Positions 1-64,000 of a stretch of 64,000 bases of DNA are shown in pieces. The translations under genes and the position numbers were made by a program. Position 1 is the first letter of the stretch, and the number at the start of each line of letters is the position of its first letter. The DNA lies in contig JAKFBU010000023.1 in the NCBI GenBank assembly GCA_036676985.1, forward strand, positions 1-64,000. The letters are read 5' to 3'. Under the pieces are notes generated by a model that made no database searches, was not told the DNA's origin, and saw nothing but the letters and a program-made list of their open reading frames with translations. The stretch comes from Candidatus Sericytochromatia bacterium. GTDB taxonomy: Bacteria; Cyanobacteriota; Sericytochromatia; S15B-MN24; UBA4093.

Positions 1-427
1 AGAGCGCTGCCGTTACGACGGCGGCGGTTTCGACGGTTACCCGGACCTGCGCCGCATGGTGGCGGAGGGGCGGGCGATCGCCGTCTGCCCCGAAGAGCTG
101 GGTGGCCTTCCGACCCCGCGCCCACCCGCCGAACTCATGGGCGGCGACGGCCATGCGGCCCTGAACGGAGAAGCCCGCCTCGTGACCGTCGAGGCTCAGG
201 ACGTCACAGACGCCTTCCTCACGGGCGCCGAGCGTGCCGCCCGGATCGCCCTCGAGCGGGGCGCCACCACTGCCGTCCTCAAGGCCCGCAGCCCGTCCTG
301 CGGCAGTCATGGCATCTACGACGGCACATTTTCGGGCCGAGTGGTGCCGGGCATGGGGGTCACGGCGGCCCGCCTGATGCAGCAGGGCCTGACGGTCCAC
401 AGCGAGGAGACGTGGTCGGATCGCTAG
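1..427 (+). CDS. DUF523 / 2-thiouracil desulfurase (YbbK-like) family protein, 5'-truncated
   Basis: Frame is open from base 2 (ERCRYDG...). Family motifs CRYDG, VCPEELGGLPTPRPPAE, LKARSPSCG and GMGVTA. Confidence 0.85.
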   Translation, partial: ERCRYDGGGFDGYPDLRRMVAEGRAIAVCPEELGGLPTPRPPAELMGGDGHAALNGEARLVTVEAQDVTDAFLTGAERAARIALERGATTAVLKARSPSCGSHGIYDGTFSGRVVPGMGVTAARLMQQGLTVHSEETWSDR

Positions 428-476
428 GTCCGGCCTAGCGTCGGCGGCTTTTCCGCTGGCGCCTGCGGCTGTTTGG

Positions 477-2489
477 CTAATGATCGAAGAAGGTGTGCGG
501 GATCGCCTGGGCCCACCAGCCGGGCTGCATGGGCAGGCTCGTCGCCCAGTCCCGATCGAAGGCCTCGGCCGACAGGCGCTGGACCTGCTCGCGATCGTCG
601 ATGCCCACGCCCAGCTCGCGCGAGAAGGAGAAGGACTGGTTGTCCATGTTCTGGGAGCCCACGTAGGCCCATTCTCCGTCCACGGCCACGAACTTGGTGT
701 GGTTGGCCTCGCCTTCCTTCCCGTTGGTCGAGAAGTTCCGGAGCTCGATGTTCGCCCGCACCTTTTCCGGCAACCCGGCCATGAAGGAGAGCAACGCCCG
801 GTTGTTGGCGGCATCGACCGCGGCCCCGAAGAGCTGGTAGTCCATGGGGAGGTTGAGCTTGACCTTGACGCCCCGTTCGGCGGCCTCGCGGATGGCCTTC
901 AGTACCGAGTCGGCGTTGAGGTTGGGCGAGAGGATCTTGATCTCCCGGCGCGCGGCCGCCATGGCGGCGAGCAGCCCTTGGTCGGCGTCGTTGTGCTCGT
1001 AGTCCTGAGCGTAGAAGCTGAGCACCCCGCGCTTGCCGAGCATGGTCATGGGCACCGCGTCCGCCGGAGGCGGCGAGGTATCCCGCTCGTGGGCGGGCGG
1101 AGTGGCGTCCGCGTTGACGTGCTGGTTGGCGTGCTTCCAGGCGTCGTCGAAGTCCGCGAGCATGCGCTGCACCACCGGACCGCGGACCTTGATGAAGAGG
1201 TCCTTCTCCTTGGGATTGTCCACGTTGTCGCCGCCGAGGACCCCGATGCGCCCGTCGATGACGTACATCTTGGTGTGGTGGCCCCGGCGACTGACGAGCG
1301 GTCGGGCCGCGGCCACTTGCGCCTTGATGCCGTACTCCTCGAGGGCCTCGACGATGCCGGGCCGATCGACCACGATGTTGACGCGGAAGGCCGGGTTCTC
1401 GCGCTGCTTGGCGGCGAGCGTCTCCAGGAGCTCCTTGGCGGCCGGACTCTGGGAGTCGAAGATGTAGGTCTGGAAGGAGACCTCGTGCTGCGCCTCGTTC
1501 TTGATGAGCTCGCAGACCTTGTGGATGCCCTCGTCGTCGCCATCCGGCTCGTTGATCCAGATCTCGTCGATCTTGCCGGAGGTGACGGCCTGCCCTCGGT
1601 CCACGGTGCCGTTGTCGGTGCCCCAGACCGCCCGGTTCACGGCGGTGCCGATGGCCGATCGTCCCGGGGGGGCGTCGACACCGTGCTCGGCGATCTGCTG
1701 TAGGCGCGACTGTTCGGCTTTTTCCTCCGAGCGCCGGACGCCCTCCTTGATCTCGGCCAGGGTCGGCACGATGGAGGGGGCGGTGAGCAGGTTGGGCAGG
1801 ACCTCGCCGACGTTCATGAGCTGCTCGTAGTGGTGCTTGTCTCCGAACCGGTCGGCGGCCCGCAGGGCATGGTTGAGGTTGCGGATGGGGTGCATGAGGA
1901 GGCTCGCCGCATCGACGAACATCTGCTTGGCATCCCCGATGGGATGGTGCAGGAAGTGGACGAAGCGGTCCCACAGGCGCTCGAAGCCCTTGGAGAGACC
2001 GAACTTCAGGGCGTCGAAGTCATTGTGCAGCTCGGCGCCGATGGTCTTGAGGGTGCTGCCTTTCGCGTCTGCCAGGCGCCCCTCGAAGATCCGGAGCTGG
2101 GCCTTCTTGGCGAGGTCATCGTCGCTCGGCGCGGGGAGCCGCGGGGGGACGTAGTCGACGCCCAGTCCCGAGAGCTCGCGCACCGTCTCCTGGTACCGCG
2201 CGAGGGTCGCAGTGGCGAGCTCCTGGGCCTTGGCGGCGGCGGGCTCGTCGCCGATGTAGCGGGCGATCGCAAACTCCTGGGTAGCAATCGAGGAGGTGAC
2301 GACGGCCTTGTTGGCCTGAGTGACGAGCTCGGCCTTGCGCTGCTCGGTCTCGACCCCCGCCGCGCGCGCGCGCGCATCGACGGACGGTGTCCCCGTCTTC
2401 GGCGCCTCACTCGATTTGAGCTCGGCCGTGGGCTTCTTGGTCGTCAGGAATGGCAGCCGTGCCTCGTCCCGGCGTCGAATCTCCGCCAT
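477..2489 (-). CDS. Phospholipase D superfamily protein with long N-terminal extension
   Basis: Two HxKxxxxD motifs (HTKMYVID...GGDN; HTKFVAVD...GSQNMD). About 290 aa non-catalytic N-terminus with no TM helix or signal peptide. GAGGAG RBS. Confidence 0.85.
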   Translation of the reverse strand: MAEIRRRDEARLPFLTTKKPTAELKSSEAPKTGTPSVDARARAAGVETEQRKAELVTQANKAVVTSSIATQEFAIARYIGDEPAAAKAQELATATLARYQETVRELSGLGVDYVPPRLPAPSDDDLAKKAQLRIFEGRLADAKGSTLKTIGAELHNDFDALKFGLSKGFERLWDRFVHFLHHPIGDAKQMFVDAASLLMHPIRNLNHALRAADRFGDKHHYEQLMNVGEVLPNLLTAPSIVPTLAEIKEGVRRSEEKAEQSRLQQIAEHGVDAPPGRSAIGTAVNRAVWGTDNGTVDRGQAVTSGKIDEIWINEPDGDDEGIHKVCELIKNEAQHEVSFQTYIFDSQSPAAKELLETLAAKQRENPAFRVNIVVDRPGIVEALEEYGIKAQVAAARPLVSRRGHHTKMYVIDGRIGVLGGDNVDNPKEKDLFIKVRGPVVQRMLADFDDAWKHANQHVNADATPPAHERDTSPPPADAVPMTMLGKRGVLSFYAQDYEHNDADQGLLAAMAAARREIKILSPNLNADSVLKAIREAAERGVKVKLNLPMDYQLFGAAVDAANNRALLSFMAGLPEKVRANIELRNFSTNGKEGEANHTKFVAVDGEWAYVGSQNMDNQSFSFSRELGVGIDDREQVQRLSAEAFDRDWATSLPMQPGWWAQAIPHTFFDH

Positions 2490-2565
2490 CGGTCCCCCGC
2501 TCCTCGGTGGTCATCCCTACATGGGGTATATACCCTGCCCGGCGAGTGTTGCCTCGTCCGAAGCG

Positions 2566-4119
2566 CTAGGGGGATCCGGCCGCCTCGACCAGCACCGATG
2601 CCGTGGCCGCATAGCGCGGATCGTCGTAGGCCGAGACGGTGACGACGACCTCCCCGGGGGCGGCCCCCGGGTACACGGAGATCTTGCCGATGTTGGGGTG
2701 AGTCTCGGTGCCCCAGTCGTCCTCGAACGTCACCCGTTCCGCGTCGCTGCTCGCGAAGTCCAGGTAGCGCGAGGCAATCCAGTCCGGATTGCCGTCGTCG
2801 GAGGTATGGAAGGTGATGCTGACGGTCGCCGTCGAGCGGGACTCGTCCCAGGGATCCTCCGGCGGCGGCGGCTGGAGGCGGAACGAGGTCGGCTCCATGG
2901 TCACGCCGTAGATCTCGAAGACGTGTACCAGGACGTCGTCGAAGAGGGTCCCGCTCGAGGCCTTGACCAACGTGTCCCCGTTGCTCGTTGGCGTGACCAG
3001 GCCGTTGGTGACCGTCAGGGAGTTGCCCTCCTCCACGGACCAGGTGACGACCGGGTTCTCGATGGGTTGGCCCTCGGTATCGGCGGCCTCGACCTCGAGT
3101 TGCTTGGTCTGGTCGCGGCGGACCTGGGTCGCTCCGCGGAACTTCGGGGTGATGGCGAGATTGGCAACGACCCGCAGGCGAGTCGGGTTGCTCTGGATGC
3201 CCCCGATGGTCACGAGCACGTCCCCCGAGCGTGCATTTTCAGGGACCTTGAAGCGGATCGTCCGATCGTCCACGCGGGTCGGCGCCGTCACGACGGACCC
3301 TCCCATGGCGACCTGCAGCGTTTCCAGGGTGGAGGCCCCGAAGTGCTCGCCCTGGATGGTCACCACCGCCCCCGGGCCCGCGTGGGGCGGGTTCAAGGCC
3401 GCAATGACGGGCGGCGTCAGCGTCATGACGACGTCTGGGGTCGTCACGGTCTGGTTCGGCTTGACCTCGACGTCGGCCAGATGGCCCTTGCCGAAGGCCG
3501 TGCCCGGCTTTTCCGCGGCCAGGTTGAACGTCCCCGCGGCGACGTTGGAGAGGGTGAAGCGTCCGGCCGCATCGGCCTTGGCCAGGTAGGAAGAGCCCGG
3601 GATGTAGACCTCGACGCCCTGGTAGCTCACGCCGGCCACCTCGTCTTTGAGGCGCACGGAGCCCTTGAGGTGGCCCGTCGGCTGAAGCGTTAGGCTCCCG
3701 AGGTCCGTAGCCCGCTCCTGCAGGGTGGCGATGTCGCGCTTGAAGACCTTCATGGCCTCGGAGTACACGGCCTCGAGGTTCAGCGCGCCCTCCGGCAGCG
3801 AGGTTAGGGTGAAGCGCCCCTGGGCGTCCGTCACGGCCTCGACGCTCGTGGCCTGGACCCGACGCCCCTGGTACCCCGCCGCCGCTTGCTGCAGGGGAGC
3901 GACGGTCGTCAGGGGCGCCACGGTTGCGAGATAGGCCTTGACGTTGACGCCCTGTGCTGGCAGCCCATCCGGCTGAAGGATGGTGCCCGTGATCGATCCG
4001 GCCGGAGCCTGGCTGGCCGCCTGGTTTCCGGTCGGGCGGTTCGAGACGCCCATCAAGAGGGCGGGATCGCATCCGACCAATAACAGGGCGATCAGGAGCA
4101 AGGGCAATAAACGACGCAT
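2566..4119 (-). CDS. Lipoprotein with carboxypeptidase-regulatory-like beta-sandwich, IPT/TIG and Ig-like domains
   Basis: MRRLLPLLLIALLLVG-C lipobox. GxITGxI...TDAxGRF domains and TIG pattern (P.IAALNP..AGPGAVVTIQGEHFG). Start placed at ATG 4119 after GGGAGA. Confidence 0.8.
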   Translation of the reverse strand: MRRLLPLLLIALLLVGCDPALLMGVSNRPTGNQAASQAPAGSITGTILQPDGLPAQGVNVKAYLATVAPLTTVAPLQQAAAGYQGRRVQATSVEAVTDAQGRFTLTSLPEGALNLEAVYSEAMKVFKRDIATLQERATDLGSLTLQPTGHLKGSVRLKDEVAGVSYQGVEVYIPGSSYLAKADAAGRFTLSNVAAGTFNLAAEKPGTAFGKGHLADVEVKPNQTVTTPDVVMTLTPPVIAALNPPHAGPGAVVTIQGEHFGASTLETLQVAMGGSVVTAPTRVDDRTIRFKVPENARSGDVLVTIGGIQSNPTRLRVVANLAITPKFRGATQVRRDQTKQLEVEAADTEGQPIENPVVTWSVEEGNSLTVTNGLVTPTSNGDTLVKASSGTLFDDVLVHVFEIYGVTMEPTSFRLQPPPPEDPWDESRSTATVSITFHTSDDGNPDWIASRYLDFASSDAERVTFEDDWGTETHPNIGKISVYPGAAPGEVVVTVSAYDDPRYAATASVLVEAAGSP

Positions 4120-4224
4120 GGACTTCTCCCGGGACATGGCTGGCGCGCGGCTCGGGGTGGGGTTGCCCCCTCACCAAGACCATCTCCTTCATACCCTCGT
4201 CTGCCAGTCTCGTGTCGGCCGGGC

Positions 4225-4258
4225 AAAAAAGGTCGAGCCCGCCGGTCGGCGGGCTCGA
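4225..4258 (-). terminator. Intrinsic terminator downstream of the lipoprotein operon
   Basis: TCGAGCCCGCC-GGTC-GGCGGGCTCGA hairpin with an A6 tract on + (U-tract on -). Confidence 0.75.
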
Positions 4259-4278
4259 ACGATGTACCGGCCCCCGGG

Positions 4279-6561
4279 TTAATCCAGCTTCCGGATGGCG
4301 TTGTTGGTGTACTCCGTGACGTAGAGCGATCCGTCGCTCGCCCGGACGATGCCGTCCGGAGCCCGCAGATCGGCCTTGGATCCGATGCCGTCCTTGAGGC
4401 TGGTACCGGATTGCGTGCTACCGCCGGCAATCGTCAGCACCTCGCCTTGCGGGAAGATCTTGTGCACCACGTTCGCGCTCTCCTCGGTCACGAACAGGGT
4501 CCCGTCCGGCGCCACGGCGATGCCCATCGGGTTCCACAGCGACTTCGTCAAGAGCATGGTGTCGACCAGGGCGCCCGGAGTGATGCGCCGGATCTTGCCG
4601 TCGTTCATCTGGGTCACGAACAGCGTCCCGTTCTGGTCGATGGTCAGGCCCGTCGGATAAACGAACTTCGCCCCCGCGTTCGGATCGGATCCCATGCCGT
4701 CGCGGCTGATGGGGGGCGCGCCAGGCGGGTGCGGGCTGCCGGCGTAGGACGTCACGCCACCGTTGGTATCAATCTTGCGAATGGTGCTGTTCGCCTGGTC
4801 GGCGACGAAGACGTTGCGGCTGGCGTCCACCGCGATGCCCTTCGGGGTGTTGAACTTCGCGCTCGCCCCCGGACCGTTCTGCATGCCTTGCTCGCCGGTG
4901 CCGGCGAGTACCGACCAGCTGCCAGACGTACCGCCACCCAAGAGTTCGATTCGGTAGACCTTGTGGTTGGCGTCATCGGTGGCATAGAGCCAATTCGTGG
5001 AGCTCACGGCGTCGTAATAGTAGGCAAGCCCAAACGGACGGAAGCCGGTAATCCCGCTCAGCGCAAGCGTCGAAACCGCTCCGCCGGAGATGCGGCGGAT
5101 CAGGCCGTTGTCGTGGTCCGCCACGTAGAGGTTGCCCGAGCGGTCGAAGGCCATGCCCTGCGGGTGCCTAAAGCGCGCAGCGAGGGCATCTCCGTCCGTC
5201 GTTCCCTCCTCGCCGTCGCCCGCAAAGGTCGTGACGGTGTAGTTGTCGAGCTGGATGTTCACGGTTTCCTGCTGCGCGGAGTCGGCGGCCGACGAGACGG
5301 TCACCTTGATCGTCCCCTTCGAGCCGAAGTCCGTGGCGGTCACCCGGCCCGTGACGTCGACCGATGCGCTGGCGTCGGCCGAGAAGTCGACGAAGCTGTT
5401 GGTCGCGCCGTCGCTGAACAAGTTTTCGGCGCTGATGCGGAAGAAGGCGCCGCCCTTACCGCCCAGCGTCGGCTGGCCGAAGATGGGGCGCACCGAGACC
5501 GAAACGGCCTCGGGGACGATCTTGAGGGGTGCGCTGAGCATCGAGCCGAATTGCGCCGTCACGCTGGTACCCGCCGCCCGGTACGACCCTCCGGCCGTGA
5601 AGACGCCACTCTCATCCACCGTCCCGGCCGACTCGTCGGACGAGCGCCAGGTCGGGCTGGGCGGAGTGCCGAAGTACCCAATGTTTTCCCCGGTCTTGGT
5701 CTCCCAGTTGACCGAGTAAAAGAGCTGCTCTTCCTTGCCCAGGATGACGATCTGAGTGCCGGACGGGGACGGATCCCAGAACTTCTTGTTCTCGGTGACG
5801 GTGACGGTCTTGGGGACCCAGAAGACGAAGTTGTCTTCGGAGCTCACGCCGTCGGACTTGAGGACCACCTTGCCGGTGGGCGTCCCAGGGGGCACCGTGA
5901 CCTTGACCGAGGTGCTGCTCGTGGGCACCGCGCCCGTGATATAGCCGTTGAAATACACCTGAACGGGGGTGCCGTCGGTCGCGAAGTTGGTGCCCGTGAT
6001 GGTCACCTCGTCACCCGGCACCCCGGTATTCGTGCTCAGGGCCGTGATGGTCGGGACGAAGAGCGGCGTGAGCGACACGCCCGCGCTGGTCTTGCGGCTG
6101 CGCGTGATGTTGACGTTGGCCGTCCCCCGCGCGGTGGGCTCGGCACCTTCGGGCACAGGTGCGGCCTCGCGGTAGGCGAGAACCTCGACGCTCAGGTTGT
6201 TGCCCGCCTTGAGCGGGACGTTGGCCGTCGCCGTCGACGCTCCTACCTGGCGCGTCACGGTGGCCGAGGCCACTTCGGTGCTGCCGCTCGACACCTTGAT
6301 GACCAGGGTGTTGGTGCTGGTCGGGATCAAGGCCGTCTGGTAGCCGGTGGGGCGCTCGGGCCAGCGAACGGTGAGCGACAGGGTCCCGTACTCGCTCACA
6401 GGGGTTTGACCCTGCTCCGCAACGGGCTCCGGCTGGGCAGCCGAGACCGCCGAAGCGCCCGTGGTCGCCACGGGCAGCGAAACCAGGCTGCCGGGACGGA
6501 CGGTGCAGCCCACCATGCCGAACGAGACGGCCGCGACCAGCAATACTCGATGACGCATCAT
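4279..6561 (-). CDS. Lipoprotein with IPT/TIG, Ig-like and C-terminal NHL-repeat beta-propeller
   Basis: MVG-C lipobox, TIG domain, repeated FxxPxGxAxDxxGNxYVAD NHL units. Confidence 0.85.
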   Translation of the reverse strand: MMRHRVLLVAAVSFGMVGCTVRPGSLVSLPVATTGASAVSAAQPEPVAEQGQTPVSEYGTLSLTVRWPERPTGYQTALIPTSTNTLVIKVSSGSTEVASATVTRQVGASTATANVPLKAGNNLSVEVLAYREAAPVPEGAEPTARGTANVNITRSRKTSAGVSLTPLFVPTITALSTNTGVPGDEVTITGTNFATDGTPVQVYFNGYITGAVPTSSTSVKVTVPPGTPTGKVVLKSDGVSSEDNFVFWVPKTVTVTENKKFWDPSPSGTQIVILGKEEQLFYSVNWETKTGENIGYFGTPPSPTWRSSDESAGTVDESGVFTAGGSYRAAGTSVTAQFGSMLSAPLKIVPEAVSVSVRPIFGQPTLGGKGGAFFRISAENLFSDGATNSFVDFSADASASVDVTGRVTATDFGSKGTIKVTVSSAADSAQQETVNIQLDNYTVTTFAGDGEEGTTDGDALAARFRHPQGMAFDRSGNLYVADHDNGLIRRISGGAVSTLALSGITGFRPFGLAYYYDAVSSTNWLYATDDANHKVYRIELLGGGTSGSWSVLAGTGEQGMQNGPGASAKFNTPKGIAVDASRNVFVADQANSTIRKIDTNGGVTSYAGSPHPPGAPPISRDGMGSDPNAGAKFVYPTGLTIDQNGTLFVTQMNDGKIRRITPGALVDTMLLTKSLWNPMGIAVAPDGTLFVTEESANVVHKIFPQGEVLTIAGGSTQSGTSLKDGIGSKADLRAPDGIVRASDGSLYVTEYTNNAIRKLD

Positions 6562-7941
6562 TTACTCAATCTCCAGCTCGAGGTCGCCCAGGACGGTGAC
6601 CGTGACCGAAGCCGTCGCCTTCTTGGACGGGTCGTCGACGGAAGTGGCCGTGATGACGACCGTCCCCTCGGACGCGCCCGCGACCGTCTTCACCAGGCCG
6701 TTCGAGACCGTGACCCGGCTCGGGTCGGAGCTCGACCATTCCACCCGCCCATCGAAGGGACCGGACATCTGGACGGTCGCCGTGAGCGTCTCGGACGTGA
6801 GGTAACCCGAATCGGGCTCGCCGGTCTCGGGCAGGGCGTTGAGGGTCAAGGCCGACTTGTTTAGCGTGACCCCGTCGATGCCGACCACCTTGACCTCGTA
6901 CTTGTTGCTCAGGTTGGTGCCGAAGCTCGCGGCGACGCTCGTCGTCGCGGCGGAGGTCGCCGCCACGAACCGGCCGCCCTCGTCGATGCTGCCCGCCGCC
7001 GGGTTGGAGCTCGTCCAGGCATACGCGGGGGGCGTGCCGTACTGGCCCACCGTCTCGCCGCTCTTGAGGGCCCAGGTGGGCTCGGCCGCGAACTGGAGGT
7101 CCTCTCCGTAGCGGACCATCCGTCGGGAGCTGCCGCCCAGCGTCAGGTCGTCCCAGGCGGGCACGGGAGCCGTGATGGTGAGGTTCGAGAGGACCCAGAA
7201 GGTCGACGTCGAGGTCGACTCGACGCCGTCCGCCTTGACCACCACGTTGCCCGTGGTCGCGCCAACCGGCACCACGGCCGTCAGCGAGGTCTCGCTGGTG
7301 CGCGTGACGGTCGTGGCAGCGACCCCGTTGAAGGTCACCTGGACGGGCACGTCGCCCGAGCCGAACTTCGTGCCGGTGACGGTGACGGTCTGGCCGACCT
7401 TGCCGAGGTTCGAGTCGAAGCCCGTGACGGTCGGAACGTTGAGGGGCGCGAGCGTCACCGCGAGAGGACTGACCTTGGAGCGAACCACGCTGGTAGTCCC
7501 CGTGCCCTGGGCGATCGGCACGGCCGTCGCGACGTCGGGGGTGCTCTCGCGGTAGGCCTTGACCTCGACCGACAGGTTCGAGGCGGCCTCCACGCGAATG
7601 CTCTTCGAGACCGTGGTGGCTCCGGACGACCGGCTGACGACCACGGGCCCGGCGACCGTCGAGGCGCCCTGCTTGACCCAGACGGCGATCGCGTTGGTGG
7701 TGGCGGGCAGGAGTGCGACCTGGTAGCCCGGCACGGGCTCCGGCCACCGGATGGTCAGGTTCAGCCAGCCGTAATCCGCCTGGGGGGTCTCGGCGCCGGA
7801 CACGACGAGAGCGGGCTCGGTGTCCGTGACGACCTGGGCCGTGCCCTTCGGGGCCTCGGTCACGACGGGAACCGTCTTGAGGGTGCAGCCCACGAGCCCG
7901 ACCGAGAGCGCGAGGGTCAAAGCGCGGCTCAGTGCGCCCAT
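6562..7941 (-). CDS. Lipoprotein with IPT/TIG and Big_2-like Ig domains
   Basis: LVG-C lipobox. N-domain paralogous to 4279-6561. WSSSDPSRVTVSNGLV Big_2 motif. Abuts both neighbours (operon). Confidence 0.85.
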   Translation of the reverse strand: MGALSRALTLALSVGLVGCTLKTVPVVTEAPKGTAQVVTDTEPALVVSGAETPQADYGWLNLTIRWPEPVPGYQVALLPATTNAIAVWVKQGASTVAGPVVVSRSSGATTVSKSIRVEAASNLSVEVKAYRESTPDVATAVPIAQGTGTTSVVRSKVSPLAVTLAPLNVPTVTGFDSNLGKVGQTVTVTGTKFGSGDVPVQVTFNGVAATTVTRTSETSLTAVVPVGATTGNVVVKADGVESTSTSTFWVLSNLTITAPVPAWDDLTLGGSSRRMVRYGEDLQFAAEPTWALKSGETVGQYGTPPAYAWTSSNPAAGSIDEGGRFVAATSAATTSVAASFGTNLSNKYEVKVVGIDGVTLNKSALTLNALPETGEPDSGYLTSETLTATVQMSGPFDGRVEWSSSDPSRVTVSNGLVKTVAGASEGTVVITATSVDDPSKKATASVTVTVLGDLELEIE

Positions 7942-7942
7942 G

Positions 7943-9493
7943 CTAGTTCACCTCCAGGTTGATGTCGCCGTCGATGCTGACCGTGACGGTCGCCTCGGCC
8001 TTGAACAAGGGATCGTCCACCGAGGTCGCGGTGATGGTGGCCGTGCCCTTGGCGGCGCCGGGCTTGGTCTGGACCAGGCCGTTGACGACCGTGACCATGT
8101 CGGTGTTGGAGCTCTGCCATGACACCTTGCGATTGGTGACCGACGGATTGTTGGTCAGGACCGTCGCCGCGAGCGTCGTGCTCGTCTCGAACCCCGCGTC
8201 GGGCTCGCCGGCATCGGGCTTGGCGTTGAGGGTGATGGCCGTCCGGTCGAGCGTCACGCCCGTCACCTCGAAGACCCGGACCGTTCCGAGGGCCGACACC
8301 GTGCCGCTGAACAGCCGGACCGTGGCGTCACCGGGCTTGACCGCCGTCATTTTGTTGCCGTCGAGCTCGATGCTGTCACCGCTCGACAGCTCCCACTTGA
8401 GGTTGGGCGAGAAGACCAGGGCCCCGCCCGTATCCTTGGCGCTCGGCGTGCTCTCGTAGGATTTCCCGAGGAAGAGGTCGATGCTGGCCGTCGGCCAGTT
8501 CAGGAAGACGTCCTTGACGACCTTGAACCCCACCGCGTTGCTCTGGTTGCCACCGACGGTCACGAACACGTTGCCCGTCTGGGCGCCCACCGGAACCGTG
8601 ACCTTGATGGCCGTATCGCTCACGCGCTGGAAGGTGGTGGCCGACGACCCCGTGAAGCTGATCTGCAACTGCTCGCCCTTGGTCGCCCCGAAATTCTCTC
8701 CCGTGAGGGTGAGCTCGCTGCCGGGCCCCCCGTTGGCGGGCGTCACCTGGGTGATCTTGGGCAGCGACAGGGTGAGGGCCAGGTTCACGGTGGTGGTGCC
8801 CTTGGGGACGACCGCCACGCCGGTCGCAATGGCGCGGCCCAGTCCCTGCTTGGCGCCCACGACGTTGAAGCTGCCGGGCGCCACGTTCGAAATCGTGTAG
8901 TTGCCCGCGCTGTCCGCCTTGGCCACGTACGAGGAGCCCGGGATGAAGACGTCCACGCCCTCGAAATCCGTGACCGAGGTGTTGTCCTTCGAGGAGACCT
9001 TGCCGGAGATGGTGCCGGTCGGCTGCAGCGTCAGGCTGCCCGTGTCGGCGGGGCTGGTCTTGCTGACCACCAGATCGCTCTTGAAGACCTTGAAGGCATC
9101 CGACAGCACCGCCTCGATGTTGACCTTGCCCTCGAGGTCGGGGAAGGCAAAGGCGCCGTTGGCATCCGTCGTGACCTCGCCGCCGGTGGCGGCGATCCTC
9201 CGGGTACCGTAGCCGGCCGCAGCCTGCTGCAGGGGGGCCACGGTGGTCAGCGGAGCGACCGTCGTGAGGTCCGAGGGGACCGGGAAGGCCCGGACCTTCA
9301 CGTTCGCGGCGGGCTTGCCCTCCGCCGACATGATGATCCCCTTGAGGGTCCCCTGCTTGGGGGCGGTCGTGGTGTCCGGGTCCGAATCCGCGACGTTGCC
9401 GCCCGGCTTCTGCAAGCCGGCCAGCAAGGCCGGGTCGCACGCCGTGACGAGCATCGATAGGCTCAGGAGTAGTCCTGCAAGAGCTCGGCGCAT
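7943..9493 (-). CDS. Lipoprotein with carboxypeptidase-regulatory-like, IPT/TIG and Big_2 domains (paralog of 2566-4119)
   Basis: MRRALAGLLLSLSMLVTA-C lipobox, ATG 9493 after GAGGGG, WQSSNTDMVTVVNGLV motif. Confidence 0.85.
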   Translation of the reverse strand: MRRALAGLLLSLSMLVTACDPALLAGLQKPGGNVADSDPDTTTAPKQGTLKGIIMSAEGKPAANVKVRAFPVPSDLTTVAPLTTVAPLQQAAAGYGTRRIAATGGEVTTDANGAFAFPDLEGKVNIEAVLSDAFKVFKSDLVVSKTSPADTGSLTLQPTGTISGKVSSKDNTSVTDFEGVDVFIPGSSYVAKADSAGNYTISNVAPGSFNVVGAKQGLGRAIATGVAVVPKGTTTVNLALTLSLPKITQVTPANGGPGSELTLTGENFGATKGEQLQISFTGSSATTFQRVSDTAIKVTVPVGAQTGNVFVTVGGNQSNAVGFKVVKDVFLNWPTASIDLFLGKSYESTPSAKDTGGALVFSPNLKWELSSGDSIELDGNKMTAVKPGDATVRLFSGTVSALGTVRVFEVTGVTLDRTAITLNAKPDAGEPDAGFETSTTLAATVLTNNPSVTNRKVSWQSSNTDMVTVVNGLVQTKPGAAKGTATITATSVDDPLFKAEATVTVSIDGDINLEVN

Positions 9494-9642
9494 ATCCCCT
9501 CTCAGTTGGTGACGTGAGGCTGTCTCTTGCCTGTTATTCCCCCCTGCGACCCACACTAACCCCGAACGGTCACACATCATGTGAGAGTTTGCTCACAGGT
9601 CGGGCGCTTGCCAGTCGGGCCCCAAACTGGCAGAATGCGGGC

Positions 9643-10647
9643 ATGACAGCCCCGAACCTCCTCTCCGTCTCCCCTGTGGCCCCCGAGCGACACCTCCTGG
9701 AACGAGCCGCGAGGGTCCTGCAAGCCGGTGGATTGGTCGCCTTTCCGACCGAGACGGTCTACGGCCTGGGTGCCGACGCCAGGAGCCCCGAAGCCGTCCG
9801 CCGGATCTTCGCGGCCAAGGGTCGACCGGCGGACAACCCCCTCATCGTGCACGTCCCGGACATCCGGACGGCCAAATCGCTCGTCACCCACTGGCCCGAG
9901 ACGGCCGAGCGGCTGGCCGAGGCCTTCTGGCCCGGTCCCCTCACGCTGCTTTTGCCCAAGCGTCCGGAGATCCCCGACATGGTGACCGCTGGCCTGCCCG
10001 CGGTGGGTCTGCGGGTGCCCGCCCACCCGGTGGCCCGCGCGCTCCTCGAGGTGGCGGGACTACCCGTGGCCGCTCCCAGCGCCAATCCCTACATGGGGAT
10101 CTCTCCGACCACCGCCGATCACGTCGCCAGGGGCCTGGGCGATCGCGTGGACCTCATCCTCGACGGCGGTCCCACCGAGGTCGGCATCGAATCCACGGTC
10201 CTGGACCTGACAGGAGACACGCCCCTGGTGCTGCGGCCGGGCGGCGTGAGCCTCGCGGCCCTGCAGCGCGTGGTGCCCGAGACCCGCATGGCGAGCAAGA
10301 TCGAGGCCGAAGGCCCACGTCTCTCTCCTGGGCTCGCCAGGCGGCATTACTCTCCACAGGCCGCACTGCGGTTGTTGGATGATCGAACGAGCCTGATCGC
10401 CGCGGCCCAGGCGGCCGCCGACGAGGCGCTCGGGATCATGAGCCTCGGATCTCCACCTGCGGATCTTCCGCCGGCCGTCGTGCGCCCCATGCCCATGGAC
10501 CCCGAAGGCTACGCCCAGGCTCTCTACGCCACTCTCCATGACCTGGACGCGGCGGGAGCGACCCTCATCCTGGCCGAGCGCCCCCCGGCCGAGCCAGGCT
10601 GGATCGCCGTGCTCGATCGCCTGACCCGAGCGGCGGCCGAGCGGTAG
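9643..10647 (+). CDS. tsaC: L-threonylcarbamoyladenylate synthase (Sua5 type)
   Basis: VAFPTETVYGLGA, KGRPADNPLIVH, FWPGPLT, APSAN, GIESTV and PGxxxRHY motifs, plus C-terminal SUA5 domain. Confidence 0.95.
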   Translation: MTAPNLLSVSPVAPERHLLERAARVLQAGGLVAFPTETVYGLGADARSPEAVRRIFAAKGRPADNPLIVHVPDIRTAKSLVTHWPETAERLAEAFWPGPLTLLLPKRPEIPDMVTAGLPAVGLRVPAHPVARALLEVAGLPVAAPSANPYMGISPTTADHVARGLGDRVDLILDGGPTEVGIESTVLDLTGDTPLVLRPGGVSLAALQRVVPETRMASKIEAEGPRLSPGLARRHYSPQAALRLLDDRTSLIAAAQAAADEALGIMSLGSPPADLPPAVVRPMPMDPEGYAQALYATLHDLDAAGATLILAERPPAEPGWIAVLDRLTRAAAER

Positions 10648-10762
10648 GATTTGGCCGTCGGCAAATTCCCGTTAAAACTTCATTAGTTGACTCAAGAGCC
10701 ATGAACCGTTCGGGTATATGACGCCTATATGGTCGCTGGTACCTTCATAAGGGGGGACACGT

Positions 10763-13048
10763 ATGTCCGGAACCGGACCCTTGAACAACAACGCCGCCGC
10801 CGCGGCAGCCGCCGAAGCCGCCCGACGCCGGGCCGCCGAAGAGGCGCGGCGCCGTGCCGAGGAGGAGGCCCGCAAACGCGCCGAGGAAGCGGCGCGCCGC
10901 CGCGCGGCTGAAGAGGCGGCTCGCAAGAAGGCCGCCGAGGAGGCCGCCCGCAAGAAGGCCGAAGAAGCCCAGCGCGAGAAGATGGCCGAGAAGGCCGCCG
11001 AGCGTCGCGAGGCCTACGCCGAGAAGGCCGAGCAGAAGGCGGAACTGAAGGCCGAGCAGCCGACCAATCCGATGCAGGCCAAGATGGAGCGCATCATGCG
11101 CGAGGAGACTCAGCGCGACTCCAAGCCCCTGTCGCGCGCCGACCAGGCCTCCAACAGCCTGGCAGGGCGGATCGGCGCGCACGAGTCGGCGGTCAACAAG
11201 AAGATCGACGGGGCGGACAAGGTCCCCGGCGAGGCCAAGGACGCCGTGCGCGACCTCAACAAGCAGGTCACCGACCAGGCCCGCGATGTCGTCAAGCAGG
11301 CCGACGGCCAGGTCGCCCAGATCAACAAGCTCGCCGAGCAGGCGAGCGCCGGCAAGACCCCCGAGCAGAAGAAGGTCATCATGGACGAGGCCGACAAGCA
11401 GTCGGCCGCCATCTACCAGGAAGCGGAGCGCCACGTCGACAAGGTCCTCGACCAGACCTATGAGAAGTCCGGCGAGATCCTCGAGAAGGCCGAAGAGAAG
11501 GACAACGGCGGCGGCGTCGGCGGCTGGCTCAAGGATCGGGTCGACGACGTCAAGGACCTCGCGAGCGATGCCTGGAACGCCGCCACGGACTTCGTGGGCG
11601 ACGTGACGGGTGCGGCCGGGGACGCCGCGTCGGCCGTGGGCGACTTCGCCTCGGACAAGGTCGCGGAATTCGGCAACTACGTCGCCGACCAGGCCTATGA
11701 CAAGGTCATCGACCCCACGCTCGACAAGAGCGCGCTGGGCGAGGACAACGAGTACAACAACGAGAAGACCGGAGCCGTCGGCGACCTCATCACCAACCGC
11801 CTGGAGCCCGGCGAGAGCGTCTTCTTGAAGCTCGAGGCCGATGCCCAGATCGGCGGCGTGCAGGTCGGCGCCGGCGCGCAGGTCCAGATCAAGCGCGTCC
11901 AGATGACCGACGAGAACGGCAATACGGTCACCGAGCCCAAGGATGCCAAGGGCCGCCCGCCCACGGAGCTCGAGGTCAGCCTCCTGGCGGACGCCAACGT
12001 GGGCGTCGGCTTCTCGGCCTCGGCCGGCACCGGCCCCAAGGGCAAGGAGGGCGACGAGCGGACGCTCGGAGCGTCCGCCGAGGCGGGCGTCTCGGCGCAG
12101 GCCGGCATCTCCGGCCAGGCGGAGTTCAAGTTCCGCTTCGACCCCAACTCCCAGAAGGACATGGACGACATGACGGGGATCTTCAAGACCGCGGCCAAGA
12201 CCGGCCTCGAGTCGGCCATCCCCGGCATCGGAACGGCGCTTGCGGCCTCCAACGTCCCGGATCTCGCCAAGGACGCCGCCGCCTTCGGCAGCCACCTGAC
12301 GGAGATTCGCGGCGAGGTCGGCGCCTATGCCAACGCCTCGGCGAGCGCCAGCGTCTCGGCAGGCGCGCTGGCCAAGGAGCCGGCGGATGGCGCGGAAGCG
12401 GCTGCAGGGGCCGAAGGAGCGGAGAAGCCATCCATGCTCCAGAACCTCAAGAACAAGGGGCTCGACGCGGCCCAGCTGCAGGCCGAGCTCGGGGCGTCCG
12501 TCGGTGCGGAGCTCAAGATGGGCATCAGCAAGGACTTCCGAACCGGGGACACGACTCTGTACTTCACGGCCTCGGCCCAGGCGCAGGCGTCGGCCTCCGC
12601 CGGCAAGTTTGGCGAGGGCGTCGGCGGCACCGCGAACCGGACCATCGCCGTCAAGGTCGACCAGAGCGGCGAAATCGAGGGCATCCAGGTCAAGGACACC
12701 ACCACCAAGAAGACCTTCGCGGGCTTCGGCAGCGAGGATGTCCAGGGCCAGCGGATCGACGACGAAGCCTTGTCGCTCCTGTCGGGTGAGGACAAGGTCA
12801 CCGTGACCCGGAGCCTCAAGCCCGAGGCGGTGGATGCCTTCAAGCAGGAGTTCAAGGACAACCAGGTGGCCGCCGTCGCTGGCCTGGGCCTGGACGCCGT
12901 GCGGATGGACGCCAAGAAGATGGAGGTCACCAACATCACGGGCACCACCACCACCAAGACCGAGCTTGGCATCGACGCCAAGATCGCCCAGCTCAAGCTC
13001 ACCTTGGGCCACTCGCAGGACGTGGACCTGACGGCCGGGAAGCGGTAA
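10763..13048 (+). CDS. Hypothetical 761-aa protein (E/R/K/A single-alpha-helix N-terminus, amphipathic middle, Gly/Ala/Ser beta-rich C-terminus)
   Basis: Long ORF with host-like codon usage, AAGGGGGG RBS, no signal peptide. Confidence 0.8.
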   Translation: MSGTGPLNNNAAAAAAAEAARRRAAEEARRRAEEEARKRAEEAARRRAAEEAARKKAAEEAARKKAEEAQREKMAEKAAERREAYAEKAEQKAELKAEQPTNPMQAKMERIMREETQRDSKPLSRADQASNSLAGRIGAHESAVNKKIDGADKVPGEAKDAVRDLNKQVTDQARDVVKQADGQVAQINKLAEQASAGKTPEQKKVIMDEADKQSAAIYQEAERHVDKVLDQTYEKSGEILEKAEEKDNGGGVGGWLKDRVDDVKDLASDAWNAATDFVGDVTGAAGDAASAVGDFASDKVAEFGNYVADQAYDKVIDPTLDKSALGEDNEYNNEKTGAVGDLITNRLEPGESVFLKLEADAQIGGVQVGAGAQVQIKRVQMTDENGNTVTEPKDAKGRPPTELEVSLLADANVGVGFSASAGTGPKGKEGDERTLGASAEAGVSAQAGISGQAEFKFRFDPNSQKDMDDMTGIFKTAAKTGLESAIPGIGTALAASNVPDLAKDAAAFGSHLTEIRGEVGAYANASASASVSAGALAKEPADGAEAAAGAEGAEKPSMLQNLKNKGLDAAQLQAELGASVGAELKMGISKDFRTGDTTLYFTASAQAQASASAGKFGEGVGGTANRTIAVKVDQSGEIEGIQVKDTTTKKTFAGFGSEDVQGQRIDDEALSLLSGEDKVTVTRSLKPEAVDAFKQEFKDNQVAAVAGLGLDAVRMDAKKMEVTNITGTTTTKTELGIDAKIAQLKLTLGHSQDVDLTAGKR

Positions 13049-13057
13049 AGGAACGCC

Positions 13058-13474
13058 ATGAACATCCAAGTGGACCTGATTTCAGGGGCTCGGACCTACG
13101 AGTTGGACCTCGAGGAGGTGCCGTTCCAGTCGCGCCTCGGCGCCAACGATGGCAGGCTCGAGATCGTCAGCGATCGCCACGGCCGGATCACCGGCGCCAA
13201 GGTGGAGTTCGTCGCTCCCAAGCGCTTCTTGCTCGATGAGATCGACCGCATCGCCCAGGAGGCGAGCTGGACGATCCCCATCGACGAGATCCGCGCGGCG
13301 CCGACGCACCAGTTCGTGGTGGACATGGTGCTCAAGCCCCAGTACCTCGCGGAGCTCGAGAGCCTCGACGTCCAGGACCCGAACCTGGATGTCAAGGTCG
13401 GGTGGTACCCGGCCCTGCTGGACGACCGCCACTACAGCATCGAGAACATCCGGATCGAAGAAGCGCCCCAGTAG
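13058..13474 (+). CDS. Hypothetical acidic 138-aa protein
   Basis: AAGGA RBS overlaps the upstream stop. Host-like codon usage. Confidence 0.75.
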   Translation: MNIQVDLISGARTYELDLEEVPFQSRLGANDGRLEIVSDRHGRITGAKVEFVAPKRFLLDEIDRIAQEASWTIPIDEIRAAPTHQFVVDMVLKPQYLAELESLDVQDPNLDVKVGWYPALLDDRHYSIENIRIEEAPQ

Positions 13475-13485
13475 GGGCGCTTCTT
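13458..13485. terminator. Hairpin between convergent genes (likely bidirectional terminator)
   Basis: AAGAAGCGCCCC-AGTA-GGGGCGCTTCTT inverted repeat. Confidence 0.65.
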
Positions 13486-13503
13486 GCTTGGAGCCGTGGT
13501 GGT

Positions 13504-16158
13504 TTAGCCCGTGGGCGCCTCGCCCTGGGTGCCGGGATAGGGGCTGACGGCCTCCTCGGCGGGCCGCGGCGCGCGGAAGAACGTGAAGCGCCCGTCGGCG
13601 TAGTCGACGCGGATGACGTCGCCCTGCTGGAACTCCTCTTCGAGCAAGAGGCGGCTGATGGGCGTCTCGATCTCCCGCTGGATGGCCCGGCGCAAGGGAC
13701 GTGCTCCGTACTCCGGCTCGAAGCCGCGCTCGGCAATCGCGACCTTGGCACCCGCGGACACGTCCAGGGACAGCCCCTGGGCGTGCACCTTGCGGCGCGT
13801 TTCCTCGAGCATGAGGTCGACGATCTGCTGGATCTGCTCCTGGTTGAGCGGGTGGAAGACGATGATCTCGTCGATGCGGTTCAGGAACTCGGGTCGGAAG
13901 CTCGCGCGCAGGGCCTGGAGCGCCTCGTCCTTGATGCTCTCCCAGGGTTCCCCGGCCTTCTCGCGCTCGAAGATCCGGAGGGCGCCCACGTTGGAGGTCA
14001 TAATGACGACGGTGTTCTTGAAGCTCACGGTCCGGCCCTTGTTGTCCGTCAGGCGGCCGTCGTCGAGGATCTGCAGCAGCGTGTTGAAGACGTCCGGGTG
14101 GGCCTTTTCGATCTCGTCGAACAGCACCACCGAGTAGGGCTTGCGCCGCACGGCCTCGGTGAGCTGGCCCGCCTCCTCGTAACCCACATAGCCCGGAGGG
14201 GCCCCCACCAGGCGGCTGACGGTGTGCTTTTCCTGGAACTCGCTCATGTCGAGCCGGATCATGGCGTCCTCGTCGTTGAAGAGGTACTCCGCCAGGGACT
14301 TGGCGAGCTCGGTCTTGCCCACGCCCGTCGGCCCCAGGAAGATGAACGAGCCGATGGGGCGGTTGGGGTCCTTCATGCCGGTGCGCGAGCGGCGCACGGC
14401 CTCGGCGACGGCGACGACCGCGTCCTCCTGGCCGATGACCCGCTGGTGCAGGACCTCCTCCATCTTGAGGAGGCGCTCTTTCTCCTCCTGCAACAGCTTC
14501 TCGGCCGGAATGCCCGTCCAATCCCCGATCACCTTGGCGATATCCTCGCTGGTGACCTTCGGGGTCTCGCCGCCCTTCTCGCTCTTCCAGCCCTTGCGCA
14601 CCTTGTCGAGGCGCTCCTTGATCACGTCCTCTTCGGCCTTGAGGCGCTTGGCCCGTTCGAAGTCCTCCCGGAAGGCGGCCTCGTCCTTGTCGCGCGTGAG
14701 GCGCACCAGCCGATCCTCGAGATCCGAGACCTCCGCCGGCTCGCGGCGGCTGCGCAGGTGCTTCATGGAGGCGGCCTCGTCCACCAGGTCGATGGCCTTG
14801 TCCGGCAGGAAGCGATCCGTCACGTAGCGATCCGACATCTCGGCGGCCGAGACCAGGGCCTCGTCGGTGATCTCGACGCCGTGGTGCGCCTCGTAGAGGT
14901 CCACCAGCCCGCGCAGGATCGCGATGGTCTGGTCCACGTTGGGCTCCTGGACCAGCACCGGCTGGAAGCGGCGCTCGAGGGCGGCGTCCTTCTCGATGTG
15001 CTTGCGGTACTCGTCGAGCGTGGTGGCACCTACCGTGCGGAGCTCGCCCCGGGCGAGGGCGGGCTTGAGCATGTTGGAGGCGTCCATGGAGCCCTCCGCG
15101 GCCCCCGCGCCCACCACCGTGTGCAGCTCGTCGATGAAGAGGATGATCTGCCCCTCCTGCTCCTTGACCTCGTCCATCAGGCCCTTGAGGCGCTCCTCGA
15201 ACTCGCCGCGGTACTTGGTGCCCGCGACCAGGGAGCCGAGGTCCAGGGAGAGGACGCGCTTGTCCTTGAGGATGTCCGGCACGTCTCCCGCGATGATGGC
15301 CTGTGCCAGGCCGTCGGCGATCGCCGTCTTGCCGACGCCGGGCTCGCCGATGAGCACCGGGTTGTTCTTGGTGCGGCGGCTGAGGATGCGGACCACCCGA
15401 TCGATCTCGTCGTCGCGCCCGATGACCGGATCGAGCTTGCCGCTCTTCGCCAGCTCGGTGAGGTCGCGGGTGTACTTGGACAGGTTCGGGGTCGGCTTGC
15501 CTCCGCGCCCGGACTGCGGAGCGCCCGTGCAGCGGGGCATCGGGGCGGCCTCGGTCCGGGGCATGCCGCGCTCCATGCTCTCTTGCAGGATCTGCGAGGC
15601 GAGACTCTCGCCTTCCTCCAGGAGTCCCGAGAGGAGGTGCTCCGGCCGGATGGTGAGCGTCCCGTCGAGGAAGGCCGCGTCGCTCGCGAGGCGAATGGCG
15701 CGCTTGAGGCGGGGCGTCATGGCCACCTGGCCGGGCCGTTCGCCCTCCTGGGGCGGGAAGGCCTCCTCGATCCGGCCCCGCACGTCGTCCGGATCGAGCC
15801 CGAGACGGCCGGCCAGGGTCGTGCCCAGCGCCGGGTCTTGCAAAAGGGACAAGAGCAGGAACTCGCTCTCCAGGCGCGGGATGTTGCGCTCGGCCGCGTA
15901 CTCCGCCGCCGTCTGGAGGACGCGGCGCGCATCGTCGGACAGGCGGTCCAGAAGGTTGTCCGACGAGGTCGGACGGATGCCGAAGACACGCTCGAGCATG
16001 TTGTCGAGGCCGAAGCCTCCCCACTCCTGCCCACCACCGCGTTCAGCCTTGAAGTGGCTCGCGCAGTGGGCGCAAAGATGCACCTCCTGGCGCTCACCGT
16101 TGACCGATTGCGTGAAATGGAAAGTCGCTGGACGTTGTTGGCAGTTGGCGCACAGCAT
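13504..16158 (-). CDS. Clp/Hsp100 AAA+ ATPase with N-terminal Zn finger, Clp_N-like domain and UVR-type middle domain (ClpE/ClpG/ClpC-like)
   Basis: CxxC...CxxC N-terminus. Walker A GEPGVGKT and GPTGVGKT, Walker B LFIDELH and [34 protein letters not shown]. Confidence 0.92.
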
Positions 16159-16317
16159 GATGGACCTCCTGGCATACCCATGTCATGACCCTGCGCGGAT
16201 TTTAGATCCGCGCGTTGGGCCATGAAAGGCTCGGTCCCTCGGTTCAAAACCGCGATGGCCGCCGCCCCGTGCGGGCGGCGGCCACCTTGTAGCCGGTATG
16301 GCCAGAAGATTTCGGTG

Positions 16318-17151
16318 CTAGGCGGGTCCCACCGAGCGCTCGATCGATGCTTCGGACGTGGCCGCCTGCTTCGGGCCGAGGACCTCGAAGACGGCGACCG
16401 GCAACTCCTTGCCCTTGACCTTGATGGGCTCTAGGACGCGGTAGTCGAAGGCATGGCGGGTACCCTCGTAGGTCTCGGAGGCCACCAGGATGCCGCCGAC
16501 CGGCGCGTTGGCCTCCATGCGCTGGGCCAGGTTGACGGTGTCGCCCATGACCGTGTAGTCGCGCTTCTGGGCGCCACCGACCTCGCCCGCCACGACCATG
16601 CCGGTGTTGAGACCGCAGCGAATCTGCAGCCGGACGCCGATGCGGGGCTCCAGGGCGTCCGCGAACTCCCGCGCCGCCGCGAGCATGGCCCAGGCGGCAC
16701 TGACGGCCCGCTCGGGATCATCGGGCCGCACGGTGGGCACGCCGAAGAGCGACATGACGACGCTGTCGCCGATGTACTTGTCGACCACCCCGCCATGCCG
16801 GTAGATGGGCTCGGTGAGGACGGCGAAGAACTGGTTGCAGATGTCGCTGATTTCCTCGGGGTCCAGACGCTCGGTCATGGAGGCCAGGCCGATGAGCTCG
16901 GTGAACATGACCGTGACGACGCGGCGATCGCCCAGCTCGCTGGTCCCGCGACGCTCGACGACGAGCTCCTGGCTGACCAGGGCGGCCGCCTCGACGGCCG
17001 CGCCGCACTGGATGCAGAAGCGCGCCTGGGGCATCAACGGGGTATGGCAGGCGGTGCAGGCTTCGGGCGCGCGACGCGTGCCGCATTCGCGGCAGAACTT
17101 GTCGATCGGATCGAACTCGGTGGAGCATACGGCACATGTGGGGGGGTGCAT
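16318..17151 (-). CDS. Double zinc-ribbon + class III adenylate/guanylate cyclase domain protein (possibly degenerate)
   Basis: Four CxxC pairs, DKYIGD, GLNTG, DYTVMGDTVNLAQRME, VKGK. Confidence 0.85.
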   Translation of the reverse strand: MHPPTCAVCSTEFDPIDKFCRECGTRRAPEACTACHTPLMPQARFCIQCGAAVEAAALVSQELVVERRGTSELGDRRVVTVMFTELIGLASMTERLDPEEISDICNQFFAVLTEPIYRHGGVVDKYIGDSVVMSLFGVPTVRPDDPERAVSAAWAMLAAAREFADALEPRIGVRLQIRCGLNTGMVVAGEVGGAQKRDYTVMGDTVNLAQRMEANAPVGGILVASETYEGTRHAFDYRVLEPIKVKGKELPVAVFEVLGPKQAATSEASIERSVGPA

Positions 17152-17303
17152 CGAGACCTCCGATGGGTGTCGTGTGCGCCGGGCGAGACGCCGATGGGCC
17201 CTGGCGGTGGCACGAACGCTGCTGCTTCAGTATAGGCCGCTGTTAAGCTCGTGGCAAGAAGGCGGCCGCACCTGGCGAGGTGCGGCCGCTCCGTCTGTCA
17301 GGG

Positions 17304-18668
17304 CTAATCTTCCAGCGGGAGGAGGTCGTCGTTCTGGAGGTCCTCCTCATCGCCACCCTCGGACTGGGCTCGACGGTTACCCTTGCCCTTTGACGAACCG
17401 CCGCCCTGCTTGGGAGCCTTGGCGGCCTGTTTCGATCGGCCGCTCTCGGCGCGCTCCGACCGCTGCTTCGAGGCGACCCGTTCGCCGCCCGACTTATCCG
17501 CCGGGCGATCCTTGGCCACGCGGCGCTCTTCCGACCGCTGCGCCTGGCTGGGGCGATCCTTCCGTTCGTTGCGCTCGGCTCTGGGCCGCTCGCCCTGTTG
17601 ACGGTCCACCTTGTCGCCGCGAGGCCGGTCGCCGCCGTTTCCTTGAGGCCGTTCGCCGCCATTTCCGCGGGGCCGATCGCCCTTATCGCCACGGGGGCGA
17701 TCGTCACGGCCGTCCGACTTCTTGCGAGGCGGCTCCTTTCGCTCCCAGTCGGGCCGATCCTTTCGATGGCCCTTGCCCTTCCGCCAGTCGTCGAAGTCGT
17801 CATCGTTGTAGCGGCGGGGCTTGTGGCGCCAGATATCGTCCCAGTCGTAGTAGTCGTGGTCATTGCGGTAGGCAGGCCAGTTGTATTCCCAGTCCAGGTA
17901 ACCGTAGTAGTACGAGCGGCTATGGTAGTAGTACGGGTAGTAAAAGCCGTGATCGAAGATGAAGAGCGGGTAGTAACAGTAGCCGACGAAGAGCGGATCG
18001 AAGAACGGCTGGTAGACATACGGGTAGTAGAAGCTGTCCACCAGGATGTAGGGGACCCACACCGTATGGAAGGGGTAGTACATCAGGCGCGGGTAAATGC
18101 CGTAGTCGAACAGGGCGGGCAATCCGCCGTAGGCGAAACCATCCGCGAAACCACCGGGACCGTCCGGGAATCCGCCGGGACCATCCGGGAGGCCTCCGGG
18201 TCCGTCAGGGAAGCCACCGGGACCACCCGGTATGCCGCCCGGTCCGCCCGGGAAGCCGCCGGGACCACCCGGTATGCCGTCTCCGAAGCCTTTTCCGTCA
18301 GCGATCGGCCCTTGCAGGCGCCTCAGGTACTGCCCGGCATTGGCCTCGGGGATCTGAGGCGGGATACCATTCTGCAAGTCATTGAAGGACAAGGGCGGCT
18401 TTCCTGGCTGAACGATGGATGTGCCGTTGGGCTTGGCCACGGGAGGGGGAGCATCCGCTCGAATCTCGAGGGGCGCTGATTCGTTGCCCGCCGAAAAGGC
18501 CTTGGGAATCAAGGGCTCAGTCGAATCGCCCACAGGACGCGCGTCGATCGGGGGCAGCGACTGATCCGGGGTCTGGGCGGGCGGCAGGGTCGGTCCGCAA
18601 CCGAGCAGGGACATAGATAGGGTGAGGACACCGAGGTGGGGCCACAGGCGAGCGGAGTGACGTCTCAC
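17304..18668 (-). CDS. Low-complexity lipoprotein (Pro-rich, GGPGGFP repeats, Tyr-rich block, charged tail)
   Basis: SLLG-C lipobox, AAGGAGG RBS before the GTG start. Confidence 0.7.
   Translation of the reverse strand: MRRHSARLWPHLGVLTLSMSLLGCGPTLPPAQTPDQSLPPIDARPVGDSTEPLIPKAFSAGNESAPLEIRADAPPPVAKPNGTSIVQPGKPPLSFNDLQNGIPPQIPEANAGQYLRRLQGPIADGKGFGDGIPGGPGGFPGGPGGIPGGPGGFPDGPGGLPDGPGGFPDGPGGFADGFAYGGLPALFDYGIYPRLMYYPFHTVWVPYILVDSFYYPYVYQPFFDPLFVGYCYYPLFIFDHGFYYPYYYHSRSYYYGYLDWEYNWPAYRNDHDYYDWDDIWRHKPRRYNDDDFDDWRKGKGHRKDRPDWERKEPPRKKSDGRDDRPRGDKGDRPRGNGGERPQGNGGDRPRGDKVDRQQGERPRAERNERKDRPSQAQRSEERRVAKDRPADKSGGERVASKQRSERAESGRSKQAAKAPKQGGGSSKGKGNRRAQSEGGDEEDLQNDDLLPLED
18148..18281 (-). repeat. 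Coding tandem repeat, about 6 x 21 nt, encoding (G/D)GPGG(F/I/L)P
   Basis: Translation GIPGGPGGFPGGPGGIPGGPGGFPDGPGGLPDGPGGFPDGPGGF. Confidence 0.85.
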
Positions 18669-18935
18669 GCTTGAACCTCCTTACGAGGGCTTCCTCTTCC
18701 TGAGCAACACCCAGCACGTTAGTCCCGCTTGCCCCCAATGACAACGCTCGGTCAATCGCTCGCCGAGGGGATCGGCGGCCAGGCGAGGAATATGAACGGG
18801 CCTCCGGATTACGTTTCAGACGCCGCTGGTCATGACTCGCAAAGGTTTTACTCGCCCGCCCGCCCCGGTCGCCATACTATCCCCCGACGAGGGGTACAAA
18901 GCTTCCAAACGTTCGGTTCTCTGGGAGGAGGAAGC

Positions 18936-21221
18936 ATGCTCTCGGCTCGCTACGCCGCGCTTGGCAAATGGATCATCCGGTATCGCGGCTGGGTGCTCGC
19001 CTTCTGGCTCATCCTCATCGTGGTCGCCTCCCTGGGCTCCACCCGCGTGACGCAGGTCCTGTCTGGCGGGTCCGGAGCAGTCCCCGGCAGCGGCTCTCAG
19101 CATGTCGAGCAGCTGTTGCACGGCGAGTTCGCGAATCCCTTCACCCACCTGGTGGCCGTGGTCGTCTCCAGCCAGGAGCGCACGCTCGACTCGGCGGAGC
19201 TCCGGACGGCGGTCGAAGACCTCAAGGCCGAGCTACAGGGTCAAAAGGAAGTGGCCCGGGTGCTCGGCCCCGGCGACCAGTCGCCCATCACCCTACAGTC
19301 CGAGAAGGGCGATCGCGCCATCCTGCTCGTGGGCCTCAACGCCAAGGGAGCCACCGAGGCGCTGAACATGATGCCCCGCCTGCGCGAGGTCACCCATGCC
19401 GTCGCGGCCGAGCACCGGAAGACCGACTCCACGCTCCAGGTGGCCGCGACCGGCATGCCGGCCGTCACCTACGACATCAACAAGCACAGCAGCGACGACA
19501 CCTCCAAGGCCGAGGGACGCCTCATCCCCCTGACGATCCTGGTGCTGCTCTTCGCCTTCGGGGGCCTGGTCGCCGCGGGCCTGCCGCTCTTGGTCGGCAT
19601 CGCCGCCACGGTCCTCACCCTGGGCCTCACGTTCGTGCTCGCCCAAAGCGTGGAGCTTTCCATCTACGTGCAGAACGTGGCAAGCATGATTGGGCTGGCG
19701 GTGGGCATCGATTACTCGCTCCTGATGGTTCATCGCTTCCGGCAGGCCCTCCATGCGCACGGGGACGCCCACGAGGCGGTCGTCGAGACCATGCGGACGG
19801 CGGGCGTCGCCATCACCTTCTCGGGCCTGACGGTGCTCATCGGGCTCGGGGCCATGCTGTTCACGCCCCTCTTGGACACCCGATCAGTGGGCCTCGGCGG
19901 CCTCCTGGTCGTCGTGGTCTCGGTGCTCCTGGCCCTGACCCTCTTGCCCGCCGTGCTGTCCATGCTGGGCCACCGGATCGACGCGCCCAAGCGCCTCTCC
20001 GACTGGCTATTGCAGAAGGCGAACCGCCACCAGTGGGAGCGCTGGGTGCGCTACGTGAGCGATCGTCCCATCCGCTCGACCGTGATCAGCCTCCTGGTGC
20101 TCCTTGGCCTGGCGTCGCCTATTCTCAAGCTCGAGCTGGGCTATCCGGACACGGCCCTGTTCCCGCCGTACATGGAGTCGGTGCAAGGGGTCGAGGCCCT
20201 CAACGACATGGGCCTGAGCGGGGCCCTGATCCCCATCTACGCCATCGTGCGCGACCCCGACGAGCCCGTGCTCGGCACCAGGAACCTGGGGGCCATGCTC
20301 AAGCTGAGCGCGGAACTCAAGGCCAACCCGCTCATCGCATCGGTGGCGAGCCCCGTGGACCTCTCGGCCGGCATCAGCCCGCTCCAGTACGCCATGCTGT
20401 ACCAGAACCCCGAGGCCGCGCTGAAGCGCTTCCCGCTGATCCAGGAGATGTTCGTCAGCCGCGATCGCCACATGGCGCTCTTCCAGATCGTGCCCAAGCG
20501 CTCGGCGGACCTACCCGAACTGCGCAAGCTCGCAGCCGACCTGGCCAAGCGCGAGATGCCCGATGGCCTCGAGCTCCTGGTCGGAGGGACGCCCTCCTAC
20601 TACAACGACCACGAGGGGGCGGTGGTCGGCACCTTCCCGTACGTGGCGGGCTTCATCATCCTGACGACGCTGGTGGTGATGGGCCTCGCCTTCCGCTCGG
20701 TGCTCGTGCCCCTCAAGGCCGTGGTCATGAACCTCCTGTCCGTGGGCGCGGGCTATGGGGCGGTCATCGCCGTCTACCACTTCGGCTGGGGGCGGGCGAT
20801 CTTCGGGATGGGTCATGTGACCGAGGCCATGCCGATTCCGGTGCTCATCCTGTTCATGCTCTTCTGCATCGTGTTCGGGCTATCGATGGACTACGAGGTC
20901 TTCCTCATGAGCGCCATCAAGGAGTCCTACGACGAGCACGGGGACAACGCCCGGGCGGTCGTCGAGGGCACGTGCGGCACCGCGCGGCTCATCTCGAGCG
21001 CGGCCCTCATCATGGTGGCGGTGTTCGGGGCGTTCGCCTGGGCGGACTTCGTGATCGTGAAGATGCTCGGCCTGGGGCTCACCGTCGCCGTCCTGGTGGA
21101 CGCCACCTTGATCCGCTTGGTGCTCTTGCCGGCGTTCATGAAGCTCGCGGGCAAGGCGAACTGGTATCCGGGCGATCGCGCGAAAGGCTCTACTCCCGTC
21201 CGAGAACCTGCGGCGGTCTAA
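18936..21221 (+). CDS. MMPL (RND superfamily) lipid exporter
   Basis: GLAVGIDYSLLMVHRFR, FSGLTV, FGLSMDYEVFL and DATLIR motifs, 2 x 6 TM. Start at ATG 18936 after GGAGGAGG. Confidence 0.92.
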   Translation: MLSARYAALGKWIIRYRGWVLAFWLILIVVASLGSTRVTQVLSGGSGAVPGSGSQHVEQLLHGEFANPFTHLVAVVVSSQERTLDSAELRTAVEDLKAELQGQKEVARVLGPGDQSPITLQSEKGDRAILLVGLNAKGATEALNMMPRLREVTHAVAAEHRKTDSTLQVAATGMPAVTYDINKHSSDDTSKAEGRLIPLTILVLLFAFGGLVAAGLPLLVGIAATVLTLGLTFVLAQSVELSIYVQNVASMIGLAVGIDYSLLMVHRFRQALHAHGDAHEAVVETMRTAGVAITFSGLTVLIGLGAMLFTPLLDTRSVGLGGLLVVVVSVLLALTLLPAVLSMLGHRIDAPKRLSDWLLQKANRHQWERWVRYVSDRPIRSTVISLLVLLGLASPILKLELGYPDTALFPPYMESVQGVEALNDMGLSGALIPIYAIVRDPDEPVLGTRNLGAMLKLSAELKANPLIASVASPVDLSAGISPLQYAMLYQNPEAALKRFPLIQEMFVSRDRHMALFQIVPKRSADLPELRKLAADLAKREMPDGLELLVGGTPSYYNDHEGAVVGTFPYVAGFIILTTLVVMGLAFRSVLVPLKAVVMNLLSVGAGYGAVIAVYHFGWGRAIFGMGHVTEAMPIPVLILFMLFCIVFGLSMDYEVFLMSAIKESYDEHGDNARAVVEGTCGTARLISSAALIMVAVFGAFAWADFVIVKMLGLGLTVAVLVDATLIRLVLLPAFMKLAGKANWYPGDRAKGSTPVREPAAV

Positions 21222-21230
21222 CGTAGGGAA

Positions 21231-21263
21231 AAAGGGCCGGCTGTCCTAGACAGCCGGCCCTTT
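21231..21263. terminator. Bidirectional intrinsic terminator
   Basis: AAAGGGCCGGCTGTC-CTA-GACAGCCGGCCCTTT between convergent genes. Confidence 0.85.
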
Positions 21264-21280
21264 GAGCTGTTTGCTCTATT

Positions 21281-21589
21281 TTAGAACGGCCACCACCAGG
21301 CCTTGGCGGGCTCCTTGTGCGGGCGCTTGAAATACGCCCGACCGCCCACTACGGCCACGAGCTCCCAGCCCTCCTTGCCGAGATCGGCGAGGCGCTTGCC
21401 ATCCAGGCCGCTCATGACGGCGTTGGCCACCATGCCGGGGATCCCGTCCACCCCGCCCGTGACGAAGGTCTCGATGCGGTACTCCCACTTCTGGCCATCG
21501 TAGGGCGCGGGCTTTGGCGCCTCCTCGGCCGCAAGGGCCGGCGAGGCCAGGCTCAACAGCAACAGCGAGACGATCAACGCGCGCATCAT
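21281..21589 (-). CDS. Exported DUF4177-like small protein
   Basis: Signal peptide ending ALA. KWEYR...LADLGKEGWELVAV...YFKRP pattern. Confidence 0.7.
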   Translation of the reverse strand: MMRALIVSLLLLSLASPALAAEEAPKPAPYDGQKWEYRIETFVTGGVDGIPGMVANAVMSGLDGKRLADLGKEGWELVAVVGGRAYFKRPHKEPAKAWWWPF

Positions 21590-21598
21590 GGACGCTCC

Positions 21599-22855
21599 TT
21601 AGGGCAGCTTGTAGTCGGGGGGCAGCGAGATGGGGCCGGTGCCCGTGCGCGGGCGATTGCGGCCCAGGCGCTCGTGGGCCTGGACGAAGTGATCCATGGC
21701 GATCGCCGAGTACGTCGAGATGTCGAGGCACATGGCCGCCGCCGCCACGATCTCGGCGAGCTTCTTGGCCTTGCCCGTGCCCACGCAATCGAGCATCTCG
21801 AGAGCCGCCTTCTGGCTGGGCAGACCCGTGCCGCCGCCGATGGTCGCCACGACCACGCTCGGCAGCATGACCCCGAAGTACATGCCCTCCTCCGTCAGGC
21901 GGAAGTTGATCTGGCCCTGGCTCGACTCGGGAACCGTCGCGATGTCCTGGCCCGTCGCCGTGAAGAGGGCCGCGACCACGTTCGCGAAGTTGACGTTGCA
22001 GCCGAGCATGTGGGCGGCCCAGGTGGGGCCGACTCCGGCCACCAGGGCCTCGAACAGGTCCTCCGGCGTGACCCGGAGCACCCGCTGCATGACCTCGCGC
22101 TTGAGGTGCACCTCGGCCACCACGCGCTTGCCGCGCAGGCTCGTGGTGTAGGTCATGGCGTTGACCTTCTTCTCGGCGCCCAACTGCGAGTCCACGTACC
22201 AGTCGATGAAGTGGATGCCCGTCTGGCGCGGGAACTCGAGCTGGATCCAGTGGCAAGCCGCCCAGCTGCACTTCATGACCATGTTGGCGCCGTAGGCGTC
22301 GCCCGTGTAGTAGGACAGCTGGATGCAGACGGTGTCGCCCAGGATGACCGGATCGACCTTGATGAGCTTCGCCGTGCGCGACTGGCTCTCGGCGATGGAC
22401 CGCAGGCCCGCCTCGTTCTGCCGGATCCAGTCGGCGAAGGCCACGGCGTCGGTCAGGGTCTCGAAGGTGAACATGGGCGCGCGCATCATCTGGTCGCTCA
22501 CGACTCGCACGTTCGCCCCGCCGGACTCCGTGACCGCACGCATGCCGCGGGTGCACGAGGCGACGAGCGCGCCCTCGGTCGTGGCGAGCGGCACGTAGAA
22601 GGTGCCGTTGGCATGCTCGCCGTTGATCACGAGGGGACCCGCCACGCCGATGGGTACCTGCACGAAGCCGATGTGGCTCTCGATGTTGCCCTTGAAGATC
22701 TCGGCCCCCGGACGGGTGTCGGCGTTGAGTGGCGCGAGGTTGGCCCCGGTCGTCTCCTCCACCCAGCTTCGCCGGTTCGCGAGCGCCTCCTCCGAGTAGA
22801 CCTTCTTGTACGGCACCGAGGGTGCGAACTGGGTCTCGGCTGGCGAATGGTCCAT
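21599..22855 (-). CDS. HMG-CoA reductase family protein (class I-like)
   Basis: PIGVAGPL, PLATTEGALVAS, TGDAYGANM (canonical DAMGMN), ATGQD, GGGTGLP and C-terminal AHERLGR. Confidence 0.88.
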   Translation of the reverse strand: MDHSPAETQFAPSVPYKKVYSEEALANRRSWVEETTGANLAPLNADTRPGAEIFKGNIESHIGFVQVPIGVAGPLVINGEHANGTFYVPLATTEGALVASCTRGMRAVTESGGANVRVVSDQMMRAPMFTFETLTDAVAFADWIRQNEAGLRSIAESQSRTAKLIKVDPVILGDTVCIQLSYYTGDAYGANMVMKCSWAACHWIQLEFPRQTGIHFIDWYVDSQLGAEKKVNAMTYTTSLRGKRVVAEVHLKREVMQRVLRVTPEDLFEALVAGVGPTWAAHMLGCNVNFANVVAALFTATGQDIATVPESSQGQINFRLTEEGMYFGVMLPSVVVATIGGGTGLPSQKAALEMLDCVGTGKAKKLAEIVAAAAMCLDISTYSAIAMDHFVQAHERLGRNRPRTGTGPISLPPDYKLP

Positions 22856-22975
22856 GTGGGCAAGTTCCTTCTCTCGTCCGGACGCACGGCCCGGCAGGGT
22901 CCGCTCTCTTATACCCGATTCGAGATCGCTGGATAACGGGACGTTTTTCCCTTCTCCCAGCGCCCTAGCGTAGGC

Positions 22976-23932
22976 CTACACCCATTGTCCACCGAGCCGC
23001 AGGCTCAGATCGAGGATTACCGCAAGGTACAGGACCAGGGTGAAGGCCTCCACGAAGGGCCGGAGCTTGGAATTCTTCGGGGACTGTACGGCGAGCCAGC
23101 GCCCGAAGCCGAACATGGCGTAGACATAGCCCGCGCCCGCCGCGACGACGAAGGGCAGCGAGAGGCCGAGCTGCTTCGCGAAGGCCAAGGCGAGCAGGGC
23201 CGAGACGGTCACGCCGGCCATCGGCACGAGCGCAGCCGCCCGGGGGCCGAAGATCTGCGAATACGTGATGTAGGCGTCCTCCTCCTCCTTGGCCCGGATC
23301 TTGCGGCTGGTCTCCCAGCTGAAGACCAGTAGCCAGAACATGGCGAGGCCGTACCAGACGCCGGGCCTTAGGTCCGAAAGACCGAGGCCCTGCACTTCCA
23401 TGAAGACCGACAGCACGTACAGGTGCGTGAAGAAGACGATCGGGTTGTGGGTGAAAAGGGTGAGGACCAGGTTCTTGCGGTGCAGATCCGGCAGGAAGAA
23501 GTACTTGAACATCAAGAGGGCGTAGGCCATCAGGATGAGGTAGCCGATGAGCCCCTTGCCCATCACGAGGTTCAGGACCGTCATGAAGGCGACCAGGCTC
23601 CAGCCGAGGATCTTGAGGTCGCTCGTCAGCACCCGCCCCGACGGCAAGGGGCGGTGAGGAAAGAGCTGGCAGTCGTGCTCGTAGTCCTTGAACTCGTCGA
23701 ACACGCGCATGAGGAGCGTGAAGGCCGCGAGCGTGAAGGCGCCGAGGATGCTGTGCCAGGAATAGCTCAGGGGCTTGGCGCCGTACAGGGCCTGCAGCAG
23801 CATGTAGTACCCGAAGAAGGACATGAACGAGTAGGGCACGTTCACATGCAGCGGGTACATCTCGACCAGGTAGGTCCAGAGGCGCGACCCGAAGGTCGTG
23901 GGGGAGTGGGTCGGGGCGTTGGTCGTGCTCAT
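22976..23932 (-). CDS. UbiA-superfamily membrane prenyltransferase-like protein
   Basis: About 9 TM. RVFDEFKDYEHD...RPLPSGRV first acidic motif, WETSRK...TYS second region. Confidence 0.75.
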   Translation of the reverse strand: MSTTNAPTHSPTTFGSRLWTYLVEMYPLHVNVPYSFMSFFGYYMLLQALYGAKPLSYSWHSILGAFTLAAFTLLMRVFDEFKDYEHDCQLFPHRPLPSGRVLTSDLKILGWSLVAFMTVLNLVMGKGLIGYLILMAYALLMFKYFFLPDLHRKNLVLTLFTHNPIVFFTHLYVLSVFMEVQGLGLSDLRPGVWYGLAMFWLLVFSWETSRKIRAKEEEDAYITYSQIFGPRAAALVPMAGVTVSALLALAFAKQLGLSLPFVVAAGAGYVYAMFGFGRWLAVQSPKNSKLRPFVEAFTLVLYLAVILDLSLRLGGQWV

Positions 23933-23939
23933 GCGCTCC

Positions 23940-24848
23940 TCATCGATAGCCGATCCGGCTGCCGGCCTTGACCTGGACCTCCAGGCCCATCGCCGAATCC
24001 CGGATCAAATCTTCGTCGAACCGTACGGCTCCCGGCTCGAACAGCATCACCAGGGTCGAGCCGCCGAAACGGAAGTAGCCCTTCTCGTCGCCCCGCCGCA
24101 CCTCGCGGCCGGGCTCGAAGGTCTGGAGAATCGTCCCCACGCAGATGGCGCCCACCTCCACGTAGCCGATCCGGCCAAAGTGACGGGACGAAAGCTCCGT
24201 CACCTGGCGCTTGTTTCGGCAGTAGACGTCCGGCACCTTCGCGAGCGCGATGGGGCTCACCGAGTGGTACCGCCCCCGGATCTCCCGGGGCCGGGAAGGG
24301 GTGCCGTCGTCCGGGAAGTGAAAGCGGTGGTAATCGTAGGGCGCGAGGCGGACGATGAGGGCCGAGCCCCCTCGAAACGGCTCCGCTGCAGACTTCGAGG
24401 CGAGCAGATCTTCGAGGGTCAGGCGGGCGCCCTTCACCGGCAGGCGCACCCCGTCGTCCAGTCCCGGGAAGACCAGTACCTTGCCGTCGGCAGGCGAGGA
24501 AAAGGCATGGGGGTCGTCGCAGAACGGGCGCGCCCCGGGCTTCAGCCTCCGGGAGAAGAAGGCGTTGAAGCTGGGGTAGGCCGAGGGCGGCAGCTCGGAC
24601 TCGTCGGGATCGATGCGGTGGGTCGCCACGAAGTCCGGGATCTTGGCGCGGGTCAATGGGTGGTCTTGCAGCTTGCCGAACAGCCAGCAGAAGGCCCGTC
24701 GGTTCAAGAGCGTCGCGAAGATGCGCGAGCCGACAGGATCCTCGTAGAACCAGCGCAGCTCCCGCTCGGAGAAGATGGTCTCCTCGACGAGCGTGCCGGA
24801 GGCGCGATCGCGGTACTGGACCTGGGTCCGCGGCCTCGTCTCGATCAT
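23940..24848 (-). CDS. psd: Phosphatidylserine decarboxylase proenzyme
   Basis: SFNAFFSRRLKPGARP, SPADG, RLAPYDYHRFHFP and GYFRFGGST cleavage motif. Confidence 0.92.
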   Translation of the reverse strand: MIETRPRTQVQYRDRASGTLVEETIFSERELRWFYEDPVGSRIFATLLNRRAFCWLFGKLQDHPLTRAKIPDFVATHRIDPDESELPPSAYPSFNAFFSRRLKPGARPFCDDPHAFSSPADGKVLVFPGLDDGVRLPVKGARLTLEDLLASKSAAEPFRGGSALIVRLAPYDYHRFHFPDDGTPSRPREIRGRYHSVSPIALAKVPDVYCRNKRQVTELSSRHFGRIGYVEVGAICVGTILQTFEPGREVRRGDEKGYFRFGGSTLVMLFEPGAVRFDEDLIRDSAMGLEVQVKAGSRIGYR

Positions 24849-25960
24849 CCGATCGCCCTCCGGTACAGGGCGTACTCGTGGACCCTGGCGAAGCGCTGGT
24901 GCGAATACGAGCGGGCGTAGGAGTCCTCGGCCATCAAGGCGCTGACGAGCGGGACGCCGTCCTCATGCGCCCGCTTGGTGGTCAGGTGCGCCAGCGCGCC
25001 GCCAGCGCCCGAGCGGCGCTTCATCTCATCGGCCGTGATGCCCAGGTAGAGGGTGATGTGGGACGTGGGACGGCCCCGGTTCGCCAGGAACTTGAGCTTG
25101 GCCCAGAGATTCGTCTCGCCGCCCATGGCCCGGACGCCGTTCGGGTAGTCGGGCAGGGTGCAGGCATAGCCCACCACTTCCCCGTCCTTGCCGATGGCGA
25201 ACTGGATGAGGTCGGGGATGCACACGGGCTTCAGGCCGCCGAAGAGCGCGAGGAAGGTCTCCGGCTCGATGGGGTGGAAGCCGAGGAAGCCCGCGAAGCT
25301 CTCCGAGATGAGCCCATGCAGGAGGGCCATGTCATCTTCGAAGCGGGCAAGGTCGAGCGGACGGAAGCGGTAGCCCTCCTCGCACGCCCGGTCAAAGCGG
25401 GGGCGGGTCTTCTCGACCATGCCCCCGAGGTCCTCTCCGGACGAGAAGGTCGAGCTCCAGCGCTTGAGGACCTCGAAGCCCGCGCCCTCGAAGAGGGAAG
25501 GGTAATACGGCAGGTTGTAGGGCTCTCCGTAGAAGGGAACGTCCTCGAAGCCCTTGGTCATGAAGCGGTAGGGGAACCACATGGAGCCGTTCATCGGGCC
25601 CCAGACCGTCTTGACGCCCTGATCCCGGAGCCAGTCGCAGGCCTCATCGAGGAGGGCCTTGGCGATCGCCCCCTCGTCCTCACACTCGAAGTGCCCGAGC
25701 GTCCCGAGAGGCGCCCCGTCCACCTGGACCCGGCGGTTCACGAAGGCGCTCACCCGGCCCACGGTCTTCCCGCGACGGGTAATCAGGAAGTTGCGCTGGT
25801 CGAGGAAGTCCCGGAAGGGGTGCTCGGGCGACAGGTCGCGCACGAGCTCGTCCTTGAAGGTCGGGATCCAGCGGCGATCGCCCTTATACAGCCGAAAGGC
25901 CAGCTGACCGAAGGGCTCAACGTAGCGGCGCTCGGAGTCGAACGCGACGATCTCGATCAT
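24845..25960 (-). CDS. YghO / bacterial ceramide synthase-like double-GNAT acyltransferase
   Basis: LY..D..WIP, VGRVSAF, G.FEC.D....KALLDEACDWL...G...VWGPMN and YNLPYY..LFE.AGF pattern. True start ATG 25960 overlaps the upstream stop. Confidence 0.7.
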   Translation of the reverse strand: MIEIVAFDSERRYVEPFGQLAFRLYKGDRRWIPTFKDELVRDLSPEHPFRDFLDQRNFLITRRGKTVGRVSAFVNRRVQVDGAPLGTLGHFECEDEGAIAKALLDEACDWLRDQGVKTVWGPMNGSMWFPYRFMTKGFEDVPFYGEPYNLPYYPSLFEGAGFEVLKRWSSTFSSGEDLGGMVEKTRPRFDRACEEGYRFRPLDLARFEDDMALLHGLISESFAGFLGFHPIEPETFLALFGGLKPVCIPDLIQFAIGKDGEVVGYACTLPDYPNGVRAMGGETNLWAKLKFLANRGRPTSHITLYLGITADEMKRRSGAGGALAHLTTKRAHEDGVPLVSALMAEDSYARSYSHQRFARVHEYALYRRAIG

Positions 25961-26592
25961 ACCGCGTGTCCCGTGGCGATCGCCCAGGCGTAAACGCCCG
26001 TGAGGACCAGACAGATCCCCGAGAAGATGCCGTACCAGATGCCACGCGGCTTGATGATGCGCAGGCCCGAGACCATCAGGGCCGCGAGCAGCAGGTACAG
26101 GCCCGCGAGGCCCCAGCGTACGGCCTCTGCCGGCAGGGCCAGGGTCGCAAGGAAGGCGATGGGAATGAAGAGGGCCGCGTAGGTCACGGGCATGCCCGTG
26201 AAGTAGCGCTCGCTGCCTTCGGAAGCCATGCCCGCCGCGTTGAAGTAGGCGAGCCGCATGGCGGCTGCGCCCACGTAGAGCATCAACAGCACCACGGCGG
26301 CCGGGTGCCGGAGCCCGTAGCAGTAGGCAAAGACCGTCGGGCCGAAGCCGAACGAGCAGACATCCACGAGGCTGTCCAGGTGCTTTCCGACCTCCGCCTG
26401 GAGCTCCGTGCGCCGGACCTTGCGGGCCACGAAGCCGTCGAAGAGATCCGTGATGCCCGCGTACATCATGCACAGGATGGCCGCGTAAAACTGGCCCCGC
26501 ACGGCAAAGGTCGCCGAGAGGAAGGTGAGCATGAGGCCCGCCAGCGTCAGGGCGTTGGGGAGGTTCAATTGGCGCAGGATAGGACTAGACAT
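25957..26592 (-). CDS. pssA: CDP-alcohol phosphatidyltransferase (PssA-like)
   Basis: PNALT, DLFDGFVAR...GKHLDSLVDVCSFG, RLAYFN, FTGMPVT. Confidence 0.85.
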   Translation of the reverse strand: MSSPILRQLNLPNALTLAGLMLTFLSATFAVRGQFYAAILCMMYAGITDLFDGFVARKVRRTELQAEVGKHLDSLVDVCSFGFGPTVFAYCYGLRHPAAVVLLMLYVGAAAMRLAYFNAAGMASEGSERYFTGMPVTYAALFIPIAFLATLALPAEAVRWGLAGLYLLLAALMVSGLRIIKPRGIWYGIFSGICLVLTGVYAWAIATGHAV

Positions 26593-27664
26593 GACTCTCC
26601 TTGCCCTCGGCCGGGATGACGAGGGAGAGCTGCTCATCGACCTCCGCCTTGGTGTCCGCCGTGATCACGTCCCCCGGGATCTCGTGGGTCTGGGCGGCGA
26701 GCTGCTGCACGCGATACTCGCCCTCGCCGTGCAGCATGGTGCCCCAGATGGTGCGAGCCCCGAAGAAGTAGCCCGTGACCGTGACCTGCTCCGAACGCCG
26801 GCCGAACTCTTCGTTGGCCATCAGCGCCCGGCGGAAGCGAGCCATGTGGTACCAGGGCACGCGCGGGAAGAAGTGGTGCTCCAGGTGGTAGCCCGAGTAG
26901 ATGGGATAGATGAAGAAGTCCGTGACGGGGTTGAAGGCGTGAACCCAGGTCCGCTCGAACTCCGTGGGCCCGGTGGCTCCCGTGTGCTCGCCGTAGCCGT
27001 GCAGCTTGAGGAACAGGAACATGATCGTCACCTGGGGCAAGAGCCACAGGACGGCCACCTCCAGCCAGAAGTCGAAGCGCCAGGCGAGCAGAGCTACTGC
27101 ACCCCAGAGCACGAGGTTCAAGAGCGCCTCGTGTGCCTCGACGGGCTTGAGCTTGCCTTCTTTGCGCTGCTCCGCCAGGTACTGGTTCTGCGTGACGATG
27201 AAGCGCGCGGCACTCAGGCCCAGGAGGTCCGAGAGGAGCATCTTGAGGAGCGGCCAGCCGCGCTGCCGAGCGTAGAAGTAGCCCTGGCCCTTGTAGAGCC
27301 GGACTTCGGGGTCCCGTTCGGGAGAGCTCGCGTACTTGTGGTGATTCAGGTGGATGCAGCGGTAGTTCTTCTCGAGCAACAGGAAGGGGATGGCGCAGAA
27401 AACGTCCGCGATGAGGTCGTTGACCCGCTTGTTCGGGTGCAGCAGCATGTGCGCGCCCTCGTGCAGCAGGATCAGGAGGTGCATCTGCAAAGCGGCGATG
27501 AGGGCCATGGCGGGCAAGGCGAGCTTCCAGCCCGAGGCCTCGCCCCCGACCCACATGAGGCCCGCGACTGCGACGTAGATGGCCACGCACAGGGCCAGCG
27601 ATCGCCAGGCCGACACCTGGGTGCAGGCCCGGGTGATTTCCGGATCGACGCTCGGACGACTCAT
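26585..27664 (-). CDS. Membrane fatty acid desaturase family protein
   Basis: His boxes HEGAH, HLNHH and YHLEHH, plus TM segments. Confidence 0.88.
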   Translation of the reverse strand: MSRPSVDPEITRACTQVSAWRSLALCVAIYVAVAGLMWVGGEASGWKLALPAMALIAALQMHLLILLHEGAHMLLHPNKRVNDLIADVFCAIPFLLLEKNYRCIHLNHHKYASSPERDPEVRLYKGQGYFYARQRGWPLLKMLLSDLLGLSAARFIVTQNQYLAEQRKEGKLKPVEAHEALLNLVLWGAVALLAWRFDFWLEVAVLWLLPQVTIMFLFLKLHGYGEHTGATGPTEFERTWVHAFNPVTDFFIYPIYSGYHLEHHFFPRVPWYHMARFRRALMANEEFGRRSEQVTVTGYFFGARTIWGTMLHGEGEYRVQQLAAQTHEIPGDVITADTKAEVDEQLSLVIPAEGKESHV

Positions 27665-27666
27665 CG

Positions 27667-28572
27667 CTAGCTCCCTCCCAACAAGCGCGCCACGCCGTAG
27701 AAGACGGGCGCGGTAAAAAGTAGGCTGTCGAAGCGATCCAGCACTCCGCCATGCCCGGGTAGCACGTGGCCGAAATCCTTCACCCCGACCTCCCGCTTGA
27801 TGGACGAGGCCAACAGATCACCAATGCCCGCGAACAGGGAGACGCCGCCCGCCACGGCCATGGCGGCGCCTGGCGACCATTCGGGCACCAGGAAGCGCAT
27901 GAGGTAGCCGAGCACGAGGCAGGAGAAGAGGCCGCCGATCGTGCCGCCCCAGGTCTTGTTAGGGCTGATGTCCGGCCAGATGGGCGTCTTGCCGAACAGC
28001 CGCCCCAGGCCCTCCGAGAGCCCGTCATTGGCCATCAGCAGCAGGAACATGAACGCCAAGGCCCCGTAGGATTCGGCCCCTAGCAAGAGGAAGGTCCCTA
28101 GAGGCAGGGTGATGAAGAGCATGCCGAAAGCCGTCGCGAGGAGGCCATGGAGTGCCGGTGGGCGGCGCTGGATCAGCATGGGCAAGGCGAAGGCCGACCA
28201 GGTGGCGATCGCCACCCCCGTCACAAGCGTCAAGGGCCCGCCGACGAGACCGCCCAGCGTCCCCAGGGCGCCGAGCAACGTCACGAGGGCGGGGTGCGCG
28301 ATCGCTCCGTAGCGCCCGGCGATCGCCCGCAAGAGCTCCAGCCAGCCCCGGTAGGCGAGGAACAGAACCACGGGCAGGAGCGTAAACCGGCCCATCGCGC
28401 CTGCCAGGAGGACGAGGGCCAGGAGGCCGATGTGGACGCCGAACTTGAGCCAGATGTCGCGGAGCTTGGCCGGGTCGGGCTTTCGCACGGCCCCGATGGC
28501 CGAGACGACGAAGACGCCGAAGAGGGTCAGGCCGCAGATGATCGAAAGGACGGGGGTCGAAAGGGGATGCAA
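27667..28572 (-). CDS. cdsA: Phosphatidate cytidylyltransferase (CdsA family)
   Basis: ISPNKTWGG, GDLLASSIKR..GVKDFG..LPGHGGVLDRFDS. TTG start after GAGGAG. Confidence 0.88.
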   Translation of the reverse strand: MHPLSTPVLSIICGLTLFGVFVVSAIGAVRKPDPAKLRDIWLKFGVHIGLLALVLLAGAMGRFTLLPVVLFLAYRGWLELLRAIAGRYGAIAHPALVTLLGALGTLGGLVGGPLTLVTGVAIATWSAFALPMLIQRRPPALHGLLATAFGMLFITLPLGTFLLLGAESYGALAFMFLLLMANDGLSEGLGRLFGKTPIWPDISPNKTWGGTIGGLFSCLVLGYLMRFLVPEWSPGAAMAVAGGVSLFAGIGDLLASSIKREVGVKDFGHVLPGHGGVLDRFDSLLFTAPVFYGVARLLGGS

Positions 28573-28583
28573 GCCGTTCTCCT

Positions 28584-29342
28584 CTAGGCCGGAACCATGC
28601 TCTGCCAGGCGCCCAGCTTGGTCTTCACGACGGTCCTGATCTCCTCATCGGCGCCGAGCAGGGCCATTGTGCTTCGCACCTGCGCGAAGACGTCGCGCCC
28701 GATCACGACTCCGTAGTGCTCGTCCTTGTCGCTCTGGCCATAGCGGGCGATCACCCGCGCGACCCTGGGGAACTGGCGCTCGGGATCCTCGGCGATCATC
28801 CGGGCGATCACATCGTTGTAGTATGCGGCGTGGAAGAACTCGTCCGCGGCGATGAGCGCGAACAGCTTGGCCCCCACGGGCTCGCCCACGTACTTGCCCG
28901 CGATGCGGTACCAGACGGCCGTCTCGATCTCGCTGATCCAGGCGAGGACGAGCTCCTCCAGGAGGTCCGCCTCCGACCACTGCGAGTCCTTGAGGTCAGC
29001 GCTGTTCTGGTAGCCGTGCTGGATGGCAACGATCTCGGACTCCTCGATGGGTAAGCCCACCGCCTCCGAGTAGCGCAGCATGGCGTAGTGGTGCTTGTTC
29101 TCCTCGTAGAGGTTCATGACCTTCCACCCGATCAGCCACGGCAGGCCCCGATGGGCCTGGAAGAACCGCGCGCAGTTCTGGTACGAGAAGCTCTCGACCA
29201 ACGACGCGATCTTGATGGGCTGCACGAGGTCGCGGTTGGCGAGTGCTGGGTCGATCTCGGACCACGCGACGTCCTGCTCGAGGTTCCAGCGGCGCTCCTC
29301 TCCGAGGGCATGGTACTTCTGGTAAAGGTCGTAGTACTGCAT
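28584..29342 (-). CDS. Ferritin-like diiron protein (acyl-ACP desaturase-like)
   Basis: RWNLEQDVAW N-terminus. E...EENKH and E...DEFFH diiron ligand pairs. Confidence 0.75.
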   Translation of the reverse strand: MQYYDLYQKYHALGEERRWNLEQDVAWSEIDPALANRDLVQPIKIASLVESFSYQNCARFFQAHRGLPWLIGWKVMNLYEENKHHYAMLRYSEAVGLPIEESEIVAIQHGYQNSADLKDSQWSEADLLEELVLAWISEIETAVWYRIAGKYVGEPVGAKLFALIAADEFFHAAYYNDVIARMIAEDPERQFPRVARVIARYGQSDKDEHYGVVIGRDVFAQVRSTMALLGADEEIRTVVKTKLGAWQSMVPA

Positions 29343-29354
29343 GACACCGCCTCC

Positions 29355-32075
29355 CTAGGCCGACGGCTCGGAGTCTAGCCGTACGGTGCCCGCCCGGCCG
29401 TCCATCTCCACCCACTGGCCGTCCTGTACCCGCCGAATCAGGTTCTTGACCCCGATGATCGTCGGCAGTCCCATCTCCCGGGCGACCACCGCCGCATGTG
29501 ACAGCAGGCTGCCCCGCTCGATCAACAGCCCGCTCGCCGAGGGATAGAGGGGCACCCAGCCCGGATCCGTCCGCTCGGTCACGAGGATCTCGCCGTTGAG
29601 GCGCATGTCGTCGTCCGGCTTGAGGATGACCCTGACCTTCGCCGCCACCTGGCCCGGGCAGCAGCTGATGCCCTGCAGCACCGGGCCGTCGTCGTCCGAG
29701 GGCGCATTGCGCCTGGGATCGTAGAGCTGATCGCCGTAGTAGACCGCACCCGTCGTGACCAGGCGATCGTCGACCGGCAGCTCCTCGTAGCGGGCAAACT
29801 CCGCCCGGCGCATGGTCGCGAGCGCCTTGAGGTCGGTGCAGGTCGACCGCCCCTCGACGAAGGAAAAGAGGTCGTAGAAGTCCAGGTAGAAGACGTCGTC
29901 CACCTGATCGATCAGGCCCAGGGCATGCAGTTGAACGCCCATGCCCTGGAAGATCTCGCGCACGAGGCCAAAGGCCTTGGTGCGGGCCATTCGCAGGTTC
30001 TCGCGGTTGCGCACCCCCTTGCGGGCATTCTTGAGGACCCAGCCGTAAACCAGGCGCCGGACCGGTCGGCCGGCAAGCCTCTCGCCGGCCTTGCGCTCGG
30101 CCTCCTCGCGCACCTTCCGCTCCTTGGCCTCCATGTCGCCGAGATCCAGGGACGCGAGCGCCAGGTAGTTCTTGATCATCGAGAAGACGAAGCTCGGGTC
30201 CTCTTGAAGATTTTTGACCTCGAGCTTCAGCTCGCCCATGCAGCGGTAACCGAACCGGTGGAGGTAGTCCTGGAGCTGGGCCCGGAAGTCAGCGAAGCGC
30301 TCTTCGTCCAGCGCCCTGGTGATCTCGGCCTCGGGCATCCGGAGGAAGAGCTCCTTGAGAGCCTCGTCCGAGCGCACGGCGATCGCCAGCCGGATGATGG
30401 CCTTCGCGGGCTCGGTGCTCTCGAGGCCGCCCTCGCCGCACAGGAGGTCGTTCTGCAGGGACCCCGTCTCGTCCACGTTCCACATCGCCGTGAGCTTCTT
30501 GAGCAGGCCGTAGAAGACCATGGCGTAGAAGTCGTTGGTCATGGGGGCGCGCCACTGCCACAGGAGCTGGTTCTCGATGGCGCGGTAGGCGTCCAGGATG
30601 GCGTCCGGGTCCATGGCCGCGTAGTCCCGACCGCGATACTCCTCGAAGACCCGGTTGAAGTGGCGGGTGAAGCGCTCCACGTCGTTGTCCCAGTCCAGGA
30701 AATTGCCCCAGATCTTGGAGACCAGGCGCGCAATCTTCGGGCCGCCCACGAAGAGGCGTTCGAACAGGGTGAAGGACCGTTTGTCGTAGTCCTTCTGCTC
30801 CTGGACCCCGATCATCGTGTCGAAGAAGTCCTTCATGTACTCGTAAGCGGGCAGGAAGGTGATGATCTGGTAGTAGTTGTCCAGGTTGTAGAAGATGCGG
30901 CCGTTCAGGAGCCCGAGCAGGTTGGCGAAGACCGCGTTGTGCTCGCGCAGCACCTGGTGCGGGATGCCGAAGGCGTCGAACAGGACCTGGTAGGCCACCT
31001 CGTACATCCGGTTCACGAACGAGAAGGTCAGGGGCGTGGTGACGCCGTAGTAGCTCTCGGCGATGTTCGAGTTGTCCCACAGCCGGCGCTTGCCCCGGGG
31101 CCTGGGCTTGAGGCTCGTGATGGGGCGCGCCTGAAGCAGGTAGATCGCGCCGTCGCGCAGCGTCCACTCGATGTCCTGCGGGGCACCGAACTTGTCGGCG
31201 ATGCGATCGCCCAGCGCCACGAGCTCCTTGATCTGCGCCTCGGTCAACGATGGCAAGGCCTGATGCTCCTCGGGGACGGAGGACTTGATCGTCCCGTGGC
31301 CTCGGACCTCGTCCAGCACGATCCGCTCGCGCTTGGTGGCAACCTCGGCCTCCACCCGACCCCTCGGCTTGTCCACGATCCAGTTGTCGGCGTCCAGCTC
31401 GCCGGAGACCAGGCCCTCGCCCAAGCCGTAGGTCGCCGAAAGCACGGCCTCGTCCCACTTGCTCGAGATGGGGTTGGCCGTGAAGAGGACGCCCGAGACG
31501 TCGCCGAAGACCATCTCCTGGAGGACCACCGCGATGCGGATGTCCTCGAGGCCGATGCCGTTTTGTAGGCGGTAGCTGAGCGCTCGCTCGGAGAAGGCCG
31601 AGGCCCAGCAGCCCCGGATGGCCTCGAGCAGGGCCTCCTCACCCTTGACGAAGAGGAAGGTATCCATCTGACCAGCAAAGGACTGGGTGGCCGAGTCCTC
31701 GCCGACGGCACTCGAGCGCACGGCCACGAGGCCGCCCTTGAACTGGCGTTCGTAGGCCTCGAGGAGCTCCGCGCGCACGGATGAGGAGAAGGGGACCTGG
31801 CGGATGCGATCGCCGATGATGAGGCTCGTCTGGCGGACGTGGGCGGGGTTGGCGGGATCGAGTCGGGACAGGTGATCCCGGACCTCATCGAGGACTCCGG
31901 CGGCCTCCAAGGTCGAGAGGAATACCCCCGTCGGAATCACCGACCATTCGGGGACCGCGAAGCCGAACTGCATCAAGCGCGCGAGGTTCGCGGCCTTGCC
32001 TCCGAGGGCGGCGGGATCCGCGTCTTCCGCGGCTCGCGCCGAGAGGAGGGTAGCCGAGACGGTCGTTACGGTCAT
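29355..32075 (-). CDS. PEP-utilising dikinase-type enzyme (Rph / PigC / PPS-like architecture)
   Basis: LGGKAANL, VAVRSSAVGEDS..SFAGQ and QDIEW...LQARPIT ATP-grasp. Central substrate domain. C-terminal swivel domain TDPGW...GSLLSHAAVVAREMG. Confidence 0.9.
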   Translation of the reverse strand: MTVTTVSATLLSARAAEDADPAALGGKAANLARLMQFGFAVPEWSVIPTGVFLSTLEAAGVLDEVRDHLSRLDPANPAHVRQTSLIIGDRIRQVPFSSSVRAELLEAYERQFKGGLVAVRSSAVGEDSATQSFAGQMDTFLFVKGEEALLEAIRGCWASAFSERALSYRLQNGIGLEDIRIAVVLQEMVFGDVSGVLFTANPISSKWDEAVLSATYGLGEGLVSGELDADNWIVDKPRGRVEAEVATKRERIVLDEVRGHGTIKSSVPEEHQALPSLTEAQIKELVALGDRIADKFGAPQDIEWTLRDGAIYLLQARPITSLKPRPRGKRRLWDNSNIAESYYGVTTPLTFSFVNRMYEVAYQVLFDAFGIPHQVLREHNAVFANLLGLLNGRIFYNLDNYYQIITFLPAYEYMKDFFDTMIGVQEQKDYDKRSFTLFERLFVGGPKIARLVSKIWGNFLDWDNDVERFTRHFNRVFEEYRGRDYAAMDPDAILDAYRAIENQLLWQWRAPMTNDFYAMVFYGLLKKLTAMWNVDETGSLQNDLLCGEGGLESTEPAKAIIRLAIAVRSDEALKELFLRMPEAEITRALDEERFADFRAQLQDYLHRFGYRCMGELKLEVKNLQEDPSFVFSMIKNYLALASLDLGDMEAKERKVREEAERKAGERLAGRPVRRLVYGWVLKNARKGVRNRENLRMARTKAFGLVREIFQGMGVQLHALGLIDQVDDVFYLDFYDLFSFVEGRSTCTDLKALATMRRAEFARYEELPVDDRLVTTGAVYYGDQLYDPRRNAPSDDDGPVLQGISCCPGQVAAKVRVILKPDDDMRLNGEILVTERTDPGWVPLYPSASGLLIERGSLLSHAAVVAREMGLPTIIGVKNLIRRVQDGQWVEMDGRAGTVRLDSEPSA

Positions 32076-32238
32076 GGAGTCCTCTGCAAAGCCGGGAAGC
32101 GAGAATCGTTAGAGTTCTTTTACCCTCCGGCCGAACGTAATTTCATGTCGTCCTCGGCAAGGCAAATATGGCGCTCGCCTGCAAGGGTATACGGGTTGGT
32201 AGCGCTCGAAGACCCGACGCCGGACCAGGAAGGACCCC

Positions 32239-33498
32239 ATGAGCATTCCGGAATCCGATTTGATCCGCCTCTTGGGCGCACTGCTCGCGCTCTTGATCTC
32301 TTCCCAGGTGCTCGGGGGGCTCTTCCAGCGCCTGCGCCAGCCGCGGGTCATCGGGGAGATCTTGGGGGGCCTGTTGTTCGGGCCGACCGTGCTCGGGACC
32401 CTGCTTCCTCAGGCCTACGACGCCATGTTCGGCTCGGGCCTCGCCCAGAAGCCCGTGCTCGGTTTCGTCTTCTGGCTGGGACTGCTCCTCTTGATGTTTT
32501 GCTCGGGGCTCGAGACCCAGAACGTCGTGAACCGCTCGGAGTGGCGCACGACCCTCTGGCTGACGGGCGCCGGCACGTTCCTTCCCCTCTTGGCGGGCTT
32601 CTGGCTCGCGGGCGCCTTCGACTTCTCGCCCTTCTTCGGGCCCAAAGCCACGGCCCTCAGCTTCGGGCTCCTGCTTGCCAACGCCATCGCCGTGACCTCC
32701 ATCCCCGTCATCAGCAAGATCCTGTTCGACGTGGGCCTCACGGGCACACCGTTCGCCCGGGTGGTGCTCACCACCGCGATGATCGAGGACATGCTCCTCT
32801 GGGTGCTCCTGTCGGTCACGCTCGGGCTCGCCAACGCCGAGCATGCGAGCGCATGGGAGCTCGTCCGGGGCGTGGTGGTGACCATGTCCTACTTCGCCTT
32901 CTGCCAGGTACTGGGACACCGGATCTATGACGGCATCTCGCGGGCTCGGTGGAACCCCTTCAAGACCTCGGCCGACGGTATGCCGCTCCTCATGGTGTTT
33001 CTCCTGGCGGTGCTGCTCGCTTATCTGCTTGGCGTGAACCCCATCTTTGGGGCCTTTCTCGCCGGACGGGTGGTGGCGAATTCCGAGCGCATCGCGGACG
33101 CCACCAAGGAGCAGGTCAAGGGCTTCAGCTTCGCCTTCTTTATCCCCGTCTACTTCGCGAGCGTCGGCCTCAAGCTCGACCTGCGCCACGACTTCGACGT
33201 CCTCTTCTTCGCGGCCTTCGTGCTCGTCGCCTGCGCCATCAAGGCGAGCTCCATGTACCTGGGAGCCCGCCTGGCGGGCCAGGGGCACGCTCCGGGGCTG
33301 AACCTGGCCATCGCCATGAACGCGCGGGGCGGCCCGGGCATCGTGCTCGCGACCGTGGCCCTGGAGGCGGGGCTCGTGACGAACAGCTTCTACGCCGTCT
33401 TGATCCTGCTCTCGCTCGTCACGTCCCAGCTGGCGGGGTGGTGGCTGCAGCGGGTGATGCGGCGATCGCCCAAGGGTCTCGAGCTCTCGCCGCTCTGA
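32239..33498 (+). CDS. Cation:proton antiporter (CPA2/Kef-type)
   Basis: QPRVIGEILGGLLFGPTVLG, TSIPV..KIL, FFIPVYFASVG, MNARG. About 12 TM. Confidence 0.88.
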   Translation: MSIPESDLIRLLGALLALLISSQVLGGLFQRLRQPRVIGEILGGLLFGPTVLGTLLPQAYDAMFGSGLAQKPVLGFVFWLGLLLLMFCSGLETQNVVNRSEWRTTLWLTGAGTFLPLLAGFWLAGAFDFSPFFGPKATALSFGLLLANAIAVTSIPVISKILFDVGLTGTPFARVVLTTAMIEDMLLWVLLSVTLGLANAEHASAWELVRGVVVTMSYFAFCQVLGHRIYDGISRARWNPFKTSADGMPLLMVFLLAVLLAYLLGVNPIFGAFLAGRVVANSERIADATKEQVKGFSFAFFIPVYFASVGLKLDLRHDFDVLFFAAFVLVACAIKASSMYLGARLAGQGHAPGLNLAIAMNARGGPGIVLATVALEAGLVTNSFYAVLILLSLVTSQLAGWWLQRVMRRSPKGLELSPL

Positions 33499-33570
33499 CA
33501 TTCGGGCGAATGCTGGTTTTCGGGTCGACTTTGGGAATAAGAGGCGTGTAGCCACTCGAAGAGGAATCGC

Positions 33571-34479
33571 ATGGGGACCATCCGCGTCATCGTCAACCGG
33601 CATGCCCGCAACGGCGGCAAGAGCAGCATGCTCAAGCGCGTCGAGCGCGAGCTCAAAGACGTCGAGTATCAGCTCATCATCCCCGACACCTACGAGGACC
33701 TGGTGGCGAGCGCCAAGCAGGCCGTCGAGGACCAGGTGGAGAAGGTGATCGTGGTGGGCGGCGACGGCACCATCAACGCCGTCGTCAACCAGATCGCCAA
33801 CAGCCCGGTCGCCCTCGGCATCATCCCCGCCGGCACCGCCAACGACCTGGCCACCCACCTGGGCATCCCCAAGGACGTCCGCAAGGCCTGCGCCATCATT
33901 CGACGCGGCAGCGTGCGCGAGATGGACCTCGTCGAGATCAACGGCCGCTACTTCATCACCGCGGGCGGCATGGGCGTGGTGAGCGACACGGCCGTGGGCG
34001 TCAACAAGCTCAAGGCGACCGACGGCTTCGTCAGCAAGGCGACCCGCAAGCTCGGGAGCCTCGTTTACGTGCTCTACAGCTTCGGCTTGCTCGCAGGCTC
34101 CAAGAAGATCGTCAGCGACCTCGAGGTCTCGGTAGACGGCCAGCCGCAGGGCACCATCCCCTCCATCGCCCTTTTCGTCAACAACCAGCCCTCCATCGGC
34201 AAGACGGTCGTGCCCTATCCCGAGGCCAAGACGGACGACGGAGAGCTCGGCCTGTGCGTCATGCGCAAGCGCAGTCGTCTGGGGGCCATCCTCACCGTCA
34301 TCCTGATGAGCATGAAAGGGTCGCACACCCGCCGCAAGGAGATCAGCCTCCTGGCGGGCAAGCGCATCGAGATCAAGAGCCCGACCCGCAAGACGTTTAT
34401 CGGAGACGGCGAAGTGCTCGCCCACACGCGCAAGTTGACCCTCAACGTGGTCCCAAAGGCCCTGAGGGTGCTTTCCTAA
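33571..34479 (+). CDS. Diacylglycerol/sphingosine kinase family lipid kinase (YegS/DagK)
   Basis: VVGGDGT, GIIPAGTANDLA, DDG and GDGE motifs. Confidence 0.9.
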   Translation: MGTIRVIVNRHARNGGKSSMLKRVERELKDVEYQLIIPDTYEDLVASAKQAVEDQVEKVIVVGGDGTINAVVNQIANSPVALGIIPAGTANDLATHLGIPKDVRKACAIIRRGSVREMDLVEINGRYFITAGGMGVVSDTAVGVNKLKATDGFVSKATRKLGSLVYVLYSFGLLAGSKKIVSDLEVSVDGQPQGTIPSIALFVNNQPSIGKTVVPYPEAKTDDGELGLCVMRKRSRLGAILTVILMSMKGSHTRRKEISLLAGKRIEIKSPTRKTFIGDGEVLAHTRKLTLNVVPKALRVLS

Positions 34480-34601
34480 CGAAGTTTTGACCCGTCTAAA
34501 ACACGTGCTTATCAGCTTTGAGGCCATTCCCGGGTAAATATTCGGTGTGGAGGCGTTAATGCCGCCATAAGACTCCCGCCGAAAGGAGGCCTTGGAATGT
34601 C

Positions 34602-34784
34602 ATGAGCGTCACCGAGCACAGGACCCTGATCCGGCTGATCCTGGCGGCCTACGACCCCGGGGGCGAGCTGGAACCGCGCGAGAAGAGCTTCATGGTGAAG
34701 CAGGTGGTCCACTCACTCGCGCAAGAGGGCACGATCACCAAGGAAACGGCGGACCACATCCACCACGAGCTCACGGCTCGCTAG
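34602..34784 (+). CDS. Small hypothetical protein (60 aa)
   Basis: AAGGAGG RBS upstream, host-like codon usage, fills the intergenic gap. Confidence 0.55.
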   Translation: MSVTEHRTLIRLILAAYDPGGELEPREKSFMVKQVVHSLAQEGTITKETADHIHHELTAR

Positions 34785-34867
34785 CTGGTAATCTTCCACA
34801 CGAGGGGCGCCCGGGGGGCGGCCCCTCGACCGTTTTCAAGGCATAATGGGAGCCAGGAGGCTCCCCT

Positions 34868-35626
34868 ATGGCCACGCTGCTCGCCGAGACCCGCGTCATC
34901 CTCATCCACCCCACCCTGCCGGAGAACGTCGGCGCGGTTGCCCGGGCCATGCGCCACTTCGGGCTGCGCGACCTGGTGATTGCCGAGGGAGGCGTGGATC
35001 CCGAGCACCCGCACGCCGTGCGCGTGGCCGCGGGCGCCGAGGAGATCCTCCAGGAGGCGCGCCGGGTCGAGACGTTCGAGGAGGCCCTGGAGGACGTGGT
35101 GTTCGCGGTCGCCACCACCGCACGGCCCTATGACGCGGTCGACATGCGTGCGCGCGAGCCGCGCGAGGTAGCCTTGCTCGCCCGCGACTACGCCCAGGCG
35201 GGCCCCGTCGCCCTGGTCTTCGGGACGGAGAAGCACGGTCTGCCGAACGAGTACCTGCGGCGCTGCCACCAGATCGCGCGCATCCCGGGCGAGGAGGGCA
35301 CCTGCCTCAACCTGGCCATGGCCGTCAACATCTTCGCGTACGAGTGGTACCAGGCCGCAGAGTGCGGCCATGCGCACGAGGACGTGCCGCTCCTGGCCGC
35401 AGCCGCCAAGGAGACGGACCTCGGCGATCTAGGCAGGCGCCTGGCCGACGCGCTCAGTCGCGTGGGGGTGTTTCGTCAGCAGGACGCCGAGAGCAAGGCG
35501 CACACGCTCCGGCGCATCCTCAGCCAGGCCAGGCTGGATGCAAACGAGGCCGCCCTCGTACAGGCCATCGTCCGGAAACTGCCTGGGCTTCTAGGAGAGG
35601 GATCGAACAACAACCGTTCATACTGA
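34868..35626 (+). CDS. trmJ: tRNA/rRNA 2'-O-methyltransferase, TrmJ/TrmH SPOUT family
   Basis: PENVGAVARAM..FG, ATTAR, LVFGTEKHGL, LNLAMAV..FAYE. Confidence 0.85.
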   Translation: MATLLAETRVILIHPTLPENVGAVARAMRHFGLRDLVIAEGGVDPEHPHAVRVAAGAEEILQEARRVETFEEALEDVVFAVATTARPYDAVDMRAREPREVALLARDYAQAGPVALVFGTEKHGLPNEYLRRCHQIARIPGEEGTCLNLAMAVNIFAYEWYQAAECGHAHEDVPLLAAAAKETDLGDLGRRLADALSRVGVFRQQDAESKAHTLRRILSQARLDANEAALVQAIVRKLPGLLGEGSNNNRSY

Positions 35627-35670
35627 GGTCGTTGGATCGGGCACACCCACAACAACCGTTCACACTGAGG
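35607..35670. repeat. Two 22-bp direct repeats (21/22 identical) with a 20-bp spacer
   Basis: ACAACAACCGTTCATACTGAGG at 35607-35628 and ACAACAACCGTTCACACTGAGG at 35649-35670. Confidence 0.85.
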
Positions 35671-35695
35671 CCCTCGAAGTGCGAACGACTCCTTG

Positions 35696-36442
35696 TTACG
35701 CTACCGAGCTCTTGACGCCCAAGTGGTTCAGGAGCTCGCTCAAGGCCACGCGCACGCGGCGCGAGACCTGGGTCTGCGAGATGCCGAGCAGCCGGCCGAT
35801 CTCCTGCTGGGACAGATCCTGGAAGAAGAAGAAGTCGATCACCTCGCGCGAGGTGACCTTGAGCTTGGCGATCGCCTGCGAGAGCATGATCCGGTCTTCG
35901 GTCTGGTTCTGGAACGCGCCGTACTTGTGGTCCGTCAGCTGCAGGCGGATGGGGGCGCTGTCCTCATCCGTATCGTACTCGGCGTCGAGCGAGAGGGGCT
36001 TGGTGGTCCGCTCCATGGCGATGATCTCGGAGACCTTGAGGGGGCAGAGCTGGGTCTCGACCGCGATTTCCTCGCACGACGGCTCCCGCTGCAGCTCCTG
36101 CTTCAGGCGAGCGGCCGCCGTCTTGACCCGCGATCGCAGCTCGACGAGCTCCCGCGGCGGGCGCACCAGAGGTACGCTGTCGCGCAGGTAGTGGAGGATT
36201 TCACCCGAGATGATCGTCGAGGCGTAGGCCTCGAAGGCGCAGCCCATGGTCGGGTCGAAGCGGCGCATGGCCCGCAAGAGGCCGACCGATCCGACCTGGA
36301 TCAGGTCGTCGAGCTCGACGCCCGAGCGCTGGTGGTAGCTGCGAGCGAGCCGACGCACCAGCGGCATGTAGCGCTCGACCAGTGCGGAGGTTGCCACCGT
36401 AGTCGGCGACTGGAGTTTGGGTAGTTCCGTCGTCTGGGGCAT
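35696..36442 (-). CDS. RNA polymerase sigma factor, SigB/SigF/SigG family
   Basis: DDLIQVGSVGLLRAMRRFDP..G.AFEAYA..II.GEILHYLRD and DLSQQEIGRLLGISQTQVSR. ATG 36442 after AAGGAG. Confidence 0.92.
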   Translation of the reverse strand: MPQTTELPKLQSPTTVATSALVERYMPLVRRLARSYHQRSGVELDDLIQVGSVGLLRAMRRFDPTMGCAFEAYASTIISGEILHYLRDSVPLVRPPRELVELRSRVKTAAARLKQELQREPSCEEIAVETQLCPLKVSEIIAMERTTKPLSLDAEYDTDEDSAPIRLQLTDHKYGAFQNQTEDRIMLSQAIAKLKVTSREVIDFFFFQDLSQQEIGRLLGISQTQVSRRVRVALSELLNHLGVKSSVA

Positions 36443-36815
36443 GGCGACACTCCTTTTCGGCAGGATCAACCAATTGCTTCGTTAATGTGAATCTTGAACC
36501 ATCTCGGTAACAGGAACGATAACGGCCACCACACCCGCCATGTGATCTTGATCAAATTTCGACCGGGCAGAAGCCCGATTTTGCTAAACGCCCCCCTGCT
36601 CCGGGGGGCGTCCCGGGACGAGTGATCGGTGTCGCCCACCGATCGATCGCCCCTCGAGAGGCATGGCAAGGGTGTTTGGAGGGGCGATCGGGCGACTTGC
36701 ATGGCCTGCGAACCGCCGCTAAGATCGGGCTCCCCCCGTTGCGATCGCAACGTGTTGCCGACTGATTGCGACCGCTCTCCTCACCTCGTCAGCAGGTGTT
36801 TGAAGGAGAGCATTC

Positions 36816-37991
36816 GTGAAGACCAAACAAGCCGCCATTCCCATGGGTCCGCTCCCCGAGCTGGCCCCTACCATGCCGATCCAGTTCCGGCACCTCAAGT
36901 CGCCGGTCTACGGCCACAGCCTCGAGGCCTACGCCCCCGGACAGATCTACTACCATCCGCGCGGCCTGACGATCTCGGCGGCCTTCGCGCAGGAGTTCGC
37001 GACCACCTACATGGACGCGAACCCCCTGTACCTCAACGACGAGTATGCTCGGGCCCACGGCTACGAGGGCATGCTCGTCTCGCCCCTCATGGTCCTCAAC
37101 CTCGCGCTCTCACTGGGCGTGCAGAACGACTCGGAACAGGCGATCGCCAACCTGGGCTACTACAACGTCCGCTATCCGCGCCCCGTCTACCCGGGCGACA
37201 CCATCCAGGCGGTCACCCGCATCGTGGACGTGCAGGACAAGCGGGACGGAAAACCCGGGATCGTCCACCTGCGGACCCTCGGCCTCAATCAGCGCCAGGA
37301 GATCGTCGTCCACTACGATCGCAAGATCATGGTGGCTCCGAAGGGCGAGAACACCGACAAGGCCCCTGCTCAGCCCTGGCCCTACCCCGAGCTCGACGAG
37401 GTCTCCCTCGAGCTGCCTCCGGTGCCCATGAGCTACCCCACGGACCTGACGGGCCGCAGCACCTACTTCGAGGACTTCGCGCCCGGCATGGTCATCGCCC
37501 ATGCCAACGGCCGGACCATCACCGACGAGCACCTGCCCTGGACCTATCGCCTGGGCAACACCCATCCGCTGCACTACGACCGCCTCTACAGCACCCGGCG
37601 ACAAGGCGCCATGAGCGGCGAGCCCATCGTCTACGGAGGGCTCGTCTTCGCGTGGCTCGCAGGGCTCGCGAGCCGGGACACGACGGAGAACGCGCTCCTG
37701 GACCTGGGCTACACGGAGGGCTATCACACGCAGCCTTCTTACTCGGGCGACACCATCTACGCCATCTCACGCGTGCTCGCGACCCAGGAGCTGCCGGACA
37801 TCGAGCATGCGGGCATGGTCACCTTCCAGCTCATCGGAGTGAAGGGCCTGACCGCACGCGAGGCCATCGACGCCTACGAGGCCGACCTCTTCAAGAAGGA
37901 AGTCGACAAGAAACGCCTCGGCAAGGAGAAGATCCCCGCCAAGATCTTCGAGATCGAGCGCCAGGTGCTCCTCAAGAAGCGCCCCCGCTAA
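36816..37991 (+). CDS. mch: Double-MaoC dehydratase, probable mesaconyl-CoA hydratase
   Basis: Two hot-dog domains (DANPLYLN...QNDSE...NLGY...PVYPGDT; YFEDF...NTHPLHYD...VYGG...SGDT). Adjacent to ecm. Confidence 0.7.
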   Translation: MKTKQAAIPMGPLPELAPTMPIQFRHLKSPVYGHSLEAYAPGQIYYHPRGLTISAAFAQEFATTYMDANPLYLNDEYARAHGYEGMLVSPLMVLNLALSLGVQNDSEQAIANLGYYNVRYPRPVYPGDTIQAVTRIVDVQDKRDGKPGIVHLRTLGLNQRQEIVVHYDRKIMVAPKGENTDKAPAQPWPYPELDEVSLELPPVPMSYPTDLTGRSTYFEDFAPGMVIAHANGRTITDEHLPWTYRLGNTHPLHYDRLYSTRRQGAMSGEPIVYGGLVFAWLAGLASRDTTENALLDLGYTEGYHTQPSYSGDTIYAISRVLATQELPDIEHAGMVTFQLIGVKGLTAREAIDAYEADLFKKEVDKKRLGKEKIPAKIFEIERQVLLKKRPR

Positions 37992-38035
37992 ACACGCTCG
38001 CACCGCAGCACCAGACGTCGCCCCCTTGCGTGTAC

Positions 38036-38068
38036 TTCCCCCCCTCTCGAGGGGGGGCCAGGGGGGGT
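38036..38068. repeat. REP-like poly-C/poly-G palindromic element
   Basis: TTCCCCCCCTCTCGAGGGGGGGCCAGGGGGGGT in the mch-ecm spacer. Confidence 0.5.
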
Positions 38069-38096
38069 CCTCCTTGTCTAGAGAAGGGAGTTCCCG

Positions 38097-40103
38097 ATGC
38101 GACCGAAGGACAAGCCCTGGCTGATGCGGACCTACTCGGGGCACAGCTCGGCAACGGCCTCCAATGCGCTGTACCGCAAGAATCTCGAAAAGGGTCAGAC
38201 GGGCCTGAGCGTGGCCTTCGACCTGCCCACCCAGACCGGATACGACGCAGATCACCCGATGGCCCAGGGTGAGGTCGGCAAGGTGGGCGTGCCCATCAGC
38301 CACATCGAGGACATGGAGACCCTGTTCGCCGGGATTCCCGTCGAGCGCATGAACACGAGCATGACCATCAACGCCACGGCCCCGTGGCTTCTGGCGCTCT
38401 ACATCGCACTCGCCGAGCGCCGCGGCATCAGCCCGCGGGGGTTGCAGGGGACCACGCAGAACGACCTGTTGAAGGAGTTCCTGTCGCGCGGGACCCACAT
38501 CTTCCCACCCGAGCCCTCGCTGCGCCTCACCTCGGACATGATCGCCTACACCGTCAGGCATGTCCCCAAGTGGAACCCCATCAACATCTGCTCCTATCAC
38601 CTGCAGGAAGCGGGCGCCACGCCTGTCCAGGAGCTCGCCTTCGCCCTCGCCAACGCCAAGGCCGTCCTGGACGACCTCAAGGCCTCCGGCCAGGTCTCGG
38701 AGGCCGACTGGCCCGCGGTCGTCGGGCGCCTCTCGTTCTTCGTCAACGCCGGCATCCGCTTCATCGAGGAGACGTGCAAGCTCCGGGCGTTCACGCGCAT
38801 GTGGGACCAGCTCACCCGCGAGCGCTACGGGGTCGAGGATCCCGCCATGCGACGCTTCCGGTACGGCGTGCAGGTCAACTCATTGGGCCTGACCGAGCAG
38901 CAGCCGGAGAACAACGTCATCCGCATCGTGCTCGAGGCCCTGTCCGTCACGCTCTCCAAGGAGGCGCGGGCGCGCGCCATTCAGCTGCCCGCTTGGAACG
39001 AGGCCCTCGGGCTGCCGCGTCCCTGGGACCAGCAGTGGTCCCTGCGCATCCAGCAGATCCTCGCCCATGAGACCGACCTCTTGGAGTACGAGGACATCTT
39101 CGACGGTTCGCCCGTCATCGAGCGGGAAGTCCAGCGCATGATGGCCGAGGCCCAGGCCATCATGGACGAGATCGAGGTGCAGGGCGGCGCGATGGCGGCC
39201 CTGAGCTGGATGAAGCGCTCGCTGGTCGAGTCCAACGCCCGGCGCCTGCGGCGCATCGAGACCGGGGACCAGACGGTCGTGGGCGTCAACGCCTTCGAGC
39301 AGGGGGACGCCTCGCCGCTCGTGGCCAACGGAGAGATCAGCATCCTGACGGTCTCCGAAGAGGCCGCCCGGGATCAGATCGAGCGGCTGCGGGCCTTCCG
39401 CGAAAGGCGGGATCCCGATCAGGTCGAGCAGGCCCTCTGGGCCCTGCGCGAGGCGGCCCAGAGCGGCTCCAACCTCATGCCCGTGTCCATCGCCTGCGCC
39501 CACGCCGGCGTGACGACGGGCGAGTGGGCCGGTGTCCTGCGCGAGGTGTACGGCGAGTACCACGCGCCGACGGGTGTCTCCTCCGCACGCTCGGAGGGCG
39601 CCACCTCGGGCATCGAGGTGTTGCGCGAGCGGGTGCGCGAGATCAGCCACCAGCTGGGTAGCCCCCTGCGCATGCTCGTGGGCAAGCCGGGGCTCGACGG
39701 CCACAGCAATGGCGCCGAGCAGATCGCCCTCAAGGCCCGGGACGCGGGGATCGAGGTCATCTACCTGGGGATTCGCCTCACGCCCCAGCAGATCGTCGAG
39801 GCGGCCCTCCAGGAGGACGTCCACCTGGTGGGCCTGAGCATCCTGTCCGGAGCTCACCTGATCCTCGTCCCCAAGGTCATGGAGCAGATGCGGCAGGCGG
39901 GCATGGACGACGTGCCGGTGGTGGCGGGCGGGATCATTCCCGAGCCGGATGCCGCGCGGCTGAAGGAGAGTGGCGTGGCCGCGGTGTTCACGCCCAAGGA
40001 CTTCGACCTGGACCGGATCATGGCGCGGCTCGTGGAGCTCGTGGCCGAGCGGCGGGGACTGGCCACCGGCGCGGTCTCGCTGTCGAGCGACGGGCTGGCA
40101 TGA
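38097..40103 (+). CDS. ecm: Ethylmalonyl-CoA mutase (MeaA), B12-dependent
   Basis: [13 protein letters not shown]...[43 protein letters not shown] and B12 motif [10 protein letters not shown]. Confidence 0.93.
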
Positions 40104-40136
40104 GGCGGCCCTCGCTGAAGTCAGTTCGAGGAGACG

Positions 40137-42002
40137 CTAGACGTCGCTCTCGAACAGCGTCTTGGTCTGATCCACGGCCTCCTTGAGGCCGATGAGGGTG
40201 ACGACGTCGCCGAGGGAAAGCATGGTCTTTCCGTCCGGGACCGTCACCCGGCCGTCCCGCTTGACGAGGGCCACCAGACATTCTCCGGGCAGTTGCAGCT
40301 GGCGCAGGGGATGGCCGGCGACCTTGGGGTTACCGACCTGGACCTCGGTCATGCGATCGCCATAGGCCGACGAGCTCAAGAGGGGCAGGACCGTGGGACG
40401 AGTGACCAGGGCCGAAAGAGTCATGGCCGCCGCATCCGACACCAACAGGGGCTCGACCCGGGCCCCGCGAAAGGCGTCGGCGTTCCGCGCCTCGTTCACC
40501 CGGGCGATGATCCGCAGCTCGGGGTGATGGGCGCGGACGACCTGGGCGATGAGCAGGTTGGCCTTGTCGCTCGGGGAGGCGGCGATGAGGCACTGGCACC
40601 ACCCCAGTCCCATTCGCTTCAAGACCTCCGGATCGGTGGCGTCCCCCTGCGCGGCCGTGAGGCCGGAGCCAAGAGCCACGCGCACGTTCTCGGGGTCCGT
40701 GTCGAGCAGTTGCACCGACTCCCCCTCCTCCGTGAGCTGCCACGCCAGCTTGCGGGCGATCTCGTCGCCGCCCACCACGATCACTTTCTTCGGCATCACC
40801 TTCAGGCGGGCGGCCACCCAGCCCGCGCCACTCCCTTCGATCAAGACGCTCAGGATGACGGTGAGGAACACCAGGCCCCCCAGAGCCTCGCCGCCCTGGA
40901 TGCCCCAGGCCTCGAGCTCGAGCGCCATGAGCGAGGCCATGGAGGCGGCGACGATGCCGCGGGGCCCCAGCCATGCGATGAACGCCCGCTCCCGCCACGT
41001 CAGGGCCGTCCCCCACGTGGAAAGGGCGACGGCGATGGGCCGGATGACGAACATGAGCACGAGCACCGTCGCCACGCCCCGCCAGCCGAGATTCAACAGG
41101 CGCTCGAGGGGCATGGCAGCCGCGAGCAGGATGAAGACCAGGCTCAGGGCGACGAGCGTGAGGTCTCCCTTGAAGCGCTTGATGTTCTCCTCTTCGGGCA
41201 GCCGGAAGCTGCCGGCCAGGAGGCCCGCCACCGCCACCGCCGCGATCCCCGACTCGTGGGCGAAGGCCTGGGACACCGAGTAGCCCAGCAGGACCGCCCC
41301 CAGGACGGCGACCCTGGTCAGGTCCGGCGATAGCAGATCAGAGCGCTTGAGCGCGACCTTGAGCCCCAGGGCCGTGATCCCACCGACGCCCATGCCCACC
41401 GCGAGGTTGGTGGCCAACTGCAGGAGGCCTCCGCGCACGCCATCGGCCGAACCCGTGACGTAGCTGAAGACGGCGGCCGTCAACAGGACGCCCACGGCGT
41501 CCACGAAGACGCTCTCGGCCTCGAGGGTGGTCTTGAGGCGATGGTTCAGGGGCAAGCGCTTGAGGATCGGCGAGATGACGGTGGGGCCCGTGACGCTCAC
41601 GATGGCGCCGAACAGGAAGGCCACCTTCCAGGGCAGCCCCGCGACGTGATGGCCGGCCACCGCCGCGAGCCCGAAGGTCGTCAGCGCCCCCACCGTGATG
41701 AGGCCCAGCACGCTGCGCGAGCAGTGCCTGAGCTGGCGCGCGTCGATCATGAGCGCGCCCTCGAAGACGATGATGGCCACCGCGATGGAGACGAGCGCGC
41801 GCAAGCCCACGCCGTAGACGTCGGGCTGGACGAGGCCCAGTACCGCCGGGCCCAGGAGCACGCCCAGCCCCAGCCACAAGAGGATGGCGGGAAGGCGAAG
41901 CCTCTGAGCCGTCACCTGGGCCGCGATGCCCACCACCAGGACGATGGCCGTAGTCAGGACCAGGACGAGGGCCGGATAGTGTGGCAGCAGGTTGCTCAGC
42001 AA
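40137..42002 (-). CDS. NhaP-type (CPA1) cation:proton antiporter with TrkA-N/TrkA-C (RCK) domains
   Basis: VTGPTVI.P, LEAESVFVD and GPRGIVAA. C-terminal GDATDP and PDGKT.L..GD. TTG start overlaps the LysR stop. Confidence 0.88.
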   Translation of the reverse strand: MLSNLLPHYPALVLVLTTAIVLVVGIAAQVTAQRLRLPAILLWLGLGVLLGPAVLGLVQPDVYGVGLRALVSIAVAIIVFEGALMIDARQLRHCSRSVLGLITVGALTTFGLAAVAGHHVAGLPWKVAFLFGAIVSVTGPTVISPILKRLPLNHRLKTTLEAESVFVDAVGVLLTAAVFSYVTGSADGVRGGLLQLATNLAVGMGVGGITALGLKVALKRSDLLSPDLTRVAVLGAVLLGYSVSQAFAHESGIAAVAVAGLLAGSFRLPEEENIKRFKGDLTLVALSLVFILLAAAMPLERLLNLGWRGVATVLVLMFVIRPIAVALSTWGTALTWRERAFIAWLGPRGIVAASMASLMALELEAWGIQGGEALGGLVFLTVILSVLIEGSGAGWVAARLKVMPKKVIVVGGDEIARKLAWQLTEEGESVQLLDTDPENVRVALGSGLTAAQGDATDPEVLKRMGLGWCQCLIAASPSDKANLLIAQVVRAHHPELRIIARVNEARNADAFRGARVEPLLVSDAAAMTLSALVTRPTVLPLLSSSAYGDRMTEVQVGNPKVAGHPLRQLQLPGECLVALVKRDGRVTVPDGKTMLSLGDVVTLIGLKEAVDQTKTLFESDV

Positions 42003-42931
42003 GGCTGGGAGGCCCTCCACGCGGGGGAGACCCAGTTGCCGCCAAGGAGCGTGTCGACGAAGGTCTGCTGATAGGTGGCAAGCTTGCGACCCTGGGGGCG
42101 CAGCAGCCACAGGGAACGCTCGATGGGCAAGTTGCGGATGCGCAGGGCAGCCAGCCGCCCGGCCTCGAGCTCGACGGAGATGGCGTGCCGCGAGGCGAAG
42201 CCCACGCCGAGCCCCGCCATGACGGCATGCTTGATGCCCTCCGTGTTGCTGAGCTCGAAGCGGATCCGGAGCCGGTCCGGGTTGAAGCCTGCCGCCGCCA
42301 TGCGGTCACTGTAGAGGCGCCGGAACTCCGAGTCGCGCTGGCGCAGGATGAAGGGCTCCCCGTCGAGCTCCTCGAGCTCGAGCTCGTCGCGATGGGCCCA
42401 GCGATGATCGCTCGCCGTGATGAGCACGAACTCGTCCTTGAGGATGGGCAGGCGCTCCCAGCCATGGACGCGGCCCGCAGCCGGCTCGGTCTCGGTCACG
42501 GCCAGATCCAGCTCGCCGTCCTGCACGGCACGCTCGATGGCCTCCAGGTCCATGATCCGGAGGCTGACGCGGACGCCCGGAAACTCGCGCGAGAAGGCGC
42601 CGAGGGCGTGGGGCAGCATATAGGTGCCCGGCGTGCTTTCGGCACCGAGCAGGAAGACGCCCTGGGGCATGTCCCGAAACTCGGTCAGCGCATCCTCCGC
42701 CCGCCGAACGCTCGACAGGATATCCAGGGCCAAAGGACGGAGGCGCTCGCCCGCGGGCGTCAACGCCAGCGATCGGCCGCGCCGCTCGAAGAGCGACACC
42801 TTGAGGAATAGCTCCAGCTCCCGGATCTGCTGGCTGACGGCCGGCTGGGAGATGTGCATCAAGCGGGCGGCCTGCGTGAAGTTGAGGGTCTCCGCGGCCG
42901 TCGCGAAGGTGCGCAGCTGATCCAGATTCAA
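41996..42931 (-). CDS. LysR-family transcriptional regulator
   Basis: LRTF..AAETLNFTQAARLMHISQPAVSQQIRELE...LFER HTH, followed by a substrate-binding domain. Confidence 0.93.
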   Translation of the reverse strand: MNLDQLRTFATAAETLNFTQAARLMHISQPAVSQQIRELELFLKVSLFERRGRSLALTPAGERLRPLALDILSSVRRAEDALTEFRDMPQGVFLLGAESTPGTYMLPHALGAFSREFPGVRVSLRIMDLEAIERAVQDGELDLAVTETEPAAGRVHGWERLPILKDEFVLITASDHRWAHRDELELEELDGEPFILRQRDSEFRRLYSDRMAAAGFNPDRLRIRFELSNTEGIKHAVMAGLGVGFASRHAISVELEAGRLAALRIRNLPIERSLWLLRPQGRKLATYQQTFVDTLLGGNWVSPAWRASQPC

Positions 42932-42934
42932 TTC

Positions 42935-42983
42935 AATAACCTCTCGTTATTATATTCATTAGTAACAATTTCTTTTACTAATG
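42935..42983. promoter_or_regulatory. LysR-type operator(s) in an AT-rich divergent promoter
   Basis: AATAAC-CTCTC-GTTATT (T-N11-A dyad) at 42935-42951 and CATTAGTAA-N9-TTACTAATG at 42957-42983. Confidence 0.6.
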
Positions 42984-43138
42984 GGTAGATCACGATAGCA
43001 TGAAAACGGGCCCGGAGGCCAGAATCGTGCCGCGCGCGGCGGCCGGTGGCGGCCGGTGGCGCCCCGATGCGCACCAGGCGGTGCCGCGGGCCCCCTGCCC
43101 AGCCTGCGCCGAGGTCGGCGCCTAGAATCCGGATTCCG

Positions 43139-43888
43139 ATGCCCCAGCCTGCCTACATGCTCGCGACCGACCTCGATGGCACTCTCGTCGGGGATGCCCA
43201 CTCCCTCGCCCAGCTGAACGCCGAGCTTGCCCCGCGGCGCGATCGCTTCATGCTCGTCTACGTCTCGGGCCGCAGCCTGTATTCGGTGGAGCGTTTGATG
43301 GAGGCCCAGCGGCTCCTGGTGCCCGACTTCATCGTCGCCGGGGTGGGCACCTCGATCCATCGGGGACCGACCTGGGAAAGCGATGTCCAGTGGATCCAGC
43401 AGATCAAAACGGGCTGGAGCGCCGAGCGCGTTCGGAGCATCGCCTCGTTCTTTCCGGCGCTCATTCCGCAGGCGCCGGATAACCAGGGGCCCTTCAAATG
43501 CAGCTACCAGCTTGCGCCGGCCCATGCAGACGAGACGATCGTCACGCTGCAGGAGAGCCTGGAGGCCCAAGGCGTCGAAGCCCGGATCGTCTACAGCTCC
43601 GGACGCGACCTCGACATCCTGCCTACCCGAGCAGGCAAGGGCAACGCCCTTCGCTACCTGGCGGCCATCGTCGGCCTCCCGCACTCGAGGCTGCTCACGT
43701 GCGGGGACTCCGGCAACGACTGGGATATGCTGTCGCTCGGCGGGCCGGCGGCCGTCATGGCCAACGCCCAGCCCGAGCTCGTCCACTCGCCTCCCTTGGG
43801 AGCCTATCGCTGCCAGGGGGAGTACGCAGCCGGGATCCTCGAGGCACTGGTTCACTACGGCTGGCTCGCGGCCGGTGAGCCGGGCTAG
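43139..43888 (+). CDS. spp: Sucrose-phosphate phosphatase-like HAD-IIB hydrolase
   Basis: ATDLDGTL, SGRS, YSSGRDLDILP..AGKG.AL, CGDSGND, NAQPEL. Confidence 0.85.
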   Translation: MPQPAYMLATDLDGTLVGDAHSLAQLNAELAPRRDRFMLVYVSGRSLYSVERLMEAQRLLVPDFIVAGVGTSIHRGPTWESDVQWIQQIKTGWSAERVRSIASFFPALIPQAPDNQGPFKCSYQLAPAHADETIVTLQESLEAQGVEARIVYSSGRDLDILPTRAGKGNALRYLAAIVGLPHSRLLTCGDSGNDWDMLSLGGPAAVMANAQPELVHSPPLGAYRCQGEYAAGILEALVHYGWLAAGEPG

Positions 43889-44277
43889 GCGCCCTCACCC
43901 AGGATGGCCGCCAAGCGGCCCTGCAAGTCATCCGCCTGGACGGGCTTGGCCAGATAGGCGACACATCCCACCTGGCGGCTGCGCAGCTCCTCGGAAAACA
44001 TGGCATGGGCCGTCAAGGCGATGATCGGGATGTCGGCCGTACGGGGATCGGCCTTGAGTTGGGCCATGGCCGTCCATGCGTCGAGCACCGGCAGGCTGAG
44101 GTCCATGAGGATCACCCGCGGCATGGCCGTGCGGGCGAGCTGGACGGCCTCGGCCCCGTTTCCGGCCACGATCAGCTTGACGTTCAGCATGTGGTTCATG
44201 GCCTGGCGGACGACGCGGCGATCCGCTTCCACGTCCTCCGCCAGGAGAACCGTCTTCATGGGGACGAGCACTGACAA
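43885..44277 (-). CDS. Single-domain response regulator (DivK-like receiver)
   Basis: LLAED, ILMDLSLPVLD, IIALTAHAM, KP. Start could be ATG 44259. Confidence 0.85.
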   Translation of the reverse strand: MSVLVPMKTVLLAEDVEADRRVVRQAMNHMLNVKLIVAGNGAEAVQLARTAMPRVILMDLSLPVLDAWTAMAQLKADPRTADIPIIALTAHAMFSEELRSRQVGCVAYLAKPVQADDLQGRLAAILGEGA

Positions 44278-44405
44278 CTCCCTCTAGTTGGCCCGTTCGC
44301 GGCGTCCAGGGTCGGCCTCGCGTTCGGGGTCGCCATGGGGGTGCTGGGTGCGATGCTACGGGTCGCGATGATGCGGGGGCACTGAGGCGCGAGGCCCCGG
44401 TCGCC

Positions 44406-45662
44406 TCACAGCCCCCCGGCCAGCACGGGAGGGGCGATGCGGGCGGCATAGACCGCTTCGAGGCGCTCGGCGATCCGCGTCCACGTGAACGATTGGCGCA
44501 CGTGCGCCAGGGCACGGGCCCCCATGCGCCGACGTGCCGCCTCGTCACCGAGCAGGCGCTCGCAAGCCATCGCGAGGGCCTCGGCGTCGCGGGCCGGAAC
44601 GAGCCAGCCCGTCTCCTGGTGGCGCACGGTGTACTGCAGTCCTCCGACGCGGCTGGCCACCACGGGTGTGCCGCAGCCCATGCTCTCGATGGCCACCAGC
44701 CCGAAGCTTTCGTAGTGGCTCGGCACTACGCACAGATCGGCCGCCGAGTACAGCAGCGCCAAGCGCTGCGGCTCGAGCTTCCCGAGGAAGGTCGTCCGCG
44801 GGGCGAGGCCGAAGGCCCGGACCATGCCGGAAATCCGTCGGAACTCGGCGCTGTCCCGCGTCGCGGCATCGCAGCCGCCCGCGATGGCGAGGTGCACGTC
44901 GCCTTCGAGCCGGGCGAAGGCCTTCACCAGGCAATCGATGCCCTTGTTGGCATCGAAGCGGCCGGCATAGGCGAGGATCGGCCGATCCGGGGGCAGGCCG
45001 AGCTCTCGCCGCGAGAACGAGGATTGGTGGGGATGGTAGACGGCCTCGTCGATGCCGCAGGGCACGATGGTCACGTCCGTCGGGTGGCCGTAATAGCGAC
45101 GCATGCTGAAGACGTCCTGGGGCGAGGTGGCAATGATGGCGGAGCGGCTCAAGAGCGCTTGCTCCACCGCCAGGCGCTCTTGCCCCGTTGGCGGGACGGT
45201 GCCCTGGGCGGCATACTTGACGGCGCCCAGGGAGTGGTGGGTGTGCGCCTGTGGCACCCGCCAGGCCTCCGCGAGGCGCATGCCGACCCAGCCGGACAGC
45301 CAGTAGTTCGAGTGGACCAGATCGTAGCTCCGGCCCTGGGCCCGGGCGAACTCGCGCACTCGTCCCGCGAACTCGGGCAGGTGCTCGAACAGGCGGTCCC
45401 GGGAGATGAAGCCGTTCGGGCCCGATGGCAGCCGGATGACCCGGTACCGGTCGACCGAGTGGATCTCGGCCGCCCGGCAGTCGCGTCCCCGGGTGAAGAC
45501 GTCCACGTGGTGTCCCCTCTCGGCGAGGGTTCGCGCCACATTGCGGACGTAGACGTTCTGTCCGCCGGCCTCCTCGGATCCCGTGGGCAAGAGGGGATCG
45601 CCATGGACGGACACCAGCGCGAGGCGCAGCGGCGTCGGACCCGAACGGTGCAAATGGCCCAT
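44406..45662 (-). CDS. GT4 glycosyltransferase, sucrose-phosphate synthase (cyanobacterial SpsB-like)
   Basis: SVHGDP...EEAGGQNVYV, HSNYWLSG, HTHHSLG, GRFDANKG, YESFGLVAIESMGCGTPVVAS. ATG 45662 after GGAGG. Flanked by SPP and invertase. Confidence 0.8.
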   Translation of the reverse strand: MGHLHRSGPTPLRLALVSVHGDPLLPTGSEEAGGQNVYVRNVARTLAERGHHVDVFTRGRDCRAAEIHSVDRYRVIRLPSGPNGFISRDRLFEHLPEFAGRVREFARAQGRSYDLVHSNYWLSGWVGMRLAEAWRVPQAHTHHSLGAVKYAAQGTVPPTGQERLAVEQALLSRSAIIATSPQDVFSMRRYYGHPTDVTIVPCGIDEAVYHPHQSSFSRRELGLPPDRPILAYAGRFDANKGIDCLVKAFARLEGDVHLAIAGGCDAATRDSAEFRRISGMVRAFGLAPRTTFLGKLEPQRLALLYSAADLCVVPSHYESFGLVAIESMGCGTPVVASRVGGLQYTVRHQETGWLVPARDAEALAMACERLLGDEAARRRMGARALAHVRQSFTWTRIAERLEAVYAARIAPPVLAGGL

Positions 45663-45821
45663 CGTTGGTTCCTCCGTATCGCAATCGTCGGTTGCTAGCC
45701 TGGTCGTATGGTATCCTGGGCAAACGATTAATAAAAGAAATGGATTTTCATATAACCCATAAGCAACCATGATAACCAAGGCGCCACCTGGCGTTGGCCG
45801 GCAGGGAGGAGCGAACGTCCC

Positions 45822-47153
45822 ATGGATCGAGACCCCAGCCTTCGGGAGCGCATGCGCGCAGAGGCCGTCACCCTGCTCGCGCGGGCCGTCGTCCATGACG
45901 AACGGGGCGAGCCGTGCGGGACGGTCGCCTCCACCGGCGACCTGGACTCCCACTACCGCAACGTCTGGACCCGGGACAACGTCGCGCCCATGCTCTACTT
46001 CATGGACGAGTCGCCCCGGCTCGTCCGCTCGTTCCTGGAGGCCCTCATGCGCCGCCAATCGCTCGATCGACGGACGCTCGGACTCATTCCCATCGGCTTC
46101 TCGACACAGTTCAACCTCACGGACCTCGGTGGCGAGGAGGCCATCGGGGCCATCTACTCGGTCGATTCGACGCTCTGGTTCCTGATCCTGCTCGGGCTCC
46201 ACGTGGAGACCACCCGGGACCTCGCCTGGCTGCAGGCGCACCGACGTCCCTTCGACCTGGCGCTCGGCCTCCTCCTGGGCCCCCGTTTCGATCCGCTCCC
46301 CCTGATGGCCGCCCCCGAGTCTGTTACCGAGATCGATCGCCCGGCCGGCCTGCACGGCTACCCGCTCCAGCTGCAGGTGCTCATGTGCCTGGCCTTGCGG
46401 TGGTCCGCCCGTCTCCTGAGGGCCCTCTGCGATCCCGAGCAGGCGCTGGTCTGTGAGGGGGAGGCCGAAGCCGTCCAGTCCTGGATCAACCGCTGGTACT
46501 GGATCGATCGGGACGTCCTGGCCGAGCGCGCCGATCTGCCCACGGAGCAGTACGGGACGGGCAACCCCAATCCCTTCAACCTGGACTACGGACGCCTGTG
46601 CCATGCGACCTCCTGGCTCCAGGAGGGAGGCTTCCTGGGCGGCACGGTGCGCGCCCGCCATCTGGACACGCGCTTCTGGGCCTTTCCCAACTGCCTGGCC
46701 GCCCTGGCGGGTATCGTCTCCGAGCGGCGCGCGGCGGCCCTCATGGACCTCGTGCAGCATCGCGCCCCCGAGCTGCTCGGCCAGATGCCGCTCGCCGTCT
46801 GCTGGCCCGAGCTGCGGGGCTCGCGCTACCAGATCCTCATGGACAGCGATCCCCGGGGACGGCCCGGGGTCTTTCACAACGGGGCCTACTGGCCGAATCT
46901 CCTCTGGGCCTTCGTACCGACCGCCCTCATGGCCGGACGCCGGGACCTGGCCGAGAGTGCCCTCGAGCGGGCCACCCGGCACCTCGGGCCGGACTGGGGC
47001 GAGTACTACGATCGCCACGGCCGGATCGGCCGGGCCGCCCGGAGGCACCAGACCTGGTCCATCGCAGGCTATCTGCTCGCCAACCGGGCCCTGGACGCCC
47101 TGCCCGGAGACGATATCGGGGCGGTGCGCCTCACGCCACGCGGCGGATGGTGA
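45822..47153 (+). CDS. Alkaline/neutral invertase (GH100)
   Basis: NVWTRD, VDSTLWF.IL, IDR..G.HGYP..LQ, HNGAYWP, WGEYYD, QTWSIAGYL. Confidence 0.88.
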   Translation: MDRDPSLRERMRAEAVTLLARAVVHDERGEPCGTVASTGDLDSHYRNVWTRDNVAPMLYFMDESPRLVRSFLEALMRRQSLDRRTLGLIPIGFSTQFNLTDLGGEEAIGAIYSVDSTLWFLILLGLHVETTRDLAWLQAHRRPFDLALGLLLGPRFDPLPLMAAPESVTEIDRPAGLHGYPLQLQVLMCLALRWSARLLRALCDPEQALVCEGEAEAVQSWINRWYWIDRDVLAERADLPTEQYGTGNPNPFNLDYGRLCHATSWLQEGGFLGGTVRARHLDTRFWAFPNCLAALAGIVSERRAAALMDLVQHRAPELLGQMPLAVCWPELRGSRYQILMDSDPRGRPGVFHNGAYWPNLLWAFVPTALMAGRRDLAESALERATRHLGPDWGEYYDRHGRIGRAARRHQTWSIAGYLLANRALDALPGDDIGAVRLTPRGGW

Positions 47154-47158
47154 GCAAG

Positions 47159-47205
47159 CAACGAAAGGGCCGCCTCCCCTGGCTGGGGAGGCGGCCCTTT
47201 CGTTG
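47159..47205. terminator. Bidirectional terminator
   Basis: CAACGAAAGGGCCGCCTCCCC-TGGCT-GGGGAGGCGGCCCTTTCGTTG between convergent genes. Confidence 0.85.
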
Positions 47206-47211
47206 GACAGG

Positions 47212-47634
47212 CTAGGCCTTGGGCGGCATGACGAGCGCGTAGCCGTCGATCACCAGGTCCCCGTCCTGGTTGGTGCAGGTGGTCCTGAGCTTCAGGCGCC
47301 TCTTCTCGCTGAGCACCTCGGCGACCTCCACCCGGGCCGTGATCGTGTCGCCGATCCGCACGGGCTTGAGGAACTTCAGCTCCTGCGACAGATAGATGGT
47401 ACCCGGTCCAGGCAGGCGCATGCCGAGCACCGCCGAGATCAAGCCCGCGCCGAACATGCCGTGGGCGATCCGGGTCTTGAAGGGCGTCTGGCTCGCGTAC
47501 TGCTCGTTGACGTGGGCGGGATTGAAGTCGCCCGTGAGGCCCGCGAACCCGTAGATGTCCGACTCCGCGATGGTCTTGCCGAACTCGGCCGCATCGCCGA
47601 CCTGAAACGTCCCTATGGTCCTGGTTTCCTGCAT
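47212..47634 (-). CDS. MaoC-family (R)-specific enoyl-CoA hydratase (PhaJ/CroR-like)
   Basis: FAGLTGDFNPAH...RIAHGM...LPGPGTIYLSQELKF..PV.IGD. Confidence 0.88.
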   Translation of the reverse strand: MQETRTIGTFQVGDAAEFGKTIAESDIYGFAGLTGDFNPAHVNEQYASQTPFKTRIAHGMFGAGLISAVLGMRLPGPGTIYLSQELKFLKPVRIGDTITARVEVAEVLSEKRRLKLRTTCTNQDGDLVIDGYALVMPPKA

Positions 47635-47898
47635 GGTGGTCCCTCTTGAGCAAATTGGACGGGGAGCGCCTCAGTTTAACCTGCGAGGGCTGGCTTGACG
47701 AGTACTTAATAACTTGTAATGATGATTCGTAACACACCGTCACCTCTAACCCTTGCCTGGTGGCCGGGGTGGGCAGCCAAGAGAAAGGAGCGGAGCGGTT
47801 CGCGATCAGCGGTGGCCGGAGGCGATGGGGGTCGCCGAGGAAGGCTTTCCGCTTCGGCATTCCGGGTTGAGACGCCAACTGGTACGGAGGAAACCGAG

Positions 47899-49170
47899 GT
47901 GAACAAGACCGCATCGACGTCGTCGGATCTCTATCCGATCGGGCAGCTACCTGAACTGGGCGTCGTGCCCAAGTCCATGTACGCCTACCCCATTCGTCGC
48001 GATCGCTACGGCAGCCCGTCGCAGGCCTTCCAGCGCGAGGTCGTGCCCGTTCCGCAGCCCGGCCCGGGCGAGGTGCTCATCAAGGTCATGGCCGCGGGCA
48101 TCAACTACAACAACGTCTGGGCCGCCAGCGGCAAGCCCATCGACATCGTCGCCAAGCACATGCGGGAGTCGGGCCTCGACTACCACATCGGCGGCTCGGA
48201 CGCCTCGGGCGTCATCTGGGCCGTGGGTCCCGGCGTCAAGAAGTGGAAGCCCGGCCAGGAGGTCATCGTCCACTGCAACCAGACGTGCGGCGAGTGCCCC
48301 GAGTGCAACGGCGGCAACCCCATGTATTGCAACGAGCAGCAGATCTGGGGCTACGAGACCAACCACGGGTCCTTCGCGCAGTTCGCCCTCGTCCAGGCCC
48401 AGCAGCTGATGCCCAAGCCCCCGCAGCTGACCTGGGAGGAGGCCGCCGGCCCCACCCTGGTGCTCGCGACGGCCTACAGCATGCTCTTCGGCCACCCCCC
48501 GCACACCGTGCGCCCCGGCATGAACGTGCTGGTCTGGGGCGGGGCGGGGGGCCTGGGCGTCATGGCCATCCAGCTCGTGCGGCTGGCGGGCGCCAACCCG
48601 ATCGCCGTCATCAGCTCCGACAGCAAGGAGGACTACGTCCTGCGGCTGGGGGCCATCGGCGCCATCAACCGCCACAAGTTCGACTGCTGGGGCGAGATGC
48701 CCAACCCGTCGGATGAAAAGGCCTTCAAGGACTGGATGGACCGGGTCAAGCCCTTCGGCAAGGAGATCTGGAAGTACACCGGCCATGGCAACAACGTCGA
48801 CATCGTCTTCGAGCACCCCGGCGAGTCCACCTTCCCCGTCAGCGGCTTCGTCTGCAAGCCGGGCGGCATGGTCGTCATCTGCGCCGGCACCTCGGGCTAC
48901 AAGCTCACGACCGACGCGCGGATGATGTGGATGCGTCGCAAGCGCTTCCAAGGGAGCCACTTCGCCAACGCAGCGGAGGCCAACGCCGCCAACAAGCTGC
49001 TCATCAACGGGCAGATCAGCCCCTGCCTGAGCGAGGTCTTCCAGTTCGACGAGATCCCGCTCGCGCACCAGCTCATGTCCGAGAACCGGCACAAGCCGGG
49101 CAACATGAGCATCCTGATCGACGCTCCGAGGCCCGGGCTCAAGAGCCTGGACGAGTGCTACCGGGGCTAA
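47899..49170 (+). CDS. ccr: Crotonyl-CoA carboxylase/reductase
   Basis: MAAGINYNNVWA, HIGGSDASG, IWGYET..GSFAQF, VFEHPG, WMRRKRFQGSHFAN. GTG 47899 after GGAGG. Confidence 0.93.
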   Translation: MNKTASTSSDLYPIGQLPELGVVPKSMYAYPIRRDRYGSPSQAFQREVVPVPQPGPGEVLIKVMAAGINYNNVWAASGKPIDIVAKHMRESGLDYHIGGSDASGVIWAVGPGVKKWKPGQEVIVHCNQTCGECPECNGGNPMYCNEQQIWGYETNHGSFAQFALVQAQQLMPKPPQLTWEEAAGPTLVLATAYSMLFGHPPHTVRPGMNVLVWGGAGGLGVMAIQLVRLAGANPIAVISSDSKEDYVLRLGAIGAINRHKFDCWGEMPNPSDEKAFKDWMDRVKPFGKEIWKYTGHGNNVDIVFEHPGESTFPVSGFVCKPGGMVVICAGTSGYKLTTDARMMWMRRKRFQGSHFANAAEANAANKLLINGQISPCLSEVFQFDEIPLAHQLMSENRHKPGNMSILIDAPRPGLKSLDECYRG

Positions 49171-49181
49171 GCCTCCAGGCT

Positions 49182-49221
49182 CGCCTGGGAGCGCCGGCGC
49201 GGACGCCGGCGCTCCCAGGCG
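49182..49221. other. Long GC stem-loop in the ccr-mcd spacer (mRNA stability element or REP-like)
   Basis: CGCCTGGGAGCGCCGGCG-CGGA-CGCCGGCGCTCCCAGGCG, 18-bp stem, no U-tract. Confidence 0.6.
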
Positions 49222-49245
49222 CCTATTGGGACGTTTAAGGGAGAT

Positions 49246-50922
49246 TTGCGCATGCACGACGTGACCCCCGCCGACCTCGACCTCGCCCGCGGAGGCCTCC
49301 TGGAGGCCGAGCGGGCGCTGGAGGCTGTCGCCCTGCGCCTGGCCGATCGCTCGACAGGTCCCGACGGGCTGTCCATGGAGCTCTTGGACGAGCACCAGGT
49401 GACGACCTTCGATCTGGCGACCCTCAGCTCCGAGCATCAGGCCGCCTTGCACCTGGTCGCCCATGCCCAGACGACCCGGGACACCCTCGACATGGCCCTC
49501 GCCTGCGGCTACGCCGCGGACGTCACCGCCCGTCTCCGCGCCAAGGTCCAGGAGCGCGCGCCGAGCCTGGGTCTGGTCGAGGAGGGGCTCTTCGGCTCGG
49601 CCACCCGCGACCTCATGCAGCGCTGGCTCGCCCCAGCACGGGTCGAGGGCATCGCGCGGCTCCTCCTCGAGCAGGGGCATCCCGGCACCGACGGCCTGGG
49701 CGAAGAGCACCGCATCGTGCAGGATGCCTTCCGCACCTACTCCGAGCGCTCCATCACCCCCATCGCCGAAGGGCTGCACCGCGCGGACGGGCTCATCCCC
49801 GAAGGCGTCATCGCGGACCTCGCCGAGCAGGGTTGCTTCGGCCTGGGGATCCCCGCCGCCTACGGCGGCTTCTCGGACGAGCCCGACCACGTCGCCATGG
49901 TGGTCGCCACCGAGGAGCTCTCGAAGGGCGCCCTCATCGCGGGCAGCCTCATCACCCGTCCCGAGATCCTCTCCAAGGCCCTGCTCAAGGGCGGCACCGA
50001 GGAGCAGAAGCGCCACTGGCTGCCACTCTTGGCCTCGGGCGAGCGGATGGCGGCCGTGGCCGTCACCGAGCCCGACTACGGCTCCGACGTGGCCGGCCTC
50101 AAGGTCGTGGCCCGCAAGGTCGCGGGCGGCTACCGGATCACGGGCACCAAGACTTGGTGCACCTTCGCGGGGCGCGCGGAGCTCCTCATGGTGCTCGCGC
50201 GGACCGACGAGAGCCCCGCCTCCAAGCACCGCGGCCTCTCCCTGTTCATCGTCGAGAAGCCGCGCTTCGACGGCCACGCCTTCCGTCACGACTCCCCCAC
50301 CGGCGGCAGCCTCGAGGGGCGCGCCATCCCGACCATCGGCTACCGCGGCATGCACTCCTTCGAGGTCAAGTTCGAGGACCTGTTCGTGCCCGAGGCCAAC
50401 CTCATCGGCGGCACAGAGGGGCTCGGCAAGGGCTTCTACCTCCAGATGGAGGGCTTCTCGGGAGGCCGCCTGCAGACCGCCGCCCGCGCCCTGGGGGTCA
50501 TGCGCTCGGCTTTCGAGCACGCGCTGCGCTACAGCACGGAGCGCAGCGTGTTCGGGCGACGCATCGCCGATTACCCGTTAACTCGTCACAAACTGGCCCG
50601 CATGGCCATGCTCATCGCGGCAAGCCGTCAGTTCACCTATCACACAGCCCGCCTCATGGACCGCAAAGAGGGACAAACTCAAGCTTCAATGGTAAAGTTG
50701 ATGGCATGCCGCATGGCCGAAGGGATTGCTCGCGAAGCCCAGCAGCTACACGGCGGGATGGGCTATGCCGAAGAGTTTGCCGTATCCCGGCTGTTCGTCG
50801 ATTCGCGAGTGCTCTCCATCTTCGAGGGTGCCGAAGAAGTCCTCGCCCTGCGCGTCATTGCCCCCGCCCTTATCAAGGCCGCCGGAGACAAGGCGGCTAG
50901 CACGACCGGAGGTCATCGATGA
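49246..50922 (+). CDS. mcd: Acyl-CoA dehydrogenase, probable methylsuccinyl-CoA dehydrogenase
   Basis: N-terminal extension. EELSKG..IAGSLITRPEI, TEPDYGSD, GYRGM, GRLQTAARA, HGGMGYAEE, IFEGAEE. Follows ccr. Confidence 0.85.
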   Translation: MRMHDVTPADLDLARGGLLEAERALEAVALRLADRSTGPDGLSMELLDEHQVTTFDLATLSSEHQAALHLVAHAQTTRDTLDMALACGYAADVTARLRAKVQERAPSLGLVEEGLFGSATRDLMQRWLAPARVEGIARLLLEQGHPGTDGLGEEHRIVQDAFRTYSERSITPIAEGLHRADGLIPEGVIADLAEQGCFGLGIPAAYGGFSDEPDHVAMVVATEELSKGALIAGSLITRPEILSKALLKGGTEEQKRHWLPLLASGERMAAVAVTEPDYGSDVAGLKVVARKVAGGYRITGTKTWCTFAGRAELLMVLARTDESPASKHRGLSLFIVEKPRFDGHAFRHDSPTGGSLEGRAIPTIGYRGMHSFEVKFEDLFVPEANLIGGTEGLGKGFYLQMEGFSGGRLQTAARALGVMRSAFEHALRYSTERSVFGRRIADYPLTRHKLARMAMLIAASRQFTYHTARLMDRKEGQTQASMVKLMACRMAEGIAREAQQLHGGMGYAEEFAVSRLFVDSRVLSIFEGAEEVLALRVIAPALIKAAGDKAASTTGGHR

Positions 50923-51704
50923 AGATCCTCGTCTGCCTGAAACAGGTAGTGGACGTCGAACTGAACATCCAGCTCAAGGCTGGGCAGATCGACGATGCCG
51001 GACTCCGCTACGTCATCAACGCCTATGACGAGTCCGCCCTGGAAGCCGCCCTCCAGCTCAAGGACGCCGGCGAGGCCGACGTCACCATCCTCAGCATCGG
51101 CCCCGATCGGGTCCAGGAAGCCCTCCGCAAGGGCCTGAGCATGGGCGCGGACCGGGCCATCCACCTCAAGGACGACGCCTTCGAGGGCAGCGACTCGTAC
51201 GCCTTCGCCAAGGTCGTCTCCGAGCTCGTCAAGAAGCGGGAGTTCGACCTGGTCATCATGGGCAAGCAGGCGCAGGACACCGACTCCGCGCAGGGCGGCC
51301 CCATGCTCGCCGAGATGCTCGGCTGGCCCCAGGCCACCAACCTCGTCTTCGTCCAGCGGGCTCCCGAGGGCGGCTTGCTGGTCCGCCGCATGGGCGACGA
51401 CGGCAAGGAAGTGCTCAGCATCCAGTCCCCGGCCGTGCTCACCATCAGCAACGACTTCGGCGAGGCCCGCATCCCCACCATGAAGGGCATCATGGGCGCC
51501 AAGAAGAAGGAAATCGAGAGCCTCACCTTGGCCGACATCGGCGTATCGCCCGAGGCGGTCGGCAAGGCCGGCTCGCAGGTCGAGATCGTGAGCCGCGAGA
51601 CCCCCGAGAAGCGCAAGACCGGCCGCAAGCTGACCGGCAAGGCCGACGAGATCACCCGGGAACTGTTCGGCTACTTGGTCAACGAAGCCAAGATCCCGGT
51701 GTAG
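50919..51704 (+). CDS. etfB: Electron transfer flavoprotein beta subunit
   Basis: MKILVCLKQV, NAYDE.ALE.A, MGAD, GKQAQD.DS.Q. Confidence 0.93.
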   Translation: MKILVCLKQVVDVELNIQLKAGQIDDAGLRYVINAYDESALEAALQLKDAGEADVTILSIGPDRVQEALRKGLSMGADRAIHLKDDAFEGSDSYAFAKVVSELVKKREFDLVIMGKQAQDTDSAQGGPMLAEMLGWPQATNLVFVQRAPEGGLLVRRMGDDGKEVLSIQSPAVLTISNDFGEARIPTMKGIMGAKKKEIESLTLADIGVSPEAVGKAGSQVEIVSRETPEKRKTGRKLTGKADEITRELFGYLVNEAKIPV

Positions 51705-51718
51705 GCGCAAGGAAGGAA

Positions 51719-52708
51719 ATGACGATGAAAACGTTGGTCATTGCGGAAGTCAAGGGCAACTCGGTCAAGAAGGTCACCCTCGAGTTGCTGTCCCAAGCCA
51801 AGCGCTGGGGCGCCGAGTCCCATGCGCTGGTCATCGGGTCGGGCGTCGGCCAGCTCGCCGACGAGCTCGCCGCCTACGGCGCCCAGAAGGTCTACGTCGC
51901 CGATGACGCGAGCCTCGACAAGTACCTGACGGCCCCCTACGCCCAGATCGTGGTGGATGCCGTGAACGCCTCGGGCGCCGAGCTCGTGCTCATGAGCTCC
52001 TCGGAGATGGGCAAGGACCTCGCCCCCCGCGTGGCGGCCAAGCTCGACACCGGCGCGGTCACCGATGCCAAGACCATCACCCTCGAGGGCGGTCAGGTCA
52101 AGGCGACCCAGCTCGGCTTCGCCGGCAAGGTCCTGAACCACGTCGTCTTCAAGAACCCCCAGCACAAGGTCGTCACGGTGCAGCCGGGGACCTTCGAGCT
52201 GGGCGAGAAGACCGAGGGCGCCAAGGCCGAGGTCCAGAACCTCGCCATGCCCCAGGTGGACCTGCGCGCGGTCATCAAGGAAGTCCTCAAGGAGACCTCC
52301 GAGAAGATCGACCTGGGCGAGGCCAACATCGTGGTCTCGGGCGGGCGCGGCATGAAGGGCCCCGAGGGCGTCAAGCTCATCGAGCAGCTCGCCGAGACCC
52401 TGGGCGCTGCGGTCGGCGGCTCCCGCGCCGTGTGCGACTCGGGCCTGATGCCCCACACCTGCCAGGTCGGCCAGACCGGACGCGTGGTGGCCCCCCAGGT
52501 CTACTTCGCCATCGGCCTCTCGGGCGCCATCCAGCACCTGGCCGGCATGAGCGGCTCGAAGGTCATCGTGGCCATCAACACCGATCCCGATGCCCCCATC
52601 TTCAACGTGGCGGACTTCGGCATCGTGGCCGACCTCTTCGAGGCCGTGCCCATCCTGATCGAGGAGTTCAAGAAGCTCAAGAGCGGGACGGCCGCCGCCG
52701 CTCGCTAA
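51719..52708 (+). CDS. etfA: Electron transfer flavoprotein alpha subunit
   Basis: [47 protein letters not shown]. Confidence 0.95.
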
Positions 52709-52714
52709 ATCCCG

Positions 52715-52747
52715 GAGCGCCTACCGAGCTGGTCTTGGTAGGCGCTC
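52715..52747. other. Intra-operon stem-loop
   Basis: GAGCGCCTACC...GGTAGGCGCTC inverted repeat. Confidence 0.5.
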
Positions 52748-52779
52748 ATTGCCTGGTACACAACTAGCGAGGAGGCCCT

Positions 52780-54825
52780 ATGGGTCCTATTGCCATCACG
52801 ATCATGCTCCTGGTAGCCGCGGGCTTCTTCGGCTACTTCGGGTGGCAGAAGTTCGAGCTCTTGCTGCAGGCCAAGCCCGACTTCCGCCTGGACAACCTTC
52901 CTGCTCGCCTCAAGGGGCTCTGGCAGTACGGCATCCTCCAGCAGCGGCTGGTGAGGAACCACAAGGCCGCCGGCTGGATGCACGCCCTCATCTTCTGGGG
53001 CTTCTGTATCCTCCTCTTGCGCAGCACCGTCTTGATCCTGACGGGGTACAGCGAGGACTTCCACATCCCCGGCCTGCTCGGCCACGCCTACACGCTCGTC
53101 AAGGACGTGTTCGAGGTGACGGTGCTGGTGATGGTGGGCTACGCCGTCTACCGCCGCGTGGTGATCAAGCCCGAGCGCCTCACCAACTCCTTCGAGGCCT
53201 ACCTGATCCTCGGGCTCATCGGCTACCTGATGCTCTCGGACTTCGTCTACGACGGCGCCAAGTTCAACCTGTTCGGGAACGTGGAGCACGTGGCCGACGA
53301 GGCGCGGTTCGCGATCGCCGGCAGCCTCTTTGCCATGCTCTTCAAGAATTTTCCCGCGGCCGGCCTCGAGGTCCTCTACCAGGGGGCCTACTGGTCGCAC
53401 GTGGCGGTCCTGATGGCGTTCGGCGTGTACTTGACCAAGTCCAAGCACATGCACGTGATCACGTCCCTGCCCAACGTCTTCCTGCGCAGCCTGGGGCAGC
53501 CGGCGCTCGCCATCGCCAAGCTGGACCTGGAGGACGAGAACGCCGAGACGTTCGGTGTGGCGACCATCCAGGACCTGACCTGGAAGCAGCAGCTGGACCT
53601 CTTCACCTGCACCGAGTGCGGGCGCTGCCTGTCGAGCTGCCCGACCTACGTGACGCACAAGCCCCTGAGCCTCAAGGGCCTGAACGACGACCTCAAGCAC
53701 CACCTCTTCGCCCAGGCCGGCACCCAGACGCCGCCGCCCGCGGACGAGGGCAACTCGGCCGTGTCCGAGCCCGTGCCGCTCATCGGCCAGGTCGTCTCCG
53801 AGGACACCATGTGGGCCTGCACCTCGTGCGGCTTCTGCGAGACGGCCTGCCCGGTGTTCATCGAGCAGGTGCCCCGCATCATCTCCATGCGCCAGAACCA
53901 GGTCCTCATGGAGGGCAACTTCCCCGATGAGCTCAACAAGCTCTTCTCGGGCCTGGAGCGCTCCAGCAACCCCTGGGGCCTCGGCTACGACAAGCGCGCC
54001 GACTGGGCCAAGGACCTGAACGTCATGACCATGGAAGAGGCCAAGCGGGACGACCGTCCGGTCGAGCTGGTCTACTTCGTGGGCTGCATGGCCTCGTTCG
54101 ACGAGCGGAGCCAGAAGGTCGCCAAGGCGCTCGTGAAGGTGCTGCAGGCGGCGGACATCAAGTTCGCCATCATGGGCAAGGAAGAGGGCTGCACGGGCGA
54201 CTCGGCCCGCCGCCTCGGCAACGAGTACCTGTTCCAGCAGCTGGCGCAGTACAACGTGGACAAGTTCACGGAGTACGACGTCAAGACCCTGCTCACGGCC
54301 TGCCCGCACTGCCACAACACGATCAAGAACGAGTACCCGCAGTTTGGCGGCAACTACAACGTGCTGCACCACAGCGAGTTCATCATGGACCTGCTCAAGC
54401 AGGGCAAGATCCAGGTGACCAAGGCGTTCGAGGACGTCATCTACCACGACTCCTGCTACCTGGGCCGCTACAACGGCATCTACGAGCAGCCGCGCGTCAT
54501 CATCGACCTCCTGTCCACCAACGGCGTCAAGGAGTTCGATCGCAACCGCGAGAACGGCTTCTGCTGCGGCGCCGGCGGCGGCCGCATGTGGATGGAGGAG
54601 ACGATCGGCGAGCGCATCAACGAGGACCGCGTCAAGGAAGGCCTCAAGGAGAACCCCAAGGTCATCGCCTCGGGCTGCCCCTTCTGCCTCACCATGATGA
54701 AGGACGGCGTGGACGTCCAGGGCAAGACCGCGGAGGTCGCGACCATGGACATCGTCGAGCTGGTCGCTCAGGCGCTGGTCGTCAAGGACACGGACGCCAC
54801 GGGCGACAAGGCGACCATCGCCTAG
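52780..54825 (+). CDS. Membrane Fe-S oxidoreductase (FadF/EtfD/EMO, heterodisulfide-reductase-like)
   Basis: N-terminal TM domain with His pairs (H..IFWGF; KHMH), two CxxCxxCxxxCP motifs, CCG domains (GCTGD, CPHC, HDSCYLGR, CCGAGGG, CPFC). Confidence 0.9.
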   Translation: MGPIAITIMLLVAAGFFGYFGWQKFELLLQAKPDFRLDNLPARLKGLWQYGILQQRLVRNHKAAGWMHALIFWGFCILLLRSTVLILTGYSEDFHIPGLLGHAYTLVKDVFEVTVLVMVGYAVYRRVVIKPERLTNSFEAYLILGLIGYLMLSDFVYDGAKFNLFGNVEHVADEARFAIAGSLFAMLFKNFPAAGLEVLYQGAYWSHVAVLMAFGVYLTKSKHMHVITSLPNVFLRSLGQPALAIAKLDLEDENAETFGVATIQDLTWKQQLDLFTCTECGRCLSSCPTYVTHKPLSLKGLNDDLKHHLFAQAGTQTPPPADEGNSAVSEPVPLIGQVVSEDTMWACTSCGFCETACPVFIEQVPRIISMRQNQVLMEGNFPDELNKLFSGLERSSNPWGLGYDKRADWAKDLNVMTMEEAKRDDRPVELVYFVGCMASFDERSQKVAKALVKVLQAADIKFAIMGKEEGCTGDSARRLGNEYLFQQLAQYNVDKFTEYDVKTLLTACPHCHNTIKNEYPQFGGNYNVLHHSEFIMDLLKQGKIQVTKAFEDVIYHDSCYLGRYNGIYEQPRVIIDLLSTNGVKEFDRNRENGFCCGAGGGRMWMEETIGERINEDRVKEGLKENPKVIASGCPFCLTMMKDGVDVQGKTAEVATMDIVELVAQALVVKDTDATGDKATIA

Positions 54826-54838
54826 CGCGCCACCACTC

Positions 54839-54869
54839 GACCCCCGGGGGCAAGCCCCCGGGGGTCTTT
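54839..54869 (+). terminator. Intrinsic terminator of the ccr-etf operon
   Basis: GACCCCCGGGGG-CAAG-CCCCCGGGGGTC followed by TTT. Confidence 0.8.
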
Positions 54870-54993
54870 CGTTGCGGAGACCTCTTCACGGTAACCTCAC
54901 ACCGCAATCCGGGATTTCTACGGACCCTTGACAGGCGGGTTCTGGCCTACGCTTGGGCATGGAAAGCTGGAACGATGCGACAGGTGGGTGTCC

Positions 54994-55719
54994 ATGTCCG
55001 TACGATGGCGTATCGGCACACTCTTGGCCCTGGCCGGCTTGATCGGCCTCTCCGCATGCAGCGATCCCGATGAGGCCACGGGCATCGTCCGGCCCAAGGC
55101 CTCGCCGTCGGCGGGCGCGAGCCCGGGCGGCCTCACCGGAGGCGTCGGCGGCCCCACCACGACCGAGCCCCTCGTCCAGTACGTCCGCCTGGACGTCGCC
55201 ACCCTCTCCCTCAATGTCCCGCCCGCCGCGGGCCTCGTGTCCGCCGGCTTGCCCTCCACGGCGAGCCTCAATCCCCGTGCCCTGCTCACCGACGGCCAGC
55301 TCGATCCGGTCGGCGTGGATTGGCAGATCCAGGATCCCAGCCGCCTGACGGTCGATGCGGCGGGCGTGGTCAGCCTCCGCGCCGATGCCGCGGTGGGCGT
55401 CACGACGGTCACGGCCGTCTCCAAGCGCAACCCGACCCTCAAGGCGCAGGCCGCCATCACCATCACGCGTGACGGCATCCTCGAGGTCAAGGGGCTGGAG
55501 CCGGGCGGGTCCGGCTACGTCCGGGCCAACGTCACCCGTAACGGGACCTACGTCGCCAACCAGGTCATCGATGAACCGCCGCGCATCCGGTTACCCGGAG
55601 GTGTCTCCTATGACGTGCAGTTGCAACGCGTGTCGGGCAACGAGACTACGGTCGTCAAAAACTTCGCCGACCTGCTGATCCCACCGAACGCCGTCGCCAT
55701 CGCCACCGTGAGCCCCTAG
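54994..55719 (+). CDS. Lipoprotein with Ig-like domain
   Basis: LSA-C lipobox, W...DPSRLTVDAAGVV Big_2-like segment. Confidence 0.75.
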   Translation: MSVRWRIGTLLALAGLIGLSACSDPDEATGIVRPKASPSAGASPGGLTGGVGGPTTTEPLVQYVRLDVATLSLNVPPAAGLVSAGLPSTASLNPRALLTDGQLDPVGVDWQIQDPSRLTVDAAGVVSLRADAAVGVTTVTAVSKRNPTLKAQAAITITRDGILEVKGLEPGGSGYVRANVTRNGTYVANQVIDEPPRIRLPGGVSYDVQLQRVSGNETTVVKNFADLLIPPNAVAIATVSP

Positions 55720-55745
55720 CGCATCGTCCAACCCGCGAGGTCCCC

Positions 55746-58553
55746 ATGCGCCACCTCTCATGGCTTCTGATCCTCCTGATGCTCGCCCTGACGGGCTGCC
55801 CCCGCCTTCCGGGACTAGGACAGGTGGAGACCGCCCCCTTGAACGGGACGGTCGCATGGGGCAGCGACTACGCGGTGCAGGCCACCTCGGCCGAGGTGGC
55901 CAACGGCGCCACGGTCTCGCTCATCGATCCTTACACCGGGGCTACCGTCGTCACCACCCTCACCAAGCCCGACGGCTCCTTCTCCCTCAATCTCAAGAAC
56001 GTTAGCTTCGCGAGCGATCGCCCCTACCTGCTCGAGGCCCTCAAGGGACTGGCGGCCGGCGGGGCACCGAACCGGGCAGGCGCACCCGAGGCCCGCATCC
56101 GCACGCTCATCAGCCTCGTGAATGGCTCATGGACGAGCCTCAGCGGCCCGGTCATCCGGATCAACCCCGCTACCACGGCCCTTTGCATCGTGAGTGGCTT
56201 CAGGGGCCTCACCCTGGTGCAGCAACAGGCCCTCATGGCCACCCTGCCACCGGCAACCGGGGCCTTCGCCGGCAACGCGGACCTCCCCGCGGTGGACTTC
56301 ACCTCCGTCGAGGCCCTGGTCAACGCGAGCCTCCTGCTGGATCAAGACCCGGTGCACGTGATTGCGCGCAACACCCTCAATGGCACCTACGTACGCATGG
56401 AGCGCGGGCCGTTCATCACCAACGTCTCGGCCAAGCGTGCGACGCCGGGCACGACCATCATCCTCTACGGCACGGGGGTCGACGCGCTCGTGGCCAACAA
56501 CCTCATCAGCTTCAACGGCACGCCGGCAAGCTCCATGAGCCTCGTGCCGGGCGGTATCGCCGTCACCGTACCCGCCGGAGCCTCCACCGGGCCGCTCACG
56601 CTGCGGGTTGGCAACCTCGAGACCGTCGCGGTGACGACCTTCTTGCCCGTCCTTCCCATGACTACCATCCAGACGCTCGCTGGCACCAGGGCCCCGGCGC
56701 CGGGCTCGCTCGGAACGAGCTGGGGCATCTTCCCCGACATGAACACCGTCGACCGCAACGGCAACTGCTACGTGTGGGACGGTCAGAGTCTACAGCTCTA
56801 TCGGATCGCCTCGCCGAGTCTCGGGATCTCGCTGTTCGCGGGATCGGGGGGCAATGGCTACGCGGGCGACAACGGTCCGGCGGTCAATGCCAAGATCAAC
56901 GGCGTCGGAGCCATGACGACGGATGCCGCCGGCAACGTGTACGTCGCGGATACCAACAACTTCCGGGTCCGCAAGATCGATGCCACCACGGGCATCATCA
57001 CGACGGTGGTGGGCAATGGAACGCAGGGCAATCCTGCCGAGGGCGCCACGGCCAACGCCGCGCCCCTCTGGGGTCCCCAGGGCCTTGCCCTCGACTCCGC
57101 GGGGAACCTCTTCATACTGGACAACAAGCGCATCCGCAAGGTGACGCCGGGAGGCCTCATCTCGACCTATGCCGGGGGCACCGCGGACACGACCTCCGAT
57201 GGGGTGCCCGCCACGACGGTGGGTTTCGACGACCCGCGCGCCCTGGCCATCGACGGTGCCGGCAACCTCTTCGTCGCCCAGTACTACACCACGAAGCCCC
57301 TGCGCAAGATCGACCCCGGCGGCGTCATCACGACCATCGCCGGCGCGGCGCAGAGCCTTCGCGTGGCGGCGGACGCGGCGGGCAACGTCTATTACTGTAC
57401 GAACAACACCGTGCGCCGCATCACGCCGGGCGGTGCCAACACGATCGTGGCCGGTATCAACGGCTTGTATGGCTACACGGGTGACAACGGCCCGGCGACC
57501 AGCGCCAGGCTCGGAGCCACCTTCTACGGGCTCGCATGCACGCCGGGCGGAGCCGTGTTCCTGTCCGACACCAACAACTGGCGGGTTCGAAAGGTCGAAG
57601 GCGGCGTCATCACGACGGTAGCCGGCACCGGCAGCCGTTTCTCGGGAGACGGTGGTCAGGCGCTCGCCGCTCAGTTTGCCAACCCCGCGGGCATGGCCTA
57701 CGACTCCGCCGGCAACCTGTATGTCGGTGACAGCGGGGCCTACCGGGTCCGCAAGATCTCGCCTTCGGGGATCATCACCACGGTGGCGGGCAACGGCACG
57801 ATCGGCACCTCCGGCAACGGGGGCCCGGCGGTCAATGCCCAGTTGAGCCAGCAGATCTCGGACCTCGCCGTCGACAAATTCGATAACCTGTACATCCTCG
57901 ACAAATACAACGATCGCATCGTTCGCAAGGTCGACACCAACGGCATCATCACGCACTTCGCGGGCGGCGGTGCCCTCCTCGGGGATAATGGACCCGCCGC
58001 GACCGCCAAGCTCAGTGATCCGGAAGGCCTCGCGTGCGACGCGGTCGGAAACCTCTACATCGCCGACTACGCCGCCGGTCGGGTCCGCAAGGTGGCGGCC
58101 GACACGGGCATCATCACCACGGTGGCGGCGGTCCCTAGCCCGACCGACATGGCCGTCGATGCGGCGGGCAACCTCTATATCTCGGGCTTTCACTACTACG
58201 TCCGGAAGCTGACGGCCGCCACGGGCGTCCTGAGCATCCTGGCCGGGAACGGGTTCTCCGGGGACACGGGGGATGGTGGCCTGGCGCTCAATGCCCGGCT
58301 GGACTACCAGAACGGCGTCGCGGTCGATTCGGCCGGTAACGTGTATATCAGCACCAGCGGCCGCATCCGGATGGTGGACGCCGGGACGGGGATCATTCGG
58401 ACCGTTGCCGGCACGACCGTCAGCGGCTACAACGGGGACGGCACGCCCGCCACCGGCATCCAGCTCTTCTATCCCGGCAAGCTCCTCATGGACACCAACA
58501 ACCAGCTGGTGTTCAGCGATATGAGCAACTACATGGTACGGAGGCTGCAGTGA
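55746..58553 (+). CDS. Lipoprotein with IPT/TIG and a long NHL-repeat (teneurin-like) propeller region
   Basis: LTG-C lipobox. Repeated AG.G..G..GD.G.A..A.L..P.GLA.D.AGNLY units. Confidence 0.88.
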   Translation: MRHLSWLLILLMLALTGCPRLPGLGQVETAPLNGTVAWGSDYAVQATSAEVANGATVSLIDPYTGATVVTTLTKPDGSFSLNLKNVSFASDRPYLLEALKGLAAGGAPNRAGAPEARIRTLISLVNGSWTSLSGPVIRINPATTALCIVSGFRGLTLVQQQALMATLPPATGAFAGNADLPAVDFTSVEALVNASLLLDQDPVHVIARNTLNGTYVRMERGPFITNVSAKRATPGTTIILYGTGVDALVANNLISFNGTPASSMSLVPGGIAVTVPAGASTGPLTLRVGNLETVAVTTFLPVLPMTTIQTLAGTRAPAPGSLGTSWGIFPDMNTVDRNGNCYVWDGQSLQLYRIASPSLGISLFAGSGGNGYAGDNGPAVNAKINGVGAMTTDAAGNVYVADTNNFRVRKIDATTGIITTVVGNGTQGNPAEGATANAAPLWGPQGLALDSAGNLFILDNKRIRKVTPGGLISTYAGGTADTTSDGVPATTVGFDDPRALAIDGAGNLFVAQYYTTKPLRKIDPGGVITTIAGAAQSLRVAADAAGNVYYCTNNTVRRITPGGANTIVAGINGLYGYTGDNGPATSARLGATFYGLACTPGGAVFLSDTNNWRVRKVEGGVITTVAGTGSRFSGDGGQALAAQFANPAGMAYDSAGNLYVGDSGAYRVRKISPSGIITTVAGNGTIGTSGNGGPAVNAQLSQQISDLAVDKFDNLYILDKYNDRIVRKVDTNGIITHFAGGGALLGDNGPAATAKLSDPEGLACDAVGNLYIADYAAGRVRKVAADTGIITTVAAVPSPTDMAVDAAGNLYISGFHYYVRKLTAATGVLSILAGNGFSGDTGDGGLALNARLDYQNGVAVDSAGNVYISTSGRIRMVDAGTGIIRTVAGTTVSGYNGDGTPATGIQLFYPGKLLMDTNNQLVFSDMSNYMVRRLQ

Positions 58554-59521
58554 TGCGACTCGATCGGTGCCTCGGCTTCGCCCTCAGCCTGGGCCTCCTT
58601 GGCTGCAGCTCCTATCTTCCACCGGGAGTCGAGCCCCTCCCGCCCCTGATCGGCCAGGTCGAGCCTCTCGCCTCCCGGCTGGTGGCCGCCAGCACGAGCG
58701 AGGTCGCCAACGGCGCCACGGTCGCGCTCATCGACCCCACTTCCGGGAACACCATCGCCACCACCCTCAGTACCCCCAACGGCCAGTTCGTGCTCAACTT
58801 CCCGCCCGCCACCTTCACCCCGGGATCCAACCCGTATTTCCTCGAGGCGAGCAAGGGACTGGGCACCAGCAGCAACCAGGTGGGTGCCAGTGCCGTACGC
58901 CTCCGGACCCTCATCCGCATGAACAACGGCGACTGGGAGTCCTTCAGCAGCAACGGCATCTACGTCGGCCGCTCGACCACCGCGCTTGCCATCCTCTCGA
59001 GCCTCAAGGGGCTGAGCGTCGCCCAGAACATCGCTCTCTTGAAGACCCTCACGGTCGGAGCGCCCTCGACCGTGGGCGGCATCACGAGCCCGGACACGTT
59101 CGGGGGAACCCCGGCCGTGACGGCCCTCGAGTACCAGCAGGTGTGGGACCTGGTGACCCGTTCCCTGGATCAGAACGCCGATCCCATGGCCTCGATCGTC
59201 CAGCGCCCGAACGCCACGGCCAGCGTGGACACGGACCTGGGAAGCGGCTACGGCCTGCGGCCCGGGTTCGGCTGGGCAGCGGCCGGCGTCGTGCTGGCGG
59301 ACGTCAGCCCGGCGGCCGCTGCCGTCGGCAGCACGCTGACCCTGTATGGCCACGGACTGAACGCGGGCCTGACGGTCCGGCTCAACAGCCTCTCGTGCCC
59401 GGTGCTCACGACCGACGGGACCACGGCCACCTTCAGGCTGCCTGCCGGCTCGACCAGCGGCAACCTGGAGGTTCGCTCCGGGCCCTGGATTCATCGCGGC
59501 CTGTTCGTCACGGTGCTGTAA
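58550..59521 (+). CDS. Lipoprotein sharing its N-domain with 55746-58553, C-terminal IPT/TIG
   Basis: LLG-C lipobox. EVANGATV.LIDP..G.T..TTL..P.G.F.LN...PY.LEA.KGL shared with the upstream gene. Start overlaps the upstream stop. Confidence 0.82.
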   Translation: MMRLDRCLGFALSLGLLGCSSYLPPGVEPLPPLIGQVEPLASRLVAASTSEVANGATVALIDPTSGNTIATTLSTPNGQFVLNFPPATFTPGSNPYFLEASKGLGTSSNQVGASAVRLRTLIRMNNGDWESFSSNGIYVGRSTTALAILSSLKGLSVAQNIALLKTLTVGAPSTVGGITSPDTFGGTPAVTALEYQQVWDLVTRSLDQNADPMASIVQRPNATASVDTDLGSGYGLRPGFGWAAAGVVLADVSPAAAAVGSTLTLYGHGLNAGLTVRLNSLSCPVLTTDGTTATFRLPAGSTSGNLEVRSGPWIHRGLFVTVL

Positions 59522-59644
59522 GGGGACCGCAAGCGCAACGCGCGCGTCACAAAGACGCCGGGATGTCATTTAATGCCCGTTTAACGGTACAACCGGGGGT
59601 TCCGGGGTAGGAATGAACCAGCCCCAGAAGCCAGGAGGTTCCCC

Positions 59645-59818
59645 ATGCACATCGGAAAATCAGTCAGGTCCTTCGCTCGCCGTACCGTGAACAAGGCCAA
59701 GTCTACCTACAAGAAGGCCAAGAACTATGTCGCCAAGGTGACGGGCCATAATCAGGACCAGAAGAAGCTCAGCGGGTATGCCGCCGGCCGCTACGGCGGC
59801 TATGGCAAGTTGGGCTAA
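59645..59818 (+). CDS. Small basic protein (57 aa), absent from the ORF track
   Basis: AGGAGG RBS 6 nt upstream. MHIGKSVRSFARRTVNKAKSTYKKAKNYVAKVTGHNQDQKKLSGYAAGRYGGYGKLG. Followed by a terminator. Confidence 0.65.
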   Translation: MHIGKSVRSFARRTVNKAKSTYKKAKNYVAKVTGHNQDQKKLSGYAAGRYGGYGKLG

Positions 59819-59844
59819 CCGCTACGCTGGCATTCGCCTCGAGA

Positions 59845-59872
59845 AAACGCCCGCCGGTGACGGCGGGCGTTT
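59845..59872. terminator. Bidirectional terminator
   Basis: AAACGCCCGCCG-GTGA-CGGCGGGCGTTT. Confidence 0.8.
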
Positions 59873-59881
59873 CGCTTGGCG

Positions 59882-61054
59882 CTACTTGTGAACGACGCCG
59901 ACCTCGAGGTTGGCGTAAAGGAAGGCGCGATCGCGCTTCAGGAGCTCGGCTGCGAACTCCGGGAAGCGCTCGATCTGCTTCACTTCGTCCGACGGGATGG
60001 CGCGAGCGAGCAGGGTGTTCCAGTTGGCCATGCGCGCCCCGTTCCGGCCGATCCGCACGATCTCCTCGTGCAGGCGCACGAAGATCGGCTGGCTGATCCA
60101 GTCGAAGAGGTTGGAGACGTTGAACTTGGAGAAGGTGTCATCCGGCATCGAGGTGAGGAACTGCTCGATCTCGCCCGTGAAGATCTCGATCCGGCCGACC
60201 CGCTCGCGCATGGTCTCGAAGTTCTCGCGCTGGAGGTGGGGCGGCAGGGCGTCCTCGTCCAGGTAGTGTCCGAGCAGGATGAGCCCCAGGAAGTAGTTGG
60301 ATCGGATGGGGATCTGGGTGAAGGCGTGCTCGGTGCGCGCCCGGAAGATCTTGCCGAAGTTGTCGAAGTCGACCAGGCGGAAGTGCTCCTTGTCCTTGGC
60401 CCGGGTCATGACCGTCCGGCTGAAGAACATGTCGAAGATCGTCCGCCAGAGCGGCCCGTCGATCTCCTGGTCGTAAAAGGCCCGCTGATCGGCGAGCGTC
60501 GCGCAGTCGAAGAAGCGGCGGATCCGCTTGCGCCCGTAGAGCCCGCGCATGAGCTTGCCGAAGGCGAGCAGGTAGCGCTCGAGGCGGCCCACGAAAAGCA
60601 GGCCCTTCTCGACGAGGACCTGGTGCTCGTCCCAGAAGGCGCGGGCCTCGCTCGACAGCTCGTGCCTGAGCTTGTAGTAAAGCGCCTTGCGCCGGGTCGA
60701 CTTGCGGACGCCCATCAGCTCCAGGAGCTCGCCGTACTCGAGGGCCTTGAAGGCCGCCATCTTCATGCGCAAGAGGTGGTTCTGGCTCGCGTTGAAGTCC
60801 AGGGCCACGACCTTGGCCGGATCGTGCAGCAACAGCGAGAGCGTGTTGCAGCCGCCCGAGGTGATGGAGAAGCAGACGTCGCCCGAGCGCACCTGCAAGG
60901 CTTCCTGGAGGATCACGGGGTCCTCCCAGCAGTTGGCGTAGCCGATCGACCGGAAGAAGGGGCGGTCGGCCACCTCGCTCCGTAGGTTACGGGTGGCCTT
61001 CAGGGCCTGCGTGCGCTTGCTCTCCGAGAGGGTTTCGTCCTGGTGGCTGACCAT
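59882..61054 (-). CDS. DUF3419 / BtaA-like SAM-dependent 3-amino-3-carboxypropyl transferase family
   Basis: YANCWEDP, ITSGGCNTL, DFNASQ..L..K.AA, NYF, P..L..ENF, SN.FDW. Start at ATG 61054 (GGAG) or 61066. Confidence 0.82.
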   Translation of the reverse strand: MVSHQDETLSESKRTQALKATRNLRSEVADRPFFRSIGYANCWEDPVILQEALQVRSGDVCFSITSGGCNTLSLLLHDPAKVVALDFNASQNHLLRMKMAAFKALEYGELLELMGVRKSTRRKALYYKLRHELSSEARAFWDEHQVLVEKGLLFVGRLERYLLAFGKLMRGLYGRKRIRRFFDCATLADQRAFYDQEIDGPLWRTIFDMFFSRTVMTRAKDKEHFRLVDFDNFGKIFRARTEHAFTQIPIRSNYFLGLILLGHYLDEDALPPHLQRENFETMRERVGRIEIFTGEIEQFLTSMPDDTFSKFNVSNLFDWISQPIFVRLHEEIVRIGRNGARMANWNTLLARAIPSDEVKQIERFPEFAAELLKRDRAFLYANLEVGVVHK

Positions 61055-61117
61055 TAACCGCTCCATCGTCTAATTGGGGGCCATCCCCTTGTACCACGCA
61101 GGAGCGGCCTCGCAACG

Positions 61118-61753
61118 CTAAGCGTCGAGGATCGTCTCCCACAAAGTGCCGCGCCGCACCGGATGGCCATGCGCCGGCAGGATCCAATCAAAGGAAAGAC
61201 GCCCCACTTCCCGGATCGAGCGCCGGAGCATGGCCTCGTCCCAGGCCAAGAGGCTTGAAAGGATTCTAATCCGGCCCTTGGCCGTGGCGATGAGGTCTCC
61301 AGCGAACAGGGTGTCGCCGAGGCGCAGGCTCGTATGGCCCGGTGTGTGGCCGGGGCTCGGGATGATCTCGAGGTCGCCGATGCGCTGGCCCGGCTCGTAG
61401 GTGCGATGCACGCTCGGGCCCTTGACCCGGACGATGCAATCGGCCAGCCCCTTGATGCCCTCGCGCTTGTGCTCGCCATGGATGTAGGGGACGTCCTCCG
61501 CGGGCGCCCAGACCGTCGCGCCCGTCGCCTTTTCCAGGAAACGGGCGTTGCCGATGTGGTCGATGTCGTGGTGCGTCAGGAGGATGTGGGCCAGGTCGCC
61601 GGGCTTGAGGCCGTGAGAGGCGAGCTCGGCGAGGATGCGATCGCCTCGTCCGGGCAGGCCCGTGTCGATGAGCGTCGGCTCGTCGCCGAGGACGAGGTAG
61701 CAGTAGCTTCCCTTGGTGGCTTCCAGGCGGTGGACGTTCGCGCTGAGTTGCAT
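61118..61753 (-). CDS. Metallo-beta-lactamase-fold hydrolase
   Basis: LIDTG, THHDIDHIG, PGHTPGH, FAGD, PAHG. Confidence 0.9.
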   Translation of the reverse strand: MQLSANVHRLEATKGSYCYLVLGDEPTLIDTGLPGRGDRILAELASHGLKPGDLAHILLTHHDIDHIGNARFLEKATGATVWAPAEDVPYIHGEHKREGIKGLADCIVRVKGPSVHRTYEPGQRIGDLEIIPSPGHTPGHTSLRLGDTLFAGDLIATAKGRIRILSSLLAWDEAMLRRSIREVGRLSFDWILPAHGHPVRRGTLWETILDA

Positions 61754-61804
61754 GTCGCTCCTAGGACGGGGCCCCCCGACACCATACCCTCGGCGGGTGA
61801 AAAG

Positions 61805-62749
61805 CTAGCGTCGCCAGGGATACAGCGTCTGGCCCATGAGGGTGTTGGGCACGGGCGTCTCGGTCGGACCGACGCCGACCGCGCCGACTTGCCCGCCCTC
61901 GGGAAGGTAGTAGGTGTCGAAGACCTGGTCCCAGATCGAGATCACCTTGCCGTAGTTGCAGTTGGCGATCGCGAGGTCCGCCGCGTGGTGCCAGCGGTGC
62001 AGCTGGGCCGTGTTGAAGACGCGGTTGAGCCAGGCGGCCTCGAAGTCGATGTTGGCATGCTCCATGAAGCCCGTGACGGCGTTCAGCGTGGCGATGAGCG
62101 CGATGACCGGCGCCGGGACGCCCAAGAGCAGCATGGGGCCGAGGTAGGCGAGCGTGCCGAGCCAGGCGTCGACCAGGTGAAAGCGGCCGGCGTTGAGCGA
62201 GTAGACCCGCTCCGAGCCGTGGTGCACGGCGTGGAACTGCCAGAGAAAGGTGGTGTGGCCCAGCCGGTGGACCCAGTAGTAGCAGAATTCCGCGCTGACG
62301 AGGGCGAGCACGACCTGCAAGGCGAGGGGGGCATGCACCGGGAAGATCCCGCTCCAGAGCCCCTGGGCCGCGAGCCAGGTGATGGCGACGGCGAGCGCGG
62401 TCTCGTTGAGGCGGGCGATGAGGGGCAGGAAGAGGTTGGTCTGCACGGCGTCGGTGACGAGGTCCCCGCGGTCGCGGTTCCAGCCGGCACGATAGGGCAG
62501 GACCCGCTCCATCACGAGGAAGATACCGAGGCAGACAAGTGAGATGCCGCCCGTCACCAGGCTGTGCTGGGAGGCCGGAAGCCCGCTCGCGATGAACAGG
62601 TGAGCGCCGATCACCAACAGGACGACCGCGGGGTAGAAGAGCCGTCGGAGGGCAAAGAGCAGCGCCGTCTCGGGACGCTCGAGCCCCATGGTGGCCTGCC
62701 GCATTGGCAGGTGATCGATCGCGGGCATCGTTAGCGGAAGCGTCGCCAT
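61805..62749 (-). CDS. Sterol desaturase / fatty acid hydroxylase family protein
   Basis: YYWVHRLGH, FHAVHH, HAN, HRWHH, NYG..ISIWD.VF.T. Confidence 0.88.
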   Translation of the reverse strand: MATLPLTMPAIDHLPMRQATMGLERPETALLFALRRLFYPAVVLLVIGAHLFIASGLPASQHSLVTGGISLVCLGIFLVMERVLPYRAGWNRDRGDLVTDAVQTNLFLPLIARLNETALAVAITWLAAQGLWSGIFPVHAPLALQVVLALVSAEFCYYWVHRLGHTTFLWQFHAVHHGSERVYSLNAGRFHLVDAWLGTLAYLGPMLLLGVPAPVIALIATLNAVTGFMEHANIDFEAAWLNRVFNTAQLHRWHHAADLAIANCNYGKVISIWDQVFDTYYLPEGGQVGAVGVGPTETPVPNTLMGQTLYPWRR

Positions 62750-62829
62750 GTCGTCCCTCCCATCCTCGTGTACCGAGTTCGTTATCGAGCCGTTAAATCT
62801 CGACGTTCTTAAGTCAAAGGCAAGCTTCG

Positions 62830-62845
62830 ATTAAAGATCTTTAAT
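62830..62845. promoter_or_regulatory. Perfect 16-bp palindrome in a divergent promoter
   Basis: ATTAAAGATCTTTAAT between the desaturase (-) and UbiA-like (+) genes. Confidence 0.55.
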
Positions 62846-62922
62846 GGCTGGTGACGGAGGGCGAGGGCCCGAAAGACGGAGCGCCCGTGATTGGGTACAA
62901 GATTCCAAGCAAAGGAGGTCCC

Positions 62923-63870
62923 ATGGCAACTGATGCAGTGGCGCTACCGTTTCCAAAGCGCCTGAAACTCTACCTGGACGAGCGTTTCCCGCTCACGACC
63001 CACCTGGTGGTGGTCTTCGCCTTCTTCTTCAGCAACTACTTCCTCGCCGAACGATTGCTGCACACCGGCCCCGCGACCCTCGGTCCCCGGGCCCTCGCCG
63101 GCATGGTCGCCGTGCTCCTCACGTTCTTCCTGCTGCGCATCTTCGACGAGTTCAAGGACTACGACCGCGACGTGATCGCCCATCCCGACCGGATCGTCTC
63201 GCGTGGCATCATGCCGCTCGCCGAGCTCCGCACCATGGGCTGGGTGGTCGTGGGGATCCTCGCCGCCTGCAACCTCTTCCTGGGCTGGCAGGTCTTCGCA
63301 ACGTATCTCGCCGTCATCACATTCGCCTTGTTGATGTACAAGGAATTTTTCGTCGGCGAGTGGCTGAGCAAGCACGTCATGCTCTACGCGTTGACGCATC
63401 AGGTGATCACACCGCTGCTCTGCTTGTTTGTTTACGCGATCGCCGCGTTCCAGGCCTCGGGCGCATGGCATGCGCCTTTCTGGCTGCAGCTCGCCATGGG
63501 CGCGGGCACCGGCCTCGGCTGGGAGATGTCGCGCAAGGTGCGCATGCCCGACGACGAGCATCCCCAGATCGACACCTACTCGAAGCACTTCGGGCCCATG
63601 GTCGCCTCCATGATGGCCTTCGCCATCCTCGTGTCGGGGGCGGCCTGCGCCTCGTACGCGGGCCTGCTCGCGGGCTTCCCGGCGTACGCCTTCGGGCTCC
63701 TCGGGCTCGGATTGCTGGTCGCGACCGTGGGCTTCGTGCGCTTCTGGCTCAAGCCCACCTCCAAGGGCGCCAAGGGCCTGGACAACTGGGCGGCCGTCCT
63801 GATGCTCCTCTGCTACATCGCCATCGCGGTGGGCTCCGTCGGCTCCGACGGCGTCCGCTTCGTCGTATAA
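62923..63870 (+). CDS. UbiA-superfamily prenyltransferase-like protein (paralog of 22976-23932)
   Basis: YL.ERFPL, RIFDEFKDYDRD...HPDR..SRG, LM.KEFF, THQ, WEMSRK...DTYS..FG. ATG after AAGGAGG. Confidence 0.78.
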   Translation: MATDAVALPFPKRLKLYLDERFPLTTHLVVVFAFFFSNYFLAERLLHTGPATLGPRALAGMVAVLLTFFLLRIFDEFKDYDRDVIAHPDRIVSRGIMPLAELRTMGWVVVGILAACNLFLGWQVFATYLAVITFALLMYKEFFVGEWLSKHVMLYALTHQVITPLLCLFVYAIAAFQASGAWHAPFWLQLAMGAGTGLGWEMSRKVRMPDDEHPQIDTYSKHFGPMVASMMAFAILVSGAACASYAGLLAGFPAYAFGLLGLGLLVATVGFVRFWLKPTSKGAKGLDNWAAVLMLLCYIAIAVGSVGSDGVRFVV

Positions 63871-63882
63871 GGAGAGTTTTCC

Positions 63883-64000
63883 ATGACCGGGGCAACCCAC
63901 AACCCGCTCACCGACGAGAAGGAGCTGGGCGGCAAGGCCGCCAACCTCCAGAAGCTCGCGTCGGCGGGCTTTCCGGTGCCGCGCTGGTTCGTCGTGCCCA
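63883..64000 (+). CDS. PEP-utilising dikinase-type enzyme, N-terminal fragment (runs off window)
   Basis: MTGATHNPLTDEKELGGKAANLQKLASAGFPVPRWFVVP matches LGGKAANLARL...GFAVPEW.VIP of 29355-32075. AAGGAG RBS. Confidence 0.8.
   Translation, partial: MTGATHNPLTDEKELGGKAANLQKLASAGFPVPRWFVVP

Follow-up and report, generated by a model that had tools for sequence, protein, structure and literature searches.

The DNA analysed here (the window) comprises 64,000 nucleotides, forward-strand positions 1 to 64,000 of contig JAKFBU010000023.1 in assembly GCA_036676985.1 of Candidatus Sericytochromatia bacterium (GTDB lineage Bacteria; Cyanobacteriota; Sericytochromatia; S15B-MN24; UBA4093). Three co-directional lipoprotein genes, designated A, B and C, form a unit closed by a terminator-like hairpin. 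B starts 1 nt past the stop of A and the start of C directly abuts the stop of B. The features are listed below; Ndom denotes the N-terminal acceptor domain.

7943..9493, minus strand: gene A, proposed lipid-anchored base; 516 aa (ORF and translation)
7946..7969, minus strand: tail of A, its last eight residues (GDINLEVN), proposed donor strand
6562..7941, minus strand: gene B, proposed adaptor; 459 aa
7432..7782, minus strand: Ndom of B, residues 54-170, proposed acceptor of A's tail
7747..7770, minus strand: N-strand of B, GWLNLTIR (G58-R65), with the invariant W66-P67 directly after it; proposed counterpart of an anchor strand
6565..6588, minus strand: tail of B (GDLELEIE), proposed donor strand for C
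4279..6561, minus strand: gene C, proposed tip; 760 aa
6049..6399, minus strand: Ndom of C (Ndom HMM match to residues 57-167, E 5.3e-29)
6364-6387, minus strand: N-strand of C, G59-R66, from the alignment of Ndoms
4233..4258, minus strand: terminator-like hairpin at the end of the A-B-C unit; 11-bp stem with 9 G-C pairs, T run, 21 nt past the stop of C
2566..4137, minus strand: gene D, a paralogue of A without tail or Ndom, beyond the terminator-like hairpin
54928..55719, plus strand: cis-fused relative; Big_2, then a tail-like strand, then an Ndom-like domain of about 80 aa

A lipobox with Cys19 is found in each of the A, B and C products; lipidation is predicted from this sequence pattern alone. 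The A protein consists of a signal peptide with the lipobox, two CarboxypepD_reg-like domains, TIG, Ig and Big_2 domains and the tail, and lacks an Ndom (Pfam: CarboxypepD_reg 161-241, TIG 245-319, Big_2 440-493). In B the lipobox is followed by a linker, the Ndom, TIG, Ig and Big_2 domains and the tail (Pfam: TIG 170-245, Big_2 383-442). C carries the Ndom, a TIG domain, two Ig-like domains and an NHL beta-propeller (Pfam: TEN_NHL 6.4e-26, NHL 5e-21, TIG 170-234). With bit scores of 36.2 (TIG) and 23.2 (Big_2) for A, 27.1 and 26.7 for B and 33.6 (TIG) for C, against curated Pfam cut-offs of 20.9 and 22.8 bits for these TIG/Big_2 matches, all three are bacterial Ig-like (Big_2 / IPT-TIG) lipoproteins. 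Sequence alignment identifies A, B, C and D as mutually paralogous. D is 39% identical to A and probably stands outside the A-B-C chain.

B and C share 37% identity across 455 residues (E 3e-73). Past the lipobox Cys19 and linker, both read Y-G-x-L-x-L-T-[IV]-R-W-P and then G-Y-Q-x-A-L-[IL]-P, in agreement with the original prediction, which had described an N-domain with a strand and a GYQ loop shared by the two proteins. Residues 57-65 of B form a strand in the AlphaFold2 model, and R65, W66 and P67 are invariant in nine orthologues of B. Modelled with 20 paralogues, the Ndom of B reaches pLDDT 88.9 and pTM 0.80, with strands at local positions 4-12, 31-38, 41-50, 57-65, 67-77, 91-99 and 104-110; on this deeper alignment AlphaFold2 sets the N-strand confidently (pLDDT 94 for the first 10-residue block). 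The model predicts that the Ndom is a complete seven-strand, transthyretin-like sandwich, with the N-strand as strand 1 of 7. A coupling analysis based on 210 sequences only places the N-strand antiparallel to strand D (local 4-65) and also connects it with strand B (local 9-34); one coupling between N-strand and strand G (local 6-109) disagrees with the register of the complex model described below. The residue preceding W-P is R or K in 15 of the 19 N-strands of this genome and Q or H in the remainder; in relatives it includes Q, A, L, N, I, T and Y. Ndom members gave no match in Pfam even at E up to 10, and none in NCBIfam, and judged by sequence the Ndom appears to be an undescribed domain family. 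At E up to 0.001 it has 1667 representatives. Among the Sericytochromatia genomes sampled, 45 of 46 have it, and the 154 genomes from elsewhere in the phylum yielded none; the lipobox pattern occurs in 134 of 147 database Ndom proteins.

A and B are 39% identical over 307 residues, in an alignment that runs to both C-termini. In B, the Pfam Big_2 match ends at residue 442, the final Ig strand of the AlphaFold2 model spans 441-449, and in the monomer no secondary structure is assigned to residues 453-459, whose pLDDT is below 50, although low confidence alone does not make the tail free. Taken together, these boundaries place the tail of B outside the Ig domain, and the alignment and model bear out the earlier claim of an extra strand after a complete Ig domain in both A and B. 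G452, L454, L456 and I458 of the B tail are invariant across nine orthologues of B (10/10 sequences) that are 53-61% identical overall. Invariance of alternate residues in a tail left unplaced in the monomer fits a partner acting in trans. The tail and the N-strand have the common register G-x-L-x-L-x-I, a point that, like paralogue D, was absent from the original prediction. C, which ends in the NHL propeller, has the N-strand yet no tail, as had been noticed before and is confirmed by translation and Pfam.

The tail pattern is found in the upstream same-strand neighbour of 11 of the 19 Ndom genes in this genome, compared with 18 of 3595 other genes (Fisher p 7e-20). A tail gene precedes an Ndom gene at about 16 loci here and also does so in other genera; pairs separated by 0-25 nt lie on contigs C23, C59, C15, C28, C33, C26, C30, C74, C3, C56, C6, C39 and C4 (two loci). 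Six other genomes supplied 30 more donor-acceptor pairs, including series of 4-5 genes in one of them (G025), where the same rule is followed, with a donor tail on base and middle members and none on the tip. Chains range from two to five genes, and the longer ones, in another family, are made of different genes in series. Two genomes from a different genus, within the family of the present organism, have an A-like gene directly before an Ndom-propeller gene at the orthologous locus and lack B there. Ndom genes without an upstream donor include C1_144849, C39_108424, two on contig C38 and others on C52 and C41.

Resemblance between tails and N-strands was scored with a PSSM built from 118 database N-strands, on proteins not chosen by their ends. 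The C-terminal window of the upstream neighbour fell in the top 2% of its own protein in 15 of 23 cases, while among 1500 control ORFs the share was 2.2% (binomial p 6e-20); the terminal windows of A and B ranked 4th of 538 and 4th of 452, respectively. The other eight neighbours have no N-strand-like end. Cognate tail/N-strand pairs had a BLOSUM score of 11.96 compared with 9.99 +/- 0.60 for shuffled partners (46 pairs, p 0.001; p 0.026 for the 16 own-genome pairs only), a modest effect among loci that appear to be related by duplication and so are not independent. The tail of B is equally close to its own N-strand and to that of C. In three paralogues, including the product of 54928..55719, Big_2 and the tail strand are continued in cis by a domain that shows homology to strands B-G of the Ndom (hhalign against Ndom: probability 93.4%, E 2.5e-7, 69 columns). 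The Cdom HMM covers residues 83-187 of the 54928..55719 product, tail positions included, and these align to an internal strand. We count the cis-fused form as support, as a putative Rosetta stone for the pairing of tail and Ndom.

The original prediction had called for folding a truncated acceptor with the C-terminal piece of a donor. When the Ndom of B from W66 onwards was modelled with the last 108 residues of A, the tail of A filled the slot with a score of 0.80, against 0.00 for the best of three controls, in a groove that was open by design since the acceptor lacked its own N-strand. The mark reached by this model is also met by 116 of 157 solved complexes and by 2 of 215 mismatched pairs. 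Contacts are identical across the three runs (100% agreement), with partner pLDDT of at least 92. The interface consists of residues 98-108 of the A piece, that is, the tail, which in the model runs antiparallel to strand D (56-66) and parallel to strand G (99-111), between strands 4 and 7, with side chains reaching Ndom residues 32, 34, 36 and 70-76. The register of tail and strand D (residue sum 165) equals the full-overlap register of N-strand and strand D (sum 69), so that G101 of the A piece sits at the place of G5; the full-overlap register is backed by the coupling local 4-65, ranked 5th of all couplings. Because AlphaFold2 places the N-strand confidently, something must remove or displace it. 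No protease gene was found among the neighbouring genes inspected at the loci. A search with PF01364 (gingipain family) was blank, yet its controls were equally silent.

Taken together, the conserved motifs, the arrangement of the genes, the likeness of tails to N-strands, the cis fusion and a complex model that reached its mark make it reasonably probable that A, B and C are the subunits of an ordered chain of lipoproteins joined by the exchange of beta-strands. The acceptors B and C would open with an Ndom whose first strand follows a lipid-anchored linker, and the donors A and B would end in a free eight-residue strand of matching G-x-L-x-L-x-I register. During assembly, the tail of the upstream product would take the N-strand slot of the next Ndom, between strands 4 and 7, the N-strand of the acceptor being displaced or, as in type V pili, cut off, in that case perhaps behind the usually basic residue that precedes W-P. 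Binding in the cell and departure of the N-strand from its slot are the steps we infer. B would be a middle piece, accepting from A and donating to C; in the resulting A-B-C chain, A would be the lipid-anchored base, B the adaptor and C the tip with its NHL propeller. Across Sericytochromatia, the same two-part code, at about 16 loci here, might hang varied cargo on small anchor lipoproteins. One such cargo is a di-haem cytochrome c peroxidase. Enzymes of this kind are usually periplasmic, which speaks against a surface fibre.

A type V pilin has two transthyretin-like beta-sandwich domains, N- and C-terminal. As a monomer it keeps the donor strand folded onto its own C-terminal domain (self-complementation), and a protease cut in the beta1-beta2 loop frees the anchor strand. 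As far as the excerpted account of type V pili goes (FimA/FimB and Mfa1/Mfa2/Mfa3-5 of Porphyromonas gingivalis; PMC13655056), the likenesses to the present system are lipoprotein precursors, a first strand after the lipid anchor that belongs to a transthyretin-like N-terminal domain, a C-terminal donor strand on base and middle subunits and none on the tip, and replacement of the anchor strand by the donor between beta4 and beta7, here as predicted by the complex model. In the same excerpt, the anchor strand beta1 of Mfa1 lies with beta4 and beta7 and its last donor strand is the nine C-terminal residues (PMC13655056). The differences are considerable. One transthyretin-like domain is followed here by positively identified TIG/Ig/Big_2 domains or a propeller, the eight-residue tail is predicted to be free whereas the pilin strand is folded back on its own C-terminal domain, gene order sets the chains with no stalk homopolymer evident, no protease is known for the Sericytochromatia system, and the organisms are Sericytochromatia rather than the Bacteroidia to which the excerpted text assigns type V pili as unique (PMC13655056, 2026). 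By VIA-align, the modelled Ndom matches Mfa3 (Z 9.0), BDI_3522 (8.9), Mfa2 (7.7) and FimA prepilins (7.5-7.9), in alignments that begin at pilin residues 30-40; CBM20 and GH2 domains score equally well (Z about 8). The comparison with Fim/Mfa folds, suggested at the outset, thus supports a fold class common to the predicted Ndom and type V pilin N-terminal domains. It does not extend to family: FimA/Mfa membership is not supported, since no sequence match was found and TIG/Ig/Big_2 domains stand in place of a second transthyretin-like domain.

These likenesses raise the question of a true type V-like pilus, in which an Arg/Lys-specific protease would cut the N-strand, B would polymerise head-to-tail as the stalk, A would be the anchor and C a surface tip adhesin. 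Such a pilus would account for the presence of acceptor and donor on the same protein B, for the R or K before W-P in most own-genome N-strands and for type V pilin domains being among the closest Ndom folds (Z 7.5-9.0); the beta4-beta7 slot and the C-terminal donor strand of similar length in Mfa1 would fit as well, as far as the excerpt describes them (PMC13655056). Nevertheless it is very unlikely, since B is missing from the orthologous locus in the two genomes of the other genus, longer chains are distinct serial genes that point to a defined hetero-oligomer, the tail of B is no nearer to its own N-strand than to that of C, the candidate cleavage site is not strictly conserved and no sequence relation to FimA/Mfa was found. 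Of the donor-strand fibre originally proposed, the donor-strand logic, with A as base, B as a middle piece and C as tail-less NHL tip, is supported by synteny, mimicry, the cis-fused form and the complex model; the self-polymerising stalk is not supported, in view of the two-gene form and of the serial genes.

Alternatively, nothing may bind in trans, the tails being all that remains of lost domains, namely their first strands, and the gene order reflecting duplicated two-gene cassettes of paralogous multi-Ig lipoproteins. All four proteins A-D are indeed paralogous, as are the loci, so that cross-locus counts are not independent; the cis-fused paralogues show how a tail could arise by truncation, and the AlphaFold2 Ndom, being complete, needs no extra strand. 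A useless stub, however, would hardly keep four alternate residues invariant at 53-61% overall identity, stay exactly C-terminal at loci whose Ndoms are only 15-44% identical to that of B, co-vary with the N-strand of the neighbour or give a complex model at 0.80 against 0.00 for controls, and we consider this explanation unlikely. It is distinctly improbable, too, that the tail is a C-terminal beta-signal for shared machinery (lipoprotein export, outer-membrane insertion or quality control) with no specific partner. Its position exactly at the C-terminus, its amphipathic beta pattern and the Y or F that ends some family members, which resembles outer-membrane protein signals, would suit that role, but the last residue of most tails is E, Q, D, N or R, the tails are almost confined to genes just upstream of Ndom genes, they mimic and co-vary with the neighbour's N-strand, and the same strand is internal in the cis-fused forms.

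Beyond the A-B-C chain itself, it seems conceivable, as a tentative extension of the strand-exchange reading, that Sericytochromatia independently built the type V pilus principle, or inherited it from a very distant ancestor, and made of it a general plug-and-socket code. A lipid-tethered first strand would leave its transthyretin-like socket and make way for the C-terminal strand of the preceding gene's product, and dozens of lipoproteins per genome (NHL propellers, Ig arrays, the di-haem peroxidase) would form defined chains ordered by their genes. If true, this would be a second lineage with lipoprotein strand exchange, from unrelated sequences, and the principle would be wider than the Bacteroidia named in the excerpted account (PMC13655056). 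It would also be a setting in which to study what drives the release of an anchor strand. The chains would be similar to the pili of Bacteroides from gut and mouth, though built of different parts. The analysis defines a large undescribed family, the Ndom, and a simple, testable pairing rule for proteins; a short, orthogonal, gene-encoded pair of tail and socket could serve as a protein-assembly tool.

Other known systems share some of these traits. In chaperone-usher pili a strand of one subunit likewise completes or occupies the sheet of the next; there, the acceptor is an Ig fold short of its last strand, an N-terminal extension serves as donor, and assembly depends on a chaperone and an usher (PMC13655056). 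The Ndom, in contrast, is a complete acceptor in the AlphaFold2 model, its donor is C-terminal and no chaperone or usher Pfam families were found among genes neighbouring the loci; the proteins do not qualify as chaperone-usher pilins. TasA fibres, archaeal threads, bundling pili and cannulae, in the partial accounts consulted, donate strands without a dedicated chaperone and are homopolymers of secreted non-lipoproteins, in contrast to the heteromeric lipoprotein series proposed here. The best structural matches of the Ndom are the secretin pilotins ExsB (2yjl; Z 10.6, rmsd 2.6 over 95 residues) and AspS (5wec; Z 8.8-9.1). These are single-domain, secretin-binding proteins; we know of no strand exchange in either, and the Ndom loci contain no secretin gene. 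Finally, although neither a tail-to-N-domain code nor a chain ordered by its genes is described for any of the Big_2/TIG multi-Ig proteins LigA, invasin and S-layer SbsC, the bodies of A, B and C resemble them as strings of Ig-like domains, and whole-protein Foldseek matched SbsC at 1.6e-11, LigA at 5e-9 and invasin at 8e-9.

The genes for the proposed base (A), adaptor (B) and NHL-propeller tip (C) lie side by side on one strand, with a paralogue of A (D) beyond them:

7943-9493, minus strand: gene A, 516 aa, counted from the start chosen in the original prediction
6562-7941, minus strand: gene B, 459 aa
4279-6561, minus strand: gene C, 760 aa
4258-4233, minus strand: terminator-like hairpin 21 nt past C (11-bp stem, 9 G-C pairs, T run)
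2566-4137, minus strand: gene D, the next gene beyond A-B-C, separate from that unit and paralogous to A (39% identity)

A single nucleotide separates the A stop from the B start, and the B stop abuts the start codon of C; this tight packing and the hairpin define A-B-C as the gene unit. No RNA is listed between positions 4200 and 9600 of the window. By sequence pattern, all four proteins open with a signal peptide and a lipobox cysteine. Pfam finds CarboxypepD_reg-like and TIG domains in A and D (with Big_2 also in A), TIG and Big_2 domains in B, and a TIG domain and an NHL propeller in C; residues 54-170 of B and C gave no match in that search. As originally noted, B and C share an N-terminal strand and loop: the two proteins are 37% identical across 455 residues, opening with Y-G-x-L-x-L-T-[IV]-R-W-P followed by G-Y-Q-x-A-L-[IL]-P. 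The extra strand described after a complete Ig domain in A and B (hereafter the tail, the last eight residues) is likewise present. The A-B alignment (39% identity) reaches both C-terminal residues and, in the AlphaFold2 model of B (mean pLDDT 80.1), the last Ig strand stops at 449 while residues 453-459 have pLDDT values below 50. C has the N-terminal strand (N-strand) and lacks a tail, also as stated. Nine full-length B orthologues, 53-61% identical to B, keep G58, W59, N61, L62, R65, W66 and P67 invariant in the N-strand region and G452, L454, L456 and I458 in the tail, where the intervening residues vary.

The N-terminal domain of B and C (Ndom) belongs to a family. A profile seeded from the B orthologues and iterated on the bacterium's own genome gave 40 matches there in its fourth round. 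With an alignment of twenty paralogues (A3), AlphaFold2 predicted a seven-strand sandwich (pLDDT 88.9, pTM 0.80) whose strand 1 is the N-strand, the first 10-residue block having a pLDDT of 94. None of twenty members matched Pfam, even at E up to 10, and NCBIfam gave no match. Among 1.84 billion representative proteins the profile found 1667 with E values of 0.001 or lower, 335 of them at 1e-10 or lower; the best 147 new matches carry the lipobox pattern in 134 cases and an x7-[RKQH]-W-P strand in 119. The domain is present in 45 of 46 same-class genomes sampled, often in many copies each, and in 0 of 154 genomes from other classes (200 further genomes were sampled across the phylum). One of ten homologue clusters looked up carried a taxon name, Candidatus Sericytochromatia / Tanganyikabacteria. 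Three loci picked up by a pattern scan of genome contigs were discarded, their common ground being Big_2 similarity only; one of them (L003) encodes a multi-Big_2 protein of 1003 aa whose C-terminal part is unrelated.

The arrangement seen in A-B-C recurs. For 11 of 19 Ndom genes the product of the upstream neighbour has the tail pattern at its end, compared with 18 among 3595 other genes (Fisher test on a crude gene set, p 7e-20). Locus maps of 13 contigs show a tail gene, then an Ndom gene, separated by gaps of a few bases, and proteins with both features always occupy the middle position. A three-gene series is found on contig C39, and both loci on contig C4 have longer ones. Many tail-bearing proteins (donors) are small lipoproteins in which a Pro/Thr-rich linker joins the lipobox to one or two Big_2 domains, followed by the tail; several Ndom genes of the own genome have no upstream donor. 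Loci in other genomes yielded 46 Ndom matches (one place counted twice) and 30 distinct pairs of a donor and an Ndom-bearing acceptor. One locus, on contig C49 of genome G025, encodes a donor, then three proteins with Ndom and tail, then a tail-less propeller protein. The observation made on A-B-C is thus confirmed and extends beyond the window to other loci and genomes. At the equivalent locus of two genomes from another genus of the same family (G046 and G043), an A-like gene, whose product ends in G-S-L-[ED]-L-V-I-E, is followed by an Ndom-propeller gene, with no B. This absence, and the fact that the longer series consist of distinct genes, speak against the idea that B is a self-polymerising stalk. 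Neighbours at five paralogous loci include an alpha-amylase, a LysM protein and unknowns, with no protease among them. A third lipoprotein family, with members 39-50% identical, lies upstream of the donor gene on own-genome contigs C30 (100852-101826) and C74 (9308-10210) and downstream of the Ndom gene on C1 (143860-144852); the C30 and C74 members have a strand-like end with a terminal aromatic residue (N-V-D-L-F and N-A-G-L-Y).

Tail and N-strand share one pattern, G-x-[LVI]-x-[LVI]-x-[IVL]-x. Its final residue is usually R or K in N-strands; in tails E, Q, D, R and N predominate. For a comparison in which proteins were chosen by position and not by their ends, the nearest upstream same-strand ORF was taken for each Ndom gene (23 of 24 had one), and every 7-residue window was scored with a PSSM derived from 118 N-strands of database proteins. 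For 15 of the 23 neighbours the terminal window ranked within the top 2% of its own protein, as opposed to 2.2% among 1500 control ORFs (p 6e-20 by binomial test); the remaining 8 have no N-strand-like end by this measure. Under a first version of the PSSM, the best window in B was its own N-strand and the second best its own tail. Tails also resemble the N-strand encoded by the neighbouring gene more than those of shuffled partners (BLOSUM 11.96 versus 9.99 +/- 0.60 for all 46 pairs, p 0.001; p 0.026 for 16 own-genome pairs and 0.016 for 30 pairs from relatives), a modest effect to which duplication-related loci contribute non-independently.

Three small lipoproteins join the two elements in one chain:

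window 54928-55719, plus strand: Big_2 domain and tail-like strand, then an Ndom-like domain
own genome (G000), contig C42, 2448-3179 (L017:449-1180): paralogue with the same layout
own genome, contig C55, 21946-22713 (L018): paralogue with the same layout

In each, the chain extends about 80 residues past the Big_2 domain and tail-like strand. Since this extension is homologous to strands B-G of Ndom (hhalign probability 93.4%, E 2.5e-7, 69 columns), the tail-like strand is the first strand of the Ndom-like domain. By the Rosetta stone argument, these fusions indicate where a free tail would bind.

The original prediction called for modelling the truncated B protein with C-terminal peptides. 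A complex model of this kind combined the Ndom of B starting at W66 (N-strand removed) with the last 108 residues of A; the scores were 0.80, 0.81 and 0.80 with alignments A3 and A4, versus 0.00 for the best of three controls. Of 157 solved complexes, 116 attain this mark, as do 2 of 215 mismatched pairs. Contact agreement between runs was 100% and partner pLDDT at least 92. In the modelled interface the tail (98-108) packs against strands D (56-66) and G (99-111) and also contacts residues 32, 34, 36 and 70-76 of the opposite sheet; in the lowest-error pairs the tail runs antiparallel to strand D (residue-number sum 165) and parallel to strand G. Mean-field couplings from 210 Ndom sequences rank pair 9-34 fourth and pair 4-65 (local numbering) fifth. 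The latter, and the fact that strands 4-12 and 57-65 are equally long, give an N-strand register with strand D of sum 69, under which tail G101 takes the place of N-strand G5, and so onward to the end, as in the motif's own alignment. Coupling 6-109 is at odds with the model's register with strand G. The model supports binding of the A tail to the B domain and suggests that the tail can specifically replace the N-strand; as the groove was open by design, it speaks for possible replacement and not for its occurrence.

Comparison with Fim/Mfa folds gave a likeness at the level of fold class. Foldseek found nothing at E up to 0.001 for Ndom by itself, and for whole B only generic multi-Ig proteins, and no fimbrial protein, among the best 50 PDB matches listed. 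The Ndom profile had a single match among PDB sequences, a cohesin-containing protein (E 0.016), and the best ESM Atlas score, 0.81, is under the level at which a match counts as more than a lead. VIA-align, which compared Ndom with 48,161 chains, ranked the pilotin ExsB highest (Z 10.6; 95 residues aligned at rmsd 2.6) and also matched Mfa3 (Z 9.0), a Parabacteroides 'fimbrial assembly protein' (8.9), AspS (8.8), several Bacteroides 'putative cell adhesion' proteins (7.8-8.7), Mfa2 (7.7) and the FimA prepilin (7.5). Alignments with pilins begin at pilin residues 30-40, and a second VIA-align comparison agreed. At Z about 8, sandwich domains of the CBM20 and GH2 types score level with the pilins, and such values can reflect a common arrangement; for this reason the modelled domain is assigned to a fold class only, the transthyretin-like class of type V pilin domains, a likeness of fold that need not mean homology.

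According to PMC13655056, type V pilins are lipoproteins with an N-terminal anchor strand that joins beta4 and beta7 in the first sheet (sheet 1) of their N-terminal domain; C-terminal donor strands occur on base and stalk pilins and are absent from tip pilins; and a cut after an Arg in the beta1-beta2 loop leads to replacement of the anchor strand by the donor. The same paper calls type V pili unique to Bacteroidia. Compared with that account, the assembly logic proposed for A-B-C from genes and models matches point for point, but the parts differ. The Sericytochromatia proteins have one transthyretin-like domain where type V pilins have two, and the donor is probably a free tail in A and B rather than a folded-back strand. 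No stalk gene is conserved in the Sericytochromatia chains, unlike type V pili, and no protease is known for them, whereas type V pilins are cleaved after Arg. Pfam comparison found no sequence relation between type V pilins and the A-B-C proteins. Gene order, tail mimicry and the complex model partly support the mechanism of the original prediction, shorn of its repeating stalk; the best-supported form of the strand-exchange system is a gene-ordered hetero-chain. A literature search, with subscription journals outside its coverage, found no description of such strand-linked lipoprotein chains. The proposed chains would represent a new form of strand-exchange assembly, in a new lineage.

Of 19 own-genome N-strands, 15 have R or K just before W-P, a preference not kept in all relatives. 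On own-genome contig C56 (70157-72100; L013:3158-5101), one protein combines Ndom with a di-haem cytochrome c peroxidase domain (CCP_MauG, E 3.9e-48). Such enzymes are usually periplasmic, and this cargo points to a possible periplasmic orientation of the chains. Asp directly follows the lipobox Cys in A (window 9437-9439, minus strand), D (4069-4071, minus strand) and the anchor on contig C59, and Thr, Ser, Ala or Pro in Ndom proteins and small donors. In E. coli the residue at this position decides inner-membrane retention, a rule that may not apply to Sericytochromatia. Short tandem peptide repeats also interrupt the first CarboxypepD_reg-like region of anchor-type proteins: in A (about 9190-9290, minus strand), in D (about 3880-3930, minus strand) and, of the same class, in own-genome proteins on C59 (30658-32232) and C4 (131122-132858). 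They consist of repeated T-T-V-A-P-L, then Q-Q-A-A-A-G-Y; in C4, L-Q-Q-A-A-G occurs four times.

Downstream of D on the same strand, the window encodes a 670-aa protein with two PLD-like domains (477-2489, minus strand; PLDc_2, E 3e-27). On the other side of A lie a 761-aa protein with a repetitive Ala/Glu/Arg/Lys-rich N-terminus (10763-13048, plus strand) and, 9 nt after it, a 138-aa protein (13058-13474, plus strand), both without a Pfam match. They are followed by an 884-aa protein (13504-16158, minus strand) whose translation starts with a C-x-x-C ... C-x-x-C segment and, judged by eye, resembles Clp/Hsp100-type AAA+ chaperones.

Follow-up and report, generated by a model that had tools for sequence, protein, structure and literature searches.

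The window, a stretch of 64,000 nucleotides from a soil bacterium related to the cyanobacteria, contains a tight operon that is one form of a widespread gene set. Eight tightly packed genes on the minus strand (22976-32075) either overlap or are spaced by 2-12 nt, as indicated by open reading frames, GC3 frame analysis, and junction sequences. Genes for an MMPL transporter, an antiporter, and a lipid kinase flank the operon. Families were assigned with Pfam and NCBIfam, as follows:

29355-32075, minus strand: Rph/PigC-type swivel-His ATP-dependent phosphotransferase (dikinase), 906 aa; PPDK_N, E 2e-81; PEP-utilizers mobile domain, E 1e-22
28584-29342, minus strand: soluble ferritin-like di-iron protein (FA_desaturase_2-like), 252 aa; PF03405, E 6e-7, 29 bits (cut-off 22.7)
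27667-28572, minus strand: CdsA-type cytidylyltransferase, 301 aa, about 8 predicted membrane segments; PF01148, E 6e-46
26585-27664, minus strand: membrane di-iron desaturase/hydroxylase, 359 aa; PF00487, E 7e-32
25957-26637, minus strand: PssA-type CDP-alcohol phosphatidyltransferase (serine), 226 aa (211 aa from ATG 26592); PF01066, E 2e-17
24845-25960, minus strand: tandem (double) GNAT acyltransferase, 371 aa; PF00583, E 2e-5, C-terminal half only
23940-24848, minus strand: phosphatidylserine decarboxylase (Psd), 302 aa; PF02666, E 1e-55
22976-23932, minus strand: UbiA-fold membrane transferase, DGGGPS-like, 318 aa; NCBIfam PRK13592, E 3e-47, below cut-off
21599-22855, minus strand: FcrA-type (class-I-HMGR-derived) putative fatty acyl-CoA reductase, 418 aa; PF00368, E 3e-106
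21281-21589, minus strand: small protein with an N-terminal hydrophobic segment, 102 aa, weak DUF4177/Sp36 likeness; membership doubtful
18729-21221, plus strand: MMPL/RND-type transporter, 830 aa, convergent on the operon; PF03176, E 4e-72
32239-33498, plus strand: CPA2-type cation/proton antiporter family protein, divergent, link uncertain; PF00999, E 3e-45
33571-34479, plus strand: YegS/DAGK-family lipid kinase, link uncertain; PF00781, E 8e-30; TIGR00147 above cut-off
59882-61069, minus strand: second cassette, DUF3419/BtaA-like (Pfam, NCBIfam)
61118-61804, minus strand: second cassette, metallo-beta-lactamase (Pfam, NCBIfam)
61805-62830, minus strand: second cassette, OlsE-like hydroxylase (Pfam, NCBIfam)
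62845-63870, plus strand: second cassette, UbiA paralogue (Pfam, NCBIfam, genome tblastn)

Specifically, the dikinase gene is followed by a 12-nt gap, the gene of the soluble di-iron protein by an 11-nt gap, and the CdsA gene by a 2-nt gap. The PssA gene overlaps the desaturase/hydroxylase gene by 53 nt, or by 8 nt with the RBS-preceded ATG at 26592 as its start. Both the PssA/GNAT and the GNAT/Psd junctions are ATGA overlaps, and 7 nt separate Psd from the UbiA-like gene. A gap of 120 nt precedes the HMGR-like gene, and the 102-aa gene lies next to it. According to the junction sequences, cassette and head-group genes are interleaved along the operon. The same order, with 45 differences and no gaps, is found across 18700-34600 on a 19,143-base contig that the same study obtained from another sample, and several gene junctions are bridged by short near-identical contigs of a second study. 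The preliminary description had reported eight overlapping or closely spaced minus-strand genes from 32075 to 22976, and the reading frames, GC3 analysis, junctions, and second-sample contig confirm this. Two of its details need correction: the MMPL gene starts near 18729 instead of 18936, with the 830-aa frame conserved at residues 2-825 in a relative, and the DUF4177 assignment is a weak one, at Pfam E 0.01 and NCBIfam Sp36 E 8e-6, the small gene having no counterpart at the locus of the closest syntenic relative, G003.

CdsA, PssA, and Psd all contain their family domains and catalytic motifs. CdsA has the C-terminal sequence SxxKRxxGxKDxGxxxPGHGGxxDRxD, which we take to be the CdsA signature (PROSITE pattern). 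PssA carries the motif D-x2-DG-x2-AR...G-x3-D-x3-D with an 11-residue spacer, and its top NCBIfam matches, to archaetidylserine synthase and pssA, all stay under the cut-off. Psd carries the self-cleavage motif FGGST. In the 100%-complete host genome, Psd is the single PF02666 match, PF01148 matches CdsA and two further genes, and a single paralogue of PssA exists. The idea of a "private" cdsA/pssA/psd set is overstated, and the set is not clearly private: CdsA has three copies and PssA-like genes number two, but the one Psd groups in a tree with the ordinary PssA-adjacent Psd of order-mates and cannot be separated from it; that these are the only copies in the genome, a finding the preliminary description had held to count against its own reading, is true for Psd only. 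Similar clusters without the cassette occur in relatives (PssA-CdsA-Psd in G019 and PssA-Psd pairs in genus g7), and the three operon enzymes may perform ordinary PE synthesis. Within family f1, only the two genomes with the complete operon, G000 and G003, yielded a Psd; G006 (81% complete) has part of a UbiA orthologue where a contig ends.

The UbiA-like protein gives no match to PF01040, even with E values up to 5 allowed. The gathering score of PF01040 is passed by the paralogue in the window and by the L056 and L031 homologues, and is missed by the L033 homologue (22.8 vs 34.2 bits). The sole match of the UbiA-like profile in the PDB is DGGGPS (6m31; E 0.002), which is also the top fold match of the AlphaFold model (pLDDT 94; E 3.5e-6, TM 0.63/0.70), with further matches to 4od4 (E 1e-3) and the membrane phosphoribosyltransferase 8j8j (E 1.4e-2). 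The protein is thus predicted by its model to have the UbiA membrane fold, and the original label "UbiA-like" holds through PRK13592 and the fold, though not through PF01040. R76, D79, E80, K82, D83, D87, E207, R210, K211, and E218 are invariant in 39 sequences. The first Asp-rich motif, (N/D)DxxDxxxD, is present as an invariant D79-E80-F-K-D83-Y-E-H-D87, with Glu replacing the second Asp. The second Asp-rich motif, DxxxD in canonical UbiA enzymes, is absent from the alignment, and W206, E207, R210, K211, and E218 are conserved there (ExxRK...E).

In the PDB, the dikinase best matches the rifampin phosphotransferase from Listeria (5fbs, E 3e-85). Its architecture is that of Rph and PigC, namely a PPDK_N ATP-grasp domain and a C-terminal mobile His domain with the catalytic His (GSLLSH(860)AAVVARE), and no PEP-utilizers_C barrel. 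The protein scores below the equivalog cut-offs of Rph (389 vs 999 bits), PigC (375 vs 1300 bits), and RedH (431 vs 1350 bits). It exceeds the cut-off of the legacy model NF004881 ("phosphoenolpyruvate synthase") but does not have the domain architecture of PpsA with its PEP-binding C-terminal domain.

The HMGR-like protein retains the catalytic residues E94, K229, D304, and H394 in the alignment, and has Asp222, Phe390, and Ala273/Val272 at the equivalents of human Ser684, Leu862, and the HMG-binding Lys. This Lys, numbered Lys795 in the text of PMC11948995, was located here by counting 32 residues upstream of the catalytic Asp on the alignment. In 48 aligned cassette-linked homologues, the Ser684 position is Glu in 45, Asp in two, and a gap in one, the Leu862 position is Phe in all 48, and the Lys position is Ser/Ala/Thr in 46. 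As described in the text of PMC11948995, the FcrA signature comprises the same kinds of change, i.e., Ser684 to an acidic, Leu862 to a bulky, and the HMG-binding Lys to a small residue. The gene looks like a putative fatty acyl-CoA reductase carrying this signature, consistent with the earlier idea of a thioester-to-alcohol reduction, though on another substrate than that of HMGR. The protein resembles FcrA of Ca. Promineifilum breve and Natronomonas pharaonis, as presented in PMC11948995, in its class I HMGR fold, catalytic residues, and three pocket changes, and in the co-existence of a separate true HMGR in the genome. It differs in having Asp at the position that is Glu in 45 of the 48 cassette homologues, Phe where N. 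pharaonis has Trp, and no N-terminal Lad or ACP domain. PMC11948995 proposes wax esters, and possibly ether lipids through PlsC-like or AGPS enzymes, as FcrA products; no wax synthase was found in the host genome, in a search whose controls gave no match either. The term "UbiA" is absent from the main text of PMC11948995.

The true HMGR of the host is a class II enzyme on contig C14, in a mevalonate operon beside mevalonate kinase; IspH was not found in the host genome, which uses the mevalonate pathway. In two Bacteroidota genomes, the cassette HMGR-like gene is the sole PF00368 match, IspH is present, and no mevalonate kinase scores above cut-off. Among 41 genomes of the relatives set, the FcrA-like gene is present in 12, and all 12 have a gene of the UbiA-like family.

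The distribution of the cassette was followed in the best 80 of 263 confirmed relatives of the UbiA-like protein from a genome contig search, a set of loci picked by UbiA-like similarity in which many are broken by contig ends and kin are not independent. In these best 80, the UbiA-like gene has nearby a dikinase (67/80), any CTP-transferase-like gene (60/80), a BtaA-like DUF3419 gene (56/80), tandem GNAT homologues (55/80), a fatty-acid CoA ligase (51/80), an HMGR-like gene (46/80), and PssA and/or Psd (9/80). PssA/Psd and DUF3419 occur together in none of the best 80. Gene order is conserved and the cassette occurs in many phyla, in agreement with the synteny expected by the preliminary description: G003 has the full operon, G018, G026, and G010 have partial forms, and G037 and G028 have the UbiA-dikinase pair. 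Linkage of PssA/Psd to the cassette, inside it or next to it, is seen both in the host order and in MAGs labelled Bacteroidota, Gemmatimonadota, Bdellovibrionota-type, and Ca. Endobugula. In cassettes of other phyla, a CarS-like enzyme takes the place of CdsA, and CarS-like, PssA-like, and Psd genes lie inside the Gemmatimonadota and Ca. Endobugula MAG cassettes. In G010, PEP mutase and TPP decarboxylase genes adjoin the UbiA orthologue. No paper on the cassette was found in the literature.

This comparison shows that the DGGGPS-like membrane transferase of UbiA fold and the swivel-His dikinase of Rph/PigC type form a co-inherited core, usually joined by a predicted CTP-dependent CdsA/CarS/polyprenol-kinase-like enzyme, tandem GNAT, and FcrA-type reductase. 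The amine-bearing head group would come from one of three swappable modules, i.e., PssA plus Psd, a BtaA-like DUF3419 protein, or PEP mutase plus phosphonopyruvate decarboxylase. The host genome itself holds two cassette versions about 30 kb apart. By its gene content, the second (59882-63870) is a predicted phosphorus-free head version, and continues past the window end, where genes for a dikinase paralogue, a TPR protein, and a fatty-acid CoA ligase follow. Its identity to the first is 31-32% for UbiA and 50% for the dikinase (genome tblastn).

The AlphaFold model of the GNAT protein (pLDDT 94) has as its top folds the tandem GNATs 2wpw, MshD, glucosamine N-acetyltransferase, FemX, and Sba18, with TM of 0.4-0.6; in G028 and G037 the tandem GNAT gene adjoins PssA-Psd. 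The membrane desaturase/hydroxylase has the His boxes HEGAH, HLNHH, and HLEHH, and its homologues linked to the cassette reach 73% in G003, 59% in G018, and 49% in a Bacteriovoracaceae MAG. The soluble di-iron protein has two ExxH motifs, gives no informative match to PDB sequences, and among the compared relatives' loci is present only in G003 (80% identity).

We slightly favour a reading in which a widespread bacterial lipid cassette, so far uncharacterised by experiment, occurs here in its phosphoserine/phosphoethanolamine-head version, with the following mechanism. The FcrA-type enzyme would convert long-chain acyl-CoA to fatty alcohol, and the dikinase would phosphorylate this alcohol or a lipid alcohol derived from it. 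The UbiA-like enzyme would move the activated alkyl chain onto a glycerol-type backbone, creating an ether bond. CdsA would form the CDP-lipid, PssA would add serine, and Psd would yield the ethanolamine form. The tandem GNAT would N-acylate the head-group amine, the two di-iron enzymes would desaturate or hydroxylate a chain, and MMPL would move the product outward. Our best guess for the product is a fatty-alcohol-derived, probably ether-linked, N-acylated aminophospholipid; we infer this product, its ether bond, the desaturation target, and export from the gene set, and the order of phosphorylation and chain transfer, the acceptor, and the ether bond are least certain. UbiA enzymes usually ionise allylic diphosphates, and a saturated alkyl phosphate is a poor donor; we know of no precedent for a UbiA enzyme using one. 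The presence of the dikinase in the DUF3419 version, where the need for a lipid phosphate is not obvious, also counts against this mechanism, as do the altered second Asp-rich motif of the UbiA-like protein, the grouping of the operon's Psd with the ordinary Psd of the lineage, and the cassette-free CdsA/PssA/Psd clusters of relatives. Of the non-standard lipid proposed earlier, with an ether or N-acyl linkage and alkyl or prenyl chains, part is supported, and a prenyl backbone is unlikely.

The archaeal archaetidylethanolamine route (GGGPS, DGGGPS, CarS, archaetidylserine synthase, and archaetidylserine decarboxylase) follows the same order of chemistry as the operon, namely a UbiA-fold lipid transferase, CTP activation, serine transfer, and decarboxylation. 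The parallel drawn earlier is real, because the UbiA-like model is closest to archaeal DGGGPS. The CarS-like enzymes in place of CdsA in other phyla and the sub-threshold archaetidylserine synthase matches of PssA are further similarities. Unlike in the archaeal route, no GGGPS/PcrB (PF01884) was found in the host genome, in a search whose controls matched in 7/14, and the chain seemingly comes from fatty alcohol instead of prenyl diphosphate. The Rph-type dikinase and tandem GNAT have no archaeal-route counterpart, and the second Asp-rich motif of the UbiA-like protein is altered. Like Rph and PigC/RedH, the dikinase combines an N-terminal ATP-grasp domain, a central domain for the substrate, and a swivel His domain at the C-terminus; unlike them, it always accompanies a UbiA-like membrane enzyme in a lipid operon. 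The aerobic ether-lipid/plasmalogen route comprises fatty acyl-CoA reductase, AGPS, a PE head group, and the PEDS1/CarF desaturase. Its logic is similar, from fatty alcohol through ether bond and phosphoethanolamine head to a membrane di-iron desaturase, whereas here the UbiA-like protein and dikinase would act in place of the flavoenzyme AGPS, and the desaturase is a PF00487 member. ElbD and AGPS are mentioned in the text of PMC11948995. The DUF3419/BtaA-like alternative head module, including that of the host's second cassette, recalls BtaA/BtaB betaine-lipid (DGTS) synthesis; unlike in DGTS synthesis, the gene is embedded in a UbiA-dikinase-GNAT cassette in which no BtaB methyltransferase was identified, and its substrate is presumably not ordinary diacylglycerol.

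Three other readings were weighed. It is unlikely, though chemically coherent, that the locus makes a glycerol-free two-chain lipid, in which a fatty alcohol phosphorylated by the dikinase would be CMP-activated by CdsA, turned into alkyl-phosphoserine by PssA and alkyl-phosphoethanolamine by Psd, and N-acylated by GNAT, with no glycerol ether and another role for the UbiA-like protein, e.g., DPPR-synthase-type phosphotransfer. Kinase, CTP-transferase, CDP-alcohol transferase, decarboxylase, and N-acyltransferase are chemically complete without glycerol, G037 and G028 have only UbiA, dikinase, and CarS-like genes together while GNAT travels with PssA-Psd, and 8j8j is among the fold matches. 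However, this leaves the most conserved cassette gene without a needed role, DGGGPS and not the phosphoribosyltransferase is the best fold match (E 3.5e-6 vs 1.4e-2), and CdsA and PssA are not known to us to take simple alkyl phosphates. An ordinary PE operon with passengers, in which CdsA/PssA/Psd make diacyl PE and the rest acts elsewhere, e.g., in later PE modification, seems quite unlikely. The sole genomic Psd with its ordinary grouping and the cassette-free clusters of G019 and genus g7 are consistent with it, but genes of the two sets alternate along the operon with translational coupling, PssA/Psd are linked to the cassette in several phyla besides the host order and never accompany DUF3419 in the best 80 of 263 loci, and two additional CdsA copies are in the genome.

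We consider it very unlikely that a true HMGR boosts mevalonate flux here and that the UbiA-like protein adds prenyl chains to give an archaetidylethanolamine-like lipid. The mevalonate pathway without a detected IspH in the host genome, the CarS-like cassette enzymes elsewhere, and DGGGPS as nearest structure agree with such an isoprenoid product. Against it, the three HMG-pocket determinants are all altered toward FcrA, a class II HMGR is already within the mevalonate operon, Bacteroidota with the MEP pathway have the cassette HMGR-like gene as an orphan, fatty-acid CoA ligases belong to the usual cassette content (51 of those best 80 loci), and PcrB/GGGPS was not found in the 100%-complete genome (controls 7/14, as above).

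The divergent position of the antiporter and lipid-kinase pair is as first described, but its membership in the system has almost no comparative support. No conserved neighbour of the lipid kinase was found in the relatives' loci, the G003 contig stopping short of that point, and the antiporter was not found at the G018 locus. The antiporter is 39.6% identical to one inside the Bacteriovoracaceae MAG cassette, compared with at most 26% to its own-genome paralogues. MMPL has the same convergent position in G003 (67% identity), and a different MMPL lies inside the cassette of a Gemmatimonadota MAG.

The operon is real and conserved, and comparison of its predicted proteins with those of other genomes indicates that it is a new head-group version of a hitherto undescribed lipid cassette. 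It lies on contig C23 of the 4.68-Mb genome G000 (79 contigs, 100% complete, 5% contaminated, about 67% G+C). Genes in the window were placed by six-frame ORFs, third-position G+C and junction sequences.

Genes of the operon and its flanks
29355-32075, minus strand: dikinase
28584-29342, minus strand: ferritin-like di-iron protein
27667-28572, minus strand: CdsA
26585-27664, minus strand: membrane desaturase/hydroxylase
25957-26637, minus strand: PssA
24845-25960, minus strand: tandem GNAT
23940-24848, minus strand: Psd
22976-23932, minus strand: UbiA-like protein
21599-22855, minus strand: HMGR-like gene, 120 nt past the UbiA-like gene
adjoining the HMGR-like gene, minus strand: 102-aa gene, weak DUF4177 call
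18729-21221, plus strand: MMPL gene, convergent on the operon
divergent from the operon: CPA2 antiporter and YegS-type lipid kinase

Within the eight-gene operon, the gaps are 12, 11, 2 and 7 nt, two junctions are ATGA overlaps, and the desaturase/PssA overlap is 8 or 53 nt. Another sample yielded a 19,143-base contig that spans 18700-34600 with 45 differences and zero gaps, and short contigs of a second study bridge several junctions. The eight overlapping or closely spaced minus-strand genes of the preliminary description are thus borne out. Its HMGR-like, convergent MMPL and divergent antiporter and kinase flanks also stand, with the MMPL start moved to 18729 and the DUF4177 call reduced to a weak one. 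Near-identical DNA is present in soil and groundwater metagenome runs, and the sequencing runs listed with such DNA include no RNA run. An Rfam search of the window gave zero matches, and a promoter/terminator scan of 18.5-34.7 kb gave signal no higher than shuffled expectation.

The operon is shared by relatives. G003, of the same family, has it complete and identically ordered, and the HMGR-like gene and the convergent MMPL gene are there too. The order is dikinase-CdsA-desaturase-PssA-GNAT-Psd-UbiA in G018 and dikinase-PssA-GNAT-Psd-UbiA in G026, so that synteny extends beyond this genome, in partial form also to G037 and G028, where UbiA-dikinase is followed by a CarS-like gene. In the latter two genomes, PssA-Psd-tandem-GNAT triads (loci L131 and L130, respectively) lie apart from the UbiA-dikinase-CarS-like triads. 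Backbone and head-group modules of the cassette can therefore be separated, and the GNAT is tied to the head group. UbiA-like orthologues (39-74% identity) occur in 8 of 40 relatives, and a more distant UbiA paralogue type is far more widespread, with matches at E ≤ 1e-3 in 26 of 41 genomes. Within family f1, Psd is found in one of nine relatives, G003, so G000 and G003 are the two complete-operon genomes, although a partial UbiA orthologue lies at a contig end in G006 (81% complete); seven of the eight relatives without Psd are 83-100% complete.

By scanning one genome for each species with a pattern, we obtained 263 confirmed UbiA-like relatives and kept the best 80 of the 263 loci, a set that is biased to the nearest relatives, contains many loci cut by contig ends and includes non-independent kin. 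A gene was counted as present at 50% query coverage or more.

Gene content of the best 80 of 263 loci
dikinase: 67 of 80
any CTP-transferase-like gene (X, CdsA or CarS-like): 60 of 80
DUF3419 (BtaA-like): 56 of 80
tandem GNAT: 55 of 80
fatty-acid CoA ligase: 51 of 80
membrane protein X, about 220 aa: 50 of 80
HMGR-like: 46 of 80
neither DUF3419 nor PssA/Psd: 15 of 80
PssA and/or Psd: 9 of 80
DUF3419 together with PssA/Psd: 0 of 80

The common form comprises HMGR-like, UbiA, dikinase, DUF3419, X, GNAT and ligase genes. Its carriers are Bacteroidota, the isolates Sphingobacterium alkalisoli and Dyadobacter luticola among them, and records under the labels Melainabacteria/Gastranaerophilales and Kapaibacteria. 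The PssA/Psd form is seen again in MAGs whose labels read Gemmatimonadota, Ca. Endobugula sertula, Bacteroidales and Bdellovibrio-like bacteria; the Gemmatimonadota-labelled locus contains two dikinases, MMPL, PssA-like, CarS-like, UbiA and Psd genes. The gene-neighbourhood comparison thus confirms the expected co-occurrence across phyla. In G010, from the same order, the UbiA orthologue (L022, G010:C230 8670-18999) is flanked by a PEP mutase and a TPP-dependent (phosphonopyruvate-decarboxylase-like) enzyme, together with a PlsC-type acyltransferase, a lipoprotein, a dikinase and a GNAT. PEP mutase and a TPP-dependent decarboxylase carry out the first two steps toward 2-aminoethylphosphonate, and the predicted gene content suggests an aminoethylphosphonate head-group version. 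Because PssA/Psd, DUF3419 and PEP-mutase loci are all seen, one core has three different amine-head modules attached, and comparison of the loci shows a modular architecture for this cassette. Kinship of X with cytidylyltransferases or polyprenol kinases is weak, because its profile-profile alignments to CdsA and CarS-like proteins are non-significant (probability 0.9% and 7.7%, respectively) and few members (3 of 14, best E 1.2e-4) touch PF01148. Part of the case for this kinship is a sharing of D-x2-A-x3-G-K and K-T-x2-G motifs, read by eye.

The window also carries a second cassette, with a DUF3419 head, that continues past its end.

Genes of the second cassette
59882-63870: DUF3419/BtaA-like protein, metallo-beta-lactamase, OlsE-like hydroxylase, UbiA paralogue
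past the window (G000:C23 to about 69400, L114): dikinase paralogue, TPR protein, PRK09274-type fatty-acid CoA ligase

Its UbiA paralogue shares 31-32% identity with the operon copy, and its dikinase paralogue 50%. This paralogue type, not the PssA/Psd operon, is the form in most family-f1 relatives. No X or CarS-like gene was found in the genome. Since the genome has a single HMGR-like gene of the putative FcrA type (class-I-HMGR-derived fatty acyl-CoA reductase), both cassettes may draw on it.

CdsA, PssA and Psd of the operon keep their catalytic motifs. The operon Psd is the only PF02666 match in the genome. PF01148 (CdsA) has three matches, on contigs C30, C27 and C23, and PF01066 also has three, one of which, on C56, is PgsA (above cut-off) and another, on C27, a PssA-like paralogue (38% identity) directly after a CdsA paralogue. 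Divergent from these C27 paralogues is a 604-aa FAD-linked oxidase with FAD_binding_4 and FAD-oxidase_C domains (G000:C27 61122-64698, L115), which might be AGPS-like; NCBIfam gives only partial GlcD-type matches. AGPS is linked to ether lipids in the FcrA paper (PMC11948995). In a Psd tree of 25 rows, the operon Psds of G000, G003, G018 and G026 share an unresolved group with PssA-adjacent Psds of order-mates (families f3 and f4), and cassette-linked Psds of other phyla are placed elsewhere, mixed with non-cassette Psds. Given this scatter, cassette Psds form no separate clade, and the operon appears to have recruited local PE genes. The earlier notion of private head-group copies is accordingly weakened. 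Being the genome's only copy holds for Psd alone, and CdsA and PssA have paralogues.

The HMGR-like gene is read as a putative FcrA-type fatty acyl-CoA reductase. As described in the FcrA paper (PMC11948995), FcrA keeps Glu559, Lys691, Asp767 and His866; Ser684 is replaced by Glu, a bulky residue stands in for Leu862 and a small one for the HMG-binding Lys. Aligned to solved HMGRs, the window protein retains these four catalytic residues, and its three pocket positions are Asp, Phe and Ala/Val. Among 48 aligned cassette-linked homologues, the Ser684 position is Glu in 45, Asp in two and a gap in one, the Leu862 position is Phe in all 48, and the HMG-binding Lys position is Ser/Ala/Thr in 46. 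A second PF00368 gene, on C14, adjoins mevalonate kinase; it is class II (TIGR00532, 429 bits versus a cut-off of 260) and 23% identical to the window protein. The cassette gene is the sole PF00368 match in S. alkalisoli and D. luticola, both of which have IspH and lack a mevalonate kinase scoring above cut-off. An FcrA-like gene occurs in 12 of 41 genomes of the relatives set, all 12 of which also have a UbiA-like gene of the same family, and the two genes are neighbours in several relatives. The assignment follows from the pocket residues, the separate class II HMGR, the orphan status in the two Bacteroidota genomes and the co-occurrence with UbiA. A true HMGR feeding isoprenoid precursors was rejected on the two Bacteroidota genomes and the FcrA-like pocket. 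That reading had gone with the view that Sphingobacteriia use the mevalonate pathway; the two Bacteroidota genomes examined have IspH and no mevalonate kinase above cut-off. The wax synthase PF03007 had no match in the genome, nor in the control genomes.

The predicted model of the UbiA-like protein (pLDDT 94) has M. jannaschii DGGGP synthase as its nearest fold (E 3.5e-6, TM 0.63/0.70), ahead of ApUbiA, UBIAD1 and a membrane phosphoribosyltransferase, and DGGGPS is the sole PDB sequence match of its profile. Like archaeal DGGGPS, it retains the first Asp-rich motif, as DExxDxxxD; unlike DGGGPS, it has a conserved ExxRK...E in place of the second. No PcrB/GGGPS was found in the genome. The dikinase shares the domain architecture of Rph, with the catalytic His. 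The GNAT protein is confidently modelled with a tandem-GNAT fold similar to MshD, the clavulanate tandem GNAT and FemX, a predicted fold that is consistent with an enzyme acylating an amine. Three His boxes are present in the membrane di-iron enzyme and two ExxH motifs in the soluble di-iron protein; PDB sequence searches with both gave no informative match.

In the proposed pathway, the FcrA-type enzyme would turn acyl-CoA into fatty alcohol, the dikinase would phosphorylate this alcohol, and the UbiA-like enzyme would transfer the alkyl chain, perhaps after a second activation by a CTP-dependent enzyme. With that activation, the transfer would resemble phytol salvage, in which VTE5 and VTE6 feed a UbiA-type transferase. 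CdsA, PssA and Psd would then build the head group, the tandem GNAT would N-acylate it, the di-iron enzymes would modify a chain, and MMPL would export the product. The main chemical objection concerns the donor: for a UbiA enzyme, a saturated alkyl phosph(diphosph)ate is a poor one. The joint reading, an alkyl ether route of DGGGPS-like UbiA, FcrA reductase and dikinase with swappable heads and a phosphate-dependent switch, is offered tentatively, as a possibility more doubtful than probable. Non-isoprenoid alkyl ether bonds would be made with both AGPS and plasmalogen synthase dispensable, the amine heads (phosphoethanolamine, homoserine ether and aminoethylphosphonate) would be interchangeable, and a bacterial ether-lipid route assembled from archaeal-type parts would be new. 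As phosphorus and phosphorus-free versions lie 30 kb apart and would share one reductase, the cell could switch the same lipid class between heads by phosphate supply. The FcrA paper (PMC11948995, section 20) suggests that ether-lipid synthesis through PlsC-like or AGPS enzymes may be supplied by some FcrA, and the term 'UbiA' is absent from its main text.

Three rivals to the alkyl ether route are kept. Ordinary PE synthesis with passenger genes would sit with the sole genomic Psd in the operon; on the other side, the separate tree places of other-phyla Psds and the mutual exclusion with DUF3419 argue that the link between cassette and PssA/Psd is functional. An isoprenoid lipid as product would sit with the DGGGPS-like fold and with a genome in which IspH was not found; against it, the HMGR-like pocket fits FcrA. 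A glycerol-free alkyl-phospho-(N-acyl)ethanolamine would keep the reductase, dikinase, head-group and GNAT steps, and the DGGGPS-like fold of the UbiA-like protein speaks against it.

No paper describing a UbiA-dikinase lipid cassette turned up in full-text literature searches, and to that extent the claim that no characterised pathway has this gene set stands. To our knowledge, several bacterial alkyl ether lipid routes are known, yet some producers are left unexplained. Bacterial homologues of archaeal lipid enzymes touch the "lipid divide" debate, and the cassette would couple a DGGGPS-like enzyme with fatty-alcohol chemistry. If true, many "orphan HMG-CoA reductases" would gain a physiological role, as would many genes that carry the annotation "phosphoenolpyruvate synthase" and are not PEP synthases. 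Because the cassette occurs in culturable Bacteroidota (Sphingobacterium, Dyadobacter), direct test by knock-outs and lipidomics is possible.

Elsewhere in the window, a 677-aa protein with PLD-type domains (phospholipase D/cardiolipin-synthase family; 477-2510, minus strand) lies close to the window start, and an N-terminal double zinc ribbon is fused to a class III adenylate/guanylate cyclase domain at 16318-17151 (minus strand). Regions 36804-40103 and 47212-51704 hold an acyl-CoA metabolism set (MaoC/mesaconyl-CoA-hydratase-like proteins, B12-dependent acyl-CoA mutase, zinc-ADH-family enzyme, acyl-CoA dehydrogenase and ETF subunit) that looks similar to parts of an ethylmalonyl-CoA-type pathway. 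Regions 2566-9592 and 55614-59521 encode several large proteins of secreted type, whose repeats are TIG/IPT, Big_2, carboxypeptidase-regulatory-like and NHL/teneurin beta-propeller ones. At 43004-47153, an alkaline/neutral invertase lies near a sucrose-phosphate phosphatase; such sucrose-metabolism genes typify cyanobacteria and plants, and the carrier here is a non-photosynthetic cyanobacterial relative.
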